Of a DNA stretch of 64,000 bases, positions 1 to 64,000 are shown in pieces; position 1 is the first letter of the stretch, and every line of letters begins with the position of its first letter. Source of the DNA: a virus (taxonomy: Duplodnaviria; Caudoviricetes). The notes below the pieces were generated by a model. The model ran no database searches, was not told where the DNA came from, and was given only the letters and a program-made list of their open reading frames with translations. A program made the position numbers and the translations under genes. The DNA lies in the IMG/VR virus record IMGVR_UViG_2799112248_000007, positions 1 through 64,000 of that record. One strand, written 5' to 3'.

Positions 1-960
1 TTATATAGCAATGTCGTAAGAGAATCTACCATTATGTTTGTAATCTTGAACCTTAATATCATTCATTGTGAAGTCATAGAAGCTTTTTACTTCAGGGTTA
101 ATCCAAATTGTAGGAGGCTCATGTAACTCTCCCTTAATCTGTTTCTCGATAGTCTCTAAGTGCCTGTCATAGATATGTGCGTTATCAATGTTGATACACA
201 ACTCACCAACTTCATGACCTGTCACCTGTGCGATTAATCGGTGCAAAATTGAGTATTGATAGATGTTATAAGGGTTACCTAATGCCATATCATTAGAACG
301 GATATTTACAGTAAGTGCCAACTTACCATCAAACAGTTGCCAATGTGTTTCATACACACATGGTTGTAAAGCCATTTCTTGTAAGTCTTCTACACTCCAC
401 AGAGTAGTTTTAATTCTACGTGAGTGAGGGTTCTTTTTAAGTATGTACAATAAGTAATCCACTTGATTTAAGTCAACATACTCTATGTATTCCTCACAGT
501 AAGCCACAGCGTTCTCTAATTCTTCATCCGTAAGAACTACATCAGGCTTCTCAGATAGCTCTCCATTTCGAACCATCTCTAGGAATGTTCTGTCAGCTAT
601 AATTCGCTGGTATTTGTTTCGAAGTTGCCAACCGTAAGCATTTCCGATTGTTCCATCTTTAAGCTCCCATTCATCCCAAACGTGACAACCCATTTGCTGT
701 AGGTCAAAGACTTCGTTAGACATTTTCTGCCAAATCCAAAATAGTTCTTTAATTGGGTCTTTCAATGGCACTCGCTTTGTTGTTAACACAATAGCACCTA
801 TACTATTGTCAAACTTCATCTGTACATTGATAATCGCTTTTGTCGGTGCTTTCTCTCCATCTTCATAGACAGTTCGTACATGCTCAGGACTATCCATAAT
901 ACCATTATCAAGAATCTGTTGAATAATAGTGTTGTATTGCTTATCTGCTGTTTGGTACAT
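1..960 (-). CDS. thyA: Thymidylate synthase
   Basis: Motifs VWDEW, PHSRRI, MALQPC (catalytic Cys), RSNDMALGNPYN (Asn typical of dUMP specificity), HIYDRH. Confidence 0.95.
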   Translation of the reverse strand: MYQTADKQYNTIIQQILDNGIMDSPEHVRTVYEDGEKAPTKAIINVQMKFDNSIGAIVLTTKRVPLKDPIKELFWIWQKMSNEVFDLQQMGCHVWDEWELKDGTIGNAYGWQLRNKYQRIIADRTFLEMVRNGELSEKPDVVLTDEELENAVAYCEEYIEYVDLNQVDYLLYILKKNPHSRRIKTTLWSVEDLQEMALQPCVYETHWQLFDGKLALTVNIRSNDMALGNPYNIYQYSILHRLIAQVTGHEVGELCINIDNAHIYDRHLETIEKQIKGELHEPPTIWINPEVKSFYDFTMNDIKVQDYKHNGRFSYDIAI

Positions 961-1607
961 TAATAATCTCTATTCTTCAAAAATTTTCTCAAGCGATTTT
1001 TTACTCGAATAGCTTTCTGAGTTTTTAATCGTTGACTTATTGCGTTAGGGTGCTTGCCAAAATGTTTGGCAATCTCCCTCATTGTTTTCTCTTTTGTTCT
1101 AGCAATAAGAATATATAACAATTCATCATCTATATCTTTATCTGCTTTTAAGAACTCAATAACCTGCTGCTGAAGCAAGTTACCTTCTGCAGTTTCGCTA
1201 GTATTTTCATTTGCTTCTATTGTGTTGAGGAAAATTACCGCTTCTTCTTCATTGCCATTCATATTAAGTGGTGTATCAACACTCACAACATTAGCTAAAT
1301 CATATGATTGAGTATTAACTGTGCGTAGTGATTCTTTCTTTGCATTGGTAGAAATAGACCATGATATACAATTGATTGCATACGTTCGAAATGAACTTTT
1401 TCTAATAGGCTCAAAAGTTCTGATTGCATTTAGTAGCCCTATGTTTCCTAGTTGAACTAAATCATCTAGGTCAAGCATATGAGCTGTACAAAAGTATTGA
1501 TTATTAGGAAACTTTCTTCTAACTGTAGTAATAACTAGTCTTCGATTTAATAGAAAAACCTCTTCTTCTGTTAGGCCTTCCCACTCTGTATTAGAGAAAT
1601 TTTGCAT
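960..1607 (-). CDS. Phage sigma-70 family factor (SigF/SigG-like)
   Basis: Region 2 DDLVQLGNIGLLNAIRTFE..FRTYAINCI; region 4 HTH TMREIAKHFGKHPNAISQRL. Confidence 0.88.
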   Translation of the reverse strand: MQNFSNTEWEGLTEEEVFLLNRRLVITTVRRKFPNNQYFCTAHMLDLDDLVQLGNIGLLNAIRTFEPIRKSSFRTYAINCISWSISTNAKKESLRTVNTQSYDLANVVSVDTPLNMNGNEEEAVIFLNTIEANENTSETAEGNLLQQQVIEFLKADKDIDDELLYILIARTKEKTMREIAKHFGKHPNAISQRLKTQKAIRVKNRLRKFLKNRDY

Positions 1608-1653
1608 ATCGTTTACCTCTTAGAGAAGTTGCAGGGTACCCCCTGCTAATACA

Positions 1654-2382
1654 TTAAGCTTGAGCTTGACGTAAAACTTCTTCTTTCAATTTTTGCTCAG
1701 GTGGGAAGAACTCAGGTGATTTAAGGACTTTCCCATCCTCGCGATATTTAGGGTGCTTTTTACCATTTTCGTCAGTGAACAACTTGCTCATGTTAGAAGC
1801 ATGGACAATTTCGAATAGTTGTTGTGGCAGTACACCTAATTCCACAAACGAGCCTTTAAGGAAGTAGTCTAAGTCTATTAGAGCGTCTGCCATTGCGACA
1901 ATACGCTCAGTATTATCTTGGATGAATTCAGTTGCTAGTGACTTCTTGTATGCTTCAGCTAGACCTTCTAGGAAAGCATAATAAAGTTTAGCGAACTGTT
2001 CTTTGTCTTTTGAGCAGGCGTGTAGGAACTCAACTAATTCCTCACCTGCCCAAATTGTGCGTTTTAAACCTCTTTCTGCTCCAATTGCTGTTGGGCTCTC
2101 AGCAACAGGATGATTAAAAGCACTTTGGAACTCTTTTACGAGTGTAAAATGGCGATTTTTGTCAACCTCTTTATGAGGATGTTTCTCCAACACGATTAAG
2201 TCATACAGCTTGGATTCAACAAGCTCTGTTGTACGTTGTTGAAGCTCTTTATTTGTATCAACAATGACTTCAATTTTTGCTGTTTTATTTTGGAAGTTGA
2301 TATAAGATACTCGCCCTTCAAATTTTTGCTTACGGTCAAAGACAATATCTTTTACCTGTGGTTTTACAAATTGCTTTTGCAT
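1654..2382 (-). CDS. All-alpha NTP pyrophosphatase (MazG/PRA-PH-like, probable dUTPase) with an extra N-terminal domain
   Basis: VKEFQSAFNHP, EELVEF, MADALIDLDY, VHASNMSK, REDGKVLK; located next to thyA and nrd genes. Confidence 0.8.
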   Translation of the reverse strand: MQKQFVKPQVKDIVFDRKQKFEGRVSYINFQNKTAKIEVIVDTNKELQQRTTELVESKLYDLIVLEKHPHKEVDKNRHFTLVKEFQSAFNHPVAESPTAIGAERGLKRTIWAGEELVEFLHACSKDKEQFAKLYYAFLEGLAEAYKKSLATEFIQDNTERIVAMADALIDLDYFLKGSFVELGVLPQQLFEIVHASNMSKLFTDENGKKHPKYREDGKVLKSPEFFPPEQKLKEEVLRQAQA

Positions 2383-2532
2383 AGATTATTCTGTATCTCC
2401 TTTGATAAGTTGTTTTATTTTATCTTGAAGCTTTTTGTTGGCTTCGAGCTCTGCATTATTGTTATCAGCGTTTCATCGAATGCCAATAATATTTTTTACT
2501 TAATGTTATTATGTTATTTTTGATAGCGCCAA

Positions 2533-3543
2533 TTAAATATTGTACCCTTTTAAGTTGAATGTTTCGTCAGTGATAGGTGCAACATTAGCCATTGTATAAC
2601 TATTGCCCTTTTGCGAGAAGAAATCATGTGTCACTGAATCAGTACGAATACCGTTCATAACAATTGGGTCTACTTCTTCGTCAGGGAACATAGTATCTAA
2701 GCCTAAGTTCATTAGAGCTTTGTTTGCGTTGTAGCGTACATAAGCCTTAACCTTACCACCTACCCCTGTTTCAGCATACACATCATCTGTGTACTTTAAC
2801 TCATTCATATAAAGGTCTGCTAAAAGCTCATAGCCCCAAATCTTTAATTCATCCTGAGTTGCTTTATCAAACGTCTTAAACATTTCCTGAGCTTCGTAAC
2901 CTACTGCAACCCCATGAATTGATTCATCACGAACGATTAATGAGATAACCTCAGCACTATTTTTGAGTATTCCATGCCCCCCTAAATAAAGTGGATAGAA
3001 GAATCCTGAGTAAAACAGGAATGATTCTAACATCACAGAAGAAAAATGCGCTTTCCATAGTGAAACATCATCATCTTCTTTAATAGCTGAGTAAATTGCT
3101 TCAATCTTATTTGCTTTATATTGAAGATACGGATTGTTCTTAACCCATTCGAATACTTCATCAATCTGAGAGTTCGTTGCAAGTGTTGTAAAGATATAGC
3201 TGTATGATTTAGCATGAATTGCTTCGAACGCACCAAACAATGAGTACAATGCTTTCTGCTGTAGGTTTTTAACAAAGCGTGAAAGCTCATTCATACCTAC
3301 GTTAGTTTGAATTGTATCTAATAAAGTAAGCCCTGCTAAAACTCGCATATAGGTTACCTGAAACTCAAATTGCTTCCAAGCTAAAAGGTCTTTAGATACA
3401 GCTACTTCCTCAGGCAACCAAAACTGCTTGACCTGTTGTTTCCAAAAGACTTCATGTAAGCCTATTTGTTTATTCCAATTGACAGCTTCAAAGACTTTTT
3501 CAAATCTCTTTTGTATATACGCTCTTTCTGATAATACTTTCAT
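2533..3543 (-). CDS. nrdF: Class Ib ribonucleotide reductase beta subunit
   Basis: FWLPEEV, EAIHAKSY, LESFLFYSGF, RDESIHG, HDFFSQKGNSY. Confidence 0.97.
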   Translation of the reverse strand: MKVLSERAYIQKRFEKVFEAVNWNKQIGLHEVFWKQQVKQFWLPEEVAVSKDLLAWKQFEFQVTYMRVLAGLTLLDTIQTNVGMNELSRFVKNLQQKALYSLFGAFEAIHAKSYSYIFTTLATNSQIDEVFEWVKNNPYLQYKANKIEAIYSAIKEDDDVSLWKAHFSSVMLESFLFYSGFFYPLYLGGHGILKNSAEVISLIVRDESIHGVAVGYEAQEMFKTFDKATQDELKIWGYELLADLYMNELKYTDDVYAETGVGGKVKAYVRYNANKALMNLGLDTMFPDEEVDPIVMNGIRTDSVTHDFFSQKGNSYTMANVAPITDETFNLKGYNI

Positions 3544-3562
3544 TTATCTATAACACCTTCTT

Positions 3563-5656
3563 TTATACTGAACAACTTTCACATTCTTCAATTGTTTGCA
3601 TACGTTGTCTCACGTAGTAGACTGATTTAATCCCTTTTAGCCATGCGTAAATATACACCTTAGCTAACTGCTCTGTTGTCCAATTATCTTTAATGTACAA
3701 TGTCATTGAAATAGCTTGATCAACGTGTTTCTGAGCGATTGCGTAGGAATCAATCATCTTAAACATGTCCATATCGTATGCTTCAACATAAAGATGTTTG
3801 TTGTTATTATCAAGGTAAGGCATGGGGTAAATTGTTCTCGAATCAGCGTAGTCTCGCACTTCTACACGCTCTGTGATTGGTGACATTGAAGCACTTGAGC
3901 TTCTAATGTAACTAATTGAACCTGTAGGTGCAATTGCCAATCTGTATGCATGGAACATACCATGCTCTTTAACTTCTTGAGCTAATTTTTTCCACATGGC
4001 AATAGTAATGATTGGAACATTGCCTAGCGCCTGTTTAGCTTTTTCAGAAGTAATTACTAGTTCTTTTCTATAGTAATGCTCGAAGTATTCCCCACTTGCG
4101 TACTCAGAATCTTCGAAACGATAGAAGGTCTTCTTACGTTCCTTTGCAATCTCTACAGAAGCCTTAATAGAGTAGTAGTTTAATGCTGTGAAGAAAGCGT
4201 CAATGAACTCGTTGGCTTCCTCGCTTCCATACATGATACCCTGAGAAACAAAGTGACCATGAAGGTTCATAACACCTAATCCTACTGAGTGCATTTCTTG
4301 GTTAGCACGAGCAACCGCAGGCACATTGTTAATGTTAGTTAATAGAGAAACTTGTGTAAGCATCCGCATTGAAGCGTTAACTAACTTATTAAAGTCTTCT
4401 TCTTTAACTGCATTGTGAATATCAAGTGAACCTAAGTTACAACTTACATCAAGACCAATAATATCTACTTCATCATAATCATTGATTTCAGAGGTTTCCA
4501 TTAATTGCATGATTTCTGTACATAAGTTAGTGATTTTCACTCGCCCAATATTTTTCAATGGGTGTGCTTTGTTGACATTATCATCAAACATTTCGAATGG
4601 ATAACCACTCTCAATTTGAGATTTCTTAATGTCAGTGTATAACTTACGTGCATTAATGCGTTTCAGTTTTCGAATGTTAGGGTTATCAAGTAACTCGTAG
4701 TACATGTCAGTAATCGAAATTTCAGACATAGTTTGACCATACTCATTCTTAATATCATAAGGAGAGAATAGAACAATATCCTTATCCTGACGAGCTAACT
4801 CGAAGAAAATATCAGGGAAAATGATACCTGTACTTAAAGTAGCAAGGCGAATCTTTTCATCTGCATTTGGTTTCTTAGCTGAGATAAAGTCCTCAATATC
4901 ACCATGAAACACATTGAGCCAAATAACGCCTGAACCTGCTCGTTGACCTAATTGATTCGCATATGAGAATGAGTTCTCTAGCAACTTAGCAACAGGTATA
5001 ACACCTGACGCTCGGTTCGCAATGCCTTTGATTGGGTCCTTTGCACAACGTAAATCAGTTAGTGAAATACCAACCCCCCCACCTAGCTTCGATAGCTGTA
5101 GAGCATTTCCGATATTGTGAGCGATTGAGTTCATGTTGTCTGCCATAGCAATCTTGAAACATGACACAAACTCACCGCGAGCTTTCTTACCAACATTAAT
5201 GAAAGTTGGTGTTGCAGGTTGGTAACTACGCATTAAGTAATGAATCCAATCCTCAGCGTCTTTACGCTTACCTTGAGCTAGATATAAAGCAACTATAGCC
5301 ATTCTATCTTCATACCGCTCTAAGTAGCTGTTTCCATCACGAGTTTTTAGTGCATATGAGCTGTAGAACTTACTAGCACTCATAAACGTTGGGAATCTAA
5401 ACTTGTAATCATAAGCCAGTTTGAAGATTTTCTTGACAAACTTAAATGAATATTTGTCTAAGAATTCCGTTTCATAATAATTCTCACGCTTTATGTAGTT
5501 AATCTTTTCTTCAAGCGTATGGAAGAACATTGTTTTACGATTAATTTCTTCAAAGAAGAAGTCACTTGTAGCTTTTCTATCCTTCTCTCGGTCAATAATA
5601 CCCAACGTTTTGTAAGTATTAAGAACCTCATTGTTTAACATTAAATAATTTTTCAA
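3563..5656 (-). CDS. nrdE: Class Ib ribonucleotide reductase alpha subunit
   Basis: PATPTF, VSCF, TNLCTEI, SCNLGS, APTGSISY, C-terminal CESC; no intein or intron evident. Confidence 0.97.
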   Translation of the reverse strand: MKNYLMLNNEVLNTYKTLGIIDREKDRKATSDFFFEEINRKTMFFHTLEEKINYIKRENYYETEFLDKYSFKFVKKIFKLAYDYKFRFPTFMSASKFYSSYALKTRDGNSYLERYEDRMAIVALYLAQGKRKDAEDWIHYLMRSYQPATPTFINVGKKARGEFVSCFKIAMADNMNSIAHNIGNALQLSKLGGGVGISLTDLRCAKDPIKGIANRASGVIPVAKLLENSFSYANQLGQRAGSGVIWLNVFHGDIEDFISAKKPNADEKIRLATLSTGIIFPDIFFELARQDKDIVLFSPYDIKNEYGQTMSEISITDMYYELLDNPNIRKLKRINARKLYTDIKKSQIESGYPFEMFDDNVNKAHPLKNIGRVKITNLCTEIMQLMETSEINDYDEVDIIGLDVSCNLGSLDIHNAVKEEDFNKLVNASMRMLTQVSLLTNINNVPAVARANQEMHSVGLGVMNLHGHFVSQGIMYGSEEANEFIDAFFTALNYYSIKASVEIAKERKKTFYRFEDSEYASGEYFEHYYRKELVITSEKAKQALGNVPIITIAMWKKLAQEVKEHGMFHAYRLAIAPTGSISYIRSSSASMSPITERVEVRDYADSRTIYPMPYLDNNNKHLYVEAYDMDMFKMIDSYAIAQKHVDQAISMTLYIKDNWTTEQLAKVYIYAWLKGIKSVYYVRQRMQTIEECESCSV

Positions 5657-6036
5657 ACTTGTTCACCTGCAATCATTTTTCTATAGCTACTGCTAATAGT
5701 TGCTATATCATCCTGATTACCTCGCAGATCAATCATGCGTATTATTGGAACTCTTAACCACTGAGAGATCTCAATAGCAGAGCCACAAAAATTCCGCTTT
5801 CCAAAATTTGTGTTACCACTTGCGATTACACCTCTAAGATTTTCTCTATTTTCTTCATGTGAAGATAGAAATTGTCTTACTACCTCAGGCGCTTCCCCTA
5901 GCTTATCTGTGTAAGTTAGCAAGTAATAGGGGTCTTGAACAATAGAATGAGCTGTAATCTCCCTTACAGGAATAGACTTATCTAGTCTTCCTACAATATC
6001 TCTCACGTTACCTGTTCTACTAGCGTAGGCTATCAT
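5653..6036 (-). CDS. nrdI: RNR flavodoxin NrdI
   Basis: YASRTGNV, GVIASGNTNFG; position in operon. Confidence 0.93.
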   Translation of the reverse strand: MIAYASRTGNVRDIVGRLDKSIPVREITAHSIVQDPYYLLTYTDKLGEAPEVVRQFLSSHEENRENLRGVIASGNTNFGKRNFCGSAIEISQWLRVPIIRMIDLRGNQDDIATISSSYRKMIAGEQV

Positions 6037-6257
6037 GCCTTTTGAGCAATGAGGGCCTGAATTGAAGGAACGTCAGCATAATATTGACCTTCATCAAGTG
6101 CTATAGGGAGGCCCATGAATCCTTTTTCTTTTAGCTCCGCTTCTGCTTTTTCATCAAAGTCTAAGTTGACTTGTTCGTATGCCACCTCTGCTGAATCAAG
6201 AAGTGTTTTGATTAAAGTACACTTTGGGCATACTGTACGTGTATAAAGAATAATCAC
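6033..6257 (-). CDS. nrdH: NrdH-like glutaredoxin
   Basis: LYTRTVCPKC, GFMGLP; directly upstream of nrdI. Confidence 0.88.
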   Translation of the reverse strand: MIILYTRTVCPKCTLIKTLLDSAEVAYEQVNLDFDEKAEAELKEKGFMGLPIALDEGQYYADVPSIQALIAQKA

Positions 6258-6298
6258 GTTAAAAACATCCCCCTTTTAAATACACCATTATATAACTT

Positions 6299-6709
6299 TT
6301 AACAGTTGAATGTAAAAGTTGTTGATCCTAATGTTCGTTTACTTTGAGTTGTAGCTTCTTTTAATGCTTTTTCGATTGCTGTTGCAACCTCTTTATCAAT
6401 TTTATCTACAACTTTATGGTTCATTTCTTGCATTTTGCGATAACCTAAGATCGCGTACCCTGCTAGATCTAATAAAGTATCTTCGATAGCTTCATCTGAC
6501 ACTTGGCGAGTTTTACTTTCTTTGATTAGATTTTTGAATCGACTGAGTTTATCATCTAAACGAATAGCTAATGAAGATAATCCCCATTCGTCAATGTTTT
6601 TGTCAACATTGTTGCCATAATCAGCATTCTTACTTTTTAGTGTTTCCACTAATTTAGTCGTAATAATTTCAACTTCTGTTGCGAACCTTTGAGCGTTATA
6701 GTTTGTCAT
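6299..6709 (-). CDS. Nucleotide-modification-associated (DUF1599-like) protein
   Basis: KNADYG, IRLDDKLSR, IEDTLLDLAGYAIL. Confidence 0.75.
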   Translation of the reverse strand: MTNYNAQRFATEVEIITTKLVETLKSKNADYGNNVDKNIDEWGLSSLAIRLDDKLSRFKNLIKESKTRQVSDEAIEDTLLDLAGYAILGYRKMQEMNHKVVDKIDKEVATAIEKALKEATTQSKRTLGSTTFTFNC

Positions 6710-6787
6710 GTTTTTTCTAACCTCCTCTAAATTAAATTAACAACAATAAATATAATTATATTGCTTTTAATAAGTTTTTTAAAATAC

Positions 6788-6925
6788 TCAATCATATTTT
6801 TCTAGTAAACCCATCACCCACCAATTTACAAATGTCTCGAAAGTAACACCATGCCTATCAAGAATCTCATTCTCAACAAACATATCACCTAACCAATCCA
6901 GTGTTTCTTCAGTTAGTTTAGCCAT
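6788..6925 (-). CDS. Small phage protein (45 aa, MAKLTEETLDWLGDMFVENEILDRHGVTFETFVNWWVMGLLEKYD), not in the ORF track
   Basis: Hand-translated open frame with GAGGTG RBS. Confidence 0.6.
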   Translation of the reverse strand: MAKLTEETLDWLGDMFVENEILDRHGVTFETFVNWWVMGLLEKYD

Positions 6926-7283
6926 AATATTTCACCTCGAAAGAATCAGAGTATTTACCTAGTAGCCTGTCATAAAACCTCTTCCTAACTCTCTTTTGAG
7001 GAAGAAGCAGAATCACGCTCTAGTTGTGCTAAGTGTTTGCTCCTTCTATCAAGGATTCAGTTAATCATAACTTGCTCTTGATCGTAATTTAACATAACAT
7101 TATGCACCTTTTGTATAAACTTGATTAACCTTTACTAATCTTTCACTTCGATATTTTAATATGAAGTGATATGCCATAAATGCTTTGAAAATATGATTGC
7201 TTCCTTGATGTTAAGGAGATTCTACTCTCCATTAGTTACTTATCTATGTCAACAGCTTTAACTGTGGTTCTTGATTTAATAAC

Positions 7284-7613
7284 TTATTTCAGTGTTTTTC
7301 TGTGAAGAACTACATTAGCTTCTCCTAAAATTGTAGATAGCTTTTCCACAACATCTTTGTGACCATTTTTGTAAAGAGCATGGACCAAAGAACTATAAGC
7401 ATCTTTTAGCTCTTTTTTCTCAAAGCCTTTGTATCGGTACAGATTAACCCCATTTTGAAGTGGTGTTTTTTCAATAATATGACCTTCCTCATAAAGCTCT
7501 GATAACCTTGCCCTAAAACTAGGTGATAATTTAATCAATTCAGTGTTTGTTAAACCGCTTGGTGTGTTTTGTAGTGCTTCAAGCACTTTTTGTCTAGCTG
7601 TTGTTCTAGTCAT
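7284..7613 (-). CDS. Winged-HTH DNA-binding protein
   Basis: KVLEAL..GLTNTEL..FRARLSELYEEGHII pattern; AGGAG RBS. Confidence 0.65.
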   Translation of the reverse strand: MTRTTARQKVLEALQNTPSGLTNTELIKLSPSFRARLSELYEEGHIIEKTPLQNGVNLYRYKGFEKKELKDAYSSLVHALYKNGHKDVVEKLSTILGEANVVLHRKTLK

Positions 7614-7995
7614 TTCTTATGCTCCTAACCAACCCTATTTGTATTCTCCCAATATTACTGATATTTATGGCTATTAAGATAGACCATGCTATAAGAGTTG
7701 CAACAAATCTTAACAAAGCCTCAAACTGCTTATATTGCCAATGCTTTAGTAGCACCTGATTGGCGCATTTCAATTATCGACATAACTCTTGTCAACAGCT
7801 CCCATGAATTACAATTAATAACCTGCTACATAAAGCGCAAGTGCTTCACCTGAAACACACTAGTATTTAATAAGAATCATATTTTTGCAGCACTTCTCGA
7901 ATCTTATTCACATAGCATTATTATGACACCTTTACGAATTTATTTTAAGCTCTTCCTGTATTAAACAGTACAGCTCTCATTACATTTGGAAGTGC

Positions 7996-8115
7996 TTAAC
8001 CAAATTGACCCTTAGCAACCTTCGCTAATGTGTCCGCTTCTTCTTCCATTACATCGTCATTGAATGACCTTCCTAGTGCTTTATGAATTTCGTACATGTC
8101 TTCGTATTCTTCCAT
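7996..8115 (-). CDS. Small acidic protein (39 aa, MEEYEDMYEIHKALGRSFNDDVMEEEADTLAKVAKGQFG)
   Basis: Open frame with GGAGGT RBS; hand-translated. Confidence 0.45.
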   Translation of the reverse strand: MEEYEDMYEIHKALGRSFNDDVMEEEADTLAKVAKGQFG

Positions 8116-8765
8116 GAGTTTACCTCCAACATAACTAGGCATATATCATGCAGTTACCTACACATGGAAATAACAATCTCTTGTTCTCCATTGTGTAGCT
8201 TATTCATAACACCGAGGTAGATATATCACCTTCATATTATATCATTATATTGTTTTTCATCCATTTTATTAAACGTGAAACTCTGAATCTATTACGTTTC
8301 ATAGATTTCACCTCCTCCCAAAAATAATGTCTATCACTTTTGTTTACCCCATCTTTGGCTGAACTTTTCAACTTGTGACATTAATTCTGTACTTTGTTTT
8401 TCTTCTTGTGGGGTAAAAGGAATAATATTAGGGTGATTTTCCAAATCAATGACCTTTGCTAGTGGCTAGTGCTTCACAATTGCGTAAGAAGTACTTGTGA
8501 TTAGAAACCTTCTGAGATGTGCGTTGCATTTTTTTAATGGCTTCATTACACTCATTCATAAATTTGTAATTTTCTTTGATAAAGTTTTGAGCTTCTACTA
8601 AATTAATCAGCGATTATTTCAGTCTTCTTCCATTTTTTTAGCTAAGAAAAAGTTTTGCTCTAAAGTTTGCATTAAACCTAAAATTTCTTGGATTAAGTGA
8701 TTGCCATTGTTGCGGTTCGTTCTTTTCTTCAATTGTTTCATCCACCATATTATAACTAAACTATC

Positions 8766-8784
8766 ATATAATTATATTACTTTT
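8766..8784 (-). promoter_or_regulatory. 19-bp motif, exact copy
   Basis: ATATAATTATATTACTTTT on + strand, within decayed DNA. Confidence 0.75.
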
Positions 8785-8902
8785 AATGTATTAATTGAGC
8801 GAGAATTCTCATCTGTACAAATGTGTTTATTAATCACTATAATATATACATATTATCATGTTGCTTTTGTAAAGTAAATGTTTTTCCAAAATATTCTAAA
8901 GT

Positions 8903-9147
8903 TCAGTAGTAGCTAAGCTTAGTTTCATCATGACGAATCGCTTTAAATTGAAGGAACGATACAGCTGGTTAACCGTCAGCGTTTTGTAAATTTCGGAAAT
9001 ACCGTACTTCAACATTCTTTATTTTGTTGTTTCAAATCTGGTCCGTACTTTATCAGTAAATCCATTTACACCCAATGGATAGCCCTTTTAATCCACGCTA
9101 GTCAGTTCATCAATTAATTATTCAATAAGTTGCTCTTTATTCACCAT
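8903..9147 (-). pseudogene. Remnant of an ATP-dependent DNA ligase (start joined to the C-terminal OB domain)
   Basis: AAGGAG RBS + ATG, then stops and a frameshift; fragments VD*KGYPLGVNGFTDKVR and VEVRYF..NADG*PAVSFLQFKAIRHD resemble the ligase OB-domain motifs VGSGFTD and LRFPVF..IR.D. Confidence 0.55.
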
Positions 9148-9247
9148 AGTGTTTCTCCTTAAATAAAAATAGGTATAGAGGAAAATTTCAACCATAACTC
9201 CATATCCGAATTTTATTATTATATTACTTTTATGTTTTTTTTTGAAA

Positions 9248-10027
9248 CTATTTGCCGTTTCTTATCACTTTAACGTAAACAGTATGTCTACCTAAATTAT
9301 AAGCTGTTTGTTTGTCAGCTACAAGAATATCAACCTTGTGACCTTTGATTGCTCCACCAGTGTCCAAAGCAATTGCTCTAAATTTCTCGTAAGGTGTTGA
9401 AACCTCTACGATAGAGTACAAAGGAATAACACGAGGATCTACAGCAATTACTCGCATACCATCAACATAAATCGAACTACGAACATCATAGCCTGTTGCT
9501 GTAACACCTGAGCAACCGTTACAATATGGAGTGTAGTAGCTACCATTGAACGCTACACCATTAGTTGCTAGAGCTTGTTTTTGGGGTTGCGCATTTGTTT
9601 GTTGTTTTTGGTATTCTAATTGCTTTTGCCTCGCTATTTCTTTTTGTTGCTGTAGCATTGATTGACGCTTGCATTCAGCTTCCTCACGTGCTTTACGCTC
9701 TGCTTCTTCTTTGGCTTTGCGTTCTGCTTCAATCTTTGATAAACGAGCTTCTTCTGCTAATCTTGCTTTTTCATGCTCGATTCGCACTCTTTCTTCTCGT
9801 TCATATTGGAGTTTTTCGCCCTCAGCTTTGATTTCTTTTGCTGACTGTTCAGGTGATTTAAACGTTGGAACTAAAGCACTTGAAGGTAGCTCAATTTGTG
9901 TTTCTCCTTTTGTTATATTCGGTGCTTCTATTTCATTGCATGTTACATAAGAAACTAATGAAATAAAAACTAACCCTCCTGTCACTAGAGTTGATAACAT
10001 TACTTTTGATACCTTAGTGTTTTTCAT
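9248..10027 (-). CDS. Membrane-anchored 3D-domain cell-wall hydrolase (YorM-like)
   Basis: N-terminal hydrophobic anchor, coiled coil, IAVDPRVIPL..ALDTGGAIKGHKVDIL. Confidence 0.88.
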   Translation of the reverse strand: MKNTKVSKVMLSTLVTGGLVFISLVSYVTCNEIEAPNITKGETQIELPSSALVPTFKSPEQSAKEIKAEGEKLQYEREERVRIEHEKARLAEEARLSKIEAERKAKEEAERKAREEAECKRQSMLQQQKEIARQKQLEYQKQQTNAQPQKQALATNGVAFNGSYYTPYCNGCSGVTATGYDVRSSIYVDGMRVIAVDPRVIPLYSIVEVSTPYEKFRAIALDTGGAIKGHKVDILVADKQTAYNLGRHTVYVKVIRNGK

Positions 10028-10144
10028 TAAACTTGTCGCTAAATTCTACGAAATCTTACTTTGTCACATTTGAAACATAGACATATGTCCTGAATTTCAT
10101 TTATAGAATATAACTTCCTTCCTTCCTTTAGTAAGAATAGGAGC

Positions 10145-13100
10145 CTAGTAAGCTCTTGCTCTTTCATCTTGAAGAATTAAGTCACCGTTTTTCTCAACAC
10201 CTAGTATTAAGTTTACAGTATGTTGAACCTCTTCACCTTTGACTTTGTAAGTTTTCAATACAAATTGTTCTTCTCTGCGGAAACCATTAAGCAACACTAG
10301 ATTGCCGCGAGTGAACCACGACTTCTCAATCACTTCTTTTTTCTCACCTTTTTTGCGTGAAATCTGTTTATCATAGTAAGCGAAATTTCCTGCATATGTT
10401 TTCACATTAACAACGCCATGAGGTGTTAAAACAGTAATTGTATGTCTTGTTTTGTTTCGGTCAAGTACAGTACCAACAATAGTAAAGACCTTCTGCTCAG
10501 GAATGGTTTTATCATTGAACTGCGAATATCCTACTACTACAGGTTTTTCATCAAGTTCGAAGAAGTTAACAATGTTGTATTTCTCCATATTCACATTCAT
10601 TAACTCATGATCATTCTCATAATATGAGATAGAATCCATTTCCCATTTAGATACTGAGCCTTTAGCTGTTTTGTACCACTCTCTCTTAAACATGGCTTCA
10701 TTATAAAGTTTGATAAACTCTTTCGTAGTTATTAGCTCTTTGAAAGGCTTTATCTTTTCATTATACTCTTTAGTGAATTGTTTCTCCGAAATCTCAAGAG
10801 TAACATAATTATATCCACAGATAGAACTACCGTCAAATGTTTTCTCATAAAATTGCTTGGCACTTTCATCTAGCCCTAGAATCTTATCTTTAGAAAACCC
10901 TGTTTTACTGCATTTGTTTGGTGCTTCTTCCACTCGAACTACACTCTTTGAGATATATTCTTTAAAGTTGAATAGCTCTTTATAGATATGCAAATCAGGA
11001 TTATCTAACAATCCTAAATCAATGATAGATTTCATGTTTTGCATATTCAAGCTCTCTTTTATGCCGATTTCTTTTAATAAAAAATCTCTCATAATATCTC
11101 TTGGTTGACCAAACTCATTAAATGCACCTGCTTTAATGAGCTGTGTAACGTGTTTCTTTTGTACCAGCTTTCCAACATACATACGCTCGTAAAAGTCGTC
11201 AAATGAAGCGTAAGGCCGATTAGCAATGATTGTGTGAGCTATTTCATCACCGATTCCTACAATACCTTTAAACGAGAAGATAATACGCTCGTTTACAATA
11301 TCAGGTACAAAGCCGAACTCAGCTCGATTGATTAATGGTTGTGATACATTAACACCGCGACCTTTCATCTTTCCTATGGCTTCTGCTACTTTACCATAGT
11401 TGGTTGACTTCTGTTTTGCCTCTTCTTCCACCTCCAAAGAGCCTGAGTTAACTGTTAGGCACGCTGTTTGCCAATACAGAGGATTGTAGTAGTAGCATAG
11501 ATTCGCTTCAACCATAGCTATCAGAGTATACGCTAGAGTGTGAGGAATCGAAAAAGCGTAACCTAACATTCGGGAAATCTGTAACCATAGATACTCGATT
11601 ACTTCATCACGGGTTCCACGTTCTCTCCCCCATAAGAATAGCTTTTGTTTTACTTCTTCCTGTACATCTGCCTTTTTCTTGGCAATACTTTTACGAAGGT
11701 AGTTAGCTTCTTTAACAGTGAATCCTGCTATGTTTTCATCCATAGCCATAAGCATTACTGCTTCTTGTGTATCAGCTACACCGTTTAAGGCTTTTAGGTA
11801 CTTCTCAAAAATAGCGACTTCTTCATCAGTTAAACCATATTGGTGCATTTCTTCATACCAAAGATTAATATCATTCTTGTATCGTATGAATGTATCAATT
11901 GGTTGTTCTTCGCCATCTGACATAAGTCGCATGATAGAATTCAATGATACAAGCTCAATAAGGTTTTTAGGTTGAGCTTTCTTGATAACAGCCTGACCTA
12001 ATTGAGTTGAAAACTGGAATAAGTCAATTATCTTATCTTCACCAATCATCTTAAATAACTCAGGGTTAGTCTTATCAATAATTTCAGGATGGAAGTATTT
12101 CTCGAATGTTTTTCGAAGTGTTCCTTGCCACTCAATTTCTCCATATTTTAACAAGAGTTCCATACACTCTTGAATCTTATCATTACCCTCAATTGTAAGA
12201 ATATCGAACTTGATAGCTCCACATGCCTGACTATCATCTAAGTTAAACTGTGTGATAGGTGTTCCATTTGGTGCTTTCATCATTGCGTTCATCTTGGTGT
12301 ATTCTTCATTTAGAACTAGTACACCACCTGCATGGATTGAGCGTTTGTTGATTAATCCCTCAACCTTTAAAGCTGTTTCTCGTAGTCGTGGATACATGTC
12401 GATTTCATCAATAAGTTGTTTGATAAGTTTTCTACCTTTTTCTTCATTACCATATAGACAATCTTTCAGTGACCACATATCGCCACGTTCTACAGGAATA
12501 AGTGAAGCAATATATAAACCTACATCACTATCAATACCTAAACCACGACAGGATGTTTGAACCGCAGATTTTGCTTTCTCAGTACCGAAAGTACATACTT
12601 GAATAACTTTTTTCTTACCAAAGAAATCTCTCATTCGGTCAAAGAGGAAGCCTTTTTTAGTTGAGGATACATCAATATCAATATCCAACGCTGAAATATC
12701 AGGTTTAGACTTATGTAAGTGTCGCCAATGGGGAACTTCAATACCATAAAGCAATGGGTTTACTTGAGTAACGTCAGTTAAGTAGTTGATTAAAAAGGCT
12801 ACAGCAGAACCTCGCCCTGCACCCACAATTGAACCTTCTTCTCGTGAAGCGTCACCGCAATCGTCACCCCAAATTATCTCAATGATTTTAGCAACTGTAA
12901 CATAATAACTGGCCATTGATTGATTTAGGATTATTGACATTTCCCACAGTTCTTCTAGCTCTATATTTATTCGAGCCATTACTTTATGAAATGCTTCTTT
13001 TGACATTCCACGATAAGGAATTTTCTTTTTGAAGCCCTTCTCGATTAAATGAATCAAGTATCTATCTTGTTCATTATCAGAGAGTGCCATTTTCTCAATG

Positions 13101-14182
13101 TAGCCATATTTCTTATAGCCACCTTTAAATAGGTGAGTCACCTCAAACTCAGGTAACTTAGCAACAGGAATGATAGTGTCACCCTCAATTGTATAGTCGC
13201 AAATCATTTTTCCTATAGCCATTGTATTTTTCAAAGCTTCTTTGACAACATCTTTGTCTAAATAGCTCATTTTCGCATAAATCTCACTAACCTTGTGCAA
13301 GTAAGTGTGAGCATAAAATGAATCAGTCTCACGTTTATCTTGCTTAGAGTTTAGGTATGCTTCATGAATTGGTCTGTCCTCAGGTCTTAGATAGTGAGCG
13401 TCATTGGTGATAATTAGTTTTAAACCATATTTTTGCGCTAACTTGATAAGTACTTTGTTTACTGTTAATTGCTCATAATCAGCACTAGGTTGTAGTTCAA
13501 GATAAAAGTTATCTTTACCATGTAGCTCAATGTTCCACTCAATAAACGATATTAACCTTTTTATATTATATTGTTTCTTTTGTTCATCTCCTTCTAAACG
13601 TGCCTTATCAGCTTCTAGGATATAGATAGAGCTTTCAGAGCTCAAGCAAGCAGTCGTAGCAATCAGTGTATCCGGGAACTGTTTTACAATCGCTTCTAGG
13701 TCTTTTTTGACTGTTGGTACACGCTCCATTGTACCAGTGTAAAATGAGTTCTCCCATGCTTTTGAGGATAAAATACGGAGAGCTTCATGACCTTCTTTGT
13801 TCTTAGCTAAGAGTAGATAGTGAGGGAACTTTGTTATACCTGATTGGTAGTTATCTCTAACTTCTTCTAAGCTGTCAACAAGGTATATCTCGTTGCCTAG
13901 AATCAATTTAAAGTCTTTCCCTATCTTACCCGTTTTCTTTAGCTCACGAACCGTCTGAATAGCTTTTACATGTGCTGATAGGGCTTCGTGGTCAGTAATG
14001 GCCAAACCTTTAAGACCAATATCCCACGCTGTCTGAATAAGGTCCTTAACAGAGTTGATACTATCTAATAATCGTATGTTACTAACATCTGTATGTGCGT
14101 GAAGCTCTATACGACAAGTACATTCACCTTCACATGTACATATCCAAACGTCTCTTTTGTGTAGTTCACAAGTTTTGCACAT
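10145..14182 (-). CDS. dnaE: DNA polymerase III alpha subunit (YorL-like)
   Basis: PHP motifs LHAHTD, AITDH, NDAHY; GRGSA; DIDID; SIHAGG; KFDIL; start moved to ATG 14182 behind a GGAG RBS. Confidence 0.95.
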   Translation of the reverse strand: MCKTCELHKRDVWICTCEGECTCRIELHAHTDVSNIRLLDSINSVKDLIQTAWDIGLKGLAITDHEALSAHVKAIQTVRELKKTGKIGKDFKLILGNEIYLVDSLEEVRDNYQSGITKFPHYLLLAKNKEGHEALRILSSKAWENSFYTGTMERVPTVKKDLEAIVKQFPDTLIATTACLSSESSIYILEADKARLEGDEQKKQYNIKRLISFIEWNIELHGKDNFYLELQPSADYEQLTVNKVLIKLAQKYGLKLIITNDAHYLRPEDRPIHEAYLNSKQDKRETDSFYAHTYLHKVSEIYAKMSYLDKDVVKEALKNTMAIGKMICDYTIEGDTIIPVAKLPEFEVTHLFKGGYKKYGYIEKMALSDNEQDRYLIHLIEKGFKKKIPYRGMSKEAFHKVMARINIELEELWEMSIILNQSMASYYVTVAKIIEIIWGDDCGDASREEGSIVGAGRGSAVAFLINYLTDVTQVNPLLYGIEVPHWRHLHKSKPDISALDIDIDVSSTKKGFLFDRMRDFFGKKKVIQVCTFGTEKAKSAVQTSCRGLGIDSDVGLYIASLIPVERGDMWSLKDCLYGNEEKGRKLIKQLIDEIDMYPRLRETALKVEGLINKRSIHAGGVLVLNEEYTKMNAMMKAPNGTPITQFNLDDSQACGAIKFDILTIEGNDKIQECMELLLKYGEIEWQGTLRKTFEKYFHPEIIDKTNPELFKMIGEDKIIDLFQFSTQLGQAVIKKAQPKNLIELVSLNSIMRLMSDGEEQPIDTFIRYKNDINLWYEEMHQYGLTDEEVAIFEKYLKALNGVADTQEAVMLMAMDENIAGFTVKEANYLRKSIAKKKADVQEEVKQKLFLWGRERGTRDEVIEYLWLQISRMLGYAFSIPHTLAYTLIAMVEANLCYYYNPLYWQTACLTVNSGSLEVEEEAKQKSTNYGKVAEAIGKMKGRGVNVSQPLINRAEFGFVPDIVNERIIFSFKGIVGIGDEIAHTIIANRPYASFDDFYERMYVGKLVQKKHVTQLIKAGAFNEFGQPRDIMRDFLLKEIGIKESLNMQNMKSIIDLGLLDNPDLHIYKELFNFKEYISKSVVRVEEAPNKCSKTGFSKDKILGLDESAKQFYEKTFDGSSICGYNYVTLEISEKQFTKEYNEKIKPFKELITTKEFIKLYNEAMFKREWYKTAKGSVSKWEMDSISYYENDHELMNVNMEKYNIVNFFELDEKPVVVGYSQFNDKTIPEQKVFTIVGTVLDRNKTRHTITVLTPHGVVNVKTYAGNFAYYDKQISRKKGEKKEVIEKSWFTRGNLVLLNGFRREEQFVLKTYKVKGEEVQHTVNLILGVEKNGDLILQDERARAY

Positions 14183-14451
14183 TTCATCTTCTCCAATCAA
14201 TATCAATAAAAATAGCTATAGCATTACGCTACTTTTTGTGTTTTATATAAGATCAAGCTTTCTTCGCACAATCTCGAAAATCATTCCAACCGCTTTTGAT
14301 ATTTCAGTGATGTTTTTTGATTAAAGTAATACATGTCTTTAATGTAATTTACTGAATCTTCCGACTGTTAAATCCAGCCACAGACAACACCATTTACAAT
14401 GTCCTCTTGCAACCAATCAGGCTAAGGCAATATTTCATTTGCTAAAATTTA

Positions 14452-14649
14452 TTAGTGTCTAAAACTTACTTTTCCCCTATATTTTTCGAGCCAATCCCAA
14501 AACTTATCTTGTTCAACATCAAAACTATAGTCATTGTATGCAGTTGCAATTCCATGTTTCTTAAATTTTTTTGCAGGTAGTCCATTTATCCAACATCTTA
14601 TAACGCTTACCTCAGCTCCTATGATTTCGGCAAACTCTTTGGTTGTCAT
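14452..14649 (-). CDS. Small HTH protein or a fragment of a decayed larger gene
   Basis: TTKEFAEIIGAEVSVIRCWI is HTH-like; upstream DNA looks degraded. Confidence 0.4.
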   Translation of the reverse strand: MTTKEFAEIIGAEVSVIRCWINGLPAKKFKKHGIATAYNDYSFDVEQDKFWDWLEKYRGKVSFRH

Positions 14650-15031
14650 TAATCCTTGAGCAAGCCTAGGATCTTCACTTCCTAATAGTTTAGTTGCAGA
14701 ACATTTAATAGCTTCAACACTTCTACGTAAATATTCGGCATCCCATAATTGGTTTTAATCTAATCAAAATAAGAATCTTATCTTTATGTATTTTATTTGT
14801 CGTTTCCATCTCTTTCATGACACTAATTCACTCATTAATAAAGCAATTTCTAACATGTATTGCATCACGATTCTTTTGACTAAATATCCTACTTGCTTAC
14901 AGAGAATTTTTTTAGTAATAAATTCATTTTTTTTTGACCATACATTTTGTAAATTGTATTTGCTCTTGTTGCTCTCTTATTCCCCCACACATTTATAATG
15001 TATATAATATTGTTATTTTTGTAAATAAAAA

Positions 15032-15049
15032 GAGTAGGTTTTCCTACTC
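15032..15049 (-). terminator. Rho-independent terminator
   Basis: GAGTAGG-TTTT-CCTACTC with an A-run on its left (U-run on minus). Confidence 0.6.
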
Positions 15050-15569
15050 AATTTAAAGATTTTAAACAGTTTTTTGAAAGGCAACGATAAAAGTTTTACA
15101 ATATCTGAGAACCAATCATTTTTCACTTTTCTTATTCTTCTTTACGTGTATAGCTTTCTTCTTATTCTTCCAAAATCTCATTTGAATACTCATCTATATG
15201 ATTAATTTTACAACCTATAAATTCTTCATGTAATGACACTCTATTTCAACATCTTTTAGTAGTAATCCTATATTTTGTGAAAAATCAGATTTTTCCACAT
15301 TCACTACGATTGGGTCTTTACAATAGATGAAGCCTTTTAGAACATCAGCTTGACCCCCATCACGAAAGACTCATATCTTTATAGACCTCAATCTCACAGA
15401 TAAATTTACCTATAATCATGTTAGCTTTCTCCTGTGATTCTTCTGACCATCCATCTAGTATAATTTTACTTACCATGTATGTAAATCATCTTTCATTTCA
15501 CTTATAAAACTTGCTATTATAATTCTTAAGAACATCGTAAAAATAATAAATAATTCAATTTTGTCATTT

Positions 15570-17354
15570 TTACCAATTGAATAAATCATCTACATTGACT
15601 TCTTCAAATAGCGTAAATTTTGCTTTTTCGCCTATTGCCATATCTTCAATTAGGAACTGCGGTGTGCTTTTTCCTAAGAAATGGTTCATGCTCAAGCTTC
15701 CAACAATTGTTAGTTTAACGATATGACCGTCTTCCATCAGGTCAAGTAAGCGTCTATCGCCTGTGAATTGTAGAAACTTGATATTGTTGTGATACCACTC
15801 AATCATGTTTGAGCTTGAAGACTTTTTAATCCTGTTTGTATCTACTTCAATATCAATTGCAAACAATGGCTTGCTTACTCCCTTGCCCCAAAGGTACTCA
15901 TGCTCATAAACTTTATCAACTAGCTCAGTAGTTAATTGACCATCTTCTAAATAGAAATCAACATCAATCTTCTGCTCACCTGTTAGATTTTGTTCCTCTA
16001 AAGCATTATTAATGGCACCATTCAAACTTAATAATGAATCTTTTGAAATCTTAAATCCACAAGCATTTTGGTGTCCACCTAGATAATCAAACAATTTCAA
16101 CTCCTCTAGGAAGTCCTTAGTGTTCTTCATAGTGCCATCATAACCACGTAGAGATCCTGAAAAGCGCTCTATCTCGCTATCCCACACTAACATTAGGACA
16201 GGCTTTCTATACTCTCCTGCTAACGCTCCAGCAAGATAGCCACCTAAGTCTCGGTCAAATGATTCTTCTAGCTCAATCAATAGAAACGCATTTTCGTGAA
16301 GATTCTTTTCTACAATCTGCTCCTTGATTTTGACAACCCATTTTTCACGCATTGTCTTTTGACGCTTATAAGCGTTGACACATTGTCGAGTTACCTTTTG
16401 TGGTAGGGTCTCACTTTTTTTAGAGCGAGGATTCACTGTAGCTTGCTCAATACCTCTAAAAGCATTAAATAAGTCAACCTTTTCCTCGGGTTTCCCTACT
16501 CGGATAATACCGTTCATCTTAGGGATAACACCGAAAGCCAATGTGTGAGGATATACACGCTTAAAGTCACCAATCTGTTTTAAGATGATTTCCTTTAAGA
16601 ACCCATTTCGTATATCTTTTAGTCCTTCATACACTAAGTAGCGTGTCTCAGGGCTTGTTAAATCCATGCTGTCAGCGATATTGCCAAGCGCTACAAGGTC
16701 TAAATACTGCTCTGCTTCCATGTAGCCATATTCATCATCAAGTGCCTGTAAAAACTTGTATACGATTCCTACGCCTGATAAGGCCTTGTTAGGATAGTTA
16801 TCTGATAGTTGGTTGTTGACTACGAGAGCAAACTCTGATTCACCATTCTCAGCTTCGTGGTGGTCAAGGATTAGGATAGGTATTTCATGTTTTTCACTAA
16901 TGAGATACTGTTGTCTATAGTCGCTTGTTCCTGCGTCAGCTACGATTAATAAGTCAAGAGCTATTTCCTTATTCAACTCTACAACCTCTTTCACTTTATC
17001 CTCTGTAATACCATGTTGTTTACCTTCATGGAATAAGAAGATAAGTTCAATATGAGGGAATAGATTCTCGATATATGAAGCGAGAATAGCTGAACTTGTG
17101 TTTCCATCAATATCACTATCAATAATTAGTGCAACTCTTATCTTTCTCACTTCTACTCGCCCCCTGTTCTCAATCTCTTTGAACAGCGCTACAGCTTCCT
17201 TTATGTTGTGTAAGTTTGAGTAGTGGATTTCATCACTTGCTTTTGGTTCTAAGAACCGCTCTTTGTCTGTAATACCACGATTCCCTAGAATCACTTCAAG
17301 GAAATCATCCGTGACAATATTGGATGTGCTAATTAACCTGTACAACAAATTCAC
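15570..17354 (-). CDS. recJ: RecJ-like DHH ssDNA exonuclease (YorK-like)
   Basis: DSDIDG, ILDHH, LSGVG, ALGNIAD, GSLRG, GGHQNACG. Confidence 0.92.
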   Translation of the reverse strand: MNLLYRLISTSNIVTDDFLEVILGNRGITDKERFLEPKASDEIHYSNLHNIKEAVALFKEIENRGRVEVRKIRVALIIDSDIDGNTSSAILASYIENLFPHIELIFLFHEGKQHGITEDKVKEVVELNKEIALDLLIVADAGTSDYRQQYLISEKHEIPILILDHHEAENGESEFALVVNNQLSDNYPNKALSGVGIVYKFLQALDDEYGYMEAEQYLDLVALGNIADSMDLTSPETRYLVYEGLKDIRNGFLKEIILKQIGDFKRVYPHTLAFGVIPKMNGIIRVGKPEEKVDLFNAFRGIEQATVNPRSKKSETLPQKVTRQCVNAYKRQKTMREKWVVKIKEQIVEKNLHENAFLLIELEESFDRDLGGYLAGALAGEYRKPVLMLVWDSEIERFSGSLRGYDGTMKNTKDFLEELKLFDYLGGHQNACGFKISKDSLLSLNGAINNALEEQNLTGEQKIDVDFYLEDGQLTTELVDKVYEHEYLWGKGVSKPLFAIDIEVDTNRIKKSSSSNMIEWYHNNIKFLQFTGDRRLLDLMEDGHIVKLTIVGSLSMNHFLGKSTPQFLIEDMAIGEKAKFTLFEEVNVDDLFNW

Positions 17355-17363
17355 TCTCCGATA

Positions 17364-17382
17364 ATATAATTATATTACTTTT
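17364..17382 (-). promoter_or_regulatory. 19-bp motif, exact copy, immediately upstream of the recJ RBS
   Basis: The TATAAT core lies about 10 nt before the GGAG RBS. Confidence 0.8.
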
Positions 17383-17415
17383 AAACAATCTATGCTGTTT
17401 CTTATTTTCCTAAAT

Positions 17416-17559
17416 TTAAATTTTTATGTACCTAGCAAATTCATGCTTCATTTCTTTTTCAGATGTTAAGCTAGCTTTGATTTTAGTTTCTTCATTTAAG
17501 TAAGCAATCTGCATCGCAATTTCTATTGATTCTTCTAATATCTTAATTGCTCTTTCCAT
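17416..17559 (-). CDS. Small hypothetical protein (47 aa)
   Basis: Open frame MERAIKILEESIEIA.. directly after the primase, AAAGGA RBS. Confidence 0.4.
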   Translation of the reverse strand: MERAIKILEESIEIAMQIAYLNEETKIKASLTSEKEMKHEFARYIKI

Positions 17560-17566
17560 TGTGTTA

Positions 17567-18688
17567 TTATTCCTTTGTGTTAATAGTTGTTCTCATTTTG
17601 AATAACTCAACAAAAACCTCTTTACCTTTATCAGAAGGTGAGTCCTTTAAATCTAGCAGTTTCCACCTGTCCCATATCATACTTACCTTTGTGTAGCTAC
17701 TAAACATTGAGCAAAGTCGCTCTAGTTTTTCTTCATATATGTTAGCTTCTTGTGTGTTGAGAACTGTGAACTCTTTATCTAGCGCAATAATAACTTCCTG
17801 TACGCCCAAGTTAATTAGCATTTCTACCTGTTGTTTACTAATGCTACTGCCACAAAGAGCTACACTAAAGTTCTGATTAGGAAAGTAGGTTTCAAACTGC
17901 ATTACTGACTTCTCAGATTCAAAGATAACTACTTTTCGAATCTTTTTAATGAAGTCTTTGTTTTGATACAATCCATAGAGATTTTGGAATGTTGGGTAAG
18001 AATACTGTACATTCTGTATCTTTAGAGGAATGTATTTATATCCATTATCAATGTCCTCGAAGTTTAATGATCTAGTTTTAAGACCAATCAACTCCCCTGT
18101 GTCATGGCTTCTGTGAGGAATGACAATTCTATTTGATTTCTCATAATACATAATTTCATATTTTTTCATTGTTTTCTCACTGATATTGTCAGATAAGAAC
18201 AATGGGTGAGGTTTACTAGAAAACAATTTCAAAGTATATTCGCTATGTACTTTCATTTCAATATTGACAGGCTTTTTAACCATTAAACTATCAAGCCAAT
18301 CTAATTCTTCCCGTCTACTAACATAAGAATGACCAAAACCCTCAGGTCTAGTTATGTACTCATTTGTCTTTCCTAGAATTCTTAAAATCCAATTAATAGC
18401 ACCTGTCAGATTAATTTCCACGCCTTTTAAAGCATAGTTTTTAATTACTAGGTCAAATACATCAAAGTTACTACCGCAATCTGTATAACAACGAAAAATC
18501 ATATCATTAATGTAGTAGTATAACTTCATCTTTCCATCTGAAATGTTATGACAAATGGTGTTAGTTATAATGTGACCTTTTTCTAGGTGTGATTCAATGT
18601 GTTGAACCCCTAACTCTGTCAGAATTGTCTTGATTTCTTCAATTGTTAGTTCACTTTTTAACATATCTTTGTCATACATTTCAATCAC
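17567..18688 (-). CDS. DNA primase (YorJ-like)
   Basis: Zn finger TICHN..CYTDC; TOPRIM motifs FESEKS and ALDKE; adjacent to the helicase. Confidence 0.88.
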   Translation of the reverse strand: MIEMYDKDMLKSELTIEEIKTILTELGVQHIESHLEKGHIITNTICHNISDGKMKLYYYINDMIFRCYTDCGSNFDVFDLVIKNYALKGVEINLTGAINWILRILGKTNEYITRPEGFGHSYVSRREELDWLDSLMVKKPVNIEMKVHSEYTLKLFSSKPHPLFLSDNISEKTMKKYEIMYYEKSNRIVIPHRSHDTGELIGLKTRSLNFEDIDNGYKYIPLKIQNVQYSYPTFQNLYGLYQNKDFIKKIRKVVIFESEKSVMQFETYFPNQNFSVALCGSSISKQQVEMLINLGVQEVIIALDKEFTVLNTQEANIYEEKLERLCSMFSSYTKVSMIWDRWKLLDLKDSPSDKGKEVFVELFKMRTTINTKE

Positions 18689-20353
18689 CTAGTCCCCAAA
18701 TAAATCTCCAATGCTACCTTCATCTTGATAGCTATTAGTTTCTTTTATGATAGCCATGATATCTTTTTCATCTTCTGCATAGATGTTAAAAACACTTGTT
18801 TCTTTATTTTCATCATCTTCTAGGAACTGTTCAACCAAAGTTGGTGTAATATCAGAGATAACCTCACCTTTATAGTTAGTTACAAATAAGTCAGTCATTC
18901 GTAAAGTGCCTAAATTAAAATGTACCCAAATGCGAATTAACTTCCACTTGTTACCACGATTCTTATAGATGTTGATTGTGTGAGTAGGTTGCAAATGGAA
19001 ACCTAAGTTAGCAGTCTTTTTAATTTCATCAAACAACGCCTCATCTTGAGTTGTAAGAGGGATTTGAATTGCCCCTAAGTCAAGTTTGTTGACTATAGAT
19101 TTAGAGCCCTCTAATGCCGATTGATCTAATGCACCTTGTTTCCATGTGTCATTAAGCTGAGTAGATGTACCAATCCAAACATTGTAGCGATTACAGATGT
19201 TCTTTAATCGTATTGACATGATACGCAATACTTGGTGCTCTTGAAGATTACGTGCACCTTGTTTTGCTAGGCTATCAAACATCTTTAATGTTGAATGCAT
19301 ATAGTCAAAACCAATATATTGTACACCATTTTTGTTTACATGTTTCTCGATTTCATGTTCAATATCATCATCATCAAAGTCAAATAATTCTTCGAACCAT
19401 ACAGGTGTTTGTTCTAAAACTTTGAAAGCGTGTTTTAAACGCTTAATTTCTTCGTCCGTTAGGTCATTGTTATGAACCTTATCTTCTTCAACATCAGCAA
19501 TGAAACATACCGCAGGAATCTTAATTTCTTCTTCCTCTAACTCAGTTGAGATAAATAGTCCACGCCCTTTGTTGTTGGTTTTAACCCACTTACCATCAGT
19601 ATAAATATCAGTTACACACATATTTAAGATGTGGGCTAATAGCGAACGAGTTTTACCCGAACCTGAGTTACCTGAAATACAGTAAAGCTTTCGCAATCGT
19701 GCGCCACGAGAAGCTGTGTTAAGGTAGCCACTTGTTAAGTTAGCGCCATAGCTTAGAGCTAGTGTTTTCTTGAAAAAAATTTCTCGAATGTTCTCGGATA
19801 AGTGACTGCCGATACCTTCTTTTTCAATCATAAATTCAGACTTAATATCAATGATTTTGCTGTCTATGTGTTTCACTATGTCAACTACAGTCAATTTATT
19901 GAAGCGTTCTGACTGTTCTTCTTCATCTTTAAGCTCAAAAACATCAACATCATAAATGTCTGAAATATCAATACCAACCTCAGTATAGTGTCTAAGCAAT
20001 GAAAACTTTTTAACTCTGTTATAGTGATAATCGAAGTTATCAGGCTCATTTAGTTCCATCACTCTGTCAACATATTCGTCACCGCCATTGTCCTTATATA
20101 TTCTGTGTTGGTTAGTAAATCCTTTTAGTAAATAGGAGTTAATCTCAAATTTTCCAATCTTTGATACACCTTCACGATAAAGCTCATTTATTGTTGTGAA
20201 TAAAATCTTATGAAATCTCTCAGGGAAATCATTCGGTGTTAGCTTATATCCACTAGATAAACTCAACACTTCATCAGGTTCATTCAGAAGTCTAGCGAAT
20301 ATTGGAATATAAGCAAATTTATCTTGTAGAGCTAAGAGTGTTTTATTACTCAT
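18689..20353 (-). CDS. dnaB: DnaB-like replicative helicase (YorI-like)
   Basis: Walker A GNSGSGKT, FISTE, FDYM, STQLN, YKNRG. Confidence 0.9.
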   Translation of the reverse strand: MSNKTLLALQDKFAYIPIFARLLNEPDEVLSLSSGYKLTPNDFPERFHKILFTTINELYREGVSKIGKFEINSYLLKGFTNQHRIYKDNGGDEYVDRVMELNEPDNFDYHYNRVKKFSLLRHYTEVGIDISDIYDVDVFELKDEEEQSERFNKLTVVDIVKHIDSKIIDIKSEFMIEKEGIGSHLSENIREIFFKKTLALSYGANLTSGYLNTASRGARLRKLYCISGNSGSGKTRSLLAHILNMCVTDIYTDGKWVKTNNKGRGLFISTELEEEEIKIPAVCFIADVEEDKVHNNDLTDEEIKRLKHAFKVLEQTPVWFEELFDFDDDDIEHEIEKHVNKNGVQYIGFDYMHSTLKMFDSLAKQGARNLQEHQVLRIMSIRLKNICNRYNVWIGTSTQLNDTWKQGALDQSALEGSKSIVNKLDLGAIQIPLTTQDEALFDEIKKTANLGFHLQPTHTINIYKNRGNKWKLIRIWVHFNLGTLRMTDLFVTNYKGEVISDITPTLVEQFLEDDENKETSVFNIYAEDEKDIMAIIKETNSYQDEGSIGDLFGD

Positions 20354-20365
20354 TTCCCATTCTCC

Positions 20366-21097
20366 TTACATACTGCTTAAATCATAGCGACTTATTCTAT
20401 TTGCCTTAATAGGGGCAACAGCTTTGATTTTTACTGTTTTGTTATTTATAGTGACGTTGTTAGCTGAGTTTCCTGCTTGTCTTAGTTTTTGGTGATAGCT
20501 CTTGGCTTTCTCGAAATAGAAAGGTATAAGACCTAATCCTACACCCTCTTTAGTAGGAACTTTTTCAACATCAAACATATACTTTAATGTCACTAGCATT
20601 GCTTTGTATGAGTAACCTCGTTTATTGTGATAATCAGTTATTTGCTTTAACATAAAGCCTGTGGGAAACTCAACATTGTATTTCAATGCAATATAATCAA
20701 GTAGTTCCTCTCGGTTTTTCTTTTGTCTTTGTATGCTCTCATAGCAAGCTTTGTGATAAGTTGCTGTGCCAGTATCAAGAGCGTCTACGTCAAGGGGATT
20801 GACCTTCTCTTTACACTTAGGACAGGTTCTCACCCTAACCTTCACTTCAAACTTCTCACTAGATTGGTGATATTGCTCTAAGCAACTTTGATGGACTGTT
20901 AAGCTACCACGCTTCACAATATCCTTTTCGCTTTCGAACTCTCTATTACAGAAATTACATGTCTTCTTTACCTTATGTCCCTTTTCTGATTCACAGGCAA
21001 CATGGAAATAACCACTACTCTTTTTGATAAAACTAGATACATCATTCTTGTTGATTTCTTCTTTGCAAATTTTGCACTTTGGTAATGCTCTTGCCAT
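20366..21097 (-). CDS. YorH-like Zn-finger replication accessory protein (putative helicase loader)
   Basis: Three CxxC..HxxC units; C-terminal GYSYKAMLVTLKY..GLGLIPFYF; synteny. Confidence 0.7.
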   Translation of the reverse strand: MARALPKCKICKEEINKNDVSSFIKKSSGYFHVACESEKGHKVKKTCNFCNREFESEKDIVKRGSLTVHQSCLEQYHQSSEKFEVKVRVRTCPKCKEKVNPLDVDALDTGTATYHKACYESIQRQKKNREELLDYIALKYNVEFPTGFMLKQITDYHNKRGYSYKAMLVTLKYMFDVEKVPTKEGVGLGLIPFYFEKAKSYHQKLRQAGNSANNVTINNKTVKIKAVAPIKANRISRYDLSSM

Positions 21098-21173
21098 AAC
21101 TTACCACCCTTTTCAAGTGACAATAGAGAGTGCTATCTCCAACACTCCCCACCTACATACCATTACGCTATTT

Positions 21174-22151
21174 TTATAACGTTTGTTTTAAATCGTAAGC
21201 AACTAAAGAAAGTTGTTCTACTTGCGATTCTGTCACATCTCTAAAAGTGCGACCTTTTCCTAAGTGTAGTTCCACAAGATTGTTCATTGTTTTCTTCGCA
21301 ACGTTAGCGCCTTGTTTTTCAACTAATTTAGCTGTAAGGTCTTTGATTTCAGCTTTTAAATCTTCAAACGATAGTTGTTCTTCCTCGTATAAGTTAACAC
21401 CTTTTTCAACTACTGTTTTTTGACCTTTTTCAACTTCTTCTTTTTCAATAGCGTCAGCGATTGCTTTCACTAGGGCTTCATATTCAAATTTGATAACAGG
21501 TGGTGTATGTTTGAAACGTGAACCCGCTTCAAAATGTTGTGTACCACGTAAGAATAATGCTGTTTTAGATTCACCTTCACGATCGATTGACTTAGCGTAA
21601 CCTATAATGTCAGCCATTGACAGCACGATACCACGAGGTTGTTTTGTTAATGTCGGTACTGTTTTTGAATACTCTGCGCCATCTTCTGCTGTAATCGTTT
21701 GTACTTGAGCATGTGAAATCATTACAAGACCATAACCCATCATTGGGATAGAGCGTAACACTGTATCGAACTCATCACGAACTAATTTATAGCCACCACC
21801 GTAAGGAATATCACCAATTTTATCTACGCCTTCACGTTGAAGAATGAACTTCTCGCATGAAGCATAAGATAAGTCTGCTGTATCGACAATAATAGTTTCA
21901 AATTTTTCTTTAACTTGAGCGTTTTCAAGTTGTCGTAATACCTTCTTGAAGTCAGCCCACTTAGTAACGTTTTGTGCCATAACACCCGCAAGAGCGTTAT
22001 AGCCTTTTTCAAACGCTAGTAATAAAGCTTTGGGAAATTGTGAAGCTATAGTTGTTTTACCAACCTTTGGCTCACCGTAGATTACTACTATTTTTTCACG
22101 AAGGTCACGAGAAATTTGATGCGGTTGAATAGCTAGTAAGTCGATTGTCAT
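21174..22151 (-). CDS. AAA_24/Sak4-like recombination ATPase (YorG-like)
   Basis: YGEPKVGKTT, IIVDT, ISHA, EAGSRF. Confidence 0.85.
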   Translation of the reverse strand: MTIDLLAIQPHQISRDLREKIVVIYGEPKVGKTTIASQFPKALLLAFEKGYNALAGVMAQNVTKWADFKKVLRQLENAQVKEKFETIIVDTADLSYASCEKFILQREGVDKIGDIPYGGGYKLVRDEFDTVLRSIPMMGYGLVMISHAQVQTITAEDGAEYSKTVPTLTKQPRGIVLSMADIIGYAKSIDREGESKTALFLRGTQHFEAGSRFKHTPPVIKFEYEALVKAIADAIEKEEVEKGQKTVVEKGVNLYEEEQLSFEDLKAEIKDLTAKLVEKQGANVAKKTMNNLVELHLGKGRTFRDVTESQVEQLSLVAYDLKQTL

Positions 22152-22288
22152 TGTTTAACTCTCCATTTTCTGTTAAAATTTATTCAATAGAAGAAGGTTA
22201 TAAACCGCCTATTCAGAAAAGAAAGTGGCGATTGTCAACCTTCTTTTAATTCCCTAAATCTAAGATATTATTACATCACTTAAAAGAA

Positions 22289-23269
22289 TCAGTCTTCACC
22301 AAATAAATCATCTAAACCATCATCTTGTTTTTCATTTTTTTTAGCATTTGTTGGTTGAAAACCATTACCGAAGCCTGCTGTTGGTTTTGGCTTATCATCA
22401 GTTTTCTCTTTCTCTTTTAGTGCTGATAAATGACGCTCACGATTAGCTAATGCTTCTTTAAGAAGTGAAATGTCGAATACTTCTTTGTGAACACCTTCCT
22501 CGTATAATGTACCGCCTGTTGCGATAAACTCACGAGTACGCTCATAAGTTACGTCAGTTTTGTTTTCCCCAAAACCTGATTCAATTACACGTTCGATTTT
22601 TTTAGACTTGTTAACTAAATCACCGTAAATACGCACAGAAGCACGAGATTGGAAGTTGTCAGTTAAGTAGTCTTTACCGCCTTGTGGCAATGTTTCACCT
22701 GTTACAAATGTTAATGGAATTATTTTCCCACCATACAAAGGAACGTAAAGCTGAATTTTTAATCGACCTGTTTCATTTTCGTCTTTATCTGTTTCGGCTT
22801 TAAGTGATTTCACGATTCCCTCAATATCAAACTTAGCTTTTGGATTGAAATCTTTTGCTTCGCCTTTGTAGCGAGTAGGTGAATATCGACCACTAATTTT
22901 AGGGAATGATTTAACTTCTCCATCATTGCCTTTGTACTCATTTAGAGTTAATTTACCTTGACATTCAATACGTGAAGGCTCACCTTCTGATACTCCTTGA
23001 GCAATGTCAGCAACAGTAACTAGTTCATTCATGATAGTAGTTAAGGCTTTATAGTTTTTGTTTACTTCGCCTTTTTGTGTAAGCTCTTTTGCGAAGTAAG
23101 ACACAACTTGAGTTTCTTCCTCACTGATTTTAACAGTAATGTCACCGCTTATACATGTATAAGGCTTACCTATATTGTCTTTGAACTCTTTCTTTTCGAG
23201 TGTTGATTCTTGAGCGTAACCAACTATCTCAATTTTGTTTAATGCTTCTCGTAATAATTGTTCTGCCAT
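22289..23269 (-). CDS. Putative ssDNA-binding protein (YorF-like)
   Basis: Beta-rich, acidic C-terminal tail DDGLDDLFGED; synteny with Sak4. Confidence 0.65.
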   Translation of the reverse strand: MAEQLLREALNKIEIVGYAQESTLEKKEFKDNIGKPYTCISGDITVKISEEETQVVSYFAKELTQKGEVNKNYKALTTIMNELVTVADIAQGVSEGEPSRIECQGKLTLNEYKGNDGEVKSFPKISGRYSPTRYKGEAKDFNPKAKFDIEGIVKSLKAETDKDENETGRLKIQLYVPLYGGKIIPLTFVTGETLPQGGKDYLTDNFQSRASVRIYGDLVNKSKKIERVIESGFGENKTDVTYERTREFIATGGTLYEEGVHKEVFDISLLKEALANRERHLSALKEKEKTDDKPKPTAGFGNGFQPTNAKKNEKQDDGLDDLFGED

Positions 23270-23418
23270 TTCACAATCCCCTAACTTTAAAATTTATTAT
23301 GCTTTTAGTAAAATACAAACTAGCTACCAATAGATACTTCATCATTATATTATTATGTTATTTTTATAAAGTGATTTTAATAACCCTTTGATAAATTATT
23401 ATGTTTATCAATTTATTA

Positions 23419-23949
23419 TTATTTTGGCTTTATCATTTTGCTCAGTACCTCTTGCTCGTATTTCTGTAATCCAGCGTGATTATACATGTTGTACGCCATA
23501 CGAGCCATAATGTATGCGTCACGCACGTTATCTGAATGGTGTTCATATCCCCACTTCTTATACAGTGGTAGCACTAAATCTTCCTTCTTTGCGTTCCCTA
23601 TGTTGCTTGCAAACTTTTTCACCTGACTTGGCGTAGCGTCAGTATAACCGAACTTTTCAGTGAAAAGCATAGCTCTAATTAACCAACCTAGTCCATATTG
23701 GAAGTCTACTGCTTTACCCTTAGCACCGTAAGCAAAACCTTCAATAACAACTTTGTCATTTGGTTGCAAGTACGATTTAATTTGTTTTGCTATTCCAATC
23801 ATTCTAGCAGGGTCTTTTGTAGCTGTAGCTCGAATTTCTTCTTCTACAACTACCTCACCATTAGAATCAAGAATAACAAAACCTGTTTTAGTTGATGGGT
23901 CAATGCCCACGAACCTGATACTTTCTTTAGTCAAATTCCTTTTCTCCAA
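23419..23949 (-). CDS. ruvC: RuvC-like Holliday junction resolvase
   Basis: FVGIDPS, VVIEG, PSQVKKFA..GNAKK, DNVRDA. Confidence 0.85.
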   Translation of the reverse strand: MEKRNLTKESIRFVGIDPSTKTGFVILDSNGEVVVEEEIRATATKDPARMIGIAKQIKSYLQPNDKVVIEGFAYGAKGKAVDFQYGLGWLIRAMLFTEKFGYTDATPSQVKKFASNIGNAKKEDLVLPLYKKWGYEHHSDNVRDAYIMARMAYNMYNHAGLQKYEQEVLSKMIKPK

Positions 23950-24204
23950 TCAATTCCAAAATGTGTCATTTAAGATTTCCATTTCCCTTTCGATTGTTAC
24001 AAGTTCCTCTGACTTCATAACTTTTGAGCTAACCTCTCTTATGCTAATTACTTTGTCATACATGATTTCATATGACTCAAGGTGTGTTCAGACAGTTTCA
24101 ATATGCTTATCAAGTAATTTTGACACTGTGAAACACTGCTTGATAGTTGCGTTTTGAAACTCCAATAGTTCTTTACTACTTCTCAAGTGAACCTTATAGT
24201 TCAT
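23950..24204 (-). pseudogene. Hypothetical gene interrupted by one in-frame TGA (24088-24090)
   Basis: MNYKVHLRSSKELLEFQ..HIETV*THLESYE..DTFWN*, ending flush with ruvC. Confidence 0.55.
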
Positions 24205-24482
24205 ATCATAGATAAGAAAAATACATTTGTTATTATATATTATTTTATGGTTTTACCAAATGAAATGTCTAAAATTTTAAAATTCTAGATTATTCAACTT
24301 CAAATAAATTGTCTACTCGTTTTGGGAGACAATACTATAAACATATCTCTTTTTATAGTTAGAACAACAATCATTATAAATACAGAGCCCACTCTATCAT
24401 TATTAGTGACACTTTTGGGTGAGTATAAAAGAAGTTATACCTCACTTTCTGAGTAACCCACCGCTCTATCTACAAACAAATT

Positions 24483-24501
24483 ATATAATTATATTACTTT
24501 T
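24483..24501 (-). promoter_or_regulatory. 19-bp motif, exact copy
   Basis: 3 nt after the stop codon of the Rep-like gene. Confidence 0.75.
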
Positions 24502-24504
24502 AAA

Positions 24505-25290
24505 TCAACTTAAAAATGAAGACCACATACCACCTGTTGCACGTTGTTTAAGCCATATAGTCTTTGTTGTAGCCTTGATAGCATGGAACAACAGACCATA
24601 TAATGAATCGGCTTTACCTCGTTTATAGGCATTTATAACACTTAGAATACATTGGTAGTATTCATTTGAGTAATCTTCAATTTGAATAGCTTTATCAACT
24701 TTAGATTTAGCTTTATAAATAGTTCCTGCTAATTTATAAATTTCATCTGCGTCAAAGAAAGGGGCTAATACTCGTTGTAATGTTTCAGGTAATTTCTTTA
24801 CTAATCCTTTTTTAATTAAAGATTCCTTATCAGCTTCTTTTAAAGAAAGACCCTCTTTTTCTGTATCATTTGTTTTATTAATATTTTGAGTATTGATAAG
24901 AGTATCTTCGGGTGGACATTTGGGTTGGACATTTTCTTTGGCTGGTTGAATTACAATGATATTACTGCTTTGTCGCTTGTCACCTGTAGCTCGTTTTGTT
25001 TTAAACTTCTTCACAACGTTCAATTCTACTAATTTAGAAATAGATCTTTGAACCGTTTTATAGCTTATTTCTAGGCTCTCCGCGATTCTTTTCTGACAAA
25101 GGTAGCTCACCCCTACATACTTGCAAGACCACTGTGAAATGAAGTCTAGGACAGCATATGTTGATTTAGTTAATTGCTCCTTATTTAAGCGTTTATGCGC
25201 CATTACGGCTTTATTCATTTCCTCTATGGATGGGAATAATTGTAAAGACTCATATGTATCTTGTGTGTGTTGTAGTGTAATTATTGTCAT
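24505..25290 (-). CDS. HTH replication-initiator-like protein
   Basis: GVSYLCQKRIAESLEISYKTVQRSISKLVEL winged HTH; low-complexity linker with a short direct repeat. Confidence 0.65.
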   Translation of the reverse strand: MTIITLQHTQDTYESLQLFPSIEEMNKAVMAHKRLNKEQLTKSTYAVLDFISQWSCKYVGVSYLCQKRIAESLEISYKTVQRSISKLVELNVVKKFKTKRATGDKRQSSNIIVIQPAKENVQPKCPPEDTLINTQNINKTNDTEKEGLSLKEADKESLIKKGLVKKLPETLQRVLAPFFDADEIYKLAGTIYKAKSKVDKAIQIEDYSNEYYQCILSVINAYKRGKADSLYGLLFHAIKATTKTIWLKQRATGGMWSSFLS

Positions 25291-25399
25291 GTTGAATAGC
25301 CCCTAATCATCTATTAATTAAAAGGGTAGGAAAGCCCACCTTTAATGAATCTCCTTTTTAGTGAAACTACCACCTTTTACTTCTGCAACGACTTGATTA

Positions 25400-26280
25400 C
25401 TGTTTTAATTTTAATCTCTTCCATTCTAGTGATTACACAAGTTAACATCTGCATTGATTCATTTGAGTAGCCACCACAAATTTCTGATAAAGTTACGTTC
25501 GTCCTAAACGAGCTCGATAACCTAAAGTCCGTTTACCAAAGTAGTGTTGAGCAGGAGTCCAAAGACCAAATGCTCAAAAGAATGTTAATAATACCCATGC
25601 TGTAAGAATCATATTCACTGTTCCATGCTCTCTAATAACCTCAACACTTGAGCCACAGCTAATAGGAAAAGGCTTTTTAACGTATGAGCTATTATCTAAG
25701 TTGAATGGGAATTAGTGCGTTGTATGTTGGTGTTACAATCAACTTGGGCGTATCCCCAAACATCTTGACTGATAATTGAAATTAGCCTTTGTTTTGGTAC
25801 ACTTTCACTTTCTGCATTTTCATCTTTTATGATTTCATTATTCAAAAAGAATATTTCCTATACTAAGAGTGGTGTAATGTTGTTTAATTCAATTTTCTTT
25901 GATCATTATTAGTAACAAGGAAGTCAAAGCTACTTAACACTGTATCAAAGCTCAAGTAATCTAATTTAAGGAAGTGGACTAGCCATATTAGGATAACTTG
26001 CTTTACTATTTAATCTTGATTTAGTTTGGAACATACTCCTTAACCTATAACTTCTCAGAAGCGTATTTGATTTCCTCAATACGCTCCTTTGGCATAGTTA
26101 AAGCTTTATATATGCCATACTCAAGTTCAGGTAGCTCAAAGAAGAAGCCGGAAAGCTCTAAAAGAACAACTTTCTACGCTCGTAATACTTAGCTACCACC
26201 CTTCTAGGAACTTGCGTTAGTTTTAAGGCTATTATTTGTTGTATTGTTTAACTTGTAATCAGTTAAGCTAGTCATAGCGT
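25400..26280 (-). pseudogene. Decayed coding DNA of unidentified genes
   Basis: Coding-like composition with frequent stops; no ORF of 60 aa or more. Confidence 0.45.
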
Positions 26281-26481
26281 TATGAGAGCTATATGTATAA
26301 TCATTTAAGAAAAGGGACAAAGCTTGTACCTCTTTACCCACTCTTTTTCATTTGGTCACCTAATATTTATGTTGTATTAGGATCACTCGTAAACCAGCAA
26401 GTTCGTTGTCAAAACCCTTCTCCTGCTATGCGTGCATACTTCATCTTTTTACTCGTCAATTATTCTTCTTATTCCATCATA

Positions 26482-26500
26482 ATATAATTATATTACTTTT
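26482..26500 (-). promoter_or_regulatory. 19-bp motif, exact copy
   Basis: ATATAATTATATTACTTTT on + strand, within decayed DNA. Confidence 0.75.
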
Positions 26501-26757
26501 AAATATTAAAATAAAAACATTACATGTCATTATATTTTTTATAAAATGAAAAATCAATACATTTTTTAATAGTTTATTCAAACCAATCTTTTTCTATTTT
26601 TCTAATTCCCAACTAATCTTAGTGGATTTACGATTAATAGCACTTATGATTTTCTTAATATTTTTTACTAGGCTTCACATTGCACAAGCCTACCATTTAT
26701 ATACATCATCTTCTGTTGGTATTGAGTAATCCAATAGAACATCTATTGCTATACCTA

Positions 26758-27225
26758 TCAATGCTCTCCATTAAACGCATACACTGTTTCATCTTCCATA
26801 TGTGGTTCTGAAATTTTTTCAGTATTCATATAAAAATCTTCAAATAAATATTTATAAGATATTATATCATTACTTATATTGTAGCTTTCTTGAAGTTGAT
26901 TTACAATCTCTTCTCTTTTATTTGCTAGAGCTCTTTTTGTTTTACTTCTTAGATTGCTCTGCTCTAGTTCATAGGCTATCTTTATTGCCCTTGACTTGAC
27001 CACTAGTTGTTTAAAATAAAAGCAATTGACTGCTTCTCCTAAAAAGTTGTTGACTTGTTTTCCATATATCACTATTTCATTTATTAAAGATTGAAATTGA
27101 CTCTCAGTGTAATTAAAACCACAATTAGTTATTATCATTTTTTTAATATATTCTTCAATTTCTTCATCTATCAAGTCTTTCTGATAGCTATGAAGACTTT
27201 CATATAAAAACATCATCTTATCCAT
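26758..27225 (-). CDS. Hypothetical protein
   Basis: 155-aa ORF on the arm strand with an AAAGGT RBS. Confidence 0.55.
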   Translation of the reverse strand: MDKMMFLYESLHSYQKDLIDEEIEEYIKKMIITNCGFNYTESQFQSLINEIVIYGKQVNNFLGEAVNCFYFKQLVVKSRAIKIAYELEQSNLRSKTKRALANKREEIVNQLQESYNISNDIISYKYLFEDFYMNTEKISEPHMEDETVYAFNGEH

Positions 27226-27648
27226 TACCTTTCATTTCTTTCTTATATAAGGGTTCTAGGCATAGACGTGGTAGTCCGTTCACAAGTCTATCCCTAGTAA
27301 CACCTATATAGCTTATGACTTTTAGCTCACTGTTTGTGTTGTGTTGCATATAGGTCATATAAATTGATAGAAACTAATATTTCCGATCTGAAACGGATAC
27401 TCTAAGAATCTAATCATTACTAATACACACAAAACCGAATGTATGTTCTATTTAAAGCAATTTTTTTGCCATTACCTTTAACTTCAACTGTGTAGCTTAC
27501 AGATAAGTTGTTGATAATAGCAGTTTCTAGTTTCTTTTTATTACGTTGTTTTTTGTTTGTTGTCCTATCCTTCGCAAGTAAAATTGCTATTTTATCAGAA
27601 ATGTAGTCAGCACTTCTGAGTAGTTTAAACCGATTTTTGTGAAAACAA

Positions 27649-27691
27649 AAAAATACCTCACACAACATTTCTGTTAGTGCAAGGTATTTTT
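27649..27691. terminator. Possible bidirectional terminator
   Basis: AAAAATACCT..AGGTATTTTT imperfect inverted repeat. Confidence 0.5.
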
Positions 27692-28247
27692 AGAAAATAA
27701 GATAAACACACTTCTGTTACAATACCTTGTACTATGTTTTGGCCAATATGAAATTGATATGAATAACGTCTGAAAAACTTTATCGATGTTACATTGGTGT
27801 GTTTGATTTCAACACCCTCAACTTATGTAGGTGTACTTCCACTCCAACTTTTAAAAAGCCCCGTCTTAAAATGAAATGAGTTCGTTATTACATAAGGGTT
27901 ATTTTAAGATATTTTATTCACTTCAGTTTGAGGTGCTGTTTAATTTCAACTTGCAACCAATGTACATAAGCATAGTACGAAAACATACCACTTAGAATGA
28001 ATTTTAGATGGTCTAAATGTTTATCGCTATTTTGTTTATCATAATGGCAACCCACTCAAAAATAACTGATTTAAAGCTCTTAATCTTCAAATGATTCTTA
28101 AGTACTATTCTAGTACCCTTGTATACAAAATGATTGTATCGGCTATAATAGAATTTTTCTGTGATACACAATTAGTGTTAAAAACACCAACCACTTTCAT
28201 AAATCATAAAATGATCGACTTACTATAAAGGTTGATTAGTCATTTTG

Positions 28248-28643
28248 CTACTTTTTTTGGCAAGCTAAATCGAGCAACGCTTCAAGTGTTTTTGGATTGT
28301 ATAAGATAGTGTCCATGTCAGACAGTTCCACTACTTCAATAACACTCAATGACTCAAGAGACTTAAACTCAAAAAGTTCGCCATTATCACTTTCAAAATG
28401 AACACTTTGTAAATTTTCAAATACTTCTTTTTCTTCTTTAAAAGCTTTCATGTCTCCAAAAATCAAGTCAACATAGAACTCGCCATTGTCTTGTTCTCTA
28501 TTTTCAATTGGATAACTATGGAATTTTCCCTCTGTAGTTAATAAAATAAGCATTTGAGCATATTCAAATTGCTCCATCAACTCGTCAAATTTCTTACTTG
28601 CATGTGTTTTCATCATTAATCGAATACTAATAGGATGTGCCAT
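28248..28643 (-). CDS. Acidic hypothetical protein
   Basis: 131-aa ORF with a GGGGGA RBS, downstream of a motif copy. Confidence 0.65.
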   Translation of the reverse strand: MAHPISIRLMMKTHASKKFDELMEQFEYAQMLILLTTEGKFHSYPIENREQDNGEFYVDLIFGDMKAFKEEKEVFENLQSVHFESDNGELFEFKSLESLSVIEVVELSDMDTILYNPKTLEALLDLACQKK

Positions 28644-28949
28644 TGTTTAGTTTTTCCCCCAACGATATGTTTTATTTTCTCTTTTGAAGGTATATGTAAC
28701 TATTACTAGAAACGCTTGCCCTATTAGTTACTTTTGACAACATAGTCAATTATAACATCTTGATAGAACATAAACAAGGGCTTCTGTGTCAAAAAGCTAT
28801 ACTAGTAGTAGTCATTTTATCACATATACGCTTGTCGATCCTTAAATATTATTATATTACTTATATAAACATTTAACAACCGACAACCAAATATGTTAAA
28901 ATTAATAACCGATCGTCGTTTAAGGTGTAGTGATAATTTAATATCAATG

Positions 28950-28986
28950 TTTTAGTGACACTGTGGAAGCACAATGCCACTAAAAA
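28950..28986 (-). terminator. Terminator of the yopQ-mrpR-like operon
   Basis: TTTTAGTGACACTGTG-GAAG-CACAATGCCACTAAAA hairpin just after the stop codon. Confidence 0.65.
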
Positions 28987-28993
28987 GAATGTA

Positions 28994-30016
28994 TCAATCA
29001 GAATATTCAACACCCTCTAGCTCACTATATAGTTTCCCTAATTGCTCATTAAATATTTTTCTTTTTAAGTCAGTAATATTTCTATAATAGTCTTTCCCAT
29101 TTGATGTTGCCATAATTGTATCGTAATGCTCTCCAATAGTTAAAAGCTCTGTTTTTCCCAGCTTTCCACTTTGTTTGAACAAAGTATATGCCATATACAT
29201 CATACCACTTTGAACAATGTCTTCCGCAGTTAAATAGACATTACCAAAGAACTCTTTAAAGAATACAAACTTTCTAGTGATAAAATGTCTGTCTAATACA
29301 TTACCACCCTGTCTTCCTTTTTTTGCTTTCTTAAAAATATATTCATATTCATTAAAAGGGGTCTCTATGATTTCATCTTGATTGTTTGTTCTATATGCTG
29401 TTTGTTTATCTGCCAAAATAAGTAATTTATAAAGATCTTCGCTTATTATTACTCGTCTAAATTCTTTAGTTCCTTCGTCATATACGTCTGCAACATAGTA
29501 GTCTTCTGAGCCTTTTTCCTCTATCACATGAAGATTTTCTTTTTTTAATGTTAATAATTCACTAAATGATTTACCTTTGATTCCCTCAAATAAAGCTAGT
29601 AACAATGCTTGGTCAGTGTAGTTATTTAATTCATCTAACATGAACATTAATTCCTCTTTGCTGTAGCGCTTGTTTTTCTCCTTTGCTACTACCTCACTTG
29701 CAAGCTCTGAATAGCTTTCAAACTCATAGAATGGGCTTGTAGTTGTCATATAATCAATATATCGTTTATAAGTATTAATATGATTGATAGCACTTGTTAT
29801 TGTTGAACACTCAGCGCTTAATAACATTTCTTTTATTTCTGCCCCTGTCATTTCTGACATATCTTTATTTGCTTGAAATTCAAAAGGTGCTACTTTTAGA
29901 AATTGCCAATAAATTGTTAACTGACTATCAACTGATTCATATTGATTAATAAATGCCTTTTTTTCTTCACCGTTATATAATTTATCAAATTTTAAAACAT
30001 TGTTTTGAATTGTCAT
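28994..30016 (-). CDS. mrpR: SPbeta master-repressor-like protein (tyrosine-recombinase fold, MrpR/YopR/SroF)
   Basis: LNNYTDQALLLALFEGIKGKSFSELLTL and FF..YLTAEDIVQSGMMYMAY resemble YopR; lacks the canonical R..HxxR set; directly downstream of a YopQ-like gene. Confidence 0.8.
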   Translation of the reverse strand: MTIQNNVLKFDKLYNGEEKKAFINQYESVDSQLTIYWQFLKVAPFEFQANKDMSEMTGAEIKEMLLSAECSTITSAINHINTYKRYIDYMTTTSPFYEFESYSELASEVVAKEKNKRYSKEELMFMLDELNNYTDQALLLALFEGIKGKSFSELLTLKKENLHVIEEKGSEDYYVADVYDEGTKEFRRVIISEDLYKLLILADKQTAYRTNNQDEIIETPFNEYEYIFKKAKKGRQGGNVLDRHFITRKFVFFKEFFGNVYLTAEDIVQSGMMYMAYTLFKQSGKLGKTELLTIGEHYDTIMATSNGKDYYRNITDLKRKIFNEQLGKLYSELEGVEYSD

Positions 30017-30019
30017 TAT

Positions 30020-31333
30020 CTATTTCCCCTTTAGCTCAATATCATCAAATAGTTTTATTATGGATTTTTCAATTTTATTAGCCACCTTACCGTTTACAAC
30101 TATTCCATAGTCTTTAAAAATCTTATTTTCCCTATTGAAGTCTATACCACTCAAAATATGATTGAGGTTGCTTAAAGGTATGTTTTGTTCTTTCATTCGC
30201 TTTGCTAATTTTATGTGTCCTATGAACATCTTGTTATAAAACATTAAGTTACCATTGTCTAGTTGTTCTAAATCTTCTTGGAAGTAGCCAAATAAGTAAG
30301 TAAAGTACTCTGATAAATAATTATAAATTCCAAGTGCTTCGAGTTTATTTTTCATTTCAAAAGTACTGTCAATTGCATTGGATATTACAGCGTAGCTCAC
30401 TAGTTCATTGGTGCCTTTTCCTAGTCTGTCTCTAGACGTTATTCTATCCTTCAATTCGCTATCTATGCGCAATTGTTGAACTACAAAGTCAGCGTATCTA
30501 CTTGCTTCAAGTTCCTGTATTCTGCTCTTAGGAATAGGGTTAGCTTTTGCTAGTTGGCTCTGATAGTTCTGAGCCTGTTTCGTTGTGAAATTAAAAAGAA
30601 GTCCAATAAAATTAAAATCCAAATCTTTATTCACTGAGTAAGCTCTTAAACAAGAAATCGTTCTGTGCATACCATCTAATATATCTAAACGTGTTCCGTC
30701 TGTTATTGTTAGAGTTCTTTCTTTGCTATTATAGATTAATTCTTCACTCTCATTAGAACTACCTAGACTGGCATTATACACAATATTTGTAGGAACTAAC
30801 GTACCGTTTAATAAGTGCTTAGTAATTTCTTTGACACTATTTTGATTGATAAAAGGGGCTTTGATAACTCTTTCTTTCCTTTTGACAAATTTTGGTTGCC
30901 TTTGAACTTCAAAATTATAATTCAGTTTATTACTATTATACAGTCTTGCTATGAGTTTATAATCAATTGGAAAAACATAACTACTTTGACCAATCATTGT
31001 TACATCATGTATCACAATTGGATAATCTATATAATCATTTTGCTTCGTGTTATAAAAAACTCTAATATCGTTCAATTCATTTTTATTAAATGTTTTTTTA
31101 AGGTCAAGACTCTCAATACCAAATTTTAAAAATATTTGTTCACCTATTAGTGCTATTACCCTTATATCTATTTCATCAAGTGTGTCAATATCATTAAAGT
31201 ATCTTTGAAGCTCCCCTTTATTAATACCATATATCGCTAATTGACTTTCTACTTCCCTTCTAGTTTTATTATTTTCATGTATTTTATGAATGTTATCTTT
31301 AACTGATTGGATAAAGTCATTGTAAGCACTCAC
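30020..31333 (-). CDS. yopQ: DGQHR/DndB-like domain protein (YopQ-like)
   Basis: YNFEVQR, ILDGMHR; synteny with mrpR. Confidence 0.78.
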   Translation of the reverse strand: MSAYNDFIQSVKDNIHKIHENNKTRREVESQLAIYGINKGELQRYFNDIDTLDEIDIRVIALIGEQIFLKFGIESLDLKKTFNKNELNDIRVFYNTKQNDYIDYPIVIHDVTMIGQSSYVFPIDYKLIARLYNSNKLNYNFEVQRQPKFVKRKERVIKAPFINQNSVKEITKHLLNGTLVPTNIVYNASLGSSNESEELIYNSKERTLTITDGTRLDILDGMHRTISCLRAYSVNKDLDFNFIGLLFNFTTKQAQNYQSQLAKANPIPKSRIQELEASRYADFVVQQLRIDSELKDRITSRDRLGKGTNELVSYAVISNAIDSTFEMKNKLEALGIYNYLSEYFTYLFGYFQEDLEQLDNGNLMFYNKMFIGHIKLAKRMKEQNIPLSNLNHILSGIDFNRENKIFKDYGIVVNGKVANKIEKSIIKLFDDIELKGK

Positions 31334-31439
31334 AACAATATGTCTCCCTTCATGCTATATAATGCATTTCTAAAAACTATTATATCATAACATATTATTA
31401 AGTTACTCACAATAACTATTTCTAATTAGAATGGGCTAG

Positions 31440-32693
31440 ATTACGCTTATTTTGAATCTTCTTAACTTATTTTTTCAGTTCATTTTTAATCACCTTTCCC
31501 TATTCCACTCACTAAATTATATTCAGATTTACAACATCTCAGTCGCCCCTCCAACTTCATTACCATTAATGTAAATATATAACTTTGATAAAATTTTGAT
31601 TTTTTTAGTCAACATAAACCTTTCAGTATAATTTACAGTAGTCGAAAACCTATTTTTTCTATATTTACTGTATCTTTAGGAAGTTTGGTTATAAGCGCTA
31701 ATTCTGTAAATTCTTTTTCGAGAAACTTCTTTTATCGCTGTTATATATGTTAGCTGTTATGATTGAATAATGTCTACCAAAAACAATATCAAAGAAATTT
31801 GATATGTCTATTAAATTGTTCCTATTAAGTATTTTCTTTTCTCTGCTCCTGTTATTTTAAGAAATTGTTCAATTGAAATGCTAATGTTAGCATTCTAATA
31901 ATATTTGCAACTACCATATAAACAAACAATCGAAAATATTATTATATAACTTTAAAATCTACTATATTTTTGATATGAAAGTTATTTAATAATGTTGTTT
32001 CTTCAAAAGTTTTTTGATTCGTACCTTAAAATCTGAGTTACAACCACATTCGCAATTTTCATCACCTTCTATATATATTTCTAATCGGGCATTATTTACC
32101 ACAATTTCAGCATTAATAAAAATTCTTGTTGTGGAGATGGTTCTTGTGCGTATATGTTTGTAACCAAACTTTTCTCAAATTCAGTGTAGTATATACTAAC
32201 AGCTTACCTAGCATTTTCACTTAGTATTTTAGATATCCTTAAATATAGAACCCATCAAAACCAATCTAAGGACAAAACACACAGCGAGTAAAATCAAATA
32301 TATTAATCGAAAGTAAATCATCCCTAGAATATGCCTTATACCCTCACGAATTTATTGAAAAGCGGTCTCTTACACACATAGCGACTATTAAACTTAGCAA
32401 AAATCTTGTGCTACTTCATAGCCAAGGTATGACAAAGTTGTAACTTCGCTTCACCTCATGTTGCTGATCGGAAAATCACGAGTAGTAGATGTTAAACCTA
32501 GTATCTAATAACCCCTTTTTCTTGCTTATATAAGCCATCCGCTTCTCTGTTTGATTTACAACTAAAACCGAATTTCTTGTGCCTATTTTCTTTAAATTTC
32601 CCTGTTGCTAGTAGTTCATCAAACAATTCAAAAGTGTTAATATCTAGGTTTTAGAAGTTGTTAAACAAGTCTTTATCTATTTGTATAAATCAT
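31440..32693 (-). pseudogene. Decayed gene remnants between recD2 and yopQ
   Basis: GGAGA RBS + ATG at 32693 followed by multiple stops; no long ORF over 1.3 kb. Confidence 0.5.
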
Positions 32694-32817
32694 TCTCTCC
32701 TTAAAACTCAAAAAGTGACGTTCAGGCACAGTACTATACTTTTTTTGTATATAATTATATAATTTTTGAGGTTTTACTATTAATTATCTTAGTAGATGAT
32801 TGCAACTGTGCGTAACC

Positions 32818-35262
32818 TTATTGCAACTTAGCGACTTGCTTAATTACTGTCTCTATATCTCCTTTAGCTTTGTGTAATTCTCTAATCATATCACCTAAAA
32901 ATGTTTGACGGTTTCCACTAGCGTCTGTTCCGATTGCTTTAACTAAAGCAGATGATTGTACAAGTAATACACATTTCTTTGAAGCACGAGTGATTGCTGT
33001 ATAAACCCACTGTCTACATAAAAGTGAATATGCAGAGTAATCTAATACAACTACTACGTTTTTGATAGTTGAACCTTGTATGCGGTGACAAGTTACAGTA
33101 TAAGCTAGTTCCAAACTATCGAGTTCTGATTGTTGGTAAATTTTAATTCCTAGTCCCTCGAAGTTAATCATCAAGCATTGAACTATTTTATTTGTGTTAT
33201 AGTCAATTTTCTCAAACACATCTACAACTATCCCCATGGTACCATTGAATAAATCACCAGTGTTTGATGTTGGAATACTATCATAAAACTCAATTCTTTC
33301 CTCGTCAGTTTCCAATGTTAATAAGTATTCCTGAATCTCCTTTTCAGTTAACCCATTGTCTCGCACATTATAATAATGCTCTAAATCATCATAGTAGCTG
33401 ATTTCGTAGCTATTGCCCTTTACAATAACCTTGTCACCTTCCCTGAAGTCATATCCATTGTAAGACACAAATGGCTTCTCTAGGTCATTAAAGATTGATT
33501 GAGCTAGGTTATTAATTGCTTTTGCTGACATAGCACCACGTTCTTTCATAGCCACAACAACTTGGAATTCCATTAGATCTTGAGGTGTTTTGATATTCTT
33601 TGCTTGACCTCTTAAAACTCTCTCAACGTTTTCGGGCATATCTTCTTTGTTTTGATAGCTGACCATAATCATATCTTTGTTCTTTCCAAACTTTATCATG
33701 CCCTCTTGGTTAGCAGAGCAAACTTGAACACCTTCACGAATCTTTGTAGCTAATTCAATGATTCCTGAATCTTGGGCTTGACGGTGAACTTGATTTAACT
33801 CAATAGTTTTGAAGTATTGTGTTTGAAGTAAATCACGAAGCACATCCCCATGCCCAATACCTGAAAGCTGACCACTATCCCCTACTAAAATTACCTTAGT
33901 ACCATCTTGAATTTTAGATAACATTTGGCTAAACAGTCCTGCATCTACCATTGAACTTTCATCAATGATTATTACATCATAGAATGATTTACCATCACCG
34001 ATTTCTTCATCATCTGACTTCTTCACACCAATTCCAAACGTGCGGTGAATTGTTGCAGAGTCAATATCTTTCGATAAAAGAACCTGTGAAGCTTTACCAC
34101 TCAATGCACATGCTTTATAAGTAAGGCCTAAAGAGTTTAATACCTCGACAATCCCTTTGACTACAGTGGTCTTACCTGTACCACCTTTACCATTTATAAT
34201 AAACACACCGTGCAAAACACTCTCACGAATAGCATTTTTTTGCTCGTCAGTATATTTTACATTTAGCGCCGCCTCAGCGTCTTTGATTGCTTCATCAACA
34301 TCAAAGCCAATTGGTGCTTCATATCTAGTAGCAAGTCTCAGTAAATTTCGTAATGTGTTGCGCTCATTGTTGTACATAAGAATAGAAGAAATTCTCTTAT
34401 CCTCCTGTTGCCAATAGAAGTTTTTCTCACCATCCTCTGACTTCATATAGTTGCGAATATATGTGCCATTAACATCTAGTTCTTTGATAGCTTGTTCTAG
34501 GAACTCCCGCTCATTGACCCACGAATGCCCTTGATTTGCAATTTCATTAAAGTAGTATTCTGAGTAAGCCTTAATGCGTTTTGAACCAAACTTATCTTCC
34601 CCACGTATGAGAGCTACGTTGTCAATTCTTTTGAAGCTTAAACCTGAAACGATACATAGATAATATAAAGATTCTTTTGCTTTGAATAGTGCAATTGTAG
34701 AATTTCCAAACTTCTCAACAATCTTATTCAACATTCTCCCTGATGGGTTCAAGTCAGCAAGTTCCGCCATTAAAGCTCCTAAGTCTTTGTTTCGCTTGAT
34801 TTCTCTTTTAATCTTTAGAGCTGTAGCTTCCCCGAAACCCTTTATTGTAGTTATATCAATTATATTATCTTTAATATCATCTACAATCATATTGTTAGGA
34901 AAGGCTTCAAGAATCAGCTTTGATTGATACTCTGATAGAACAGCTTGTAGGAAGCGCTGTTGTGCTTCAACTGTGTCAAGTGCTTCTATATGAATACGAA
35001 TAATCTCATAGAACTCACCATACTTAGCGTCTGTCTGCAAATCCGATACTTCAATGTCATACTCTTGCCCCACATTCATAGCCAATGGAATGTTACCTCT
35101 AATAACAAAGTTGTTATAGCGATTCAGCTCAGGTTCGAAGTCACCCTCTATCTTAGTTGGTGCAACGCTCACAATGCCCCACATGCTTTCTTCCTTATAG
35201 TACAGCACCTTTGCAACCTTGACTTTTAAGCGGTTAGTATTTTGGTGTAAAATGTTTGGCAA
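32818..35262 (-). CDS. recD2: RecD2-like SF1B helicase
   Basis: GKGGTGKTT, IIDESSM, GDSGQL, VHRQ, YTVTCHRIQGS, YTAITRA. Confidence 0.93.
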   Translation of the reverse strand: MPNILHQNTNRLKVKVAKVLYYKEESMWGIVSVAPTKIEGDFEPELNRYNNFVIRGNIPLAMNVGQEYDIEVSDLQTDAKYGEFYEIIRIHIEALDTVEAQQRFLQAVLSEYQSKLILEAFPNNMIVDDIKDNIIDITTIKGFGEATALKIKREIKRNKDLGALMAELADLNPSGRMLNKIVEKFGNSTIALFKAKESLYYLCIVSGLSFKRIDNVALIRGEDKFGSKRIKAYSEYYFNEIANQGHSWVNEREFLEQAIKELDVNGTYIRNYMKSEDGEKNFYWQQEDKRISSILMYNNERNTLRNLLRLATRYEAPIGFDVDEAIKDAEAALNVKYTDEQKNAIRESVLHGVFIINGKGGTGKTTVVKGIVEVLNSLGLTYKACALSGKASQVLLSKDIDSATIHRTFGIGVKKSDDEEIGDGKSFYDVIIIDESSMVDAGLFSQMLSKIQDGTKVILVGDSGQLSGIGHGDVLRDLLQTQYFKTIELNQVHRQAQDSGIIELATKIREGVQVCSANQEGMIKFGKNKDMIMVSYQNKEDMPENVERVLRGQAKNIKTPQDLMEFQVVVAMKERGAMSAKAINNLAQSIFNDLEKPFVSYNGYDFREGDKVIVKGNSYEISYYDDLEHYYNVRDNGLTEKEIQEYLLTLETDEERIEFYDSIPTSNTGDLFNGTMGIVVDVFEKIDYNTNKIVQCLMINFEGLGIKIYQQSELDSLELAYTVTCHRIQGSTIKNVVVVLDYSAYSLLCRQWVYTAITRASKKCVLLVQSSALVKAIGTDASGNRQTFLGDMIRELHKAKGDIETVIKQVAKLQ

Positions 35263-35323
35263 TTTTATCCCTGCTTTCTCCTGAATATACTTAAACGGAA
35301 CCTTTATATGTCGCTCCTTTAAT

Positions 35324-35342
35324 ATATAATTATATTACTTTT
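35324..35342 (-). promoter_or_regulatory. 19-bp motif AAAAGTAATATAATTATAT (exact copy)
   Basis: Identical to copies at 8766, 17364, 24483 and 26482; heads the left arm. Confidence 0.8.
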
Positions 35343-35496
35343 ATAAACATATTTATATTAAAAACATATATAATTAAAAAATAATATATTTTTCAAAAAA
35401 CACATCCAAAAATTACGAAATAATATATAATGACTAAAGTCGAAATCAACTACAAAAGGTTGGTGAAGTTACATTATATAGGAAGGAAGATTTAGC

Positions 35497-36009
35497 ATGA
35501 CACACATTACTAGTAAGGACTTAATGTTTCAACCCTTCGTCATGAATGACATTGGCGTGGTTGAGCTTTTAATAGAGTTTAGATACAAATATGATGATAA
35601 CCTTTTCTTAGGCGGCGGTAGCACACTTGATGTTACAGGGGTTAAAGCTGTTAATCAAGAAGTGATAGCGACTTATGCTTCATTAGATAGACTAATCAAT
35701 CAATGTAACTTCACGGATCAACAGTTACTTCTTATTAAAATGGTTGAAAAAGGCTACACCCATAGAGAAATCGGTGAAGCCATAGGCATTGAGAATCAGA
35801 ATGTCAAGAAAGCGCTCAAGACCGTTTACAAAGCAGTCGTGAAAGAGAATGAGCGTCAATGGCGTAGAGTGATCTACACAAGCACTCTAGGTTTAAAAAC
35901 AAAACAATGTAACAAGTGCGGTGAACACCTACCTGCAACAAACGAGTTCTATAGTGACAATAAATCAGCAAAAGACCGGTTACTTTCCATCTGTAAAACA
36001 TGTCGCTAA
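35497..36009 (+). CDS. Sigma region 4/LuxR-like HTH regulator with a C-terminal Zn finger
   Basis: FTDQQ..GYTHREIGEAIGIENQNVKKAL; CNKC..CKTC; first gene of the right arm. Confidence 0.7.
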   Translation: MTHITSKDLMFQPFVMNDIGVVELLIEFRYKYDDNLFLGGGSTLDVTGVKAVNQEVIATYASLDRLINQCNFTDQQLLLIKMVEKGYTHREIGEAIGIENQNVKKALKTVYKAVVKENERQWRRVIYTSTLGLKTKQCNKCGEHLPATNEFYSDNKSAKDRLLSICKTCR

Positions 36010-36060
36010 AACACTTGTACAAAAAAGTATTGCAAATGTCACTTCCCACCGCCTTAAAGA

Positions 36061-36426
36061 ATGAGAGGGTTAATTAATAAAATGAAAATTTTACTACCAC
36101 ACCTAACGGTGAACTTAGATAGTTCGCTAAATTTAGCACAACGCAAGCAAGTCATTGAACACCTTCTTAACGAAGAAATTGAATTTCTAGCTCAGCCAAT
36201 GACATTGGAAGAATATCTATTGTTTACTTGGGAAAAGCAAAACACTAAAATAATTTTGGATATGTTCGCTTACTACCTCACTAAAGAGGAAAAGAATCTA
36301 GAAGTCTTATCTCATAAGAAAGTAAAGGAAATTAGCAAAGGTTCAGAACGCTATAGTAACTTCTCTTGTCTATCAGAAGAAGATAAGGAACAACTAGGAA
36401 TCACTACTAATAGTAGTGAAGATTAA
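36061..36426 (+). CDS. Hypothetical phage protein
   Basis: 121-aa ORF (possible start 36082 after GAGAGGG). Confidence 0.7.
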   Translation: MRGLINKMKILLPHLTVNLDSSLNLAQRKQVIEHLLNEEIEFLAQPMTLEEYLLFTWEKQNTKIILDMFAYYLTKEEKNLEVLSHKKVKEISKGSERYSNFSCLSEEDKEQLGITTNSSED

Positions 36427-36434
36427 CTTATAAT

Positions 36435-36453
36435 AAAAATAATATAATAATAT
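36435..36453 (+). promoter_or_regulatory. 19-bp motif variant upstream of HU
   Basis: AAAAATAATATAATAATAT, orientation flipped with the right arm. Confidence 0.65.
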
Positions 36454-36529
36454 ATAATCGTTAATTTACTGTTCCAAAGGCGGTAAAAATCACATTTTAT
36501 TTTTCAGAGAAAAAGGAGCTTATAACCAA

Positions 36530-36913
36530 ATGGCTAAATTAGGTCGTACAGATTTTATTACAGGAATCTTAGCTGAGGAACTACAAGCTACACTACCAAC
36601 GGTGCGTGTATCAAAAGCGTTAGCTAAAGATATCTTAGAAGGTGACACAGATAGCGTAGAAATCCAAATAACAAAAGACTTCGGAACAGCAGTTCTTGAT
36701 TCAGTAGAAAAAGCATATGTTCGTGCTATCGTTGAAAGTCAAGTTAATATTGGTTTTGGTACTTTAGGTCAGTTCAAGGTTGAAGTAAAACCTGAGCGTA
36801 CTTACCGTAACCCTCAAGGTGGTTCACCAGTGGTTAAACCAACTCACTTGGCTACAAAGTTTGCTGTTTCTAAAACTTTCAAAGAAGTATTAGAAAAAAC
36901 AGTTATTAACTAA
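36530..36913 (+). CDS. HU/IHF-like DNA-binding protein (YonN-like)
   Basis: GFGTLGQFKVEVKPERTYRNPQGG..KFAVSKTFKE arm motif; AAGGAG RBS. Confidence 0.85.
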   Translation: MAKLGRTDFITGILAEELQATLPTVRVSKALAKDILEGDTDSVEIQITKDFGTAVLDSVEKAYVRAIVESQVNIGFGTLGQFKVEVKPERTYRNPQGGSPVVKPTHLATKFAVSKTFKEVLEKTVIN

Positions 36914-37015
36914 TTCAGTAAATGATCGGTGTGATACTGTGTGAGTTTCACCTTTTTTATTCGGATTTTATTAAAAAAACACCTTTTTTCAAATTATTTC
37001 GATAAAACAGTTTGT

Positions 37016-37034
37016 TAAAGTAATATAATAATAT
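37016..37034 (+). promoter_or_regulatory. 19-bp motif variant upstream of the hairpin/tRNA region
   Basis: TAAAGTAATATAATAATAT. Confidence 0.7.
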
Positions 37035-37094
37035 AATATGATATACAAGGTGAGTCACTTACCTATTTAAGCTACTGCTAATAAACTTATTGAG

Positions 37095-37351
37095 CGCAAG
37101 GTGTTATTCCTACCTCTTTAACATCTTGCGAACATATGAGTAAGATAATAACTAAACTCACAAACAAGACAAACACATTAATTAGAATTAAGTAAACATC
37201 TGAGACCCAATCAAGTACTACAAAAACAACTAAAAGAACTTTCGGTGCTACCTACCCTTCGCAAGATAAAGTGAGAAGTTCTTTTGATTTCATAACTTAA
37301 ACCTCCTTAGAATCAAAGTTTGAGCGTAGTTCTTCCCTTAACTACGCTCAA
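37095..37351 (+). ncRNA. Putative structured RNA: tandem hairpins with CU-rich anti-SD loops
   Basis: Four consecutive 8-12 bp stems with loops UUCCUACCUCUU, CUACCUACCCUUC, CAUAACUUAAACCUCCUUA and CUUCCCUU. Confidence 0.5.
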
Positions 37352-37368
37352 TGCTGAAAATCAAATAT

Positions 37369-37445
37369 GCGTCATTAGCTCAATGGATTAGAGCAACAGG
37401 TTTCTACCCTGTCGGTTGGGAGTTCGAATCTCTCATGGCGCGCCA
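37369..37445 (+). tRNA. tRNA-Arg(UCU)
   Basis: Acceptor GCGTCAT/ATGGCGC, anticodon arm ACAGG-TTTCTAC-CCTGT, T loop GTTCGAAT, encoded CCA. Confidence 0.93.
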
Positions 37446-37454
37446 ATAAAATTT

Positions 37455-37529
37455 TGGGCATTTGACGTGGACTACGCCACTCGATTTTCTTTCGAGTATT
37501 TAGAGTTTCGAATACCCTATGCCCTACCA
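37455..37529 (+). tRNA. tRNA-Glu(UUC)-like, probably degenerate
   Basis: GGGCAT/ATGCCC acceptor, CTCGA-TTTTCTT-TCGAG anticodon arm, TTCGAAT loop, CCA end; mismatches in the D and T stems. Confidence 0.6.
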
Positions 37530-37543
37530 AAAAGGATATAACT

Positions 37544-37798
37544 ATGAATTACTATTTTTTAACATATGAAACTAACAACGAACTAGTTAATGAATCTTAC
37601 TTGTATTCTAAGGAATCTGACGATAGTATAGATAACCGTTGGAAGGAAAGAGCATTTGAAATAGCGTTGGATAGATATTTCGATATTTATGATGAAGAAG
37701 CAGAGAAGCTTGAGATTTTTGCTTCAAACACAGCAATATCGAAAGATGATTACACAATGTATAGAATAGATGGTTTAAAAAAATTAGAGTATTTATAA
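37544..37798 (+). CDS. Hypothetical acidic protein
   Basis: 84-aa ORF with an AAAGGA RBS. Confidence 0.65.
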   Translation: MNYYFLTYETNNELVNESYLYSKESDDSIDNRWKERAFEIALDRYFDIYDEEAEKLEIFASNTAISKDDYTMYRIDGLKKLEYL

Positions 37799-37911
37799 AA
37801 AATTTTATCGTATCATTGCATGTTCGACCACAGCCTAATCAGCCAACAGGATTGAATCCTTATTTCACCTGTCTAAGTAAGCAAGCCTCTGTTCAACGCT
37901 CACCCCACTAT

Positions 37912-37984
37912 GCGCTCGATTAGATAGTGACATTACATCTGCTTTTTAATCAAAAAACAACAGTTCGATTCTGTTCCTGAGCTT
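37912..37984 (+). pseudogene. Pseudo-tRNA (Lys-like)
   Basis: Perfect T arm AACAG-TTCGATT-CTGTT, partial GCTC/GAGC acceptor, broken anticodon stem. Confidence 0.5.
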
Positions 37985-38063
37985 AATCTTATGAAGCTAC
38001 CAATTGCGTAAAAGAATAGACAGCAATTCTATTATCGCAGGTTAAAATCTTGTAGGTTGCTCT

Positions 38064-38129
38064 ATGGGAGTTGGACAGAATGTCAACTGTTGCAAAAGCA
38101 GAGTAGATTCAAATCGTATCACCCCTCAT
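38064..38129 (+). pseudogene. Pseudo-tRNA (Cys-like, GCA)
   Basis: CTGTTGCAAAAGCAG anticodon-like arm, TTCAAAT loop; stems damaged. Confidence 0.35.
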
Positions 38130-38130
38130 A

Positions 38131-38215
38131 TTACATCTTATATTCAAGAAACAAAAAGTTAATAAAATTTTTCGTTTACTCTCCTTTCGCTTTGTTTCCT
38201 GAATATAAGGTGTGA
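38131..38215 (+). repeat. 25-bp inverted repeat enclosing an anti-SD loop
   Basis: TTACATCTTATATTCAAGAAACAAA / TTTGTTTCCTGAATATAAGGTGTGA, loop contains CTCTCCTTT. Confidence 0.75.
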
Positions 38216-38357
38216 TTCAGACACAGTAATCTTAAAACAATCTAAAGAATCATTATTATTCTTTAGGGTGAATGTGTCTACTACACAACTGAATATTAAG
38301 ACAATCAATTCACTATTAGAAAGGCGTAACTATTCTGATAGTGTTTTTTGTTGTAAT

Positions 38358-38430
38358 TGGGGCTTAGTTTAGTGATAAAACGTTAGATCCCTAACCCAAA
38401 ATCATTGGTTCAATCCCACTAGCCCCTACA
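38358..38430 (+). pseudogene. Pseudo-tRNA
   Basis: GGGGCT/AGCCCC acceptor, TAGTTTAGTGATAAAAC D arm, GGTTCAATCCC T arm; anticodon stem mismatched. Confidence 0.6.
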
Positions 38431-38470
38431 ATAAAATATGGAATTTACTAGAGCAAAGGAGAAATAAGAA

Positions 38471-38725
38471 ATGTTACACATTAGAAAAATTAAGACTATG
38501 TATGGTCTTAGATATGCAGTAGTTGACTTATTCACACACTACGCAGTAAAGCTTGATAAATTTGGCAAGTCTGTGAAGAAAAATGGAAAAGTTGAATACG
38601 ATAAAATGCAAACTTATCACGCTATAGATTACTGTGGTGGCGTTGCTATCTTCCCTGTTACACAAAATGGCTTATTACAAGCGAAAGCTGTTCAAAAGTC
38701 AGTTAAAGCAGGTGCTAAGAAATAA
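38471..38725 (+). CDS. Basic hypothetical protein
   Basis: AAAGGAG RBS; translationally coupled to the next gene. Confidence 0.75.
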   Translation: MLHIRKIKTMYGLRYAVVDLFTHYAVKLDKFGKSVKKNGKVEYDKMQTYHAIDYCGGVAIFPVTQNGLLQAKAVQKSVKAGAKK

Positions 38726-38979
38726 TGGCAAAGCGCACTAACTCAATAAAACTAAAAGGTAAACTTGATATTGATTGGACTTTAGGAGAGTTAATCGTAA
38801 CTGAATCTGTTAAAGATGGCGATTTCAAGTATAGCCTAAATAAATTACTTGAAGAATTTAACGGTAAAAACATCACTCTTTCTATCAAAGAAGAAGATTC
38901 AATTGCAACTATTAGCAAGTTCAATGTATCTTCTGAAACAGATGGAGAACAAGAAGATGACTTATTTAAGGAAGATTAA
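38725..38979 (+). CDS. yonK: YonK-like protein
   Basis: MAKRTNSIKLKGKLD..YSLNKLLEEFNGKNITLSIKEE; synteny. Confidence 0.75.
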   Translation: MAKRTNSIKLKGKLDIDWTLGELIVTESVKDGDFKYSLNKLLEEFNGKNITLSIKEEDSIATISKFNVSSETDGEQEDDLFKED

Positions 38980-38982
38980 TAG

Positions 38983-40167
38983 ATGAATACTAAACAACTT
39001 CCTAATGAAATCGTTGAAGAATACAAGTATCGAATCTGTGAGAACAAAAAGCTTCTTGGTCTTACATGGGAAGGTATTAGTGACCTTCTTAACAAAGAGC
39101 TTAAACTTAATTTCGGTGAATCATATTATCGCAAATGGTATAAAGCTTTCAAACAAGGTAGAGATTACGCTATTAAGCAGAGCGCTAATACCTCTGAAGA
39201 ACTAGAAGAATTAAACGACAAAATTAAAGAGCTTGAGATTGCTAAAATGCAAGTTCAAGACCAAAAGCGTGAGTACAAACAATTTTTACGCCACGAGGCA
39301 AGATTGGATAATTTGCTTAAAAAGCTGATTGACTCTATTAAAGATGAAATCAACTACGCTAGACCACTTAACTACAAGAAAGCAGATGTTAAATATAATG
39401 GTGACACCTCTCTTACTTTAATCTTATCAGACCTTCACAAAGGAATGGTAACAGATAACCATTGGAACACCTTTAATGAAAAAGTGTTCTATGAACGCAT
39501 TGAACAAACAATTAATGAAATAATAGCTTATCAAGAGTTAACAGGAGCTAGAGAGCTTCATATCATGCAATTAGGTGATTTAATTGAGGGCAATCTACAC
39601 CGCCTTACTAAGATTGGTGAAACAGAAACAGCAGTTGAGCAAACTAAGTCAGTAGCAGAAGCTTTGGCTAGACTTGTTGCTATTCTAGCAAACTACTTTG
39701 AAAAAGTTAAAGTTTACAGTGTCAAAGGTAATCATGACAGAATTTCTTCTCGCAAAGAGGAGGAAATTAAGACTGAAAGTTTTCATGATTTTGTCACATG
39801 GTATATGGGAGCTCGTTTAGAAAACTTGCCGAATGTTACTATGATGGACAACAAGTATGACAGCGAAATCATAGTAGCAACAATCTTAGGTAGAACTTAC
39901 TTCGGTGTTCATGGTCACTTAGATAACTATAGCAAAGTGATTCAAGACCTAACAATGATGATTCAAAAGTTCCCTACTGCTGTTTTCGCAGGTCATATTC
40001 ACAAGAATTTCGAGAATGAGATTCATGGCGTAGACCTAATAGTAAATGGTGGTTTTGCCGGAACGAACAACTATTCAAAAGACAGTCGCCTACTTTCTAA
40101 GGCACATCAAAAACTACTATGGCTTGATAGAAATGGTCGTAAGGCTACATTCTATATCAAGTATTAA
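38983..40167 (+). CDS. yonJ: YonJ-like calcineurin-type metallophosphoesterase
   Basis: SDLH, GDLIEG, GNHDR, HGH, GHIH motifs. Confidence 0.85.
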   Translation: MNTKQLPNEIVEEYKYRICENKKLLGLTWEGISDLLNKELKLNFGESYYRKWYKAFKQGRDYAIKQSANTSEELEELNDKIKELEIAKMQVQDQKREYKQFLRHEARLDNLLKKLIDSIKDEINYARPLNYKKADVKYNGDTSLTLILSDLHKGMVTDNHWNTFNEKVFYERIEQTINEIIAYQELTGARELHIMQLGDLIEGNLHRLTKIGETETAVEQTKSVAEALARLVAILANYFEKVKVYSVKGNHDRISSRKEEEIKTESFHDFVTWYMGARLENLPNVTMMDNKYDSEIIVATILGRTYFGVHGHLDNYSKVIQDLTMMIQKFPTAVFAGHIHKNFENEIHGVDLIVNGGFAGTNNYSKDSRLLSKAHQKLLWLDRNGRKATFYIKY

Positions 40168-40172
40168 GGAGC

Positions 40173-40418
40173 ATGAGAACAATGGAAGAAACAAAATGTC
40201 AAGTATGTACAACATATGAGGCTTTCGAAAATTTAATTGAAATCGGCACTGAACCTAAGCAAGCCTTTCATATTGTCGTATCACAGCTAATTGCAAGCAC
40301 GTTAGAAACAGCTATTGAAGAAGCATATGACGAAGGTTATGAAGTAGGCTTCAAAGAAGCTTCTAATGATATAGCTGAAATCGTTGGTTCATATGCGAAA
40401 GCTGTAAAAGAAGCATAA
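40173..40418 (+). CDS. Hypothetical protein
   Basis: 81-aa ORF with an AAGGAG RBS. Confidence 0.7.
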   Translation: MRTMEETKCQVCTTYEAFENLIEIGTEPKQAFHIVVSQLIASTLETAIEEAYDEGYEVGFKEASNDIAEIVGSYAKAVKEA

Positions 40419-40678
40419 ATTACAAAAACTACTGTTAGATCTAAAAAACGACTAGAAATTAATCGTAATGATTTAATCGTTTTTCGATTAGCAACTACAA
40501 ATTTAGTTTTAATCTCCCAGTCGCACTAGCGAAAAGTTTGAATGGGCTAAATTTAGCGTTGTTCAATACATTACTTTAGCTGAGCTAATTTCAATGAAAT
40601 CAACTCACCCCGCTTCTTAAGGACTCATATAGCGTTGCTTATGTAATAGAATTATTTAATATCAAAGGATAACACACA

Positions 40679-40987
40679 ATGATTGCAAAATTAGATTATT
40701 TAAACTATATGCACTCATTAAAGGGCTCTATCTTTAAGATTTTGCCACTATATGAGGAAGGTGTTTCTACGCTACCTGACCACATAAATTCAGTTATTTT
40801 TGAGGTTCATAACGTAAAAGAAATCACATCTGAATATGATGGCGCATGGATTGTTCAAACTCATGCTATTCTTAATGGATTGCTTAAAGAGTGTATTAAA
40901 GCGGACAATAAACCATTCATTAAAAGCAAAGTGTTTGGAACTATTGACACGATTGAAAAACAAATTAAAAAACTAGAACAGGAATAA
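40679..40987 (+). CDS. YomY-like morphogenesis-region protein
   Basis: IFKILPLYEE motif; position before the neck/tail genes. Confidence 0.6.
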   Translation: MIAKLDYLNYMHSLKGSIFKILPLYEEGVSTLPDHINSVIFEVHNVKEITSEYDGAWIVQTHAILNGLLKECIKADNKPFIKSKVFGTIDTIEKQIKKLEQE

Positions 40988-40991
40988 TGTA

Positions 40992-41334
40992 ATGTTCAGC
41001 GCTTATAGAAAAAGGGTTCGAGCTAATGATAACACAATTTATGACTTATAAAATTCCACAAAAAGACAAATGGTGAACTATATCTTAGATTCTCCTTCCC
41101 TATCTTATGTTTTTATTGATATGCAGGAAACATTACCAATCCCTAGTATCGTAAATGACATTAGACCTTTTTATGGGCGTAGATTTTCCTAATGGTTCAG
41201 TTATTGTAAAACTACCTTAGAAAATCACATTCCTGAAATTAACTCAACTGTAACCATTTATGAGTATAAGTATCAAGTTGCTGTATTAACAGTATTGGTT
41301 ACATTGAAGTCCAGCTGCAAAGGATTCCAATAAC
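40992..41334 (+). pseudogene. Decayed putative head-closure/neck gene (YomX position)
   Basis: MFSAYRKRVRANDNTIYDL*NSTKRQMVNYILDSPSLSYV..GRRFS*, with in-frame stops and apparent internal deletions; function assigned by synteny. Confidence 0.6.
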
Positions 41335-41856
41335 ATGATTAAACAAAGTTCAACAGTAGAGTTCTTCTCAAACATATATCAAATTTTAATCACTGATGAA
41401 GAACTAATGAGATTATTAAAATATGAGCCTAAAGGATATGACACTCAAGAAAACTACCATCCCGACCCACTTGACCCTGAGTTACCAAACTTAGTTAACA
41501 TTGAAAGGGATGATTATTGGAAACTAGTTGATGAGAGAGTCGTTTTAGGCGAAAAAACCTCTGACCTAATAGAAAATAAACTATGCAAGATTTACATTTA
41601 CGAAGGTAGACGTAGACCTGTAATTGAAAGCTATCTAGTAGCACAACAAGAGGTTAACATTGACATTTTTATTCATGAATCATTTGACAGAGATTTAAGA
41701 ATATCTCGAATATCTGACAGGATTAATGAGCTGATAGCGCTAGAGCGCATTGCAGGCTTTGGTAAGCTCGAATACAAAGCAGGCAACCCTCGTGAAGCCC
41801 CAACACATTATAGACGCTTCTTACATCAATACACAATGAATGTGAGTAAGAAATAA
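41335..41856 (+). CDS. Putative tail terminator/completion protein (YomW-like)
   Basis: DEELMRLLKY..DPLDP, QEVNIDIFIH, RISRISDRINEL; synteny. Confidence 0.65.
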   Translation: MIKQSSTVEFFSNIYQILITDEELMRLLKYEPKGYDTQENYHPDPLDPELPNLVNIERDDYWKLVDERVVLGEKTSDLIENKLCKIYIYEGRRRPVIESYLVAQQEVNIDIFIHESFDRDLRISRISDRINELIALERIAGFGKLEYKAGNPREAPTHYRRFLHQYTMNVSKK

Positions 41857-42611
41857 TGCACCGCATTGAAAATTTAGACTACGATAAGAATTTATTTATT
41901 TTCGGTGAAACAGTAAATACAAAATTTGGTTCTATCAGATTTTTAACCTATCGAGAATATCTTAGTCATGCTGCTGAGATAAATCTTATCGCTCAAAACT
42001 CTCTACACATCTACTACAACTATAGGAATCAACTTAAAGAAGCTATGGCAGATGAATCAAGCTTAAAAGCCTTAATGGAAATCAAGGAAGCAGACCTATT
42101 AGAGATTGTTCTTAGTACACGACAGTTGTTAAATGCTTATTTGAAGATTTTTCAATTAGTGTTTGATGGAAATGAAGAAATACAATACGAAATAATCTTT
42201 GAATCTAGTGAGAGTTTTCACTTTGTCAGAAGATTGATTATGGATATGAATGTAATCACAGAAGACAAGGTTTCTCCTAACGAAGAAATTCAAAGAGCTA
42301 TTGAACGCTCTAGAAGATTTAAACAACAATCCTCACAGGAGCAGACATTTGTTGATATTGTTACTTCTATTGTCGCAAGTACAAGTAACAGTTTTGATGA
42401 TGTATGTAGAATGAACATTTTTCAAGTTTACGCTATTTATGCTCGTGTTGGAGCTATCTATAACTATCAGACATCTACCCTATTTGCCACCGTTGCAGAG
42501 AAGGTAAACATTGAATCTTGGAATAAGCATATTGACTTATTCAAATTAGAAGATGATGTAATATCTAAGAATGAATTTGACAAAAAATTTGGTGGGCTAC
42601 TTCAAATGTAG
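41856..42611 (+). CDS. YomV-like tail-region protein
   Basis: C-terminal YQTSTLFATV..IESWNKHIDLF; synteny. Confidence 0.65.
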   Translation: MHRIENLDYDKNLFIFGETVNTKFGSIRFLTYREYLSHAAEINLIAQNSLHIYYNYRNQLKEAMADESSLKALMEIKEADLLEIVLSTRQLLNAYLKIFQLVFDGNEEIQYEIIFESSESFHFVRRLIMDMNVITEDKVSPNEEIQRAIERSRRFKQQSSQEQTFVDIVTSIVASTSNSFDDVCRMNIFQVYAIYARVGAIYNYQTSTLFATVAEKVNIESWNKHIDLFKLEDDVISKNEFDKKFGGLLQM

Positions 42612-42648
42612 CTCATACACAATATAAATAAATGGAGGAATTTACTCA

Positions 42649-43416
42649 ATGGGTAAAATCGTAATTCAAGACACAGCAGATGTAACAATCACTGACCTAG
42701 AAACAGGTAAAGTGGTACTAAACGCGGAGGCGCAGTTAGCAGGTATCAAAGGCTCTATCTCAGAAGAAGACCTTAAAGGTGGTATCGGTAACAAAAAACT
42801 ATACAAAATTCGTACTGACAAAGCAATTGATTTAGCAATGCGTTCAGCAGTAGCAGATATTGAGTATTGGGCAATGACTCAAGGTGTAGCTGTAGAAGAA
42901 AACGGTAAAGGTCGATTCACAGCAAATACTAAAGGTATTGTTGTTGTAGACAGCGCCACTTCTGCAAACGAAATCGTATTACCTGATGGTGCTATCGTAG
43001 GAACTAAAGCACAAGTTGAACTACCTGATGGTACGCAAGAGACTTTAAATGTTGTTGTTTCTTTAACAGACAAAACTAAGAAAGCTGTTGATTTAGCAGG
43101 AGCTACAGGCACGTTCAAAGCAGGACAAGAGTTACATGTATTCTATCAAGAGGAAGTAGAAGGTCAAAGAATTTCTATTGATTCTACTAAGTTCGCAGGA
43201 AAATACAGAGTAGAAATGAAAACAATTGCTTATGACTTAGATACTGCAAAAGTAAAAGCAGATATTCTATTTGATTTCCCTGAAACAATCCCTAGTGGTG
43301 AGTTTGATATTTCATTAGAGAACGGTAATGTTTACACACCTGAAATCAATTTTGCAGTAATTAACCCTAAGGGTGCAGATGAAATGGGTTCAATCCTGCT
43401 TAAACCACGTAAATAA
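42649..43416 (+). CDS. Major tail tube protein (YomU-like)
   Basis: VIQDTADV, LKGGIGNK, PSGEFDISLENG; strong GGAGG RBS and a following terminator. Confidence 0.75.
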   Translation: MGKIVIQDTADVTITDLETGKVVLNAEAQLAGIKGSISEEDLKGGIGNKKLYKIRTDKAIDLAMRSAVADIEYWAMTQGVAVEENGKGRFTANTKGIVVVDSATSANEIVLPDGAIVGTKAQVELPDGTQETLNVVVSLTDKTKKAVDLAGATGTFKAGQELHVFYQEEVEGQRISIDSTKFAGKYRVEMKTIAYDLDTAKVKADILFDFPETIPSGEFDISLENGNVYTPEINFAVINPKGADEMGSILLKPRK

Positions 43417-43443
43417 GAAATATAATAATATGTCATAAAAACT

Positions 43444-43476
43444 AGGGTGAGAGGTCAACCTCTCCCCTTTTTATTT
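43444..43476 (+). terminator. Terminator after the tail tube gene
   Basis: AGGGTGAGAGG-TCAA-CCTCTCCCCT followed by T-run. Confidence 0.7.
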
Positions 43477-43510
43477 CTAAACTATTAACCGATAAAAAGG
43501 AGATTTTACC

Positions 43511-43993
43511 ATGACAGCAAAAAGACAGTCACCAATTAAATTAAAAGATATTCTAGCAGAATCTAAGAAAGTAGATGTAATGTCAACGTTCGTAGTTGAC
43601 CCTGAGACTAAAAAAACAGTTAAATATAACGAATACTTTGACCGCACTCAAGTTGAGAAGCTAACTCTTGAGCTATTCAACGATATGCAGTATGCAATCG
43701 AAAAAGAATACAGTTTCTTTGAAAGTGAAGAACAACTAATTAAATATGAGCTATTGCTTATTATTAAATACTTCTCTCACTTTAAAAATGAAATCGGTGA
43801 CACGTTCGAGGAAAAGATTATGGCAATGGAAGCATTAATGAAGATTGGTTTATTTGACCTATTCTTTGATGAAATTTTTGACCAAAATCAAGTTGGAGAA
43901 GTAATCGAACGTGTAAACAAGGTTGCTGAAAAAGCTGTATTGGCTCAAGAAGCAATTAATGAAGCATTGGAAACAAAAGGAGATTTTAAATAG
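43511..43993 (+). CDS. Putative tail assembly chaperone (YomO-like)
   Basis: Acidic helical 160 aa between the tube and tape measure genes. Confidence 0.55.
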   Translation: MTAKRQSPIKLKDILAESKKVDVMSTFVVDPETKKTVKYNEYFDRTQVEKLTLELFNDMQYAIEKEYSFFESEEQLIKYELLLIIKYFSHFKNEIGDTFEEKIMAMEALMKIGLFDLFFDEIFDQNQVGEVIERVNKVAEKAVLAQEAINEALETKGDFK

Positions 43994-44007
43994 TTAGGGT
44001 GATGTAA

Positions 44008-44466
44008 TTGCCTACATTCAGTAATATCAAGGATTTAGAAAAATATGTTCAAGGTAAAGTGAAGGACACCATTAAAAGCCCACAAGTTCTAAACGTGTTT
44101 AGACACGCAATGGTAGATTCTGTTTACACAGAAGTCTATGACTATTATGAGCCTAGATATGATGCTGGTGGTCTTTCAGACGCTAGAAATATGGTATTTA
44201 CAAAACATAAGCTTAATGGAAATACCTTCGCTTCTGACTTTGAAAACCTCACTAGTGATACAATGGATGGCTATTTTATTTCAGAGCTAATTGAAAATGG
44301 TAGTGATGTACAGCACACCTCTAGCAATTCTGAGAATGGTTGGTATAACCGTGATGAAAAATGGGCTGAACCTAGACCATTTGCAAAAGCAACAGCAGAA
44401 AAGCTAGATAAAACTACTTATAACAAACACCTTAAAAATGTTTTAGAGCAAGGTATCAACAATTGA
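44008..44466 (+). CDS. YomN/HK97 gp10-like tail protein
   Basis: EVYDYYEP, LIENG, EPRPFAKAT. Confidence 0.6.
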   Translation: MPTFSNIKDLEKYVQGKVKDTIKSPQVLNVFRHAMVDSVYTEVYDYYEPRYDAGGLSDARNMVFTKHKLNGNTFASDFENLTSDTMDGYFISELIENGSDVQHTSSNSENGWYNRDEKWAEPRPFAKATAEKLDKTTYNKHLKNVLEQGINN

Positions 44467-44479
44467 AGGAGGTGAGAAA

Positions 44480-45439
44480 ATGGCAATTAAAATACCTCCT
44501 GTAACTACTGAAGAATGGCTTAAATGTAATGAGTGGAATAAAAAGATTGTTGATAAGTTCTTGAAACAACAACATCTATCAGATAAAACACTTAAACAAT
44601 ATACAAGCGCATTAAAAATTTTTGTGAGATATGTTAAAGATGAATTTGACAACCGCCCTATCCACAAATTAAAAGCAAGACACGCTTTAGATTATCAGAA
44701 TCACTTGATGTCATTAGAGTTATCTTCAAATGCTGTTAAGTTCAAACGTTCAGCAGTAAGTTCACTTTGTAACTACATTGAACTTTACTATGGCGAAGAC
44801 TACCCCGAATTTAGAAATATCTTCAACAAGGCTATTCCCTCCCCTCCTAAACAACTTGTGAGAGAAAAGAAGATTGTAGCGAAAGAAGATATTGACAGGC
44901 TTATTGCAGAGCTTGAAAAAGAAGGTGAGTATCAAATGATTGCTTATTTCTTATTAAGCTACAGCACAGGCGCACGTAGAGCAGAAATAGCTCAGATGAA
45001 AAAAGAGTTCTTTTATATGCCTAAGGTAAAGAACAAAGACTTTTACGCAACACCTCAAGTTCGTGGTAAAGGTAAAGGTAAGGTTGGTAAACCGATCAAA
45101 CTGATGTATAGCGAAGAAGCTAGACAAGCTGTTTTAAAATGGCTTGAATTTCGTGGTGAAGATGATAACCCGTATGTTTTCGTTCGTAAGTTTAAGAATG
45201 GTGAAACAAAAGAACTTAGTCCCGACGCTTTCAATGCGTGGTTTACTAATAAGTTCAATAACATCTTAGGTTATAAACTTACACCTCACGCACTTAGACG
45301 CTCAAGAGCGACACACTTAGTAGTTGAAGAAGGAAAAGACATTAATAAAGCTAAGGTGCTTTTAAATCACATCTCTACTGAAACAACATCTATCTATGTT
45401 ATAAAAGATGTTTCAGATGAACTAGATGATATTTTCTAA
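44480..45439 (+). CDS. Tyrosine recombinase (YomM-like)
   Basis: STGARRAE, GKGK, HALRR, LLNH, TTSIY: full catalytic set. Confidence 0.9.
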   Translation: MAIKIPPVTTEEWLKCNEWNKKIVDKFLKQQHLSDKTLKQYTSALKIFVRYVKDEFDNRPIHKLKARHALDYQNHLMSLELSSNAVKFKRSAVSSLCNYIELYYGEDYPEFRNIFNKAIPSPPKQLVREKKIVAKEDIDRLIAELEKEGEYQMIAYFLLSYSTGARRAEIAQMKKEFFYMPKVKNKDFYATPQVRGKGKGKVGKPIKLMYSEEARQAVLKWLEFRGEDDNPYVFVRKFKNGETKELSPDAFNAWFTNKFNNILGYKLTPHALRRSRATHLVVEEGKDINKAKVLLNHISTETTSIYVIKDVSDELDDIF

Positions 45440-45545
45440 TACTTTGAATTACATCCCTACCCTATTTCGGTTAGGGGTTTACTTGAGGGTTTTAGACTGC
45501 AACAAAATAGTTGCACAACGACGAATAAAGAAGGAGCTAAACATT

Positions 45546-48500
45546 TTGAGTATTACAAATAACGAAGTAAAGTTTTTGGTTTCGTTAGATATTGATAAAG
45601 ATAAATCCAAAAAAAGGATTGATACATTCTTATCTAAAGAAATGAAAGATAAAAAACTAACTTTTGGTGTAAATGTTGGTGCATCTAATAAAAACATCAA
45701 AACATTTTTAGACAAGCATAAAAATAAAAACATTAACCTTAGTTTTGATGTTGCAGTTGGACAAAGTAAAGCAAACATTCAAACTTTCCTAAACAACCAA
45801 AAACAAGCTAAGAAATCTTTGATTTTCTATGTAAATGAACAAGCAACACAAACTACAGTCAAAAGTGCTTTAAAGAAAATTGAGGTGCAACCACTACGGA
45901 TTTCTTTTGGTGTGAATGATCAACAATCTAAAGCTAATATTAACAAATTTATAGAGACTGTTAAAGTAAACCAAAAACCAATTGAGCTTATTCTAGAAAA
46001 AAAGGCTAGTGTCCAAAACATTAATAAAAGCCTAGAACAAATTATTTTCGCTAAGGCAAAAGTAAAACTAGAACTTGCTAAAGGCGCATTTAATCATATT
46101 AAAGACACTGTTGAAACGAAAGAACTACAAGGTCTTAAAACTGTTATGGAGCTTGATATTGAAAAAACGAAGCTACGCATTTCAGAACAGATTAATAAAA
46201 TGTCTTTACCGAAGTTCAAAATTGATGTTGTCGCAAATGTTACACCTGTCGTTAGCTCAAAAGCAGTACAAGCTACTGTTAAAGAAGCCCCTTCTAATGT
46301 AAAAGAAATACCGTCACCTCCTACTGACTTTAATGGAACTATTGGAGCACTTAAAGAACTCCGCTCTATTCTTGTAGATATAAATACTAAAGTGACTGAC
46401 TTGAAAAAAAATATGTCTGAGGATACCAGTTTGGGAAAACAACTCTCAGACGACGGAGCTAAAATTTTAGAGATTCGCGAAGCAATTACTTCAACAAAAG
46501 AAGCATACGCAAATTTTAAAGGTGCAAACAACGAAGCAACAGAAGCATCGAACAAAGGATCTAAAGCTGCTAATTTATTATCTTTGGCTTTTGGTAGTCT
46601 TGGTGCTGCTGGTATGATAGCAGGCGCTGCTATTCAGTTTTTTACTGCTAGGTCTGAGGAAGCTAAAAAAGCTAAGGAAGAACTTATCGCTAAAAATGAG
46701 CAAGAGGTAAAGTCATTTGCAGACAATGAAAGAGCTATTGATAGCTTATTATCTAAATATAGTACACTTTCAGCAGAAAGCAAAGGACAACAACTAGATT
46801 CTCAAAAGTATAAAGAATTACTTGATACTCAAAATGAACTAGGTAAACTACTTCCTAACTTAGTTAAAGGCGAAGATGAATATGGTAATAAAATTCTAGT
46901 TTCTTCTATGCAAGCAGAAACTAAAGTTGACATTCTAAAACAAGAGCTTGAGGTTCAAAAACTACTTAATGCTGAAAAGGCAAAAGAAGAACAAGAAAAA
47001 TCAGAGGACACAGCTAGAGACACTATTAGTGACGCTGAAAAAGATAAGAAAGATAGTCTTAAAAGCGCTTATAATTTTGTTTACCAAATTGAGAGCGTAA
47101 GTAATAGATACGCAGAACTAAAAGGTAAGCTTACTAAAGGCATTAACATTGAGGGAGAAACACTCAGTTGGAGTGGAAAATCTCTTAAGAGTATCGAAGA
47201 TGTTTCTTTAGCACTTGAAAAAATAGATGAAACCTTAAGCAAGAAAAAGGAATACAACTTAACTGAGGGTTCTATTCGTGACTTAGAAAACTCTAAAGAA
47301 GGATTACAACAAATCTATCGTGAACTTCTACAAGCTCAAAAAGATGTTATGTCAGGTTTAAATGTATTAAAAACAGGATATACAAAAGACCTAGAAGATA
47401 CCGTTAAATTGACGGGTGACTTCTCTAAAGAAGGTCAAGAAGTATTTGAAGATGTTGCTAACAGTGTTATCAACTTAGCTGAAACTGAGTCTGATTTAGA
47501 TGATTTCAACGAAGCTATTACTATGGCGTTAGGTAAAAAAGACGCTGATATTGAGAAAAACTTTACTGAATTAGCAGATACTATTTCTGAAATGAGAAAA
47601 AGTGGTATTACTGATGCTGAAGAACTTGAGAAAAAGTATGGTGATTCATTTGCTAAAATCAAGAAAAGTATTCTAGATGCTCTTGTTAAATCAGGTATAA
47701 AAGAAGGTACTGCTCTTTATGAATCATATGAAAAAACTCTTGATACATTCATAGAATCTAAACTTAACGAAGAAAAAGCAATTAAAGAAATCATGGAAAC
47801 TCAAGGTAAAGGGCGCAAAGAAGCTGAGGAATATTTCAAAACTCATAACGAAGGCGCAGAAGGTCTTGCCGATGCTATAGACCCTATGGTGGCGTACGCA
47901 CAGAAAATCAAAAGTTTCAGCTCTCTAGGAGAGGAAATGCTTGGTGTCACTGATAAGCTTATAACAGAAACGAATGACCTTATTGATGTCTATGAGTATC
48001 TCTCAAGTATTACTAACAAAACAACAGAAGAAACTAGTAAACTAGAAGAAGTCAAGGGTAAGCTTAACGCTCTATACCCCCACCTAGTTAAAAATGGTGA
48101 GATTCGTATTGAGAATATCAAAAAAGAAAACGAAGCAAACAAAATACTTCGAAAATCATTTGAAAACATGGCTGATGAAAAATACAAATCAGAAAACTCA
48201 GCGACTTATAACTCTTCTCTCGGTACAAAAGCTCGTATTGAAAACCTACAAAAAGAATTACAAGCTTTAGATACTGTTATGGAAGAGTATAGAAAAGCAA
48301 ACCTTGATACTGTTGAAAAAGTCGTGGACAAAGTAAATAGTGGCGAATTGTCTCCACAATTTGGTTTGCCAATGATTAATGAAATAAATGAGTACAATAG
48401 TAAAGTGGGCAAACTTGATGAATTAATGGGCGAACTTAATGATAGTGTAAATACCCTAAGTTCTGCTAATGCTGATTATGAAAAATCTAATGAAAAAGCA

Positions 48501-51500
48501 AGTAAATCTACAAGCAAAAATGCCAAAGAGACATCTGAGCTAGATAAAATCACTAAAAAGTATGCCCTAACACTTGATAAGATTAATACAGCTATGAAAG
48601 AAGTTGAAAGTAGAAAAAAGAAATATCCTACTTACTCTAAGCAATATAGACAAGCTCTTGCAGATGAAAACAAATTAATTCAACAGCAAATTAATTTAAA
48701 TAATCAAAAAATAAAAGACCTATCAAATGTTAAAAATGTACCAACAGATAATAGCGTAACTTACACTACAATGGGAAGTGTGCAACCTAAAGGTTGGTCA
48801 GGTAAGATTACCTCTAATTGGGCTACACGAGCAGATAATCACAAAGGTATCGACATTGATGGTAACAAAGGTGACTTATTACAATCTAACATTTCAGGTA
48901 AAGTAGTTGGAAAAGGTAAAGATGGTGTTTCAGGTAACTATATTTATGTTATGGACGCTAATGGTCTTAAACACTTCTACGCTCACTTAGATAGTATCGC
49001 TGTTGCAATTGGTGATGTTGTACAAGTTGGTTCAAAACTTGGAACGATAGGAAACACAGGTACAGTTTATAGTGGTAGTGGTGGTGATGGTTCTCACCTT
49101 CACTATGGATTAAAACAAGGTAACACTTGGATTGACCCAACTAACTACGCTAATCAAGCTCGTAGTGGTGTGCAAACTACTTCTCAAGCTACTAAAGCGT
49201 CAGGAAACTCAACACAAGCTACAGTTTGGAACTACTTCAAGTCTAAAGGTCTTTCTGATGTTGCGGTTGCAGGTATCATGGGCAACATGCAACAAGAATC
49301 AGGCTTTAGTCCAAATGCAGGCAAAAACGCTGAAAATCATGCTTATGGTTTAGCACAATGGAGAGGTAGTCGTAGAGTAGGACTCAACTCTTACGCACAA
49401 AGCGTTGGTAAAAGCGCTAGTGATTTACAAACTCAGCTAGACTACATGTGGAAAGAACTTAACAGTACTCAAAGTAGCTCTTTAAAAGTCCTTCAACAAC
49501 AAGGTCTTACTGTTTCAGATATGACGAAGCAATTCGAAAACGCATATGAACGTAGTGGAAACTCAGCTATCGCTAAACGTCAAGGCTACGCAAACAACAT
49601 CTACAGCGCTTATGCAGGCTCAGGAGCTACAGCAAGCTCAGGTGGCGGTTCTACTAATGATGATTATGCTAAATCACAGTCTGAAATAGAAGCTCTTAGA
49701 CAAGCTAATGTGGCTCTTGCAGACCAAGCTCAAGAAAACTATTACAATCAGATTATAGGTCAATTAGATGAATACAAACGTAATAGAGACATTGAGGATT
49801 TAGGTATTGCTAAACAAGCAGAACTTCAAAAAAATATGCTTGTATACAATAAAGCATATGAAGACAGTGTTAACAAACAGTATACTGCCGAGCAACGTAA
49901 GTTAAAAAGCTATCAACAAGAATACGCATATATTCAAAAAATGTATGACGCAGGTGGACTAACTCTAAAACAACAAGATGAATTGATTGATAGAAGATAT
50001 GAGTTACAACAGCAAATGTTGGAATCACAAAATCAAATCAAAGCGTACTATAACGAAGTTATCAGTGGTAAATTAGCAGGCTTCGATTATAAGCAAGACA
50101 AGTTTGCTAAAACTCTTGAGTGGGAGGAAGTTAAAATTCAATCACTTGATAGAACAAGTGAGCGATATAGAAAAACTCTTGAAATCATGGCAAACACTCG
50201 TCAAGGTCAAATTAAAACATCTAAAGCAGAACTTGATTATATCAACAAAGTGCTAAGTAAAGGCAATCTTACAATTGAAATGTATCAGGAGCTTACACAA
50301 CGAGCAGATGAACTTAAAAAAGGTCTTGTTGAACTTAATGAAGCTTTACACCAAACAAACTATGAAATGGTTCAAGCTGTTATTATTGCTTCTAATACTA
50401 GGATAGATGATATTGATTTTGAACTCAACTACAATCAGGCACTAAGAGGATTATATGAAGAAGGCTCAGGAGATTACTTGAAAACTCTTGAAGATGATAT
50501 GGAACTTCTTCAAAAGAAACTTATAGAGATTAAGGAACAAGAGTTCAATACTAAGGATAAAATGAAAGGCATGGACTTAGGCACAAAAGAACTTGAAGAC
50601 CTTGAAGAACAACTTGAAGCTAATGCTTTAGCATACCTCGAAGTTCAGAAGGCTGTTAAAGACACTCAGGAAGCCATTGATAACTTTACACAATCAATTG
50701 ATGATAAAGTCAAGGAAATGCGTGAAAAGCTTGCAAATGATATTATAGATGCCTTAAAAGATGCTATCAATGAAGCTAAAGATATTCAAATGGACGCTCT
50801 TGACAAACTTATTGAAGCTGAGGAAAAGCGTCACGAAAAAGTGATGAAACAGTATGACAAAGAGCTTGAAGCTTACACTAAAATCATTGATGCTAAACGC
50901 AGAGAGATTGCTGATTCTGATAGAGATAGAACTCATGGCAATAAATTAGAAGAACTAAACACTCAAAAGCAAGAGTTGCAAAATAAATTAAACCTTCTTT
51001 CTAATGTGAATACTTATGAAGGTATCAAAGAGAAAGAAGAACTTCAAAAACAAATTGCAGAGATTGAAAAACAAATTAATGAAGAAAAATATCAATATGA
51101 GAAAGACCTTCGTGAGCAACAGCTTGATGATTTACTTGACGAAAAAACAGAACATATTGATGACCTAAAGGAGAAAGAGGATGAATATTCTAAGGATGTT
51201 CTAGAATCTCTTAATAAGCAAAAAAAATATTGGGAAAAATATTATGCTGACCTTTTAAACGATGAAAAATATTTCGCTAAAATGAGAGAAGACATCTTAG
51301 CAGGAAACTTCGCTGAGGTTGAAGCTAAATTTGCAGAGCATATTAAGCTATTAACAGATAGCCTACCTGACCTTCAGGACACATTTGATGGAACAATGAA
51401 AGCTGTTGGAGCTACTATACGTCAAAATGTTATTGATAAAATGAAAGAACTTTCAAAAGAAATTGAAAAAGTTGAAAAAGAAGTTAGAAAAGTAGAAGCA

Positions 51501-52577
51501 CTTAAAAAAAAGGTAACAGGCGACTACGGTAAATCTGACGCTAACCAAACAGTTGAAAATGCAGGCAAAAAAGAAGCTCTAAGCGAAGCTGATTTGAAGG
51601 TTATTTTAGCTAAGTTTATGAACGAGGAAATTGCAGGTAAACTAAATCCTCAAACAGATGCAGTTAGAATTAAAAACATTAAAGATAAAGCTAATAAACT
51701 CGCAAGCGAAGGTAGAAAAGAAGACTCTAAAATAAACGCCAACCAATCATTAGGTTCTCTCTTTGACTCAATGTCAAAAGAACAGTTATCTCAAGTTGGT
51801 GGATACTTCGATAAAAACGCTAGTAATAGTGGTTTCTCTACACAAGAGTATTTAGATTACATCAAAGAGTTTGGTCAAACAGCAGAAAAAGGGAAAGTTA
51901 TGACTCATGGTGATAAGCAAGTAATGCTTGCAAAATACATGAAAGAGTATCTAATGCCTCGAGCTAACACTAAAGCCAAAAAAGATGCCATTAATGGAAC
52001 AGCAACAAAAATTGCTGATTCAGGAAGGAAGCATACTTCTCTTATCTCCCCTAACGTTTCCTATGACCAATCACTTAGTAAGTTATCAGGTAAGCAACAG
52101 GCAGAGCTTGGGCAATTCATGTTGGACAACACAAGTGCTGTTAACTTTACTGAGCTTAAAGATATGTTAATAAGTTATGCTAGTAATCTTAGATTAAATC
52201 AATCTAATGACTTTATTGGCTCTCCTGCTAGTATGGATGTAGGTGGTATGACTAAAGGCTTTGGCTCTACTGGTGGCTCAGATGGTAAAGGTGGTAGATT
52301 AGCTCTACTTCACCAAAATGAGATTGTGAGCAACCCTCTTGATACAGAACGCATGTTACGCATTTCTTCTATCATGGACAATATAATGCGAACTATCAAC
52401 GGTGCAATTGCCCTCCCTACTCAACCAAAGGTAAGCACAGTTAGTACACCAACATCAACAGATAACTCAACTGTTGTTCATGTCAATATTGATAAGTTCA
52501 ATGGAACTAAGAGCGATATTGATAAATTGGGTGACCAAATCAAAAACAGACTATTAAGAGAGAAAGGAAAACGATAA
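45546..52577 (+). CDS. Tape measure protein with M23 peptidase and phage lysozyme-like domains (CwlP/YomI-like)
   Basis: Long coiled coils; HKGIDI..YAHL..HLHY; VWNYFKSKGLSDVAVAGIMGNMQQES; start moved to TTG 45546 behind AAGGAG. Confidence 0.9.
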   Translation: MSITNNEVKFLVSLDIDKDKSKKRIDTFLSKEMKDKKLTFGVNVGASNKNIKTFLDKHKNKNINLSFDVAVGQSKANIQTFLNNQKQAKKSLIFYVNEQATQTTVKSALKKIEVQPLRISFGVNDQQSKANINKFIETVKVNQKPIELILEKKASVQNINKSLEQIIFAKAKVKLELAKGAFNHIKDTVETKELQGLKTVMELDIEKTKLRISEQINKMSLPKFKIDVVANVTPVVSSKAVQATVKEAPSNVKEIPSPPTDFNGTIGALKELRSILVDINTKVTDLKKNMSEDTSLGKQLSDDGAKILEIREAITSTKEAYANFKGANNEATEASNKGSKAANLLSLAFGSLGAAGMIAGAAIQFFTARSEEAKKAKEELIAKNEQEVKSFADNERAIDSLLSKYSTLSAESKGQQLDSQKYKELLDTQNELGKLLPNLVKGEDEYGNKILVSSMQAETKVDILKQELEVQKLLNAEKAKEEQEKSEDTARDTISDAEKDKKDSLKSAYNFVYQIESVSNRYAELKGKLTKGINIEGETLSWSGKSLKSIEDVSLALEKIDETLSKKKEYNLTEGSIRDLENSKEGLQQIYRELLQAQKDVMSGLNVLKTGYTKDLEDTVKLTGDFSKEGQEVFEDVANSVINLAETESDLDDFNEAITMALGKKDADIEKNFTELADTISEMRKSGITDAEELEKKYGDSFAKIKKSILDALVKSGIKEGTALYESYEKTLDTFIESKLNEEKAIKEIMETQGKGRKEAEEYFKTHNEGAEGLADAIDPMVAYAQKIKSFSSLGEEMLGVTDKLITETNDLIDVYEYLSSITNKTTEETSKLEEVKGKLNALYPHLVKNGEIRIENIKKENEANKILRKSFENMADEKYKSENSATYNSSLGTKARIENLQKELQALDTVMEEYRKANLDTVEKVVDKVNSGELSPQFGLPMINEINEYNSKVGKLDELMGELNDSVNTLSSANADYEKSNEKASKSTSKNAKETSELDKITKKYALTLDKINTAMKEVESRKKKYPTYSKQYRQALADENKLIQQQINLNNQKIKDLSNVKNVPTDNSVTYTTMGSVQPKGWSGKITSNWATRADNHKGIDIDGNKGDLLQSNISGKVVGKGKDGVSGNYIYVMDANGLKHFYAHLDSIAVAIGDVVQVGSKLGTIGNTGTVYSGSGGDGSHLHYGLKQGNTWIDPTNYANQARSGVQTTSQATKASGNSTQATVWNYFKSKGLSDVAVAGIMGNMQQESGFSPNAGKNAENHAYGLAQWRGSRRVGLNSYAQSVGKSASDLQTQLDYMWKELNSTQSSSLKVLQQQGLTVSDMTKQFENAYERSGNSAIAKRQGYANNIYSAYAGSGATASSGGGSTNDDYAKSQSEIEALRQANVALADQAQENYYNQIIGQLDEYKRNRDIEDLGIAKQAELQKNMLVYNKAYEDSVNKQYTAEQRKLKSYQQEYAYIQKMYDAGGLTLKQQDELIDRRYELQQQMLESQNQIKAYYNEVISGKLAGFDYKQDKFAKTLEWEEVKIQSLDRTSERYRKTLEIMANTRQGQIKTSKAELDYINKVLSKGNLTIEMYQELTQRADELKKGLVELNEALHQTNYEMVQAVIIASNTRIDDIDFELNYNQALRGLYEEGSGDYLKTLEDDMELLQKKLIEIKEQEFNTKDKMKGMDLGTKELEDLEEQLEANALAYLEVQKAVKDTQEAIDNFTQSIDDKVKEMREKLANDIIDALKDAINEAKDIQMDALDKLIEAEEKRHEKVMKQYDKELEAYTKIIDAKRREIADSDRDRTHGNKLEELNTQKQELQNKLNLLSNVNTYEGIKEKEELQKQIAEIEKQINEEKYQYEKDLREQQLDDLLDEKTEHIDDLKEKEDEYSKDVLESLNKQKKYWEKYYADLLNDEKYFAKMREDILAGNFAEVEAKFAEHIKLLTDSLPDLQDTFDGTMKAVGATIRQNVIDKMKELSKEIEKVEKEVRKVEALKKKVTGDYGKSDANQTVENAGKKEALSEADLKVILAKFMNEEIAGKLNPQTDAVRIKNIKDKANKLASEGRKEDSKINANQSLGSLFDSMSKEQLSQVGGYFDKNASNSGFSTQEYLDYIKEFGQTAEKGKVMTHGDKQVMLAKYMKEYLMPRANTKAKKDAINGTATKIADSGRKHTSLISPNVSYDQSLSKLSGKQQAELGQFMLDNTSAVNFTELKDMLISYASNLRLNQSNDFIGSPASMDVGGMTKGFGSTGGSDGKGGRLALLHQNEIVSNPLDTERMLRISSIMDNIMRTINGAIALPTQPKVSTVSTPTSTDNSTVVHVNIDKFNGTKSDIDKLGDQIKNRLLREKGKR

Positions 52578-53177
52578 ATGAAACAATCAATACAATTTAT
52601 GTACGATGGTGTTTCTTCTGAGGATATGGGAGTTTTCATTGCTTGGAATGACGATGGTCTATTCGAAGAAAACTTCCTACCTAATAGGCAAATTATTGAG
52701 AAAAAAATAGCAAATCGTGAAAAACCTTACTTTCAGAGAGTGGAACATGAACCACTCTCTTTTAGTTTGTCTTTTGCTATTGCAGATTGGGAAAACAAAG
52801 ACACGTTAAGAAGATTAGCTCGTTGGTTCTTCCAACCATATTATAAACCATTGGTATTTGATTCTAACCCAAGCAGAGTATTTTATGCAATGTTCGAGGG
52901 TGACAGTCAACTATTTCACAATGGGCTAAATGAGGGATATATCGAATTAAATATTAGATGTGATTCTCCATATGGCTATTCATTTGAACAAACAAAAGAA
53001 AATATTGAACTTCGTGATATTAATGTTGGTACAAATGTTAAATTAGATGATTCAAATTTCTCTATGGGAGAAATGAGCAATATGCAAGTTACATCTAATG
53101 GTTTAACTATCGACACTACCCTATCAACATGGGGAAATGTCTATGCAACTACAAGTAATTGGGGAGGAATAACTTAA
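52578..53177 (+). CDS. Distal tail protein (Dit), N-terminal part
   Basis: FMYDGVSSEDMG, WFFQPYYKPLVFD, IRCDSPY; follows the tape measure gene. Confidence 0.78.
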   Translation: MKQSIQFMYDGVSSEDMGVFIAWNDDGLFEENFLPNRQIIEKKIANREKPYFQRVEHEPLSFSLSFAIADWENKDTLRRLARWFFQPYYKPLVFDSNPSRVFYAMFEGDSQLFHNGLNEGYIELNIRCDSPYGYSFEQTKENIELRDINVGTNVKLDDSNFSMGEMSNMQVTSNGLTIDTTLSTWGNVYATTSNWGGIT

Positions 53178-53836
53178 TGGAAAAAACTAATGGTGGACTA
53201 GGATTAGATATTACTACTAATGCCACTTTTGATAATGATGATATAAAAGAAACAATTGTTGGTTATGGTAAAAACTTTTCAACTATCGAGAAATATTTAA
53301 GAGAATCAACAAGCTCTCCTAATAACCTTGCTGTTGGTCAAACGGTTGAAAAAGGAAGGATTATTTGGAACGAAAATCCTGTAATCGGCAGTTATGTTGG
53401 TTGGGTAAATATTCGTGAAGGTAAACACGCCCCTAATTGGAAACCAAATGTTAAATATACTGTAGGACAAGAAATTAAAGCATTAACAGATAACGGAAAT
53501 ATTTATCGTTGTGTTACAGCAGGAAAAAGTATGGTTAAATCCCCTACTTTCCTTGTTGAAGATGGTGTTGAATTTTATGATGCTATCGGCTATAAATGGT
53601 TTCCTGATTATAACTATAAAGTTAACGATGTAGTCTTCCCTACAAACGGCAGTAAATTATATTACTACATTTGTGAAACAGAAGGTCTTTCAGGAGAAAG
53701 TGAACCTACATGGTCAGGTGTTTTAGCAGGAACTACATTTATTGATAACTCTGTCACATGGCGAAAAGAAGTAAATGTTAAATGGAAACAAGTAGGTAAA
53801 TCCGCAGAATTTAGACCATTTGGTAAGGTTGAGTGA
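53177..53836 (+). CDS. Tail-associated protein with Trp/Tyr-rich carbohydrate-binding-like repeats
   Basis: WKPNVKYTVGQ..YRCVTAG and WFPDYNYKVND..YICETEG repeats; start at the TAATG overlap. Confidence 0.65.
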   Translation: MEKTNGGLGLDITTNATFDNDDIKETIVGYGKNFSTIEKYLRESTSSPNNLAVGQTVEKGRIIWNENPVIGSYVGWVNIREGKHAPNWKPNVKYTVGQEIKALTDNGNIYRCVTAGKSMVKSPTFLVEDGVEFYDAIGYKWFPDYNYKVNDVVFPTNGSKLYYYICETEGLSGESEPTWSGVLAGTTFIDNSVTWRKEVNVKWKQVGKSAEFRPFGKVE

Positions 53837-53840
53837 TACT

Positions 53841-54482
53841 ATGGCTAATTGGTCAAGATTGAGCGTTCCTAGAGGTATCTATATCTCCCCTCCTTTCTTT
53901 ATTTCAAATGACTTAGATAAATATATTGCAAACATTAAAGAGACACTAATTAATATTCATAATCAAACAGTAGAATACTATTTTAGAGTTTCCTACAATC
54001 AAAACGATTGGACTGATTGGAAAAGAATGTACATAACTTCCTATGACCTATTAGATGAATATATTTTAACAGGTTTGTATATTCAATTTCAGGTAGTCAT
54101 GATTTCTGAGAATGAATCTGTTAAACCATACCTACAAGCTTTTGAAATGGAATTAAAACCATATGGCTTCTTGGAAAACACAGGTGACTTCCCTATCAAA
54201 CCTAAGTTATGGATAAGAAAGAAAAACGGTAAAGGTGATATTGCAATTATCAACTTTACAACAGGTCAAAGAGTTGAGTTTAAAGACCTTAATAACAATG
54301 AAGAAATATACATTGATTGTGAGAATGAAGAAATTGTTTCAAGCAATCAAGTTAACGGTGTTTACAGGTATGATTCACACAACGATGAATACTTAGAATT
54401 AGCTCGTGGAAACAACTACATCACATCTGATGGTGACTTTGACCTCGATATTAGACACAAAGCAATACTACTACAAGAATAA
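53841..54482 (+). CDS. Dit-like C-terminal part / baseplate protein
   Basis: NTGDFPIKPKLWI..NEEIYIDCENEEI..YLELARGNN resembles Dit C-termini. Confidence 0.65.
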   Translation: MANWSRLSVPRGIYISPPFFISNDLDKYIANIKETLINIHNQTVEYYFRVSYNQNDWTDWKRMYITSYDLLDEYILTGLYIQFQVVMISENESVKPYLQAFEMELKPYGFLENTGDFPIKPKLWIRKKNGKGDIAIINFTTGQRVEFKDLNNNEEIYIDCENEEIVSSNQVNGVYRYDSHNDEYLELARGNNYITSDGDFDLDIRHKAILLQE

Positions 54483-54498
54483 ACAGGAGGAATGACTA

Positions 54499-57400
54499 GT
54501 GAAGATAGGTGAAATTGATTATAACCTAAAACTACCTAAGAAAAGTCTTTTTTTATGTAAACCAAATAAAAGCACTATCGCTAAAATTAATGAAGCCTAT
54601 GATGTACAATACTATACAAAGTTAAGTACAGTAAATGAGCTTTCATTCAAGATTCCAACAATCATTATTAAAGATGAAGTTCCTATGGACAACCCAAATA
54701 TCGAGCGTATTAAGCACAGATATATTTTTAAATATGTTGTTGGCAACACAACTGAGTATTTTCTTTTTAATGAATCTAACAAAACTTACGGTGATGAAGA
54801 TTATATTGAATATAGAGCATATTCGCTAGGTGTTCAATTAGGTGACAAAAACGTTAGAGAATACGAGAAGATCGGTAACTTAAAAGATGTTGCAGATGGT
54901 GTTCTTGAAGATGTTTATGGTAGCTTAGGAGAAGTCCCTATTAAGCGTTGGACTATCGGTTATGTTGACAGCTACTTCACTACTTCCGAAACAGCAGAAA
55001 GAAAATACAATGTAAGCTCTATGTCCCTATTAGAAGTTATGTATGACATTGCGACTAAATGGAACGCTGTAATCAAATGGAACACTGAGGATTTAGTAAT
55101 CGAGTTCCACAAAGCTGAAAATGTAGGATTAAATAAAGGCTTTTACATTCGTGATGGTAAATACTTAGAAAGCTTCGATCTATCAGTCGATAGTAGCACA
55201 ACAGTTACTCGCCTAAGAGCATTTGGTTCAGAAGGATTGACATTTAGAAAAATAAACCCACTTGGAGAAGACTATATACAGGACTTCTCTTTTTATATGT
55301 ATCCATTTGAATATGATAAAGAAAACAACAGGGTAATCAAAAGTTCAGACTACATGAGTGATAATTTATGTATTGCGCTAACAAAGTATGAAGACTTAGT
55401 GAAAAGCTTAGAAAGTGATTTTGAAACTATTTCTAAGAAAATCGAAGCTCTACAAGCAATCCTTACAATTGAATCTGATAGACTTTCTAAAATAACTGTA
55501 GAAAGAATGCTATTAGAAGATGAAAGAGATGTTCTTTTAGCTGATTTTCAAACTGATAAGAGTCTTTGGGGTAAAGATGGATATAACGACAGAGGCACTA
55601 AAGATGGAACTGAAAGACATGCTGAGGTAATTGAATTACTTAGAGCAAAAGAGATTGAAGAATCTAACCAAAAAGCAGTCGTTGACAATGCTAGATTTGA
55701 TGTAGAAGATGCAGAGCGTGAAAAGCAAGTCCACTTAGATAAACTTAAACCTTCTACTAACTTTACTAATGATGAATACGCAGAGTTACAAAACTTTATC
55801 ATTGTCCAAGAGTATACAAATGACTCTATCACCCACCCCGAAGATTTGATGAAAGAAGCTAAAACAATCTTCAAACAAAGTCAAGAGCCAAAAATTCAAT
55901 TAACTGTAAGCATTATTGATTTCCTCTCAGTTATTGAATGTCAAAATGATTGGGATAAATTAGGTTTAGGTGACAGTATCAGAATACGATACGATAGGCT
56001 CAAAGTTAATATTCTAGCAAAAATCATTGAAATCAATTATGACTTTGAGAATTTTGAAATCTCTTTAACTATCGCTAACGAGAAAGACCTTAAAGATGGT
56101 AGTGCATTGTTAATGGACTTGCTAAACAAAGCAGATCTCACTTCTACTATCGTGTCGATGGACAAAGATGGTTGGAATCTATCGAAAGAAAACAACGGTA
56201 AAATCAATGAAATTATCAACAATAAGTGGGACTCATTAAAAAATGCTGTCCTAGCAGGCTATGACCAACAAATAACTATCTCAGAGCGTGGTATCATCGT
56301 TAAATCGCTTGACGATCCTGATAGTTGGTTGGTTATACAAAACGGCTTCTTGGCTATCACAAATGACCGTGGTAACACATGGAAACACGCAATTTCAAAA
56401 GACGGTATTTGGGGTGAATACATCTTCGGCAAACTTATCTCAGGTGTTAATTTATATATTGAAGATGAATCAGGAGCTTGGAAAACTCAAGGCTCTAGGA
56501 CTACTATCTACAATGCAGATGGTAAAGAAGTTATGTGGCTTGGTCTTGTTTCTGAAAACCTCCGAGATCAATTTGATAATATTATTCGCCAAGAAACAGG
56601 AGAATGTTTCGGTTTAAAATCATGGAACACTGTAAATAAGGTTGAAATTACTGACTGTAAAGGTTTTGCTATCTCAAGATGGAAAGATAATGATTGGCAA
56701 AAAGTAATGTGGGCTAACCCTGACGGAACACTTTATACGAAAGATATGGTTGCGGAAGGAATTAAGATTGTTAATAATGTTGGCGACCTTATCCTAGACG
56801 CAGAGAACAATTTCTTTGATGTAAGTATTTTCGATAAAATTGTTGCTGACGGAAAACTAACAACTCTTGAAAAACTACAAATTACTACAGAATTGCACCG
56901 CATACACGCCGACTACAAAGCCCTTCTCAAACACGCTGACAAATATAATAAGAGTGAAAGAGACAATGAAACAGACTTTGATGAAGCATGGAATCAAGAT
57001 GAAGGTAGATTCCCTACTACAATATCTGATATTGAGCGATACAGCACAAAAGACCTCATTGAAAAATATACAGCTCTTGTAAACTACCTATCTCAATTCC
57101 TCCCTATTACAAAAAAAGGTATCATTAGAGATGAATTTCTTGAAATTGACCAAAAACACCCACTTATGGAAACAACGAGTGAGATTGCTAATAGAGGTTA
57201 CTTTATTCAAGTATTTAGAGACTATCATGATGCATCAATAAAGCTTAAGCAAGCTATAGAGGATTCGATTTTCTATTCAGGTATTAATATGGGAAGTTAC
57301 TATAACAACCTTATGATGGGTAAACAAGGTTTCGTAGCTGTCAGAAATGATGGTAGGTATCGTGCTTACCTTAATGCTACTAATGGTCTTGCCCTTCAAA

Positions 57401-58506
57401 AATGGGAAAAAGGCAAATGGGTTAGTAAACTATTTGCAACCTTAGGCGACCCTATGTGGGAAGATGGTACATTATTCGCAGAAGGTCTTGTAACTCACAA
57501 TCTACGAATTGTTGATGGTCACATGAACAATAAAATTATTTTTGATTGGCTTGACGGTATCACAATTTTCGGTGACAACAACGGTGCTGTTATTTACCTT
57601 AGCGGTAATGATGGTATTAAAATCGAAGTCGATGGAGATAGAAAGTTTTGGGTTGGTTTGGATGGTAGGCTTTATGCGAAAGACATTACTACTCACAATC
57701 TTAAAATTGTTGACGGTAACTTAGGTGAGAAAATTGTATTTGATCATGAAGAAGGTATTACAATCTATGGCGATAACGCTGACATTTTCTTAAATGCTAA
57801 TGACGCTATTAGAATTAAAACCAAGAGTGGCGAAGATAGATTTTGGGTTGATACTGATGGTTCACTATTTGCTAAAAAGTTATACATCATGGGTGATGAC
57901 GATGAAATGATTGAAGATATTGATGGTTCATATATCTCTGATTTAACAGTAAATAGTTTAAAGACACTTGGCAAAGGAAGCACAAAACAAGACATTATCC
58001 ATATTGCTAAAAACTTTATGAGATTCAATACTTTCTTCTCAGATAGCGAAAAAACAAAACTAGAGTTTACCTTTGAAGGCACACGCGACACTTCATTCCC
58101 TGTTATGATTTTCGGTTCAGGAAATGGTAGAGGATACGGTAGTGGCTCTGAGCAAGCAAAAGTTTACAAAGATAACAAAAAGTTTGCTATTGAATATGAT
58201 GCACCAAATGGAGTTATGACAAAATTCTATTTCAATGAAACAGATACAGATGATGCAGGACAAGCAGTTTACTTTGAGTCTAAAGGTGGCGTTCGATTCC
58301 ACTCAGACAAAAAGTTCGTTGCAAAGACTGATTTGTATGAATTTTTCAGGGTTGTTAAAGGTGAAGACGCTAAAATGCAATTTGGTCAATACTCTTGGAT
58401 TACTATTGAAAAGGATAATCTAATGATTCGTTTTGATACTAATAACTACATCAAAATTTCTGCAAGTGGTGTGGAAATCAAAGGAACTAAGATTAGCTTA
58501 AACTAG
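54499..58506 (+). CDS. Tal/baseplate hub protein with a long central fibre and a C-terminal spike
   Basis: LFLCKPNK, ELSFKIP, VTRLRAFG, LGLGDSI hub motifs; beta repeats; ends VEIKGTKISLN. Confidence 0.8.
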   Translation: MKIGEIDYNLKLPKKSLFLCKPNKSTIAKINEAYDVQYYTKLSTVNELSFKIPTIIIKDEVPMDNPNIERIKHRYIFKYVVGNTTEYFLFNESNKTYGDEDYIEYRAYSLGVQLGDKNVREYEKIGNLKDVADGVLEDVYGSLGEVPIKRWTIGYVDSYFTTSETAERKYNVSSMSLLEVMYDIATKWNAVIKWNTEDLVIEFHKAENVGLNKGFYIRDGKYLESFDLSVDSSTTVTRLRAFGSEGLTFRKINPLGEDYIQDFSFYMYPFEYDKENNRVIKSSDYMSDNLCIALTKYEDLVKSLESDFETISKKIEALQAILTIESDRLSKITVERMLLEDERDVLLADFQTDKSLWGKDGYNDRGTKDGTERHAEVIELLRAKEIEESNQKAVVDNARFDVEDAEREKQVHLDKLKPSTNFTNDEYAELQNFIIVQEYTNDSITHPEDLMKEAKTIFKQSQEPKIQLTVSIIDFLSVIECQNDWDKLGLGDSIRIRYDRLKVNILAKIIEINYDFENFEISLTIANEKDLKDGSALLMDLLNKADLTSTIVSMDKDGWNLSKENNGKINEIINNKWDSLKNAVLAGYDQQITISERGIIVKSLDDPDSWLVIQNGFLAITNDRGNTWKHAISKDGIWGEYIFGKLISGVNLYIEDESGAWKTQGSRTTIYNADGKEVMWLGLVSENLRDQFDNIIRQETGECFGLKSWNTVNKVEITDCKGFAISRWKDNDWQKVMWANPDGTLYTKDMVAEGIKIVNNVGDLILDAENNFFDVSIFDKIVADGKLTTLEKLQITTELHRIHADYKALLKHADKYNKSERDNETDFDEAWNQDEGRFPTTISDIERYSTKDLIEKYTALVNYLSQFLPITKKGIIRDEFLEIDQKHPLMETTSEIANRGYFIQVFRDYHDASIKLKQAIEDSIFYSGINMGSYYNNLMMGKQGFVAVRNDGRYRAYLNATNGLALQKWEKGKWVSKLFATLGDPMWEDGTLFAEGLVTHNLRIVDGHMNNKIIFDWLDGITIFGDNNGAVIYLSGNDGIKIEVDGDRKFWVGLDGRLYAKDITTHNLKIVDGNLGEKIVFDHEEGITIYGDNADIFLNANDAIRIKTKSGEDRFWVDTDGSLFAKKLYIMGDDDEMIEDIDGSYISDLTVNSLKTLGKGSTKQDIIHIAKNFMRFNTFFSDSEKTKLEFTFEGTRDTSFPVMIFGSGNGRGYGSGSEQAKVYKDNKKFAIEYDAPNGVMTKFYFNETDTDDAGQAVYFESKGGVRFHSDKKFVAKTDLYEFFRVVKGEDAKMQFGQYSWITIEKDNLMIRFDTNNYIKISASGVEIKGTKISLN

Positions 58507-58517
58507 GAGGATTTTAT

Positions 58518-58982
58518 ATGGCAAACATAGCTCTAAAAGACGCTACAATATCTGATTCTACTGCCACTGACCACATCACCTATAAGGTTAATGAGCAAGT
58601 AGATACAGGTGGTGGGTACTATGGCCAATGGGGTAATTATGTACCAACCTACCCTATCTACGATTGGGTTCAACATCAAACTTCTGCAACAGTCAAAGGA
58701 GAAACAGTATCAACAGTAACAAACGTTACTATTCAAGGAAAAGCACCAATAGTTCAAGGTGACAAAACAAAAGAGAATGACTCATATAACATACCTAGTG
58801 GTGGCACATATGTTAGTGGTTCTCACACTAACGCTCAAGGCACAGTAACAGTTGGTAACAGTAGAAATGTTTTCATCAATGGTAAATCAGTTGCTATTGA
58901 TGGCTCTACCGTTACAACACATGCAGGAACTAGCTCTAAAATTAACGGTGGAACTAGTTCTACTGTAACAATAGGTTCATAA
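58518..58982 (+). CDS. PAAR-like spike-tip protein
   Basis: NVTIQGKAPIVQGD, NVFINGKSVAIDGS, GTSSTVTIGS; directly after the spike gene. Confidence 0.65.
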   Translation: MANIALKDATISDSTATDHITYKVNEQVDTGGGYYGQWGNYVPTYPIYDWVQHQTSATVKGETVSTVTNVTIQGKAPIVQGDKTKENDSYNIPSGGTYVSGSHTNAQGTVTVGNSRNVFINGKSVAIDGSTVTTHAGTSSKINGGTSSTVTIGS

Positions 58983-58995
58983 AGAAGGTGAGAAT

Positions 58996-60153
58996 TTGGC
59001 AGTAACAAAACAACCCATAAATTATTTAGAATTTAACAACCCTATTCATATTGTTTGGCGAAAAGGAACACCTAATGACCCTTTCATTGATAGACTAGAC
59101 ATTACTCGTATAGTAAATCAACGTGTTGCTCTCTTAGAAATTCCTGATGAACTATATCGAGTAAGGATTGCGAATATGTTTGAAGTAAACTACGAAAAGT
59201 TCATAAAAAGTAGTTTAGGTAAAAACGAGTTCTATTGTGACTATACAAATGGTTTCATCTACTTCAATGTTGACAGAGAAGCAGAAACAGTTTCTATTGT
59301 GTATAAAGGCAGAGGTGTCATTCTATACCCTTCTAATCGAATTATTCACTATGATGGCACTAATAGCACAGAAACACTATACAAAATCATTGAAGAAGCA
59401 AAATCTCAGATTCAAGAATTAATCGGTCAAACAGCAAACTTTGAAGAAGTTTTAGAGAATATGATTATCGCTACGAATTTAACAAAAGAAGCTACAGACA
59501 TTGTTCTTGAAACAAATGATAAAGCACAGCAATATATTGATCTTGTCAAAGATGCTTACGAAACCACTGTATTAATCTATCAACCATATGTACAAACACA
59601 GAATGAAATAGCGCAAAAGTACCCTAACCCACACGTTGGTTGGACTGTGCAAGTATATGACACAGGTATTCGTTACCGTTGGAATGGCAAAGAGTGGATT
59701 CCAATAGATAATTTAGGTGGGAATATCCCTAAGGCATCTGATAAATATGATGGTCTTATGTCTAAAGAACATTACATTAAAGTGGAAGACATTAGTAATG
59801 AAACAGACTATAGAACTATCGTTTTTATTTGCCCTCAAGAAATTTTACAAGGTGTCCAAGACCCTCATGTAGTCTTCCCTCATAATGGAGAAATTTTAGA
59901 CATTAAAGCATTTGTCTCAAAAAAAGGTACTGTCGATACTTTAATAGATATTGAATTATCAAAAGATTTCAATAATTGGTATTCTATTATTGATAAACCT
60001 GTTTCAATTAATGCAGGTAATCACAAAGATAGCAGACTACACAAATTAAAAACAACAAAAATTAAAGAAAATGATGTTTTCAGGTTGAATGTATCTAATT
60101 TTAATACAGACGCATATAACCTGACAGTAAATATTAAAATAAAAATTGATTAG
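58996..60153 (+). CDS. Baseplate/fibre attachment protein
   Basis: Coiled coil plus YPNPHVGWTVQV..YRWNG, ASDKYDGLMSKE tail-fibre-type motifs. Confidence 0.65.
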   Translation: MAVTKQPINYLEFNNPIHIVWRKGTPNDPFIDRLDITRIVNQRVALLEIPDELYRVRIANMFEVNYEKFIKSSLGKNEFYCDYTNGFIYFNVDREAETVSIVYKGRGVILYPSNRIIHYDGTNSTETLYKIIEEAKSQIQELIGQTANFEEVLENMIIATNLTKEATDIVLETNDKAQQYIDLVKDAYETTVLIYQPYVQTQNEIAQKYPNPHVGWTVQVYDTGIRYRWNGKEWIPIDNLGGNIPKASDKYDGLMSKEHYIKVEDISNETDYRTIVFICPQEILQGVQDPHVVFPHNGEILDIKAFVSKKGTVDTLIDIELSKDFNNWYSIIDKPVSINAGNHKDSRLHKLKTTKIKENDVFRLNVSNFNTDAYNLTVNIKIKID

Positions 60154-60170
60154 AGAGTAGGAATTTAATT

Positions 60171-60929
60171 ATGGCAACAAAAGCGCCTGAGGTTTCATGG
60201 TATGAAGGTACAAATGAATTTTCTAAACAAGTAAACTATACAGTAAACTACGGTACTGTAGATGCTGACTCACCGTCACAAACTAAAGTATTCTATATTT
60301 GGAATAACCGTGGAGGTAAAGAAGATTGCTCTAAAATGGAGGAAGTAACATTCACAACTCGTGACCGTAAGGGTGGTGATGGAAGTCAAGATGGAAACAT
60401 TGTTCAGGCAGTTAAAGATTGTTGGTTCAATGTTCGTGTAGATAGCTTAGGTGAAGAAGATAAATTTTTACCTGTTGGTAAAAGTGGTGTTAAAGATACA
60501 AATAGGTCAGGTGTTAAAGACTTAGGTACAACAGGAACTACAACAAATGTAAATGCATCTACTGCCCAAGTTTGGTCTGCTAAAAAAGATTTAGCATTAA
60601 ACACTTATGTCCAACCAACAAATCCAAATGGTTTCATTTATAAGGTTACTAAAGCAGGTACAACAGATGTTAACGAGCCACAATGGGCAGATAAGGAAGG
60701 AAACCCTACATTTGATGGTTTAGATATTGAATACCAAGCTATCAAAATTGAAAAAACACCTGCAACAAAAGAAATTTTAGGCTTTGCAAATAATACGAAG
60801 GAAGATGGCTCTGACGCTCACTTAGCAGGCGGTAACTTCGTTAAGATTTCTGTATATGCAGATGTACCAGTTGATGCATTAGCAGGTAAAAACCTATTAA
60901 TGCAACGTGTTTCATACCGTTACGTTTAA
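60171..60929 (+). CDS. Tail-associated structural protein
   Basis: Beta-rich, with a WSAKK..YKVTKAGTT..EPQW module like that of 53177-53836. Confidence 0.6.
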   Translation: MATKAPEVSWYEGTNEFSKQVNYTVNYGTVDADSPSQTKVFYIWNNRGGKEDCSKMEEVTFTTRDRKGGDGSQDGNIVQAVKDCWFNVRVDSLGEEDKFLPVGKSGVKDTNRSGVKDLGTTGTTTNVNASTAQVWSAKKDLALNTYVQPTNPNGFIYKVTKAGTTDVNEPQWADKEGNPTFDGLDIEYQAIKIEKTPATKEILGFANNTKEDGSDAHLAGGNFVKISVYADVPVDALAGKNLLMQRVSYRYV

Positions 60930-60946
60930 AAGTAACATAATAATAT
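60928..60946 (+). promoter_or_regulatory. 19-bp motif variant
   Basis: AAAAGTAACATAATAATAT overlapping a stop codon. Confidence 0.7.
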
Positions 60947-60970
60947 AATTAGGTAAAAGAGTGATTTTAC

Positions 60971-61004
60971 AGGGTAAGGGGATTTCTCCCCTACCCTATT
61001 TTTT
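60971..61004 (+). terminator. Rho-independent terminator
   Basis: AGGGTAAGGGGA-TTTC-TCCCCTACCCT followed by T-run. Confidence 0.75.
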
Positions 61005-61052
61005 ATGAATTTTTTAATAAAAAACTTCAATGCAATGAAGGAGATTGATAAT

Positions 61053-61652
61053 ATGTTATTCACAAATGGACAAAATTTACAGGCGATCGGTATCCCCTTT
61101 AATTGGAACGCTGATTATGTAAATGGTAAAAACTATGCTGAGTATGACCTACTTACGCATGAGAAAAATGATTTTTATTTAATTCAGAGAAATCAGGTTA
61201 TTCGTTTTGGTTTGTTTGGTCAAGGAATGAAATTTTTCTTCGAAATGTCAGATGGTTCATTCAACCTAATGAAGAGAAGAATTGAAGTTGAGTACATTGA
61301 CGAAAATGGAGAAACTTATCATTTAACAACAAATTTCGAAAACAAAGACCTTATCACATATAAAGAAGCTTACACTGACTACAGCAATGTACAAGGTGTT
61401 CAACGCTCAAATATCAAGTCCATTAATTTTGGCTACAAAACAATTTACAAGAAAGATGATGTTCAACTATTTTTCCAACCTGTTGTATCCCTACCCTTTA
61501 ATGAGAGCGCCTTTATTGAGGTCAAATTAACATCGAATAAGGACATGAACGGCTACTTGGTGTTCAAATCAAGTGGGATTGAAATAGAACGCTTCTACGC
61601 CCCTTTAGAAGCCAATAGAGCAGGTCAAATTAATTGGACTATCAAAAACTAA
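61053..61652 (+). CDS. Hypothetical tail-region protein
   Basis: ORF; start moved to ATG 61053 behind AAGGAG. Confidence 0.7.
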   Translation: MLFTNGQNLQAIGIPFNWNADYVNGKNYAEYDLLTHEKNDFYLIQRNQVIRFGLFGQGMKFFFEMSDGSFNLMKRRIEVEYIDENGETYHLTTNFENKDLITYKEAYTDYSNVQGVQRSNIKSINFGYKTIYKKDDVQLFFQPVVSLPFNESAFIEVKLTSNKDMNGYLVFKSSGIEIERFYAPLEANRAGQINWTIKN

Positions 61653-61673
61653 CACAAAGAGAGGAAATGCACT

Positions 61674-62006
61674 ATGAAGAGATTTTGGCTACGTCTTCCT
61701 GAAAAAAATGACTACTTAGAAATAACAGCTACGAACAATAAGTTATCATTATTTGAGTCTTCAACTGAAAAAGCTTACACAGTAGACATAGGTAATTATT
61801 CACTTGAGAAACTACGAGATAATCTAGTTAGTAAAGGCTTAGATGCTCGGATTGGAGAAATTAAAGCACCTAAAAACTCTAAATTCATTGTATTGTTCTT
61901 AGACAGCTCATTCACAAATGTAAATGGTAGCTTTGTTACTTTTGTAGGCGGTATAGAGTCTATTGACACAGGAGATAGACAAGAAGAAAACATAATTCAC
62001 ATTTAA
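61674..62006 (+). CDS. Hypothetical protein
   Basis: 110-aa ORF with a GAGG RBS. Confidence 0.7.
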   Translation: MKRFWLRLPEKNDYLEITATNNKLSLFESSTEKAYTVDIGNYSLEKLRDNLVSKGLDARIGEIKAPKNSKFIVLFLDSSFTNVNGSFVTFVGGIESIDTGDRQEENIIHI

Positions 62007-62022
62007 GAAAGGAAGATGCTCT

Positions 62023-63096
62023 ATGACAGTAGTAGGCGGTAATTTAGAGCGCAAAGAGGTAGGATTACCTATTGGTGTTTCAGGAACTCACGATAATACT
62101 GAAATTAATAGGACAACAGGTTTTCTACAATTGATGCAAGTTGATGTTGATGGTCAAGGAAGACCTATTTATACAGAAAAAGGCTCTTGGACTTCCGATG
62201 TGATTGATTTAGGCGATAAGTTTAAGGATTTTGAAAAAGTATTTACAACCAATACAAAGAATGAAAGAAGCTCTTTCGCAGTATTAACAAGAGTATCAGA
62301 CAATGGTATAGATTGGTCTGATTGGACTGCTATTGCAATGGATGGAACTATTCAATCTGATATAAAACAATATATTCAAGTTAGAATAAATTTGTTTGCA
62401 GGTTTTGTTACAGATTTATTCATTATTTCAAATTCAGATTTCGAAAAAAATGAATTTGTTTTAGAAAAGAAATTAACTGATAGTGGTTATGCAGTTCCAA
62501 CTTTAACATCAAATACATCTTCTTCACTTGGTTTTGCTTTTGCTTCTAGTGAATATAACTATAGCTACGCTCCGTGGAAAGCATTCGATAAAACTGATTC
62601 AGGATACTATAATACAAAGAATGGTGAAGCGACTGGATTCTTAGGATTTTATTTCAAAGAAAAAAAAGTAATCACTAGGTATAAGGTAAGGAGTGCGAAT
62701 AGTAATCAAACATTGTTTTTTCAATGTTTACCTAAAAATTGGGTTTTACAAGGCAGCAATGACACTACAAATGGTACTGATGGCACTTGGGATGACTTGG
62801 ATGTTCAAAACAATCAATCATGGACTACAATAAACACAGATAAGGTATTTGAAGTAAAAAGAGTAAATAAATATCATGCTTATAGACTAAATTGGTCTGC
62901 AAACAATGGTTATGCGGGTTATTCAATTATTGGAGAACTAGATTTTTATGAAGAAGGAACAACGTCACTAAGTCTTAAACGAGATTATAAATTTGATATG
63001 AAACTTGACACTAAATGGTCAGATACAGGAAGCTTACACAGACAAAAAATTACTCGTGCTGATTGGTTAAAGATTGATAGACTTGAGGTGTTATAA
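62023..63096 (+). CDS. Discoidin/F5-8 type C-like domain protein (putative receptor-binding)
   Basis: PTLTSNT..ASSEY..PWKAFD, PKNWVLQGSND, YRLN..NNG..IGELDF. Confidence 0.7.
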   Translation: MTVVGGNLERKEVGLPIGVSGTHDNTEINRTTGFLQLMQVDVDGQGRPIYTEKGSWTSDVIDLGDKFKDFEKVFTTNTKNERSSFAVLTRVSDNGIDWSDWTAIAMDGTIQSDIKQYIQVRINLFAGFVTDLFIISNSDFEKNEFVLEKKLTDSGYAVPTLTSNTSSSLGFAFASSEYNYSYAPWKAFDKTDSGYYNTKNGEATGFLGFYFKEKKVITRYKVRSANSNQTLFFQCLPKNWVLQGSNDTTNGTDGTWDDLDVQNNQSWTTINTDKVFEVKRVNKYHAYRLNWSANNGYAGYSIIGELDFYEEGTTSLSLKRDYKFDMKLDTKWSDTGSLHRQKITRADWLKIDRLEVL

Positions 63097-64000
63097 ATGG
63101 ACATTGTAACAAGCTATGATAATTGGGGTGGAAAAGGAAACCGAACAACTATACTCAGTGGCAACTCAGAAGTGTTTGATGGAACTGAAACTACCTATAT
63201 GTATTATGGTAATGGTGGGCAAATCAATATTAATATTATTTTCAGTGGGCTAGAAGGAAGATTATATATTGATGGCATTAAAGTAATTAGAACAAACTAT
63301 GGATTTAGTGATAAGCAAATATTATTAAATGATGTAGTAATAGGAACTTTTAACGATAATACAGACTCTCCACTACCTATGTTAAAACTCAAGAGAAATG
63401 ACAAATTAACTATCAAAGGAAAGAACAAAGAAACAGGTGGCGGTACATACCCTACCTATATCAGAGAAATTGAGTTTAAAACATATTATGTTCCTGATAA
63501 GTCTTTTATCTATCATGATGGTGAATATAAAAAAATTGAGCAGAAAAAAACTAGTTCAGCGTTTTATAATGGTACAAATTCCTATATGAGAACAACGAAA
63601 GTCCACAAATATAACTTAGTGACATTAGAAACTTGGGTCAGACCCCATGCAATAACTAGTACACATCAAGATATTATGTCAAACGTTGAAAATGGAGGAC
63701 ACTCTATAGGTCTTCTAAACGGAAAACCTTATTCAAGATTTTATTTAAATGGTGCATATAGATATTGTTATGGAAACGAGCTTCCATTAAACCAATGGTC
63801 GCATATAGCAACAACATTTGATGGCAAAAATATTATATTTTATGTAAATGGCGTTAAGGTGAGTGAGCTTGCCTATAGTGGAACGGTTGGAAAGACATCT
63901 GCTATATTTTCATTAGGAGCTAACCCTGCTGTTACCTCTGGATATATAGAGTATTTTCAAGGAGAATTAAAAGATTCAAGAATTTGGACTGTCGCTAGAA
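63097..64000 (+). CDS. LamG/concanavalin-like domain protein, truncated by the window end (not in the ORF track)
   Basis: Hand translation from ATG 63097: TLETWVRP..NQWSHIATTFDG..FYVNG..FQGELKDSRIWTVAR. Confidence 0.8.
   Translation, partial: MDIVTSYDNWGGKGNRTTILSGNSEVFDGTETTYMYYGNGGQININIIFSGLEGRLYIDGIKVIRTNYGFSDKQILLNDVVIGTFNDNTDSPLPMLKLKRNDKLTIKGKNKETGGGTYPTYIREIEFKTYYVPDKSFIYHDGEYKKIEQKKTSSAFYNGTNSYMRTTKVHKYNLVTLETWVRPHAITSTHQDIMSNVENGGHSIGLLNGKPYSRFYLNGAYRYCYGNELPLNQWSHIATTFDGKNIIFYVNGVKVSELAYSGTVGKTSAIFSLGANPAVTSGYIEYFQGELKDSRIWTVAR

Follow-up and report, generated by a model that had tools for sequence, protein, structure and literature searches.

The window, the whole 64,000-nucleotide stretch of DNA analysed here, makes up the left two thirds of a prophage derivative of SPbeta type, ∼96 kb in all, whose host is Lysinibacillus and whose carriers are a few soil members of that genus. 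Its retained parts are a MrpR/YopQ switch, an early arm of 35 kb, a module for a long non-contractile tail, arrays of tail-tip adhesins and an amidase endolysin. It resembles SPbeta (SPBc2, NC_001884) in order and homology through yorF, yorG, yorH, yorI, yorJ, yorK, yorL, yorM and bnrdI/E/F; the likeness continues with the yopQ/yopR (MrpR) switch, yonK and yonJ, then yomW, yomV, yomU and yomM, and includes the tape measure, yomH, yomG, yomF and the amidase endolysin. In contrast with SPbeta, searches detected no homologues of yonG-yonF (terminase)-yonE (portal)-yonD-yonC-yonB-yonA-yomZ, nor of SprA/SprB, the YonO RNA polymerase, AimR/AimP or the sublancin genes. A RecD2 helicase occupies the yonO position, accessory DNA is far scarcer, and the Lysinibacillus element has ThyA and two sigma-like factors.

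The early arm, of SPbeta type, fills 1-35262; all of its named genes are open, and those described here lie on the minus strand. The leftmost gene of the element encodes the thymidylate synthase ThyA (1-960; PF00303, 2.5e-74; dN/dS 0.10-0.16), which is full-length in three of three genomes, and in two relatives the host genes start within ∼480 bp. It is followed by a sigma-70-like factor with region 2 (960-1607; PF04542, 1.2e-9; dN/dS 0.05-0.11) and by an NTP pyrophosphohydrolase (1654-2382; PF01503, 6.3e-13; dN/dS 0.14-0.17). The first-pass annotation called the gene at this last position dUTPase-like; its family is MazG/PRA-PH-type. The DUF1599-nrdH-nrdI-nrdE-nrdF operon (2533-6709) encodes a class Ib ribonucleotide reductase (RNR) with its flavodoxin and a glutaredoxin-like partner. 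Its genes nrdF (2533-3543; PF00268), nrdE (3563-5656; PF02867/PF08343/PF00317), nrdI (5653-6036; PF07972) and the nrdH-like glutaredoxin (6033-6257; PF00462) give near full-length Pfam matches, DUF1599 is PF07659, and the nrd genes match SPbeta bnrdI/E/F.

Beyond a YorM-like 3D-domain protein (9248-10027; PF06725; tblastn match to SPbeta yorM) lie the genes of a phage replisome. The DnaE-type replicative polymerase (10145-14206; dN/dS 0.14-0.19) has PHP, DNA_pol3_alpha, finger and HHH_6 domains and is 53% identical to its SPbeta homologue YorL. Aligned to Taq Pol III alpha (2hpi), it conserves the PHP-domain HxH and three Asp columns, which we take to be the catalytic D463/D465/D618. A RecJ-like ssDNA exonuclease with DHH and RecJ_OB domains (15570-17354; YorK homologue, tblastn to yorK) precedes a DNA primase (17567-18688; YorJ homologue, 42% identity to yorJ; dN/dS 0.15-0.19), which matches phrog_47 at 1.4e-44 and gave no match in the Pfam scan, and a DnaB-like replicative helicase (18689-20353; PF03796; YorI homologue, 38% identity to yorI; dN/dS 0.10-0.15). 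The Sak4-like annealing ATPase (21174-22151; YorG homologue; AAA_24, PF13479, 3.9e-37; phrog_2367) and a YorF homologue together span 21174-23269, matched to SPbeta by tblastn. A RuvC-like Holliday junction resolvase follows (23419-23949; phrog_159, 1.4e-31; dN/dS 0.03-0.04), for which the Pfam RuvC match is weak (0.0028). The HTH/O-like replication initiator candidate (24505-25290; dN/dS 0.07-0.11) matches phrog_1835 at 3.3e-55 and, more weakly, the replication-initiator phrogs 428, 391, 8102 and 270. Homologues of the master repressor MrpR (YopR) and of the DndB-like YopQ (28994-31333; PF22823 and PF22822, both above cut-off; yopR and yopQ matched by tblastn) are predicted to form the lysogeny switch, and a RecD2-type SF1 helicase (32818-35262; AAA_30, HHH_RecD2 and UvrD_C_2; dN/dS 0.22-0.26) closes the arm.

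The first-pass annotation had listed most of these genes as a complete replisome and dNTP supply; the O-like initiator candidate is an addition to its list. All are open, and the identities of thyA, nrdHIEF, DnaE, RecJ, primase, helicase, Sak4, RuvC-like resolvase and RecD2 are borne out. Two of its assignments fall away: the putative helicase loader (20366-21097) is a YorH homologue (tblastn to yorH; phrog_4680, function unknown) with only weak zinc-finger Pfam matches, which leave a loader role unsupported, and its SSB-like gene has no counterpart in a Pfam SSB (PF00436) search across the 96-kb record. As no canonical SSB was found, and no clamp or clamp loader is among the genes identified, the replisome is not strictly self-sufficient.

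A divergent control region (35263-35496) separates the early and late arms and carries a promoter-like motif at 35325 and AT-rich repeats of 16-17 nt at 35332-35402; it is a candidate origin or promoter hub. The late arm is read from the plus strand. A YonJ-like exonuclease (38983-40167; phrog_284, 4.4e-64; tblastn to yonJ) is its last gene before the position of the relatives' head module. Homologues of YomW, YomV and YomU, a YomM-like tyrosine recombinase and two small ORFs make up the proximal tail region (41335-45439), which has tblastn matches to SPbeta, a phrog_2729 virion structural protein and a Phage_integrase domain in the recombinase. The first three homologues and the recombinase have a dN/dS of 0.08-0.22, and a 152-aa ORF (44008-44466) reaches 0.66. 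Further along (45426-60153) lies a tape measure protein of 2383 aa that contains M23 peptidase and tail lysozyme domains, together with Dit-like ORFs, a Tal-like minor tail protein of 1335 aa, a PAAR-like protein and a YomF homologue. From ∼48.3 kb on, the distal tail genes have a dS of 0.6-0.7, compared with ∼0.1 for the rest, so genetic exchange with other phages takes place and the element's descent is not strictly clonal.

The ∼96-kb element lacks genes for a terminase, a portal or a capsid. The supposition that nothing is packaged holds beyond the window. As queries, representing SPbeta-type head proteins only, L008 (a 60% relative) supplied its terminase, portal and capsid-position protein, and none of them matched in the 96-kb record or in the whole assembly of carrier G001 (E <= 0.01). 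All scanned or matched ORFs above 300 aa carry another, non-head assignment; a 435-aa ORF (63097-64404) outside that set is placed by similarity to the adjacent tail-tip ORFs. In L008, in G003 (where the L008 head proteins match in place) and in SPbeta, the head module sits between the yonJ and yomW homologues. Here ∼10 kb are gone from that position, namely a small-terminase-position gene, terminase, portal, scaffold/capsid genes and connectors.

What remains is a scar of pseudogene scraps and small ORFs (40168-41334, plus strand). It holds an 81-aa ORF (40173-40418), a 102-aa ORF (40679-40987) homologous to the relatives' small gene two genes before yomW, and the decayed remnant of the yomX-position gene (40988-41334). 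In G002 this remnant matches a 222-aa protein of L008 at 3.7e-17; in G001 it is frameshifted, and in the window it is ∼270 bp shorter. This connector gene thus decays differently in each lineage and is a pseudogene in all lineages seen. The scar is common to three assemblies, two of which represent different species, and is bridged by contigs of three further runs (X5, X6 and X8), with a further loss of 225 bp in X6 and X8. Because the same scar is found in lineages separated by an early-arm dS of ∼0.10-0.13, loss of the head predates the split of the carrier lineages.

Split gene-transfer-agent loci offer a model in which the head genes would reside at another place in the genome and complete particles would still be made. 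The carrier assemblies are fragmented around the tail-tip arrays and the queries cover one type of head protein, as such an arrangement would allow. We consider it very improbable, since the whole G001 assembly gave no match to the terminase, portal and capsid-position queries, the right end of the element adjoins host genes there, and a connector gene decayed in every lineage would not be expected if heads still joined tails.

Purifying selection on the early arm is strong. Its pooled dN/dS is 0.150-0.154 at a dS of 0.097-0.132 (∼5300 synonymous sites, three pairwise comparisons), whereas twelve genes of the host left flank give 0.158 at a dS of 0.162; the replication genes are under as much constraint as those of the host. 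Of the 26 ORFs of at least 60 aa in 1-35262, 24 have counterparts of full length in each of the two other genomes. The decay that the first-pass annotation saw between the genes is real in part. Conserved genes of at least 60 aa cover only 73% of 1-35262, the spacers differ by 92-119 frame-breaking indels per 11.4-12.2 kb in each genome pair (∼9-10 per kb), and one relative has intact versions of four accessory ORFs that are truncated or frameshifted here. Across the 33.4 kb of genes retained in all three genomes there is no frame-breaking indel, a zero that is partly by construction because the set was chosen for having counterparts. A search of the spacers for remnants of the head-bearing relative's accessory genes detected none. 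The spacers are not simply decayed, however: they contain a conserved promoter-like 19-mer, with 15 occurrences against 0.26 expected. Its orientation follows transcription, and it stands upstream of the nrd operon, recJ, yorF, the RuvC-like gene and RecD2 (sites include 6751, 17365 and 35325). Both relatives conserve it at syntenic sites, and the host flanks lack it.

These patterns bear on two other explanations. One is a plain defective prophage that lost its head by accident and whose other genes have not yet been hit, the low dN/dS being inherited from its phage past or from the recent spread of one defective copy. Decayed accessory ORFs, the connector remnant and the low coding density agree with it, as does the presence of a YorL-type polymerase in only two of 49 species genomes of the genus. 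This explanation is nevertheless quite unlikely given the scar common to diverged lineages and the accumulation of spacer indels while nearly all early-arm ORFs stayed full length. The other is that the genes serve the host one by one, RNR and ThyA as a spare source of dNTPs and RecJ, RecD2, Sak4 and RuvC in repair or defence. Constraint equal to that of the host flank genes would fit, and a review of SPbeta proposes that the RNR of the phage serves a raised dNTP demand (PMC8270828); a host could co-opt a spare copy of the enzyme. The uniform constraint, however, also covers the O-like initiator, primase, DnaB-like helicase and DnaE, which have no obvious use outside an element-specific fork, and these genes lie behind the promoter-like motif of the early arm, with a MrpR-type repressor kept. 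The common motif and the repressor point to silence during normal growth, and benefit to the host gene by gene is unlikely. Between-lineage dN/dS in itself fits selection at the level of the host or of a selfish element alike.

The element is chromosomal, with host genes on both sides on the same contigs; a HAD-hydrolase gene flanks it on one side and a phage-type yfkB copy on the other. The autonomous replicon that the first-pass annotation offered as an alternative is therefore unsupported. A shared integration site, in place of vertical descent, could account for the common position of the element. At that chromosomal site two other species have large SPbeta-like prophages that differ from the element and include a terminase. 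No Resolvase domain, and hence no serine integrase, occurs anywhere in the 96-kb record, the left junction shows no recombinase remnant, and repeats at the junctions do not exceed 10 bp. Because a serine integrase and att repeats are missing, excision seems impossible, although the YomM-like recombinase of the late arm, with its intact Phage_integrase domain, may offer an alternative route.

A helper-dependent life cycle is a further alternative. The element would replicate after induction or infection by a related SPbeta-like phage, and the helper's heads would take up its DNA or adjacent host DNA; the replisome would be kept for the element's own horizontal spread. Carrier G002 has a complete SPbeta-like prophage on another contig, the only place in that genome where the L008 head proteins match (terminase, portal and capsid-position genes), and this prophage and the element share a tail-tip protein of 72% identity. 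The very high distal-tail dS likewise indicates exchange with other phages, and the retained divergent region at ∼35-38 kb matches by position the region between yonR and yonP at which SPbeta-like phages are described to open their genomes (10.1101/2021.11.22.469490). Against this, the queries used detect no terminase, portal or capsid-position gene of SPbeta type anywhere in the G001 assembly, and the element lacks an integrase and att repeats for excision. We also know of no described head-borrowing element that keeps its own tail and a 2383-aa tape measure, and regard dependence on a helper as rather unlikely.

The retained replisome suggests copying of the element in place upon induction, probably driving the production of tail particles. 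Loss of MrpR repression would fire the early regulon from the common promoter-like motif, and the element's initiator and replisome would begin replication; if the replisome fires at all, it would do so in place because excision seems impossible. Replication would raise the number of template copies of the late tail and lysis genes, or license their transcription, and lysis of the cell would then free headless tails. In SPbeta strains without SprA or SprB, lysis after induction is reported to persist (PMC10516654). As a whole, this reading, in which induced in-place replication serves the late tail and lysis genes and headless tails are released, has in our judgement about an even chance of being correct.

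Origins that fire while still integrated, and so amplify prophage and flanks, are familiar from lateral transduction in Staphylococcus aureus and from escape replication of excision-defective lambdoid prophages. Those prophages are complete phages that later package DNA, whereas the present element lacks packaging genes and seems unable to excise. In the BaGTA run-off replication of Bartonella, as described in PMC2697382 and 10.1101/2024.11.20.624540, a domesticated phage module fires in the chromosome and amplifies the neighbouring region, an event coupled to the expression, by a subpopulation that sacrifices itself, of particle genes derived from phage; capsids then carry the amplified DNA for gene transfer, and the two modules stem from different phages. 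The element, in contrast, has no capsid genes, both of its arms come from one phage type, and its amplification is something that we infer.

Classical tailocins (F-type pyocin, monocin and R-type pyocins) are chromosomally fixed, headless sets of tail genes that include lysis genes of their own and are under repressor control with damage-type induction; their loci span 10-25 kb, and a 2383-aa tape measure implies a tail far longer than theirs. To our knowledge, these loci hold no replication, recombination or nucleotide-metabolism genes. The first-pass annotation took characterised tailocin loci to lack replication genes, a premise now outdated by rhizoviticin of Allorhizobium vitis VAR03-1 (Ishii et al. 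2024, PMC10811719), a report that lists F-type pyocin and monocin as F-type examples. Rhizoviticin is likewise a headless, non-contractile-tail, prophage-derived locus, and its early region includes an initiator-like gene, a DnaB-like helicase, RuvC, a sigma factor and a repressor; its authors place it at a stage between prophage and tailocin. Knock-outs showed that its initiator-like, DnaB-like and RuvC genes are required for late expression and killing. By analogy, the element may have kept its replisome and dNTP genes since late-gene output depends on them. A headless locus that keeps replication genes is thus known, a precedent that supports the direction of the first-pass proposal and lowers its novelty. 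The rhizoviticin locus differs in being a 22.7-kb, alphaproteobacterial chimera of two phages with LexA-like control and an integrase remnant, dependent by that account on host polymerase and dNTP supply (PMC10811719). The Lysinibacillus element is known from its genes alone and has no integrase remnant at its ends; it extends over ∼96 kb and carries its own DnaE, primase, RecJ, RecD2, RNR, ThyA and MazG-like enzyme.

The element fills a provirus record of 96,204 bp (IMG/VR; GC ∼34%), and the window is the first 64 kb of it. The genes are oriented leftward from ∼35.3 kb and rightward from ∼35.5 kb. A tblastn comparison of all ORFs with the genome of Bacillus phage SPbeta (NC_001884) gives identities of 33–53% for the early arm, with gene order conserved across the homologues of bnrdF, bnrdE, bnrdI, yorM, yorL, yorK, yorJ, yorI, yorH, yorG, yorF, yopR and yopQ. 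The late arm is likewise collinear by tblastn, through yonK, yonJ, yomW, yomV, yomU, yomM, the tape measure gene, yomH, yomG, yomF and the endolysin. The DNA polymerase DnaE (1353 aa) is 53% identical to YorL, and the genes expected of an SPbeta-like phage (YorL-type DnaE, YorI helicase, YorJ primase, YorK RecJ, YorG Sak4) are all present in the SPbeta order. Homologues of mrpR and yopQ were found; yopP, aimR and yokI gave no tblastn match at 1e-5, a cut-off that divergent versions could escape. Its early and tail arms make the element an SPbeta-like prophage, though one that has neither the head module nor the integrase of such a phage. Near-identical copies are carried by Lysinibacillus sp. 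KCTC 33748 (G001) and L. zambalensis M3 (G002), which represent two species in the genome collection, and only two of the 49 species genomes of the genus have a YorL-type polymerase. The element has its own lysis gene, encoding an Amidase_2 and SPOR endolysin (record 75595–76353); no holin was identified in it.

The early arm was described in a first-pass annotation as a complete replisome with its dNTP supply. Pfam and PHROG scans support this for ThyA, an NrdH-like protein, NrdI, NrdE, NrdF, DnaE, RecJ, the primase, a DnaB-like helicase, Sak4, a RuvC-like protein and RecD2, and add an O-like initiator candidate, the MrpR repressor with both its Pfam domains, and two sigma-like proteins. Three assignments needed revision. 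The gene called ‘dUTPase-like’ is there, but its Pfam type is that of a MazG/PRA-PH pyrophosphohydrolase; the proposed SSB-like gene is dropped, the SSB family having no match in the 96-kb record; and the putative loader is simply a YorH homologue, with no loader assignment. DnaE has PHP, polymerase, finger and HHH domains (Pfam), and when aligned to Taq Pol III alpha (2hpi) it retains the PHP HxH motif and three aspartate columns, which we take to be the catalytic residues of Pol III alpha. In Bacillus sp. FJAT-22090 (G003), a head-bearing relative, the homologue of the DnaB-like helicase is found as two ORFs ∼1 kb apart (contig C22, ∼176.9–179.5 kb; L041 6892–9533), a split that may be due to an inserted mobile element.

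The annotation also held that nothing is packaged, and both the ORF matches and searches with the head proteins of a relative agree: there is no head or packaging module in the whole element. In SPbeta the interval from yonJ to yomW spans ∼10 kb and contains yonH, yonG, the terminase yonF, the portal yonE, yonD, yonC, yonB, yonA and yomZ–X (NC_001884), whereas the corresponding gap in the element is 1.17 kb (window 40168–41334). Right-sized ORFs follow the yonJ homologue both in G003 (58% YonJ identity) and in a 166-kb viral contig, L008 (60% YonJ identity), where PHROGs identify terminase and portal. The terminase, portal and capsid-position protein of L008 were used as queries against four genomes or records. 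They match in place in G003 and have no match in the element's own record. The matches in G002 are confined to another contig, within a second, complete SPbeta-like prophage (C107, ∼92–138 kb) with terminase, portal and tail genes; its terminase is 47% identical to SPbeta YonF, and a tail-tip protein shares 72% identity with the element's last LamG protein. This complete relative could be a helper for the element in G002; the whole G001 assembly, which carries the element too, has no match to any of the three queries. Head genes hidden inside the element were considered and rejected: the scanned or matched ORFs longer than 300 aa are all otherwise assigned (a 435-aa ORF at 63097–64404 lay outside the scan).

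The gap retains traces of what it once held: an ORF of 102 aa whose homologue in the relatives is the small gene two positions ahead of yomW, a weak remnant of the yonA-position gene (E = 0.006), and a truncated remnant of the yomX-position gene, which carries a frameshift in G001 and is shortened by ∼270 bp in the window. Contigs of four further public runs were compared. Three of these runs (one isolate and two metagenomes, of rhizosphere and sediment, each from a different study) have contigs that bridge the yonJ–yomW interval with no head module; no contig of the fourth aligned. In two of these three, the yomX-position remnant has lost a further 225 bp. Since this scar is common to all lineages, head loss is older than their split, and selective constraint has therefore acted on a head-less element.

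That constraint is evident across the early arm. Among its ORFs of at least 60 aa (window 1–35262), 24 of 26 are full length in both G001 and G002, the two without full-length counterparts in both being of 65 and 82 aa. Pooled dN/dS for the three genome pairs is 0.154, 0.151 and 0.150, at dS of 0.113, 0.132 and 0.097 (Nei–Gojobori). By gene, the three pairs give 0.14–0.19 for DnaE, 0.10–0.15 for the helicase, 0.15–0.19 for the primase, 0.07–0.11 for the initiator, 0.08–0.11 for NrdE and 0.10–0.16 for ThyA. As a host control, 12 genes of the left flank have a dN/dS of 0.158 at a dS of 0.162 (G001 versus G002). Purifying selection on the replication genes, which the annotation had named as a check, is thus present, at 0.150–0.154 for the early arm against the host value.

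Conserved genes make up 73% of the early arm. The spacers contain 92–119 indels that are not multiples of three per 11.4–12.2 kb in each genome pair, whereas the retained genes (33.4 kb) contain six or seven per pair, each of a length divisible by three. The lack of frame-breaking indels arises partly by construction, as the gene set was chosen for having counterparts; taken with the 24 of 26 ORFs kept, the contrast is clear. The view that the DNA between the genes is decayed holds in part. In its favour are the low gene density, the indels and four accessory ORFs that are intact in G001 and truncated or frameshifted in the window (∼8.5–8.75, 14.4–14.7, 25.7–25.9 and 32.5–32.7 kb). Against it are a conserved promoter-like motif and the missing remnants of accessory genes: the RuvC–MrpR interval is 12.7 kb in G003 versus 5 kb in the window, the YopQ–RecD2 interval 23.5 kb versus 1.5 kb, and G003 ORFs compared with the record by tblastn have no match in the big spacers, so that only the density, the indels and the four truncated ORFs speak for decay.

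The motif is a 19-mer with a TATAAT core, which has 15 matches with up to three mismatches (0.26 expected), always co-oriented with local transcription. Eleven lie on the + strand, at window 6751, 8767, 9214, 17365, 23348, 24484, 26483, 28847, 31937, 32750 and 35325, and three on the − strand, at 36434, 37015 and 60927. The fifteenth, at 10795 within dnaE with three mismatches, is probably a chance match. The motif precedes the nrd operon, recJ, yorF, the RuvC-like gene, RecD2 and genes of the late arm. G001 and G002 have it at syntenic positions; the host flanks, G003 and SPbeta lack it. The 19-mer may be an early promoter or the operator of the MrpR homologue; the MrpR of SPbeta binds an element that recurs in early promoters, among them the promoters of yorE and yorM (PMC10516654, in excerpt). 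The divergent region between RecD2 and the first late-arm gene also contains AT-rich repeats of 16–17 nt in ∼3 copies (window 35332–35402), a candidate origin or control region, though not a decisive one. A tRNA-Arg gene (anticodon TCT; window 37369–37445) lies in a 1.5-kb gene-poor stretch at the start of the late arm.

The chromosomal site can be read from both ends. The host genes left of thyA are shared by G001 and G002 (94% identity) and encode a HAD hydrolase, a staphylopine-type dehydrogenase, ribosomal protein L25, a LysR regulator and transporters. At the right end in G001, the last adhesin gene adjoins a yfkB-type radical-SAM gene, followed by host genes that include a GerA operon, and this junction agrees with the end of the record at 96,204. 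The annotation had asked whether the element is chromosomal or a plasmid; an autonomous, plasmid-like replicon is rejected, because host genes are found at both flanks on the same contigs. The HAD and yfkB genes are adjacent, ∼290 bp apart, in most of the 49 Lysinibacillus species genomes. In two other species the site is occupied by large prophages, each with a terminase homologue: 155 kb in G004 (C1, 3.243–3.402 Mb) and 132 kb in G025 (C31, 403–536 kb). The insertion in G004 splits the host yfkB, with a 607-aa serine recombinase beside the fragment and a complete second yfkB copy at the far end of the prophage. Two further genomes (G012 and G013) keep the phage-type yfkB only 0.9–3.8 kb from the HAD gene, and the present element carries that second copy. 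The site is an integration hot spot, so a shared position is by itself no proof of vertical descent.

SPbeta-like phages have a SprA-type serine recombinase and att sites, which this element does not. The Resolvase domain (PF00239) has no match in the 96-kb record, the left junction contains no recombinase remnant, and in G001 the spacers at the two ends share no repeat longer than 10 bp. For these reasons the chromosomal element is apparently locked in place. A YomM-like tyrosine recombinase is intact in the late arm and might provide another route of excision.

Tailocins are usually described as minimal tail-plus-lysis cassettes, and the classical definition allows no replication or integration genes. 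Like an F-type tailocin, the element is a chromosomally fixed locus that has a tail module but neither head nor packaging genes; it departs from the definition in its full early arm. Rhizoviticin, as defined in PMC10811719 (in excerpt), is similar in being a head-less tail locus that keeps a repressor and an early region with replication-related genes, but the present element, at about four times the size, also encodes a polymerase and a nucleotide metabolism of its own. Judged by its genes, it would fit best beside rhizoviticin as a transitional locus. In the titles and abstract openings of the papers listed on tailocins and in situ replication, no account was found of such an element in Lysinibacillus or from SPbeta.

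What the predicted genes show is an early arm under repressor control, comprising an initiator, a full set of fork genes and a dNTP factory, with no means of packaging, no evident means of excision, and constraint throughout. This feature is real and well supported; amplification is the mechanism that we infer from it. On induction, the element would replicate where it sits, and this in-place replication would raise or license late-gene expression, with lysis afterwards. Such a course is plausible because SPbeta strains without SprA or SprB still lyse upon induction (PMC10516654, in excerpt), and because in rhizoviticin, an F-type tailocin, deletion of the initiator-like, DnaB-like or RuvC gene abolishes killing and lowers late transcripts (PMC10811719, in excerpt). 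Amplification of a chromosomal region from a domesticated phage origin is described for the Bartonella ROR module (bioRxiv 10.1101/2024.11.20.624540, in excerpt). We offer only as a tentative and rather doubtful proposal that the element is a self-amplifying tail factory, in which a domesticated giant-siphovirus remnant, once induced, over-replicates its ∼96-kb locus in place with its own complete replisome and nucleotide supply, and so turns out very long head-less tails in large numbers, armed from a large array of interchangeable adhesin cassettes. If so, phage replication machinery would have been recruited to raise the gene dosage of a bacterial weapon, and the host genes nearby would be amplified incidentally.

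We know of very few cases of the transition from prophage to tailocin, and of what is kept on the way. The element is a large, clean natural case, in which head genes and integrase have been lost and a connector gene is visibly decaying, yet 35 kb devoted to replication and nucleotide supply stay as constrained as host genes in several lineages. Set beside the rhizoviticin knock-outs, it suggests that late-gene output often depends on phage replication, and that this dependence can preserve replication long after the loss of packaging. The idea would also bear on whether host genes next to such an element gain in dosage and transfer through in-place amplification.

Among the three genomes, divergence changes sharply within the tape-measure gene (window 48271–48483): nucleotide identity is 93–95% up to ∼48.27 kb and 78–82% beyond ∼48.48 kb, and dS rises from ∼0.1 to 0.6–0.7. 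This looks like a recombination break that swapped the distal tail module, and the high distal dS beyond a break near 48.3 kb indicates that the element recombines with other phages. Further along, three overlapping ORFs of 199, 225 and 220 aa (window 52578–54482) together make up the homologue of the distal tail protein (Dit), and each of them persists in all three genomes; a single 261-aa G003 protein corresponds in its N- and C-terminal parts to the outer two, and the middle one matches a ‘head decoration’ PHROG. From 60 to 96 kb of the record (60171–64000 within the window), arrays of proteins with F5/8-type-C (discoidin) and Laminin_G_3 domains flank the endolysin on both sides, each run ending in a LamG protein of ∼777 aa. 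Assemblies break at these arrays, and G001 has further array copies on at least four short contigs.

Follow-up and report, generated by a model that had tools for sequence, protein, structure and literature searches.

What is the role of the hairpin-rich gap that lies near the late genes of an SPbeta-like phage? Here, we addressed this question in the window, that is, the 64,000-nt stretch of DNA under analysis, which belongs to an SPbeta-like Lysinibacillus prophage with a full record of 96,204 nt. The phage carries the family markers RecD2-like, sigma-like, HU, YonK and SbcD-like exonuclease genes, and tblastn detected no YonO or large sigma homologue in the 96-kb record. A gap of 1557 nt (36914-38470), flanked by the HU-like gene and the YonK/exonuclease genes, matches in position the ORF-free yonN-yonK gap of SPbeta, which measures 1.6-1.7 kb and lies near the head of the late genes according to the available part of the SPbeta report (Forrest et al., 2017, PMC5467207); the available text of PMC8270828 and bioRxiv 10.1101/2021.11.22.469490 does not discuss that gap. 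The preliminary description had taken the locus for an array of hairpins whose loops silence ribosome binding sites. Our analysis indicates that the locus would be a short transcription unit, made up of a hairpin-rich non-coding leader, one intact tRNA and several decaying tRNAs, with the following features:

37010-37040, plus strand: phage promoter-like motif GTTTGTTAAAGTAATATAATAATATAATATG, with a start predicted at ~37036-37046 from motif recurrence only
37048-37064, plus strand: H0, a 7-bp hairpin (GGUGAGU CAC UUACC) that lies within a few nt of the predicted 5' end
37095-37130, plus strand: H1, a 12-bp hairpin with the 12-nt loop UUCCUACCUCUU (11/12 pyrimidines)
37131-37230, plus strand: linker, A/C-rich, G-poor and unstructured (mean unpaired probability 0.73)
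37231-37286, plus strand: H2, a branched hairpin with an 11-12-bp outer stem and CUACCUACCCUUC in its inner part
37291-37309, plus strand: 19-nt stretch CAUAACUUAAACCUCCUUA, antisense to a perfect RBS plus ATG
37320-37351, plus strand: H4, a perfect 12-bp hairpin with the loop CUUCCCUU (8/8 pyrimidines), 17 nt upstream of tRNA-Arg
37369-37445, plus strand: tRNA-Arg(UCU), intact (ARAGORN default; Rfam 65.5 bits)
37455-37529, plus strand: tRNA-Glu(UUC)-like gene, sub-threshold (ARAGORN at -ps80 only; MFE cloverleaf, z -2.58)
37544-37798, plus strand: acidic ORF of 84 aa, intact in 3/3 genomes
37914-37983, plus strand: tRNA-Lys(UUU)-like remnant (ARAGORN -ps80) in the fast-decaying zone 37799-38129
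38130-38215, no strand assigned: H5, a palindromic hairpin of ~25 bp with a 35-nt loop, an insertion/deletion polymorphism
38311-38349, plus strand: intrinsic terminator from the hairpin inventory (11-bp stem, 11-nt loop, UUUUUU)
38358-38428, plus strand: tRNA-Arg(CCU)-like gene (Rfam 43.1 bits; ARAGORN at -ps80 only, as 38358-38429)

The sequence indicates a plus-strand RNA that would extend from the promoter-like motif to the terminator. When 0-2 mismatches were allowed, the motif AAAGTAATATAATTATATTAT occurred six times in the 96-kb record (8783, 17381, 24500, 26499 and 35341 on the minus strand, 37017 on the plus strand), every copy being aimed at downstream genes; the copy at 37017 carries 2 mismatches. 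The terminator folds at -17.3 kcal/mol in context (z -4.32). With a phage promoter motif at its start and a terminator at its end, the arrangement agrees with the earlier proposal that hairpins and tRNAs belong to one plus-strand unit. Among the runs recorded as containing the stretch, none is an RNA run. Four runs were compared as contigs, and those of X17, guessed to be RNA, span only 37347-37517 and 37696-37876; none of this has a bearing on expression. A CU-rich "loop" also follows a motif-like sequence at 43445-43476, but this hairpin turned out to be an ordinary terminator.

The leader (37040-37368, 329 nt) folds at -69.5 kcal/mol on the plus strand (z -4.75, no shuffle of 100 as good), whereas the minus-strand fold has a z of -0.38 and 37/100 shuffles do as well; the structure signal is thus specific to the plus strand. 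The G-U pairs of the leader fit the same strand. H1, which is 5 kcal/mol more stable on plus than on minus (minus strand: -11.9 kcal/mol, z -2.32), contains the G-U pair 37101-37124, and the change 37129 C>T in run X8 converts a G-C into a G-U pair that is kept on the plus strand only.

The preliminary description itself had named the opposite possibility, that the purine-rich complements of the loops are genuine RBSs of small minus-strand genes. The minus strand from 37309 to 37291 does hold a perfect TAAGGAGG, an 8-nt spacer and an ATG, and a 27-aa ORF follows this ATG in two relatives, G001 and G002. In the window, however, a 1-nt indel (frameshift) leaves 13 aa; G001 and G002 differ in the ORF by 1 synonymous and 3 non-synonymous changes; the other purine-rich complements have no start codon after them; the surrounding genes and the promoter motif all lie on the plus strand; and the minus strand lacks the structure signal. 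With an ORF that is short, frameshifted and altered mostly by non-synonymous changes, minus-strand genes are a highly implausible explanation, with a probability close to negligible. There is no coding alternative for the leader, because the mini-ORFs of both strands are frameshifted or truncated among the relatives.

Every hairpin and loop sequence quoted earlier was found in its place, and three of the six hairpins reported are robust, one is moderate and two have no stable fold. First, the robust stems are H1 (12 bp, -17.1 kcal/mol, z -4.78), H4 (perfect 12 bp, -16.8 kcal/mol, z -6.94) and H5 (38130-38215, ~25 bp interrupted by one bulge, -26.0 kcal/mol, z -6.78; minus strand, z -6.64), for each of which 0/200 shuffles were as good. 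Across the 96,204-nt record, nine plus-strand hairpins combine dG <= -14 with 10 bp or more of unbroken stem; two of these fall inside the 329-nt leader, more than expected by chance. H0 is present in both the MFE and the centroid of the leader fold and is invariant in 3/3 genomes. Second, H2 (37231-37286) has moderate support as a branched structure of -14.6 kcal/mol (z -2.39, 6/200 shuffles as good). Third, the stem proposed at 37283-37317 ("H3") is unstable (-3.5 kcal/mol, z -0.60, 54/200) and loses a pair through 37285 T>A in G001 and X8, whereas the 19-mer CAUAACUUAAACCUCCUUA itself is present and mostly unpaired (mean unpaired probability 0.77); the weaker stem at 36966-37007 has an MFE of 0 on the plus strand, so it is not a hairpin. 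The display of pyrimidine loops was therefore borne out for H1 and H4, which are single-stranded in the loop (unpaired probability 1.00 in both) and nearly or wholly pyrimidine against a pyrimidine fraction of 0.49 in the leader, only in part for H2, with a CU stretch that is half unpaired (0.48), and not for H3, which is not a hairpin. The linker of the window lacks 59 nt (after 37217) relative to G001 and G002, and these extra 59 nt have no fold in either genome (z -0.09 and -0.64).

Several identities were considered for the hairpins and rejected. Most stems had been described as lacking U-tails, and H1, H4 and H5 all have no U-tract on the plus strand; the minus strand after H4 has ACUUUGAUUC only, which argues against intrinsic terminators. 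None of H1 to H5 was called as a tRNA by ARAGORN (default or relaxed) or Rfam, and the leader had no Rfam match at E values as high as 10. H1 and H4 each occur only once in the phage, G001 and G002 with up to 3 mismatches allowed, and the absence of further copies in these three genomes speaks against a multi-copy palindromic element or a CRISPR-repeat mimic. Internal pairing of the H1 3' arm with UUCGCAAGAU in H2, and the shared UUGAGCG, were at chance level for a sequence this long, which is partly an estimate.

The tRNA genes of the unit differ in their state. Default ARAGORN calls tRNA-Arg(tct) at 37369-37445 only, and in those phage ORFs that were counted, 450 of 933 Arg codons are AGA. 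The Lys-like remnant (37918-37983 in Rfam) scores 21.5 bits, under the gathering score of 29, and the tRNA-Arg(CCU)-like gene has two anticodon-stem mismatches in the window; read from the alignment by eye, the anticodon stem of its counterpart in G001 is better paired. Since tRNA-like genes were found among the hairpins by Rfam and relaxed as well as default ARAGORN, the wording "interleaved with tRNAs" can be retained. The 84-aa ORF between them has no PHROG or Pfam match, and its variable codons comprise 6 synonymous and 4 non-synonymous ones across the three genomes.

Conservation was assessed on an alignment of three genomes, namely the window phage and the relatives G001 and G002. Variable columns amount to 2.8% in H1, 2.0% in H2 and 0% in both H4 and tRNA-Arg(UCU), the leader spacer also falling within 0-2.8%; H4 has a 1-nt deletion in G001. 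The values are 9.4% for 37446-37530, which holds the Glu-like tRNA, 12.9% (plus 59 gap columns) for the linker and 16.1% for the pseudo-tRNA zone 37799-38129. With 5 to 8 times less variation than in the adjacent linker and in the pseudo-tRNA zone, H1, H2 and H4 are conserved about as well as tRNA-Arg(UCU), and the relatives share the same loop motifs. The statement that the stems are better preserved than neighbouring tRNAs is accurate for the degenerate tRNA zone but fails for tRNA-Arg(UCU). Low variation of this kind is not exceptional, as <=3 variable columns are found in 91 of the 896 137-nt windows of a 10-kb stretch, and 77 of 78 predicted pairs are without two-sided change among these very close relatives, the single exception lying in a minor 5-bp linker helix.

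H5 behaves differently from the leader hairpins. It is precisely absent in G001 (an indel of ~86 nt), while G002 and contigs from runs X8 and X10 have it, and it is regarded as dispensable because one relative lacks it. Its arms resemble pieces of the Lys-like pseudo-tRNA. As for a mobile element, 8 host-family genomes share 24-36 nt of similarity with the left arm at a single intergenic locus that forms no hairpin, which was judged to be chance.

These data bear on the view that the hairpins are non-functional debris, such as decayed tRNAs or genes, or chance or recombination palindromes, in a decaying tRNA islet. Decay of the islet is evident, with only 1 of ~5 tRNA-like genes passing default ARAGORN, with indels of 59 nt and ~86 nt among close relatives, and with a dispensable H5 whose arms resemble tRNA pieces; moreover, recent common ancestry could by itself account for the low variation. 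We nevertheless consider debris an unlikely explanation, in that the 5- to 8-fold lower variability of H1, H2 and H4, the strand-specific z of -4.75 and the perfect 12-bp stems would be unexpected for it.

HU-based scans for further relatives returned the same clade only. They gave 1 locus in IMG/VR, 2 in genome_contigs and 1 metagenome contig, the last of which ends 140 nt past the HU gene; the phage HU is present in 2 of 370 host-family genomes, tblastn gave no HU match in the phage collection, and HU homologues at 56-77% identity exist (P0002-P0012). DNA matches at E <=0.001 occurred in 88/370 host-family genomes, with G001 and G002 the only ones matching beyond tRNA-like or short stretches. 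A degenerate H4 pattern hit 3 loci in IMG/VR (1 known contig and 2 unrelated), and blastn against the phage collection gave 17 records with tRNA-Arg matches only.

The pyrimidine loops raise the possibility that the leader or fragments of tRNA processing act as trans sRNAs, with C/U-rich loops that block the Shine-Dalgarno (SD) sequences of host, defence or phage mRNAs. Besides the full exposure of the H1 and H4 loops and the mostly unpaired ACCUCCUU at 37301-37308 (0.80), the identity of the loop motifs in the relatives is consistent with this. Anti-SD-like sites are 2.5 to 6 times denser in the 1557-nt gap than on the coding sense strand (11 in the gap, whereas 578 coding sense-strand windows average 1.8 and never exceed 5), and the gap is asymmetric (12 on plus vs 4 on minus at -8 kcal/mol). 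Against dinucleotide shuffles, however, the excess becomes marginal: 12 vs 6.6 +/- 2.4 at -8 kcal/mol (6/200 as high), 14 vs 12.1 at -7 kcal/mol (60/200 as high) and 2/200 as high at -9 kcal/mol. The leader alone shows no excess (3 vs 1.7 at -8 kcal/mol, 53/200 shuffles as high), and 2 of the 11 sites are CACCUUUUUU runs beside T-tracts. None of 62 phage initiation regions pairs better with the loops than with shuffled loops, the controls being as good in 46, 77, 25, 10 and 75 of 100 cases for H1 to H5. Further matches to the 19-nt RBS mimic did not exceed control counts in the phage or in two host genomes, and the closest one in a host does not lie at a gene start. Furthermore, H5 is missing from G001 and H3 has no fold; the equivalent gaps of BUCT083, a Staphylococcus SPbeta-like phage and phiCD211 show no anti-SD enrichment, and the strong hairpins of these three gaps have no pyrimidine loops. 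A visual impression that the SPbeta gap is anti-SD-rich was rejected, since at -8 kcal/mol the 12 sites observed compare with 10.1 +/- 2.8 for shuffled sequence and the two strands have the same count.

Of the tests that were feasible, none bore out the claim that the loops are RBS silencers. H1 and H4 do carry exposed pyrimidine loops, but no test supports Shine-Dalgarno pairing; the anti-SD interpretation is weak, the enrichment in complementarity being probably for the most part compositional, and we hold trans-acting sRNAs of this kind to be improbable.

We favour the reading, to which we give about an even chance, that region 37010-38349 is one plus-strand unit with a structured leader acting mainly in cis on the tRNA precursor. 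The unit would comprise, in order, H0, H1, the variable linker, H2, H4, tRNA-Arg(UCU), the Glu-like tRNA, the 84-aa ORF, the tRNA remnants and H5. By cutting where tRNA-Arg begins, at its 5' end, RNase P would free the leader (~325 nt) as a discrete RNA, and the 5'-proximal H0 together with the 3'-proximal H4 may shield leader and precursor from 5' and 3' exonucleases. Because H0 and H4 would give this protection, H1, H2 and H4 may serve mainly in cis, as modules for the stability or processing of the tRNA precursor. The stabiliser roles and the release by RNase P are inferred from what is known of RNA decay in Firmicutes. The near-pure pyrimidine loops of H1 and H4 are left unexplained if stabilisation in cis is their sole role. 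The released leader of ~325 nt might, with its 16S-tail-like loops (H1, 37301-37308 and H4), occupy host or defence SDs early after induction, which we think quite unlikely.

The position of the leader, just downstream of a promoter and upstream of >25 kb of plus-strand genes, also suggested that its hairpins might recruit or modify RNA polymerase and thereby, as put RNA or boxA/Nus do, bring about processive antitermination into the long late operon. The decamer CUCUUUAACA (37114-37123) resembles the boxA of E. coli rrn, and SPbeta-like phages all retain a structured ORF-free gap near the late-gene head. Yet a canonical terminator (38311-38349) stands between the unit and the next ORF with no sign of read-through, the decamer is altered (U to A at 37118) in G001 and X8 and half buried in the H1 stem, and the gaps of different phages share no sequence similarity. 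For comparison with a host rrn-leader boxA, G001 and G002 gave no 16S rRNA match. Antitermination is accordingly very unlikely in our judgement.

The cis-acting leader may be compared with known systems at several levels. BUCT083, a Bacillus phage (Spbetavirus) of the SPbeta type, has the same synteny, with HU upstream and YonK and a metallophosphoesterase/exonuclease downstream, and phiCD211 and the Staphylococcus SPbeta-like phage carry variants of this HU-gap-YonK/exonuclease order. The gap measures 1.56 kb here and 1.61 kb in BUCT083, where no CDS is annotated between HU and YonK, and both gaps are ORF-poor and hairpin-rich; that of BUCT083, unlike the one here, has no tRNAs and no pyrimidine-loop hairpins, and the present gap holds an 84-aa ORF, unlike the ORF-free SPbeta-type gap. 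No nucleotide similarity better than E 0.08 was found among the gaps of different phages (blastn, word size 7), and no Rfam family is shared with SPbeta-type gaps. In the available part of the literature on phage tRNA clusters and stable RNAs, no such leader was found.

Structured non-tRNA RNAs in a phage tRNA unit have a parallel in phage T4, where the tRNA cluster is co-transcribed with the expressed stable RNAs "species 1 and 2", whose function is unexplained; release by processing would be expected in both cases, although T4 is an unrelated phage on an unrelated host, and expression was shown there whereas the present locus is known from sequence alone. Among Firmicute sRNAs, RNAIII and RsaE/RoxS pair through C-rich or UCCC loops with Shine-Dalgarno regions. 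The likeness lies in exposed C/U-rich loops such as CUUCCCUU in H4; in contrast to these sRNAs, no targets or extended pairing were found here among 62 phage initiation regions or, for the 19-mer, in the phage and two host genomes, Rfam gave no match, and the enrichment is probably for the most part compositional. The E. coli sRNA 3'ETS-leuZ derives from the spacer of a tRNA precursor, and processing of a tRNA precursor by RNase P, RNase E or RNase Z could likewise free the RNA here, but it would be a 5' leader of ~325 nt.

SPbeta-like phages are a model group, yet their ORF-free gap of 1.6-1.7 kb near the late-gene head is unexplained. The Lysinibacillus relative offers a compact version of this gap, with a promoter motif, conserved plus-strand hairpins, an intact tRNA and a terminator. 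If the loops are not regulatory, the locus would amount to a tRNA leader that is structured but otherwise ordinary, in an islet of decaying tRNAs; if they are regulatory seeds, it would be a phage sRNA made from a tRNA precursor. Should the released leader indeed occupy host or defence SDs, it would be an "anti-SD" regulator encoded by a phage and linked to a tRNA, and the non-coding gap across SPbeta-like phages would gain its first function.

The 96,204-nt record that holds the window is classed as a provirus, and its closest relatives are prophages in Lysinibacillus zambalensis (G001) and Lysinibacillus sp. KCTC 33748 (G002, identical to IMG/VR record G003). The likeliest reading of the gap at 36914-38470, to which our analyses gave about an even chance, is that it contains a small tRNA operon of the phage that opens with a structured 5' leader. 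Hairpin modules with a strand-specific fold, better conserved than the non-coding DNA beside them, are present there, framed by a promoter motif and a terminator.

Features of the locus and its neighbourhood
6747-6771, 8763-8787, 17361-17385, 24480-24504, 26479-26503, 28846-28870, 31933-31957 and 35321-35345, minus-strand sense, motif copies
32818-35262, minus strand, RecD2-like helicase
35497-36009, sigma-like protein of 170 aa
between the sigma-like and HU-family genes, ORF of 121 aa
36530-36913, HU-family protein, upstream of the region of interest
37010-37040, plus strand, motif copy
37369-37445, tRNA-Arg(UCU), the sole default pass of ARAGORN
37918-37983, weak tRNA-like element, Rfam 21.5 bits
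38311-38349, plus strand, canonical intrinsic terminator, 11-bp stem then U6, z -4.32
38358-38428, tRNA-like element, Rfam 43.1 bits
after the region of interest, 84-aa ORF, then YonK-family protein, then SbcD-like exonuclease

The motif AAAGTAATATAATTATATTAT recurs across the record, and all six copies with 0-2 mismatches are oriented toward downstream genes, five of them upstream of minus-strand operons and one (37017) on the plus strand. The leader (37040-37368) folded well on the plus strand (z -4.75, 0/100 shuffles as good) and poorly on the minus strand (z -0.38, 37/100). A G-U pair makes the plus-strand form of hairpin H1 5 kcal/mol more stable than its minus-strand form, and in sequencing run X8 a C>T change at 37129 replaces a G-C pair by G-U, a pairing workable on the plus strand only. 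Motif recurrence and folding thus predict a plus-strand RNA of ~1.3 kb as the likely product. A promoter-like, phage-specific motif, TTTAAAAGTAATATAAT(T/A)ATAT(T/A)AT, was observed upstream of most operons; no clear conserved -35 element was found at its copies, and it may be read by the 170-aa sigma-like protein or by host sigma-A. The match of this protein to PHROG 5767 'sigma factor' is confined to the C-terminal third of that family (its positions 276-390 of 393). In phiCD211 and the Staphylococcus SPbeta-like phage, the genes in this place encode ~480-500 aa and lack a tblastn match in the record, in which no YonO or large sigma homologue was detectable. In addition, a longer conserved element, AACGTGTTT.ATACC.TTAC..TAAAAGTAACATAAT....AAAAGAGTGATTTTACAGGGT.AGG, has three plus-strand copies, at 60929 (within the window), 76778 and 85474, and could represent either another class of promoter or a regulatory module repeated in the structural/late region.

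The preliminary description had proposed an array of six hairpins with anti-Shine-Dalgarno (SD) loops. Every sequence that it quoted lies where it was placed; H1, H4 and H5 proved robust and H2 moderate, and the other two stems did not hold.

Folding of the proposed hairpins (plus strand, 200 shuffles per hairpin)
36966-37007, weak stem: 0 kcal/mol, z 0.78, 200/200 shuffles as good, no fold
37095-37130, H1: -17.1 kcal/mol, z -4.78, 0/200, robust
37231-37286, H2: -14.6 kcal/mol, z -2.39, 6/200, moderate
37283-37317, 'H3': -3.5 kcal/mol, z -0.60, 54/200, not stable
37320-37351, H4: -16.8 kcal/mol, z -6.94, 0/200, robust
38130-38215, H5: -26.0 kcal/mol, z -6.78, 0/200, robust

An inventory of plus-strand hairpins over the whole record (stems of 10 bp or more without interruption, dG ≤ -14) held nine, two of them within the 329-nt leader. 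H1 and H4 were each found as a single copy in the phage and in both hosts, so neither is a repeat element or a CRISPR-repeat mimic. Rfam gave no match in the leader, even at an E-value cutoff of 10.

Across the three aligned genomes, no column varied in H4, the spacer or tRNA-Arg, while variable columns made up 2.0% of H2, 2.8% of H1, 4.5% of the 84-aa ORF, 12.9% of the linker (37131-37230) and 16.1% of the pseudo-tRNA zone (37799-38129). Three or fewer variable columns were also found in 91 of 896 windows of 137 nt (10 kb), thus the hairpins are conserved like good coding sequence, not uniquely. Among the 78 pairs predicted by RNAalifold on these three sequences, a two-sided change was seen once only, in a minor helix of the linker. 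An unstructured segment of 59 nt after 37217 in both relatives is missing from the window. H5 is precisely missing in L. zambalensis and present in G002 and in contigs of runs X8 and X10, and it is best regarded as a palindromic indel that the phage can do without. That the hairpins are non-functional debris, a reading that these indels favour and the low variation of H1, H2 and H4 opposes, appears improbable to us. The H5 arms are similar to stretches of the Lys-like pseudo-tRNA that lies 200 nt upstream, a hint that H5 arose by local duplication. The left arm (38130-38165) also resembles an intergenic host locus (G001:C74:28624-28660; 24-36 nt, 89-96% identity), which occurs as a non-hairpin in eight Lysinibacillus-family genomes (L. 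zambalensis and seven others); the likeness was treated as chance.

The H1 and H4 loops are exposed and pyrimidine-rich (11/12 pyrimidines in H1 and 8/8 in H4, fully unpaired); the entire leader is 49% pyrimidine. Sites hybridising to the SD consensus were 2.5 to 6 times as dense in the gap as on the coding sense strand; with a 15-nt probe at -10 kcal/mol the gap held 11 sites, two of them CACCUUUUUU runs, while the 578 coding sense-strand windows averaged 1.8 and never exceeded 5. The excess over dinucleotide-preserving shuffles was small, and therefore most of the anti-SD signal is the missing purine bias of coding strands.

SD-pairing sites against dinucleotide-preserving shuffles (n=200)
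gap, -7 kcal/mol: 14 observed, shuffle mean 12.1, 60/200 shuffles as high
gap, -8 kcal/mol: 12 observed, shuffle mean 6.6, 6/200
gap, -9 kcal/mol: 7 observed, shuffle mean 2.9, 2/200
leader, -8 kcal/mol: 3 observed, shuffle mean 1.7, 53/200

No excess of anti-SD sites was found in the equivalent gaps of Bacillus phage BUCT083, the Staphylococcus SPbeta-like phage and phiCD211, whose strong hairpins carry loops such as GGGG, AGGUAA and AUUA. When each loop was paired with 62 phage initiation regions, shuffled loops matched or beat the best energy in 46/100 (H1), 77/100 (H2), 25/100 (H3), 10/100 (H4) and 75/100 (H5) cases, and the supposed targeting of mRNAs found no specific partner among these phage regions. 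The 19-nt mimic of a ribosome binding site (RBS) plus ATG has no second copy in the window with up to three mismatches; its matches in the phage and two host genomes did not exceed a reversed-pattern control, and the best host near-match lies within a terminator-like intergenic hairpin, not at a gene start. A trans-acting anti-SD sRNA is an unlikely identity for the leader: exposed loops are present, specific targets were not found among the phage initiation regions, and the excess over composition varied with the energy threshold. The converse, that the purine-rich complements of the loops are RBSs of minus-strand genes, is highly improbable: the perfect minus-strand RBS (37309-37291) precedes an ORF of 13 codons in the window but of 27 in both relatives, a 1-nt indel making the difference, G001 and G002 differ in this ORF by one synonymous and three non-synonymous changes, and no other purine-rich complement has a start codon at a suitable distance. 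An antitermination leader is very doubtful as well; a boxA-like decamer, CUCUUUAACA, spans the H1 loop and 3' arm (37114-37123) and resembles the E. coli rrn boxA core, but it is not conserved, reading CUCUAUAACA in L. zambalensis and X8.

For the putative tRNA operon itself, relaxed ARAGORN added Glu(UUC)-like, Lys(UUU)-like and Arg(CCU)-like genes, the Glu-like one folding into a cloverleaf. The set at 37369-38429 comprises Arg(UCU), Glu(UUC), Lys(UUU) and Arg(CCU), with only Arg(UCU) intact. AGA accounts for 48% of phage Arg codons. In the alignment, pairing in the anticodon stem of the Arg(CCU)-like gene is better in L. zambalensis, where the loop reads UUCCUAA; the window's gene (38358-38428), with two mismatches in that stem and the loop UCCCUAA, looks like the decayed copy. 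Inside the islet, an acidic 84-aa ORF (37544-37798) is intact in all three genomes, its variable codons being six synonymous and four non-synonymous; it had no match in PHROG or Pfam.

Tblastn with the exonuclease led to SPbeta-like phages of Bacillus, Clostridioides, Staphylococcus and Alicyclobacillus (30-40% identity), among which gene order around the gap varies slightly. BUCT083 (Spbetavirus) has YonO, HU, a 1.6-kb gap with short ORFs only and no annotated CDS, YonK and a metallophosphoesterase; in the Staphylococcus phage a 1.7-kb gap directly follows the exonuclease; in phiCD211 a first gap follows HU, and tRNA-Ser and then one gene separate it from a second. ORF-poor gaps beside HU/YonK/exonuclease genes are kept by SPbeta-like phages of three further genera.

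ORF-poor gaps in other phages
L051 (BUCT083), 3061-4668, ~1.6-1.7 kb, near HU, YonK and exonuclease genes
L053 (Staphylococcus SPbeta-like phage), 6180-7873, ~1.6-1.7 kb
L052 (phiCD211), 2980-3546 and 4311-4946, 0.6 kb each

Strong non-terminator hairpins of 13-15 bp were observed in the BUCT083, Staphylococcus and first phiCD211 gaps, and none in the second phiCD211 gap. About 190 nt upstream of yonK, the BUCT083 gap also gave a sub-threshold Rfam match to the DUF3800-VIII RNA motif (4414-4480, plus strand; 33 bits, E 0.0015), unreported at the gathering score of 40.2. No sequence common to the gaps of the different phages was found. Forrest et al. (2017, PMC5467207) describe an unannotated ncRNA at the equivalent place in SPbeta. 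Together with gene order, this makes the locus a positional equivalent of a known, uncharacterised non-coding region, although the two have no sequence in common.

Read as a tRNA operon with a leader, the region would be transcribed as one unit, and RNase P cutting at 37369 would free a leader of ~325 nt. RNA stabilisers at 5' and 3' ends exist in Bacillus, and by analogy the 5'-proximal H0 (37048-37064) and the 3'-proximal H4 might protect the leader RNA and its precursor. Some phages co-transcribe non-coding RNAs with tRNAs, and the locus seems most alike to one such case, T4 species 1 and 2. The four isoacceptors of the islet are frequent targets of anticodon nucleases, so the islet may be a former counter-defence set. 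The locus is of modest interest unless its loops prove regulatory.

Follow-up and report, generated by a model that had tools for sequence, protein, structure and literature searches.

PBSX of Bacillus subtilis is a defective prophage that is kept by its host lineage and forms phage-like particles without viral propagation. Its tail is contractile, and its heads package host DNA. In phage SPbeta (NC_001884), the genes yonI, yonH, yonG, yonF (terminase), yonE (portal), yonD, yonC, yonB, yonA, yomZ, yomY and yomX are located between yonJ and yomW. This order agrees with an earlier note on this DNA, which placed the packaging and head genes of SPbeta between yonJ and the yom tail genes. The published SPbeta description (PMC8270828) gives the tail as flexible, non-contractile and 320 nm long.

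The window analyzed here, the whole stretch of 64,000 nucleotides, is the first 64 kb of a 96-kb (96,204-base) SPbeta-like provirus of Lysinibacillus. Its features are the following; the last one lies further along the same record.

1-35262, minus strand: early/replication arm, recognized by tblastn synteny with SPbeta
7948-8124, early arm: truncated gene remnant
32818-35262, minus strand: RecD2-like helicase, 814 aa (Pfam)
38725-38979, plus strand: YonK-like protein (PF09642, E 1e-14; phrog_8651)
38983-40167, plus strand: YonJ-like metallophosphoesterase/exonuclease (phrog_284, E 4e-64; Pfam Metallophos), the last conserved gene before the lost head module
40173-40418, plus strand: 81-aa ORF at the left deletion border, 39% identical to the 94-aa ORF after YonJ in the head-bearing relative L098 (dN/dS 0.15-0.26)
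40419-40678, plus strand: deletion scar, holding a frameshifted fragment of a post-capsid gene at 40434-40611
40679-40987, plus strand: 102-aa four-helix-bundle protein (phrog_5523, E 2e-14), the first retained gene past the deletion, 64% identical to the L098 homologue
40992-41334, plus strand: pseudogene of a YomX-like neck stopper (head-closure) protein, with broken matches to the intact L098 gene
41335-41856, plus strand: YomW-like neck/tail protein, 173 aa (29% identity to SPbeta YomW; phrog_9587; dN/dS 0.11-0.13)
41856-42611, plus strand: YomV-like protein, 251 aa (31% identity to SPbeta YomV; phrog_4051), 99% identical in the siblings (dN/dS 0.08)
42649-43416, plus strand: YomU-like tail tube protein, 255 aa (phrog_2729, E 2e-40; PDB 8k98_A, "tail tube protein", E 3e-43)
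43511-44466, plus strand: two genes (160 and 152 aa) in the position of tail chaperones, conserved in L098 and G002, the second with a weak YomN-like match (E 0.003)
44480-45439, plus strand: YomM-like tyrosine recombinase within the tail module (Pfam Phage_integrase, E 2e-18; 32% identity to SPbeta YomM)
45426-52577, plus strand: tape measure protein, 2383 aa, with M23 peptidase (PF01551) and tail lysozyme (PF18013) domains, similar to YomI and full length in the siblings
52578-54482, plus strand: Dit (distal tail protein) split into two ORFs (199 and 220 aa) that enclose a third of 225 aa (phrog_33); the N- and C-terminal halves of YomH match the two
54499-58506, plus strand: Tal/YomG-like baseplate hub protein, 1335 aa (Pfam YOMG_N, Prophage_tail; phrog_6211, E 3e-208; dN/dS 0.08-0.11)
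58518-60153, plus strand: PAAR-like protein (154 aa; phrog_281) and YomF-like protein (385 aa; phrog_11315; 32% identity to YomF)
60171-64000, plus strand: start of the receptor-binding cassette, with proteins of 252, 215, 110 and 357 aa, then a LamG protein running past the window end (phrog_17517, phrog_21223, Laminin_G_3)
75595-76353 of the record: amidase endolysin, retained (dN/dS 0.07-0.15)

Between YonJ and the neck genes, the terminase-portal-capsid module, which is required for a viable virion, is missing. ORFs stop at 40418 and restart at 40679, and the gap of about 260 bp described in the earlier note is thus real. The YonJ and YomW homologues are only 1.17 kb apart and are followed by homologues of YomV and YomU (tblastn synteny); head-bearing relatives have ~9.4 kb here, coding for terminase, portal, scaffold and capsid. 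Genes for a terminase, portal or capsid were not found in the window, as had been noted before, or in the 96,204-base record, where the right end of the element is unassembled. These searches used tblastn with the head proteins of SPbeta, L008 and L098 and four families (phrog_2739, phrog_4088, PF03237 and PF03354). As positive controls, all four families matched in G002, G004 and G005, and phrog_2739 and PF03237 matched in B. subtilis. A head module elsewhere in the host was also sought: the whole draft genome of G003, one of two other Lysinibacillus genomes with a copy of the element, has no terminase, portal or capsid gene of the SPbeta type. It has six other terminases, and the two inspected in context both belong to ordinary small prophages.

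In the relatives L008/G002, L015 and L098, the head module occupies precisely the interval from the YonJ-side genes to the 102-aa gene. Among the 23 IMG/VR loci that include 10 kb of upstream sequence, 21 have a portal gene there, the exceptions being the sibling copy and L076. The YonJ of the window is 33% identical to that of SPbeta-group phages and 60% identical to that of L008; over the last 62 residues, its identity to L098 is 92%. The fragment at 40434-40611 corresponds to aa 46-104 of 198, an internal part of the L098 gene that comes after the capsid gene (8943-9539; tblastx E 2e-18, tblastn E 5e-15). The scar is conserved at 96-97% across three copies, and contigs of runs X5, X6 and X9 and the metagenome contig L097 bridge it. 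Besides G003 and the second genome, G004, the same junction is carried by one further isolate run and three metagenome samples, with near-identical sequence in rhizosphere and sediment metagenomes. Gene order and the remnant in the gap together indicate that the head module is truly gone, deleted from a head-bearing ancestor.

On the other side of the scar, the 102-aa protein is predicted with good confidence (AlphaFold2 pLDDT 90), and fold searches returned generic helical bundles only. The next gene, 40992-41334, is broken, as the earlier note had recognized. In comparison with the intact 218-aa YomX-like gene of L098, only aa 1-66, 171-197 and 202-218 are left, in several frames and with stops. 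One stop is common to all three copies, and the deletions differ by lineage. The predicted fold of the intact homologue is similar to the neck proteins of Pam3, lambda, T1 and R4C, to XkdH of PBSX and to gp16 of SPP1 (Z 9.9-7.1), which suggests a phage stopper protein. The remnant differs by 4.6-7.1% between copies, in addition to its lineage-specific deletions, and the adjacent 102-aa gene by 0.65-2.3%; the pseudogene thus evolves ~3-10 times faster. These copy-to-copy differences show that the stopper, the sole head-side neck gene left, decays neutrally.

The gene set of a non-contractile tail is complete (tube, tape measure, Dit, Tal/baseplate and receptor-binding proteins), and no tail sheath was named by any match in the family profile searches. 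The three-ORF layout of Dit is also present in the head-bearing G002. The downstream tail genes had been described as open, and this is the case: 16 of 16 genes between 40679 and 61652 are open, and their counterparts in both sibling copies are full length. In the three copies, these neck and tail genes are intact at 2-25% protein divergence, with a dN/dS of 0.08-0.33 for the tail genes. The tail genes are thus neither neutral nor often broken in the relatives. From ~61.7 kb onward, the gene content of the copies diverges. All three assemblies end inside repeated LamG arrays, and none of them reaches the right end of the element.

For 34 element genes pooled, G003 and G004 differ with a dS of 0.087 and a dN of 0.013 (dN/dS ~0.15), and dN/dS is ~0.1-0.25 in the 6.5 kb that surround the deletion. 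The dS is mosaic (0.016-0.23 in the proximal part and 0.4-0.9 in the distal tail), a pattern that shows that recombination occurs. Its median is 0.072 in the element vs. 0.165 in the adjacent host genes (Mann-Whitney p 0.001; 12 host genes, one flank), a difference that agrees more with recent horizontal spread than with a long vertical history. On the left, the element borders on the same chromosomal site in G003 and G004. Of 49 species genomes in the genus, only two carry the element, which is therefore not a domesticated locus genus-wide. One of the carriers, L. zambalensis M3 (G004), has a second SPbeta-like prophage, which is head-bearing (contig C107). The divergence between the copies shows a post-loss lineage kept by purifying selection in several strains of at least two species.

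In the 35-kb early arm, the genes for DNA polymerase, helicase, a RecJ-like nuclease, a Sak4-like protein and ribonucleotide reductase are all intact and under purifying selection; the arm comprises nrdF/E/I and the genes of the YorM-, YorL- (DNA polymerase, 1353 aa), YorK-, YorJ-, YorI- (helicase), YorH-, YorG-, YorF- and YopR/Q-like proteins. The major genes have equal length in the G003 and G004 copies and a dN/dS of ~0.05-0.35. The coding density is 0.78 in this arm vs. 0.92-0.95 in the late arm. Because the replication arm is conserved as strongly as the tail genes and is absent from known tailocin loci, the selection is not specific for tail production. To our knowledge, no characterized tailocin locus needs replication and nucleotide-metabolism genes. 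The earlier proposal that selection keeps tail production therefore stands only in part: the tail genes are under purifying selection while the stopper decays, but the replication and nucleotide-metabolism genes are equally conserved.

No holin and no small membrane-spanning ORF were found in the 96 kb; a holin may lie in the unassembled part of the element. A holin-like gene (phrog_36029), adjacent to that of the endolysin, is intact in G002, has only 72 residues in G004 and 68 in G003, both without the membrane segment, and is absent from G000. A homologue of the YonO RNA polymerase was found neither in the element nor in G002.

The reading that we prefer, with an even chance of being correct, is that of a head-less SPbeta-like prophage lineage, maintained as a tail producer at a stage intermediate between temperate phages and compact tailocin loci. 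At least two deletions took out ~9.4 kb of packaging and head genes: large terminase, portal, scaffold and capsid, together with a YonG-like gene and two genes located after the capsid gene. On induction, the late program would still be run and produce long, non-contractile tails of the SPbeta type. These tails would bear the tape measure with its cell wall hydrolase domains, a Dit/Tal baseplate and fast-diverging receptor-binding proteins of the lectin type, and may act like an F-type tailocin, while the replisome, which is still encoded, would serve for amplification of the locus in situ. The element would thus represent a stage on the way from a temperate phage towards a compact tailocin locus of ~22 kb. 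It is probably a tail producer at an intermediate stage; such a form, no longer quite a virus and not yet a tail-shaped weapon of the bacterium, seems to be rare. The tailocin reading had been put forward in the earlier note; the lack of a head and the full tail set speak for it, but the element keeps its replication arm. The truncated holin-like gene, the lack of a holin in the 96 kb, the presence in 2/49 genomes, the dS below that of the host flank and the missing right end also count against the preferred explanation.

Loss of the head module and of the holin-like gene is also expected when a prophage is disarmed. The element could be a defective prophage without tail function that persists by genes helping the host (immunity, nucleotide metabolism and lysin), its low dN/dS being the result of recombination with functional relatives or of short time. 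The low coding density of the early arm, the gene remnant at 7948-8124, the mosaic dS, in which recombination is visible, and the narrow phylogenetic spread are in line with this. However, all the neck and tail genes are intact in three diverged copies, and both flanks of the deletion are constrained, while the pseudogene embedded in them evolves much faster, with a new deletion per lineage. Patches of recombination would have to halt at the deletion borders each time, and this explanation is unlikely. A complete phage with its head and packaging genes past the receptor-binding arrays, perhaps as a non-homologous module, is very improbable. The right end is unseen, since the three assemblies break in the LamG arrays, and the context of only two of the six other terminase genes of G003 was inspected. 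Nevertheless, these two contigs are self-contained small prophages, and array genes and a terminase never occur on the same G003 contig. G002, a complete head-bearing relative (166 kb, with terminal repeats), has a single head module in the canonical place, with only lysis genes and a serine recombinase between its tail genes and early arm. Furthermore, the head-gene remnant and the decayed stopper of the element are found at precisely this place.

A full replisome and regulatory arm under purifying selection would also suit a helper-dependent mobile element, i.e., a giant capsid-borrowing satellite with its own replication, tail and lysin genes, whose packaging and transfer would depend on the terminase and capsids of an SPbeta-like phage that shares the host and has a genome of similar size. 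The lower dS than in the host flank points to movement of the element since the head genes were lost, and the near-identical junction recurs in a further isolate run as well as in metagenomes from rhizosphere and sediment. In G004, the element resides together with the head-bearing prophage of C107, and the part that has decayed, the stopper, belongs to the head side and would come from a helper. On the contrary, the G003 assembly, without SPbeta-type terminase, portal and capsid genes, offers no such helper, and the shared left-flank site fits vertical descent or homologous replacement as well. No pac or cos site was identified. Such an element seems quite unlikely, and we know of no described tail-carrying satellite of ~100 kb. 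The more specific proposal of a "capsid-less satellite" of ~100 kb, a mobile SPbeta-like genome minus nothing but its head and packaging genes, which would replicate itself, make its own tails with a large, exchangeable repertoire of receptor-binding cassettes and ride in the capsids of co-resident SPbeta-like phages, is decidedly unlikely. If true, it would mirror the capsid-forming islands, which borrow the tails of helper phages.

With SPbeta (SPBc2, Spbetavirus), phi3T and Goe11-14, the element shares the order of the early arm (nrdI/E/F, YorL polymerase, YorK, YorJ, YorI, YorG, YorF and YopQ/R). YonK, YonJ, YomW, YomV, the YomU tail tube, the YomM recombinase, the YomI tape measure with its lytic domains, YomH, YomG and YomF are common to SPbeta and the element, with an identity of only 24-54% between the proteins. 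Unlike in SPbeta, yonI-yonA and yomZ-yomX have no intact counterpart, yomX being present only as a pseudogene, and the receptor-binding region is expanded, with arrays of LamG and discoidin genes. More distant kin listed with SPbeta are phiCD211 and the staphylococcal SPbeta-like phages.

Like F-type tailocins, the element combines the absence of head genes with a full set of non-contractile tail genes and a lysin gene; in both, the tail genes are under purifying selection and the receptor-binding genes diversify. Compared to F-type tailocin loci (roughly 10-25 kb), it is much larger (~100 kb) and keeps replisome and nucleotide-metabolism genes. Its holin-like gene is truncated, its tail ancestry is of the SPbeta type and its distribution is patchy (2/49). 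Efagins, in contrast, are reported from all E. faecalis genomes.

In 15 related genomes, a tail tube gene of the SPbeta type is present without a portal gene. The two inspected, G025 (C1:1727.4-1749.8 kb) and G050, contain a compact, head-less tail-plus-lysis locus of ~22 kb. This locus resembles the element in its YomW-, YomV- and YomU-type genes, tape measure, Dit, Tal, a homologue of the 155-aa pre-lysin protein and the absence of head genes. In contrast to the element, it lacks replication genes; its lysin is of the M23 type, and a membrane protein is encoded in the place of a holin. Host genes surround it, and its chromosomal site is syntenic in the two species (G025 and G050). Its proteins are distant from those of the window, being found via a family profile, and are ~42% identical to the phage type of G004 contig C107.

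PBSX and the element are both prophage-derived and kept by the host; unlike PBSX, the element has no head genes left, and its tail genes are of the non-contractile type. Among these systems, it is best placed as a maintained head-less element, probably a tail producer and less likely a mobile element that borrows capsids.

The window, positions 1-64000 of a provirus record of 96,204 bases, was compared with SPbeta (NC_001884) at the protein level, as a megablast search of the phage collection with 36000-46000 returned no match. At this level, the gene order clearly matches that of SPbeta:

1-31 kb, minus strand: early arm, with nrdF/E/I and homologues of YorM, YorL, YorK, YorJ, YorI, YorH, YorG, YorF and YopR/Q
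32818-35262, minus strand: RecD2-like helicase, at the position of the SPbeta YonO RNA polymerase
From 35.5 kb, plus strand: HU-like gene, YonK (PF09642), YonJ (phrog_284)
Between YonJ and YomW: 81-aa ORF, 260-bp gap (40419-40678, the scar), 102-aa ORF, 343-bp stretch that is not open (40992-41334)
After YonJ, plus strand: homologues of YomW, YomV, YomU, YomN, YomM, YomI, YomH, YomG and YomF
52578-54482: Dit, as two ORFs of 199 and 220 aa
Record 75595-76353, beyond the window: amidase endolysin

The DNA polymerase homologue YorL is 53% identical to that of SPbeta. No YonO homologue was found in the 96-kb provirus record (G000), in the head-bearing virus G002 or in the fetched parts of two Lysinibacillus genomes that carry sibling copies of the element, Lysinibacillus sp. 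KCTC 33748 (G003) and L. zambalensis M3 (G004). The two Dit ORFs correspond to the N- and C-terminal halves of SPbeta YomH and enclose a 225-aa ORF (phrog_20658, labelled head decoration); this split is not damage, since G002 has the identical layout. The early arm is less densely coding (0.78) than the late arm (0.92-0.95), and 7948-8124 is a truncated remnant, as its match to a G002 protein of 292 aa is limited to the final 60 residues. Both features fit an erosion of accessory genes. A 12-base motif occurs eight times, at 8771, 9218, 17369, 24488, 26487, 28851 and 35329 (plus strand as written) and at 37029 (minus strand), with most copies in the intervals separating minus-strand early genes. 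Since the motif, read as the reverse complement, has a TATAAT-like box at its end, it may mark the sites of early promoters. In the 12-mer count, this motif is confined to the early arm and 37029 and does not occur in the scar. Promoter and terminator scans of 35200-45500 gave no excess over the shuffled expectation and have no bearing on a late promoter in the scar.

In SPbeta, thirteen genes lie between yonJ and yomW, including yonF (terminase), yonE (portal) and yonB, which agrees with the earlier note's placement of the head and packaging genes between yonJ and the yom tail genes. In the window, YonJ and YomW are 1.17 kb apart, and the short gap between the YonJ block and the neck and tail block is indeed 260 bp long. 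The claim that terminase, portal and capsid are absent also holds. The SPbeta yonH-yomX proteins gave a best E of 0.25 against the 96-kb record in tblastn, and the profiles phrog_2739 (SPbeta-type portal), phrog_4088 (capsid-position), PF03237 and PF03354 (terminase) have no match there; all four matched in G002, G004 and genome G005, used as positive controls. With the head proteins of three closer relatives as queries, the sole match in the record is a remnant. These relatives share a common gene order:

G002 (locus L008): 166-kb metagenomic virus with terminal repeats, YonJ 60% identical
L015: Bacillus sp. prophage
L098: 28-kb metagenome contig, the closest relative, with the YonJ end 92%, YomW 78% and the YomM-like protein 86% identical

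The order is YonJ, a small ORF, a YonG-like gene, terminase, portal, a gene of ~420-455 aa, a scaffold-sized gene, a capsid-position gene, a ~198-aa gene, a ~147-aa gene, the 102-aa homologue, an intact YomX-like gene (~220 aa) and YomW. No Pfam family was found for the L008 head and neck proteins. In L098, the block absent from the window covers 547-9993 (~9.4 kb, ten ORFs). Within the scar, 40434-40611 corresponds, in two frames, to residues 46-104 of the product of the 198-aa gene; the block was thus lost by at least two deletions, of ~8.6 kb and ~0.74 kb. The element descended from a head-bearing SPbeta-like phage and lost its head module through deletion.

Relatives of the 102-aa protein are encoded at 36 IMG/VR loci, 23 of them with 10 kb of upstream DNA. 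A portal gene lies upstream at the usual spacing in 21 of these 23, the two exceptions being a sibling of the element and an odd record, L076. This 133-kb SPbeta-like record (L076, L081) has two genes of the 102-aa type ~23 kb apart, one with head genes before it and no tube gene after it, the other with no head genes upstream and a tube gene downstream; an insertion or duplication inside the neck region may account for this. The relatives P0001-P0024, one of them from Lysinibacillus xylanilyticus, are 63-92% identical, and the L098 homologue 64%. The completeness estimates shown for G000 (29%) and G002 (50%) were kept out of the evidence. Their low values probably come from a 332-kb reference contig (protein P0025) of a G002-type genome, which, at about twice 166 kb, looks like a double-length assembly.

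The same junction is present in other genomes. G003 and G004 have YonJ, the 81-aa ORF, the scar, the 102-aa gene, the remnant and YomW in the same arrangement, at 93-97% nucleotide identity, and the IMG/VR record G001 matches G003 at nearly the same coordinates. The junction is also spanned in two metagenomes, from rhizosphere (X5; a contig of 1191 nt with 3 differences) and from sediment (X6), in a further isolate (X9; on a single contig of 8.6 kb) and by the 1.3-kb metagenome contig L097 (99.7-100% identical). This recurrence excludes an assembly artefact. The junction is common to these copies through descent or spread, and the loss of the head predates the divergence of the known copies. 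To the left of the element lies host DNA with a HAD hydrolase, genes for opine-metallophore synthesis, a LysR regulator and MFS transporters; this flank is syntenic between G003 and G004.

The whole 5.2-Mb G003 assembly has no match to the terminase and capsid-position proteins of the closest relative, nor to the portal and capsid-position profiles. Six other terminase genes are present on other contigs, none of which carries array genes, the repeated LamG/discoidin receptor-binding genes; the two examined, on C20 and C30, lie in small prophages that are self-contained and have no relation to the element. The absence of a cognate head module therefore extends to the entire G003 assembly, the right end of the element itself lying beyond assembled sequence, since G000, G003 and G004 all break within the repeated arrays. 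The right end was not found among the small G003 contigs C36-C39, which carry array genes only. Contig C27 of G003 begins with a holin and an amidase, which were considered and rejected as this end; they are probably part of another prophage, as the G004 counterpart lies on C39 of that genome, ~17 kb from a terminase. In the complete G002, just lysis genes and a serine recombinase separate the tail genes from the early arm, hence no second head module is expected at the right end. L. zambalensis M3 contains a second, distantly related SPbeta-like prophage that bears a head (C107:91000-116000; L020, L021), with YonN, YonJ, YonG, terminase and portal, followed in this list by YomW, a tape measure and a YomX-like gene that is intact. 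This prophage could serve the head-less element as a helper.

Past the window, G000 carries about a dozen LamG/discoidin 'tail protein' genes, the amidase endolysin, and then second and third runs of LamG/discoidin-like genes, which reach the end of the contig. After the endolysin, the receptor-binding cassette that begins at 60171 appears again (record 60171-96204, of which 60171-64000 falls in the window; L002, L003), and its 252-, 215- and 110-aa genes have truncated copies at 76387-77740. In total, G000 has ~15 LamG/discoidin genes, and G003 has 35 phrog_17517 matches over C53 and C36-C39.

The stretch 40992-41334 is matched piecewise by an intact YomX-like gene. One stop is common to all three copies; the other lesions differ per lineage: G000 lacks 245 nt, X9 has a different deletion of 225 nt, and those in G003 and G004 are smaller than that of G000. 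Copies differ by 4.6-7.1% in this stretch and by 0.65-2.3% in the adjoining 102-aa gene. In the predicted model of the intact homologue (pLDDT 81), the N-terminal domain (~residues 20-114) matches stopper and head-closure proteins: the Pam3 (cyanophage) neck (Z 9.9), lambda neck chain M (9.7), the T1 stopper (9.6), the R4C stopper (9.4), PBSX XkdH (8.4) and SPP1 gp16 (7.1). Phage neck proteins account for 17 of the 18 top fold-match rows. On these fold matches, the decaying gene is the head-side plug on which the tail docks, which confirms the earlier guess of a head-closure gene. The 102-aa protein is confidently predicted as a four-helix bundle. Its top fold match, a flagellar chaperone (Z 13.7), is within the tool's warning range for helical bundles, and as the fold matches are generic, no role is assigned to the protein. 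The 173-aa, 102-aa and YomX-like proteins had no useful match in PDB sequence searches.

Ahead of the lysin, G002 encodes two membrane proteins, one of which (phrog_36029) weakly matches a holin family. This gene is reduced to a 72-residue piece in G004 and a 68-residue piece in G003, both without the membrane segment, and nothing of it is recognisable in G000, whose 96 kb hold no other small membrane ORF.

The tail module is intact, as the earlier note had described: all 16 genes of 40679-61652 are full length in both G003 and G004, and their dN/dS is low, so that the tail genes are neither neutral nor often broken in relatives.

dN/dS of the window's tail genes against the sibling copies
YomW: 0.11 vs G003, 0.13 vs G004
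YomV: 0.08 vs G003, 0.08 vs G004
Tube protein: 0.10 vs G003, 0.22 vs G004
Tape measure: 0.33 vs G003, 0.31 vs G004
Tal: 0.08 vs G003, 0.11 vs G004

Constraint on the replication genes equals that on the tail genes. Between G003 and G004, the 34 pooled element genes (up to YomM) have a dS of 0.087 and a dN of 0.013, against 0.161 and 0.026 for 12 adjacent host genes. The per-gene dS median is also lower in the element (0.072) than in the left host flank (0.165; p 0.001, the flank being 12 genes on one side). Between 45.4 and 61 kb, dS climbs to 0.4-0.9 and dN/dS stays within 0.08-0.33, and past ~61.7 kb gene content varies among copies, which indicates recombination and turnover of receptor-binding genes. 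After the head was lost, the tail, lysin and replication genes were under purifying selection and the stopper was neutral.

Of 49 species genomes in the genus, only two, G003 and G004, have the YomV-like protein of the element. Among 370 genomes of the family, the SPbeta-type tube profile occurs in 22 and the portal profile in 6, all within these 22. The tube gene is thus found without a portal gene in 16 genomes, G003 and 15 others. In two of the 15, the Lysinibacillus genomes G025 (C1:1727400-1749800) and G050 (matching site; L053-L060), this corresponds to a compact head-less cluster of ~22 kb. It consists of small regulators, YomW-, YomV- and YomU-like genes, a chaperone-position gene, a 2137-aa tape measure, Dit, Tal, receptor-binding genes, a membrane protein and an M23 lysin. 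The cluster is flanked by host genes (RecQ, FabI, flotillin and others), at a site syntenic in two Lysinibacillus species. Judged from its genes, it is laid out like a classic F-type tailocin locus and looks like the end state of a path from phage to tailocin; in these sister species, this type of tail would have gone the tailocin road.

For the element itself, there is about an even chance that it is a maintained, head-less, tail-producing intermediate. Its tails would still be made and be of consequence, their likeliest use being that of a non-contractile killing particle. The tailocin interpretation proposed earlier stands as far as purifying selection on the tail genes and the lack of a head are concerned; the retained replisome, the truncated holin-like gene and the patchy distribution speak against it. 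Together with the lower dS of the element, these three features misfit a finished tailocin and leave room for two other explanations. A defective prophage kept for other reasons is rather unlikely, and a helper-dependent mobile element that borrows capsids is improbable. That head genes are hidden is very doubtful indeed, in view of what G002 carries between its tail genes and early arm.

Prophage descent is assumed for tailocins. Intermediates between tailocin and prophage are scarce, according to a passage of the efagin preprint (bioRxiv 10.64898/2025.12.13.693970). The Lysinibacillus lineage may be such an intermediate, with the head module just excised, a remnant left and the stopper decaying strain by strain; the tail, the lysin and the whole replisome are still under selection, and the holin-like gene is truncated. 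The literature searched (supplementary files were outside its scope) contained no report of a tailocin or a head-less SPbeta-like element in Lysinibacillus, nor of an SPbeta-derived tailocin. The new aspect is the large, replisome-bearing intermediate. The culturable strains KCTC 33748 and L. zambalensis M3 offer a testable system, in which one can ask in which order genes are lost from phage to tail weapon, whether replication in place boosts the particle yield and whether a head-less giant prophage still moves between hosts.

Compared with the SPbeta-like phages, the element has lost viable membership. Its genes suggest that it works like the F-type tailocins without being a member: the tail set is present and the head absent, but the locus is not compact and retains replication genes. 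Of a lysis cassette, it has the amidase endolysin and, in G003 and G004, a truncated holin-like gene, the right end lying outside the assembled contigs. It would extend the few Gram-positive F-type particles by a tail of the SPbeta type whose receptor-binding repertoire is very large.
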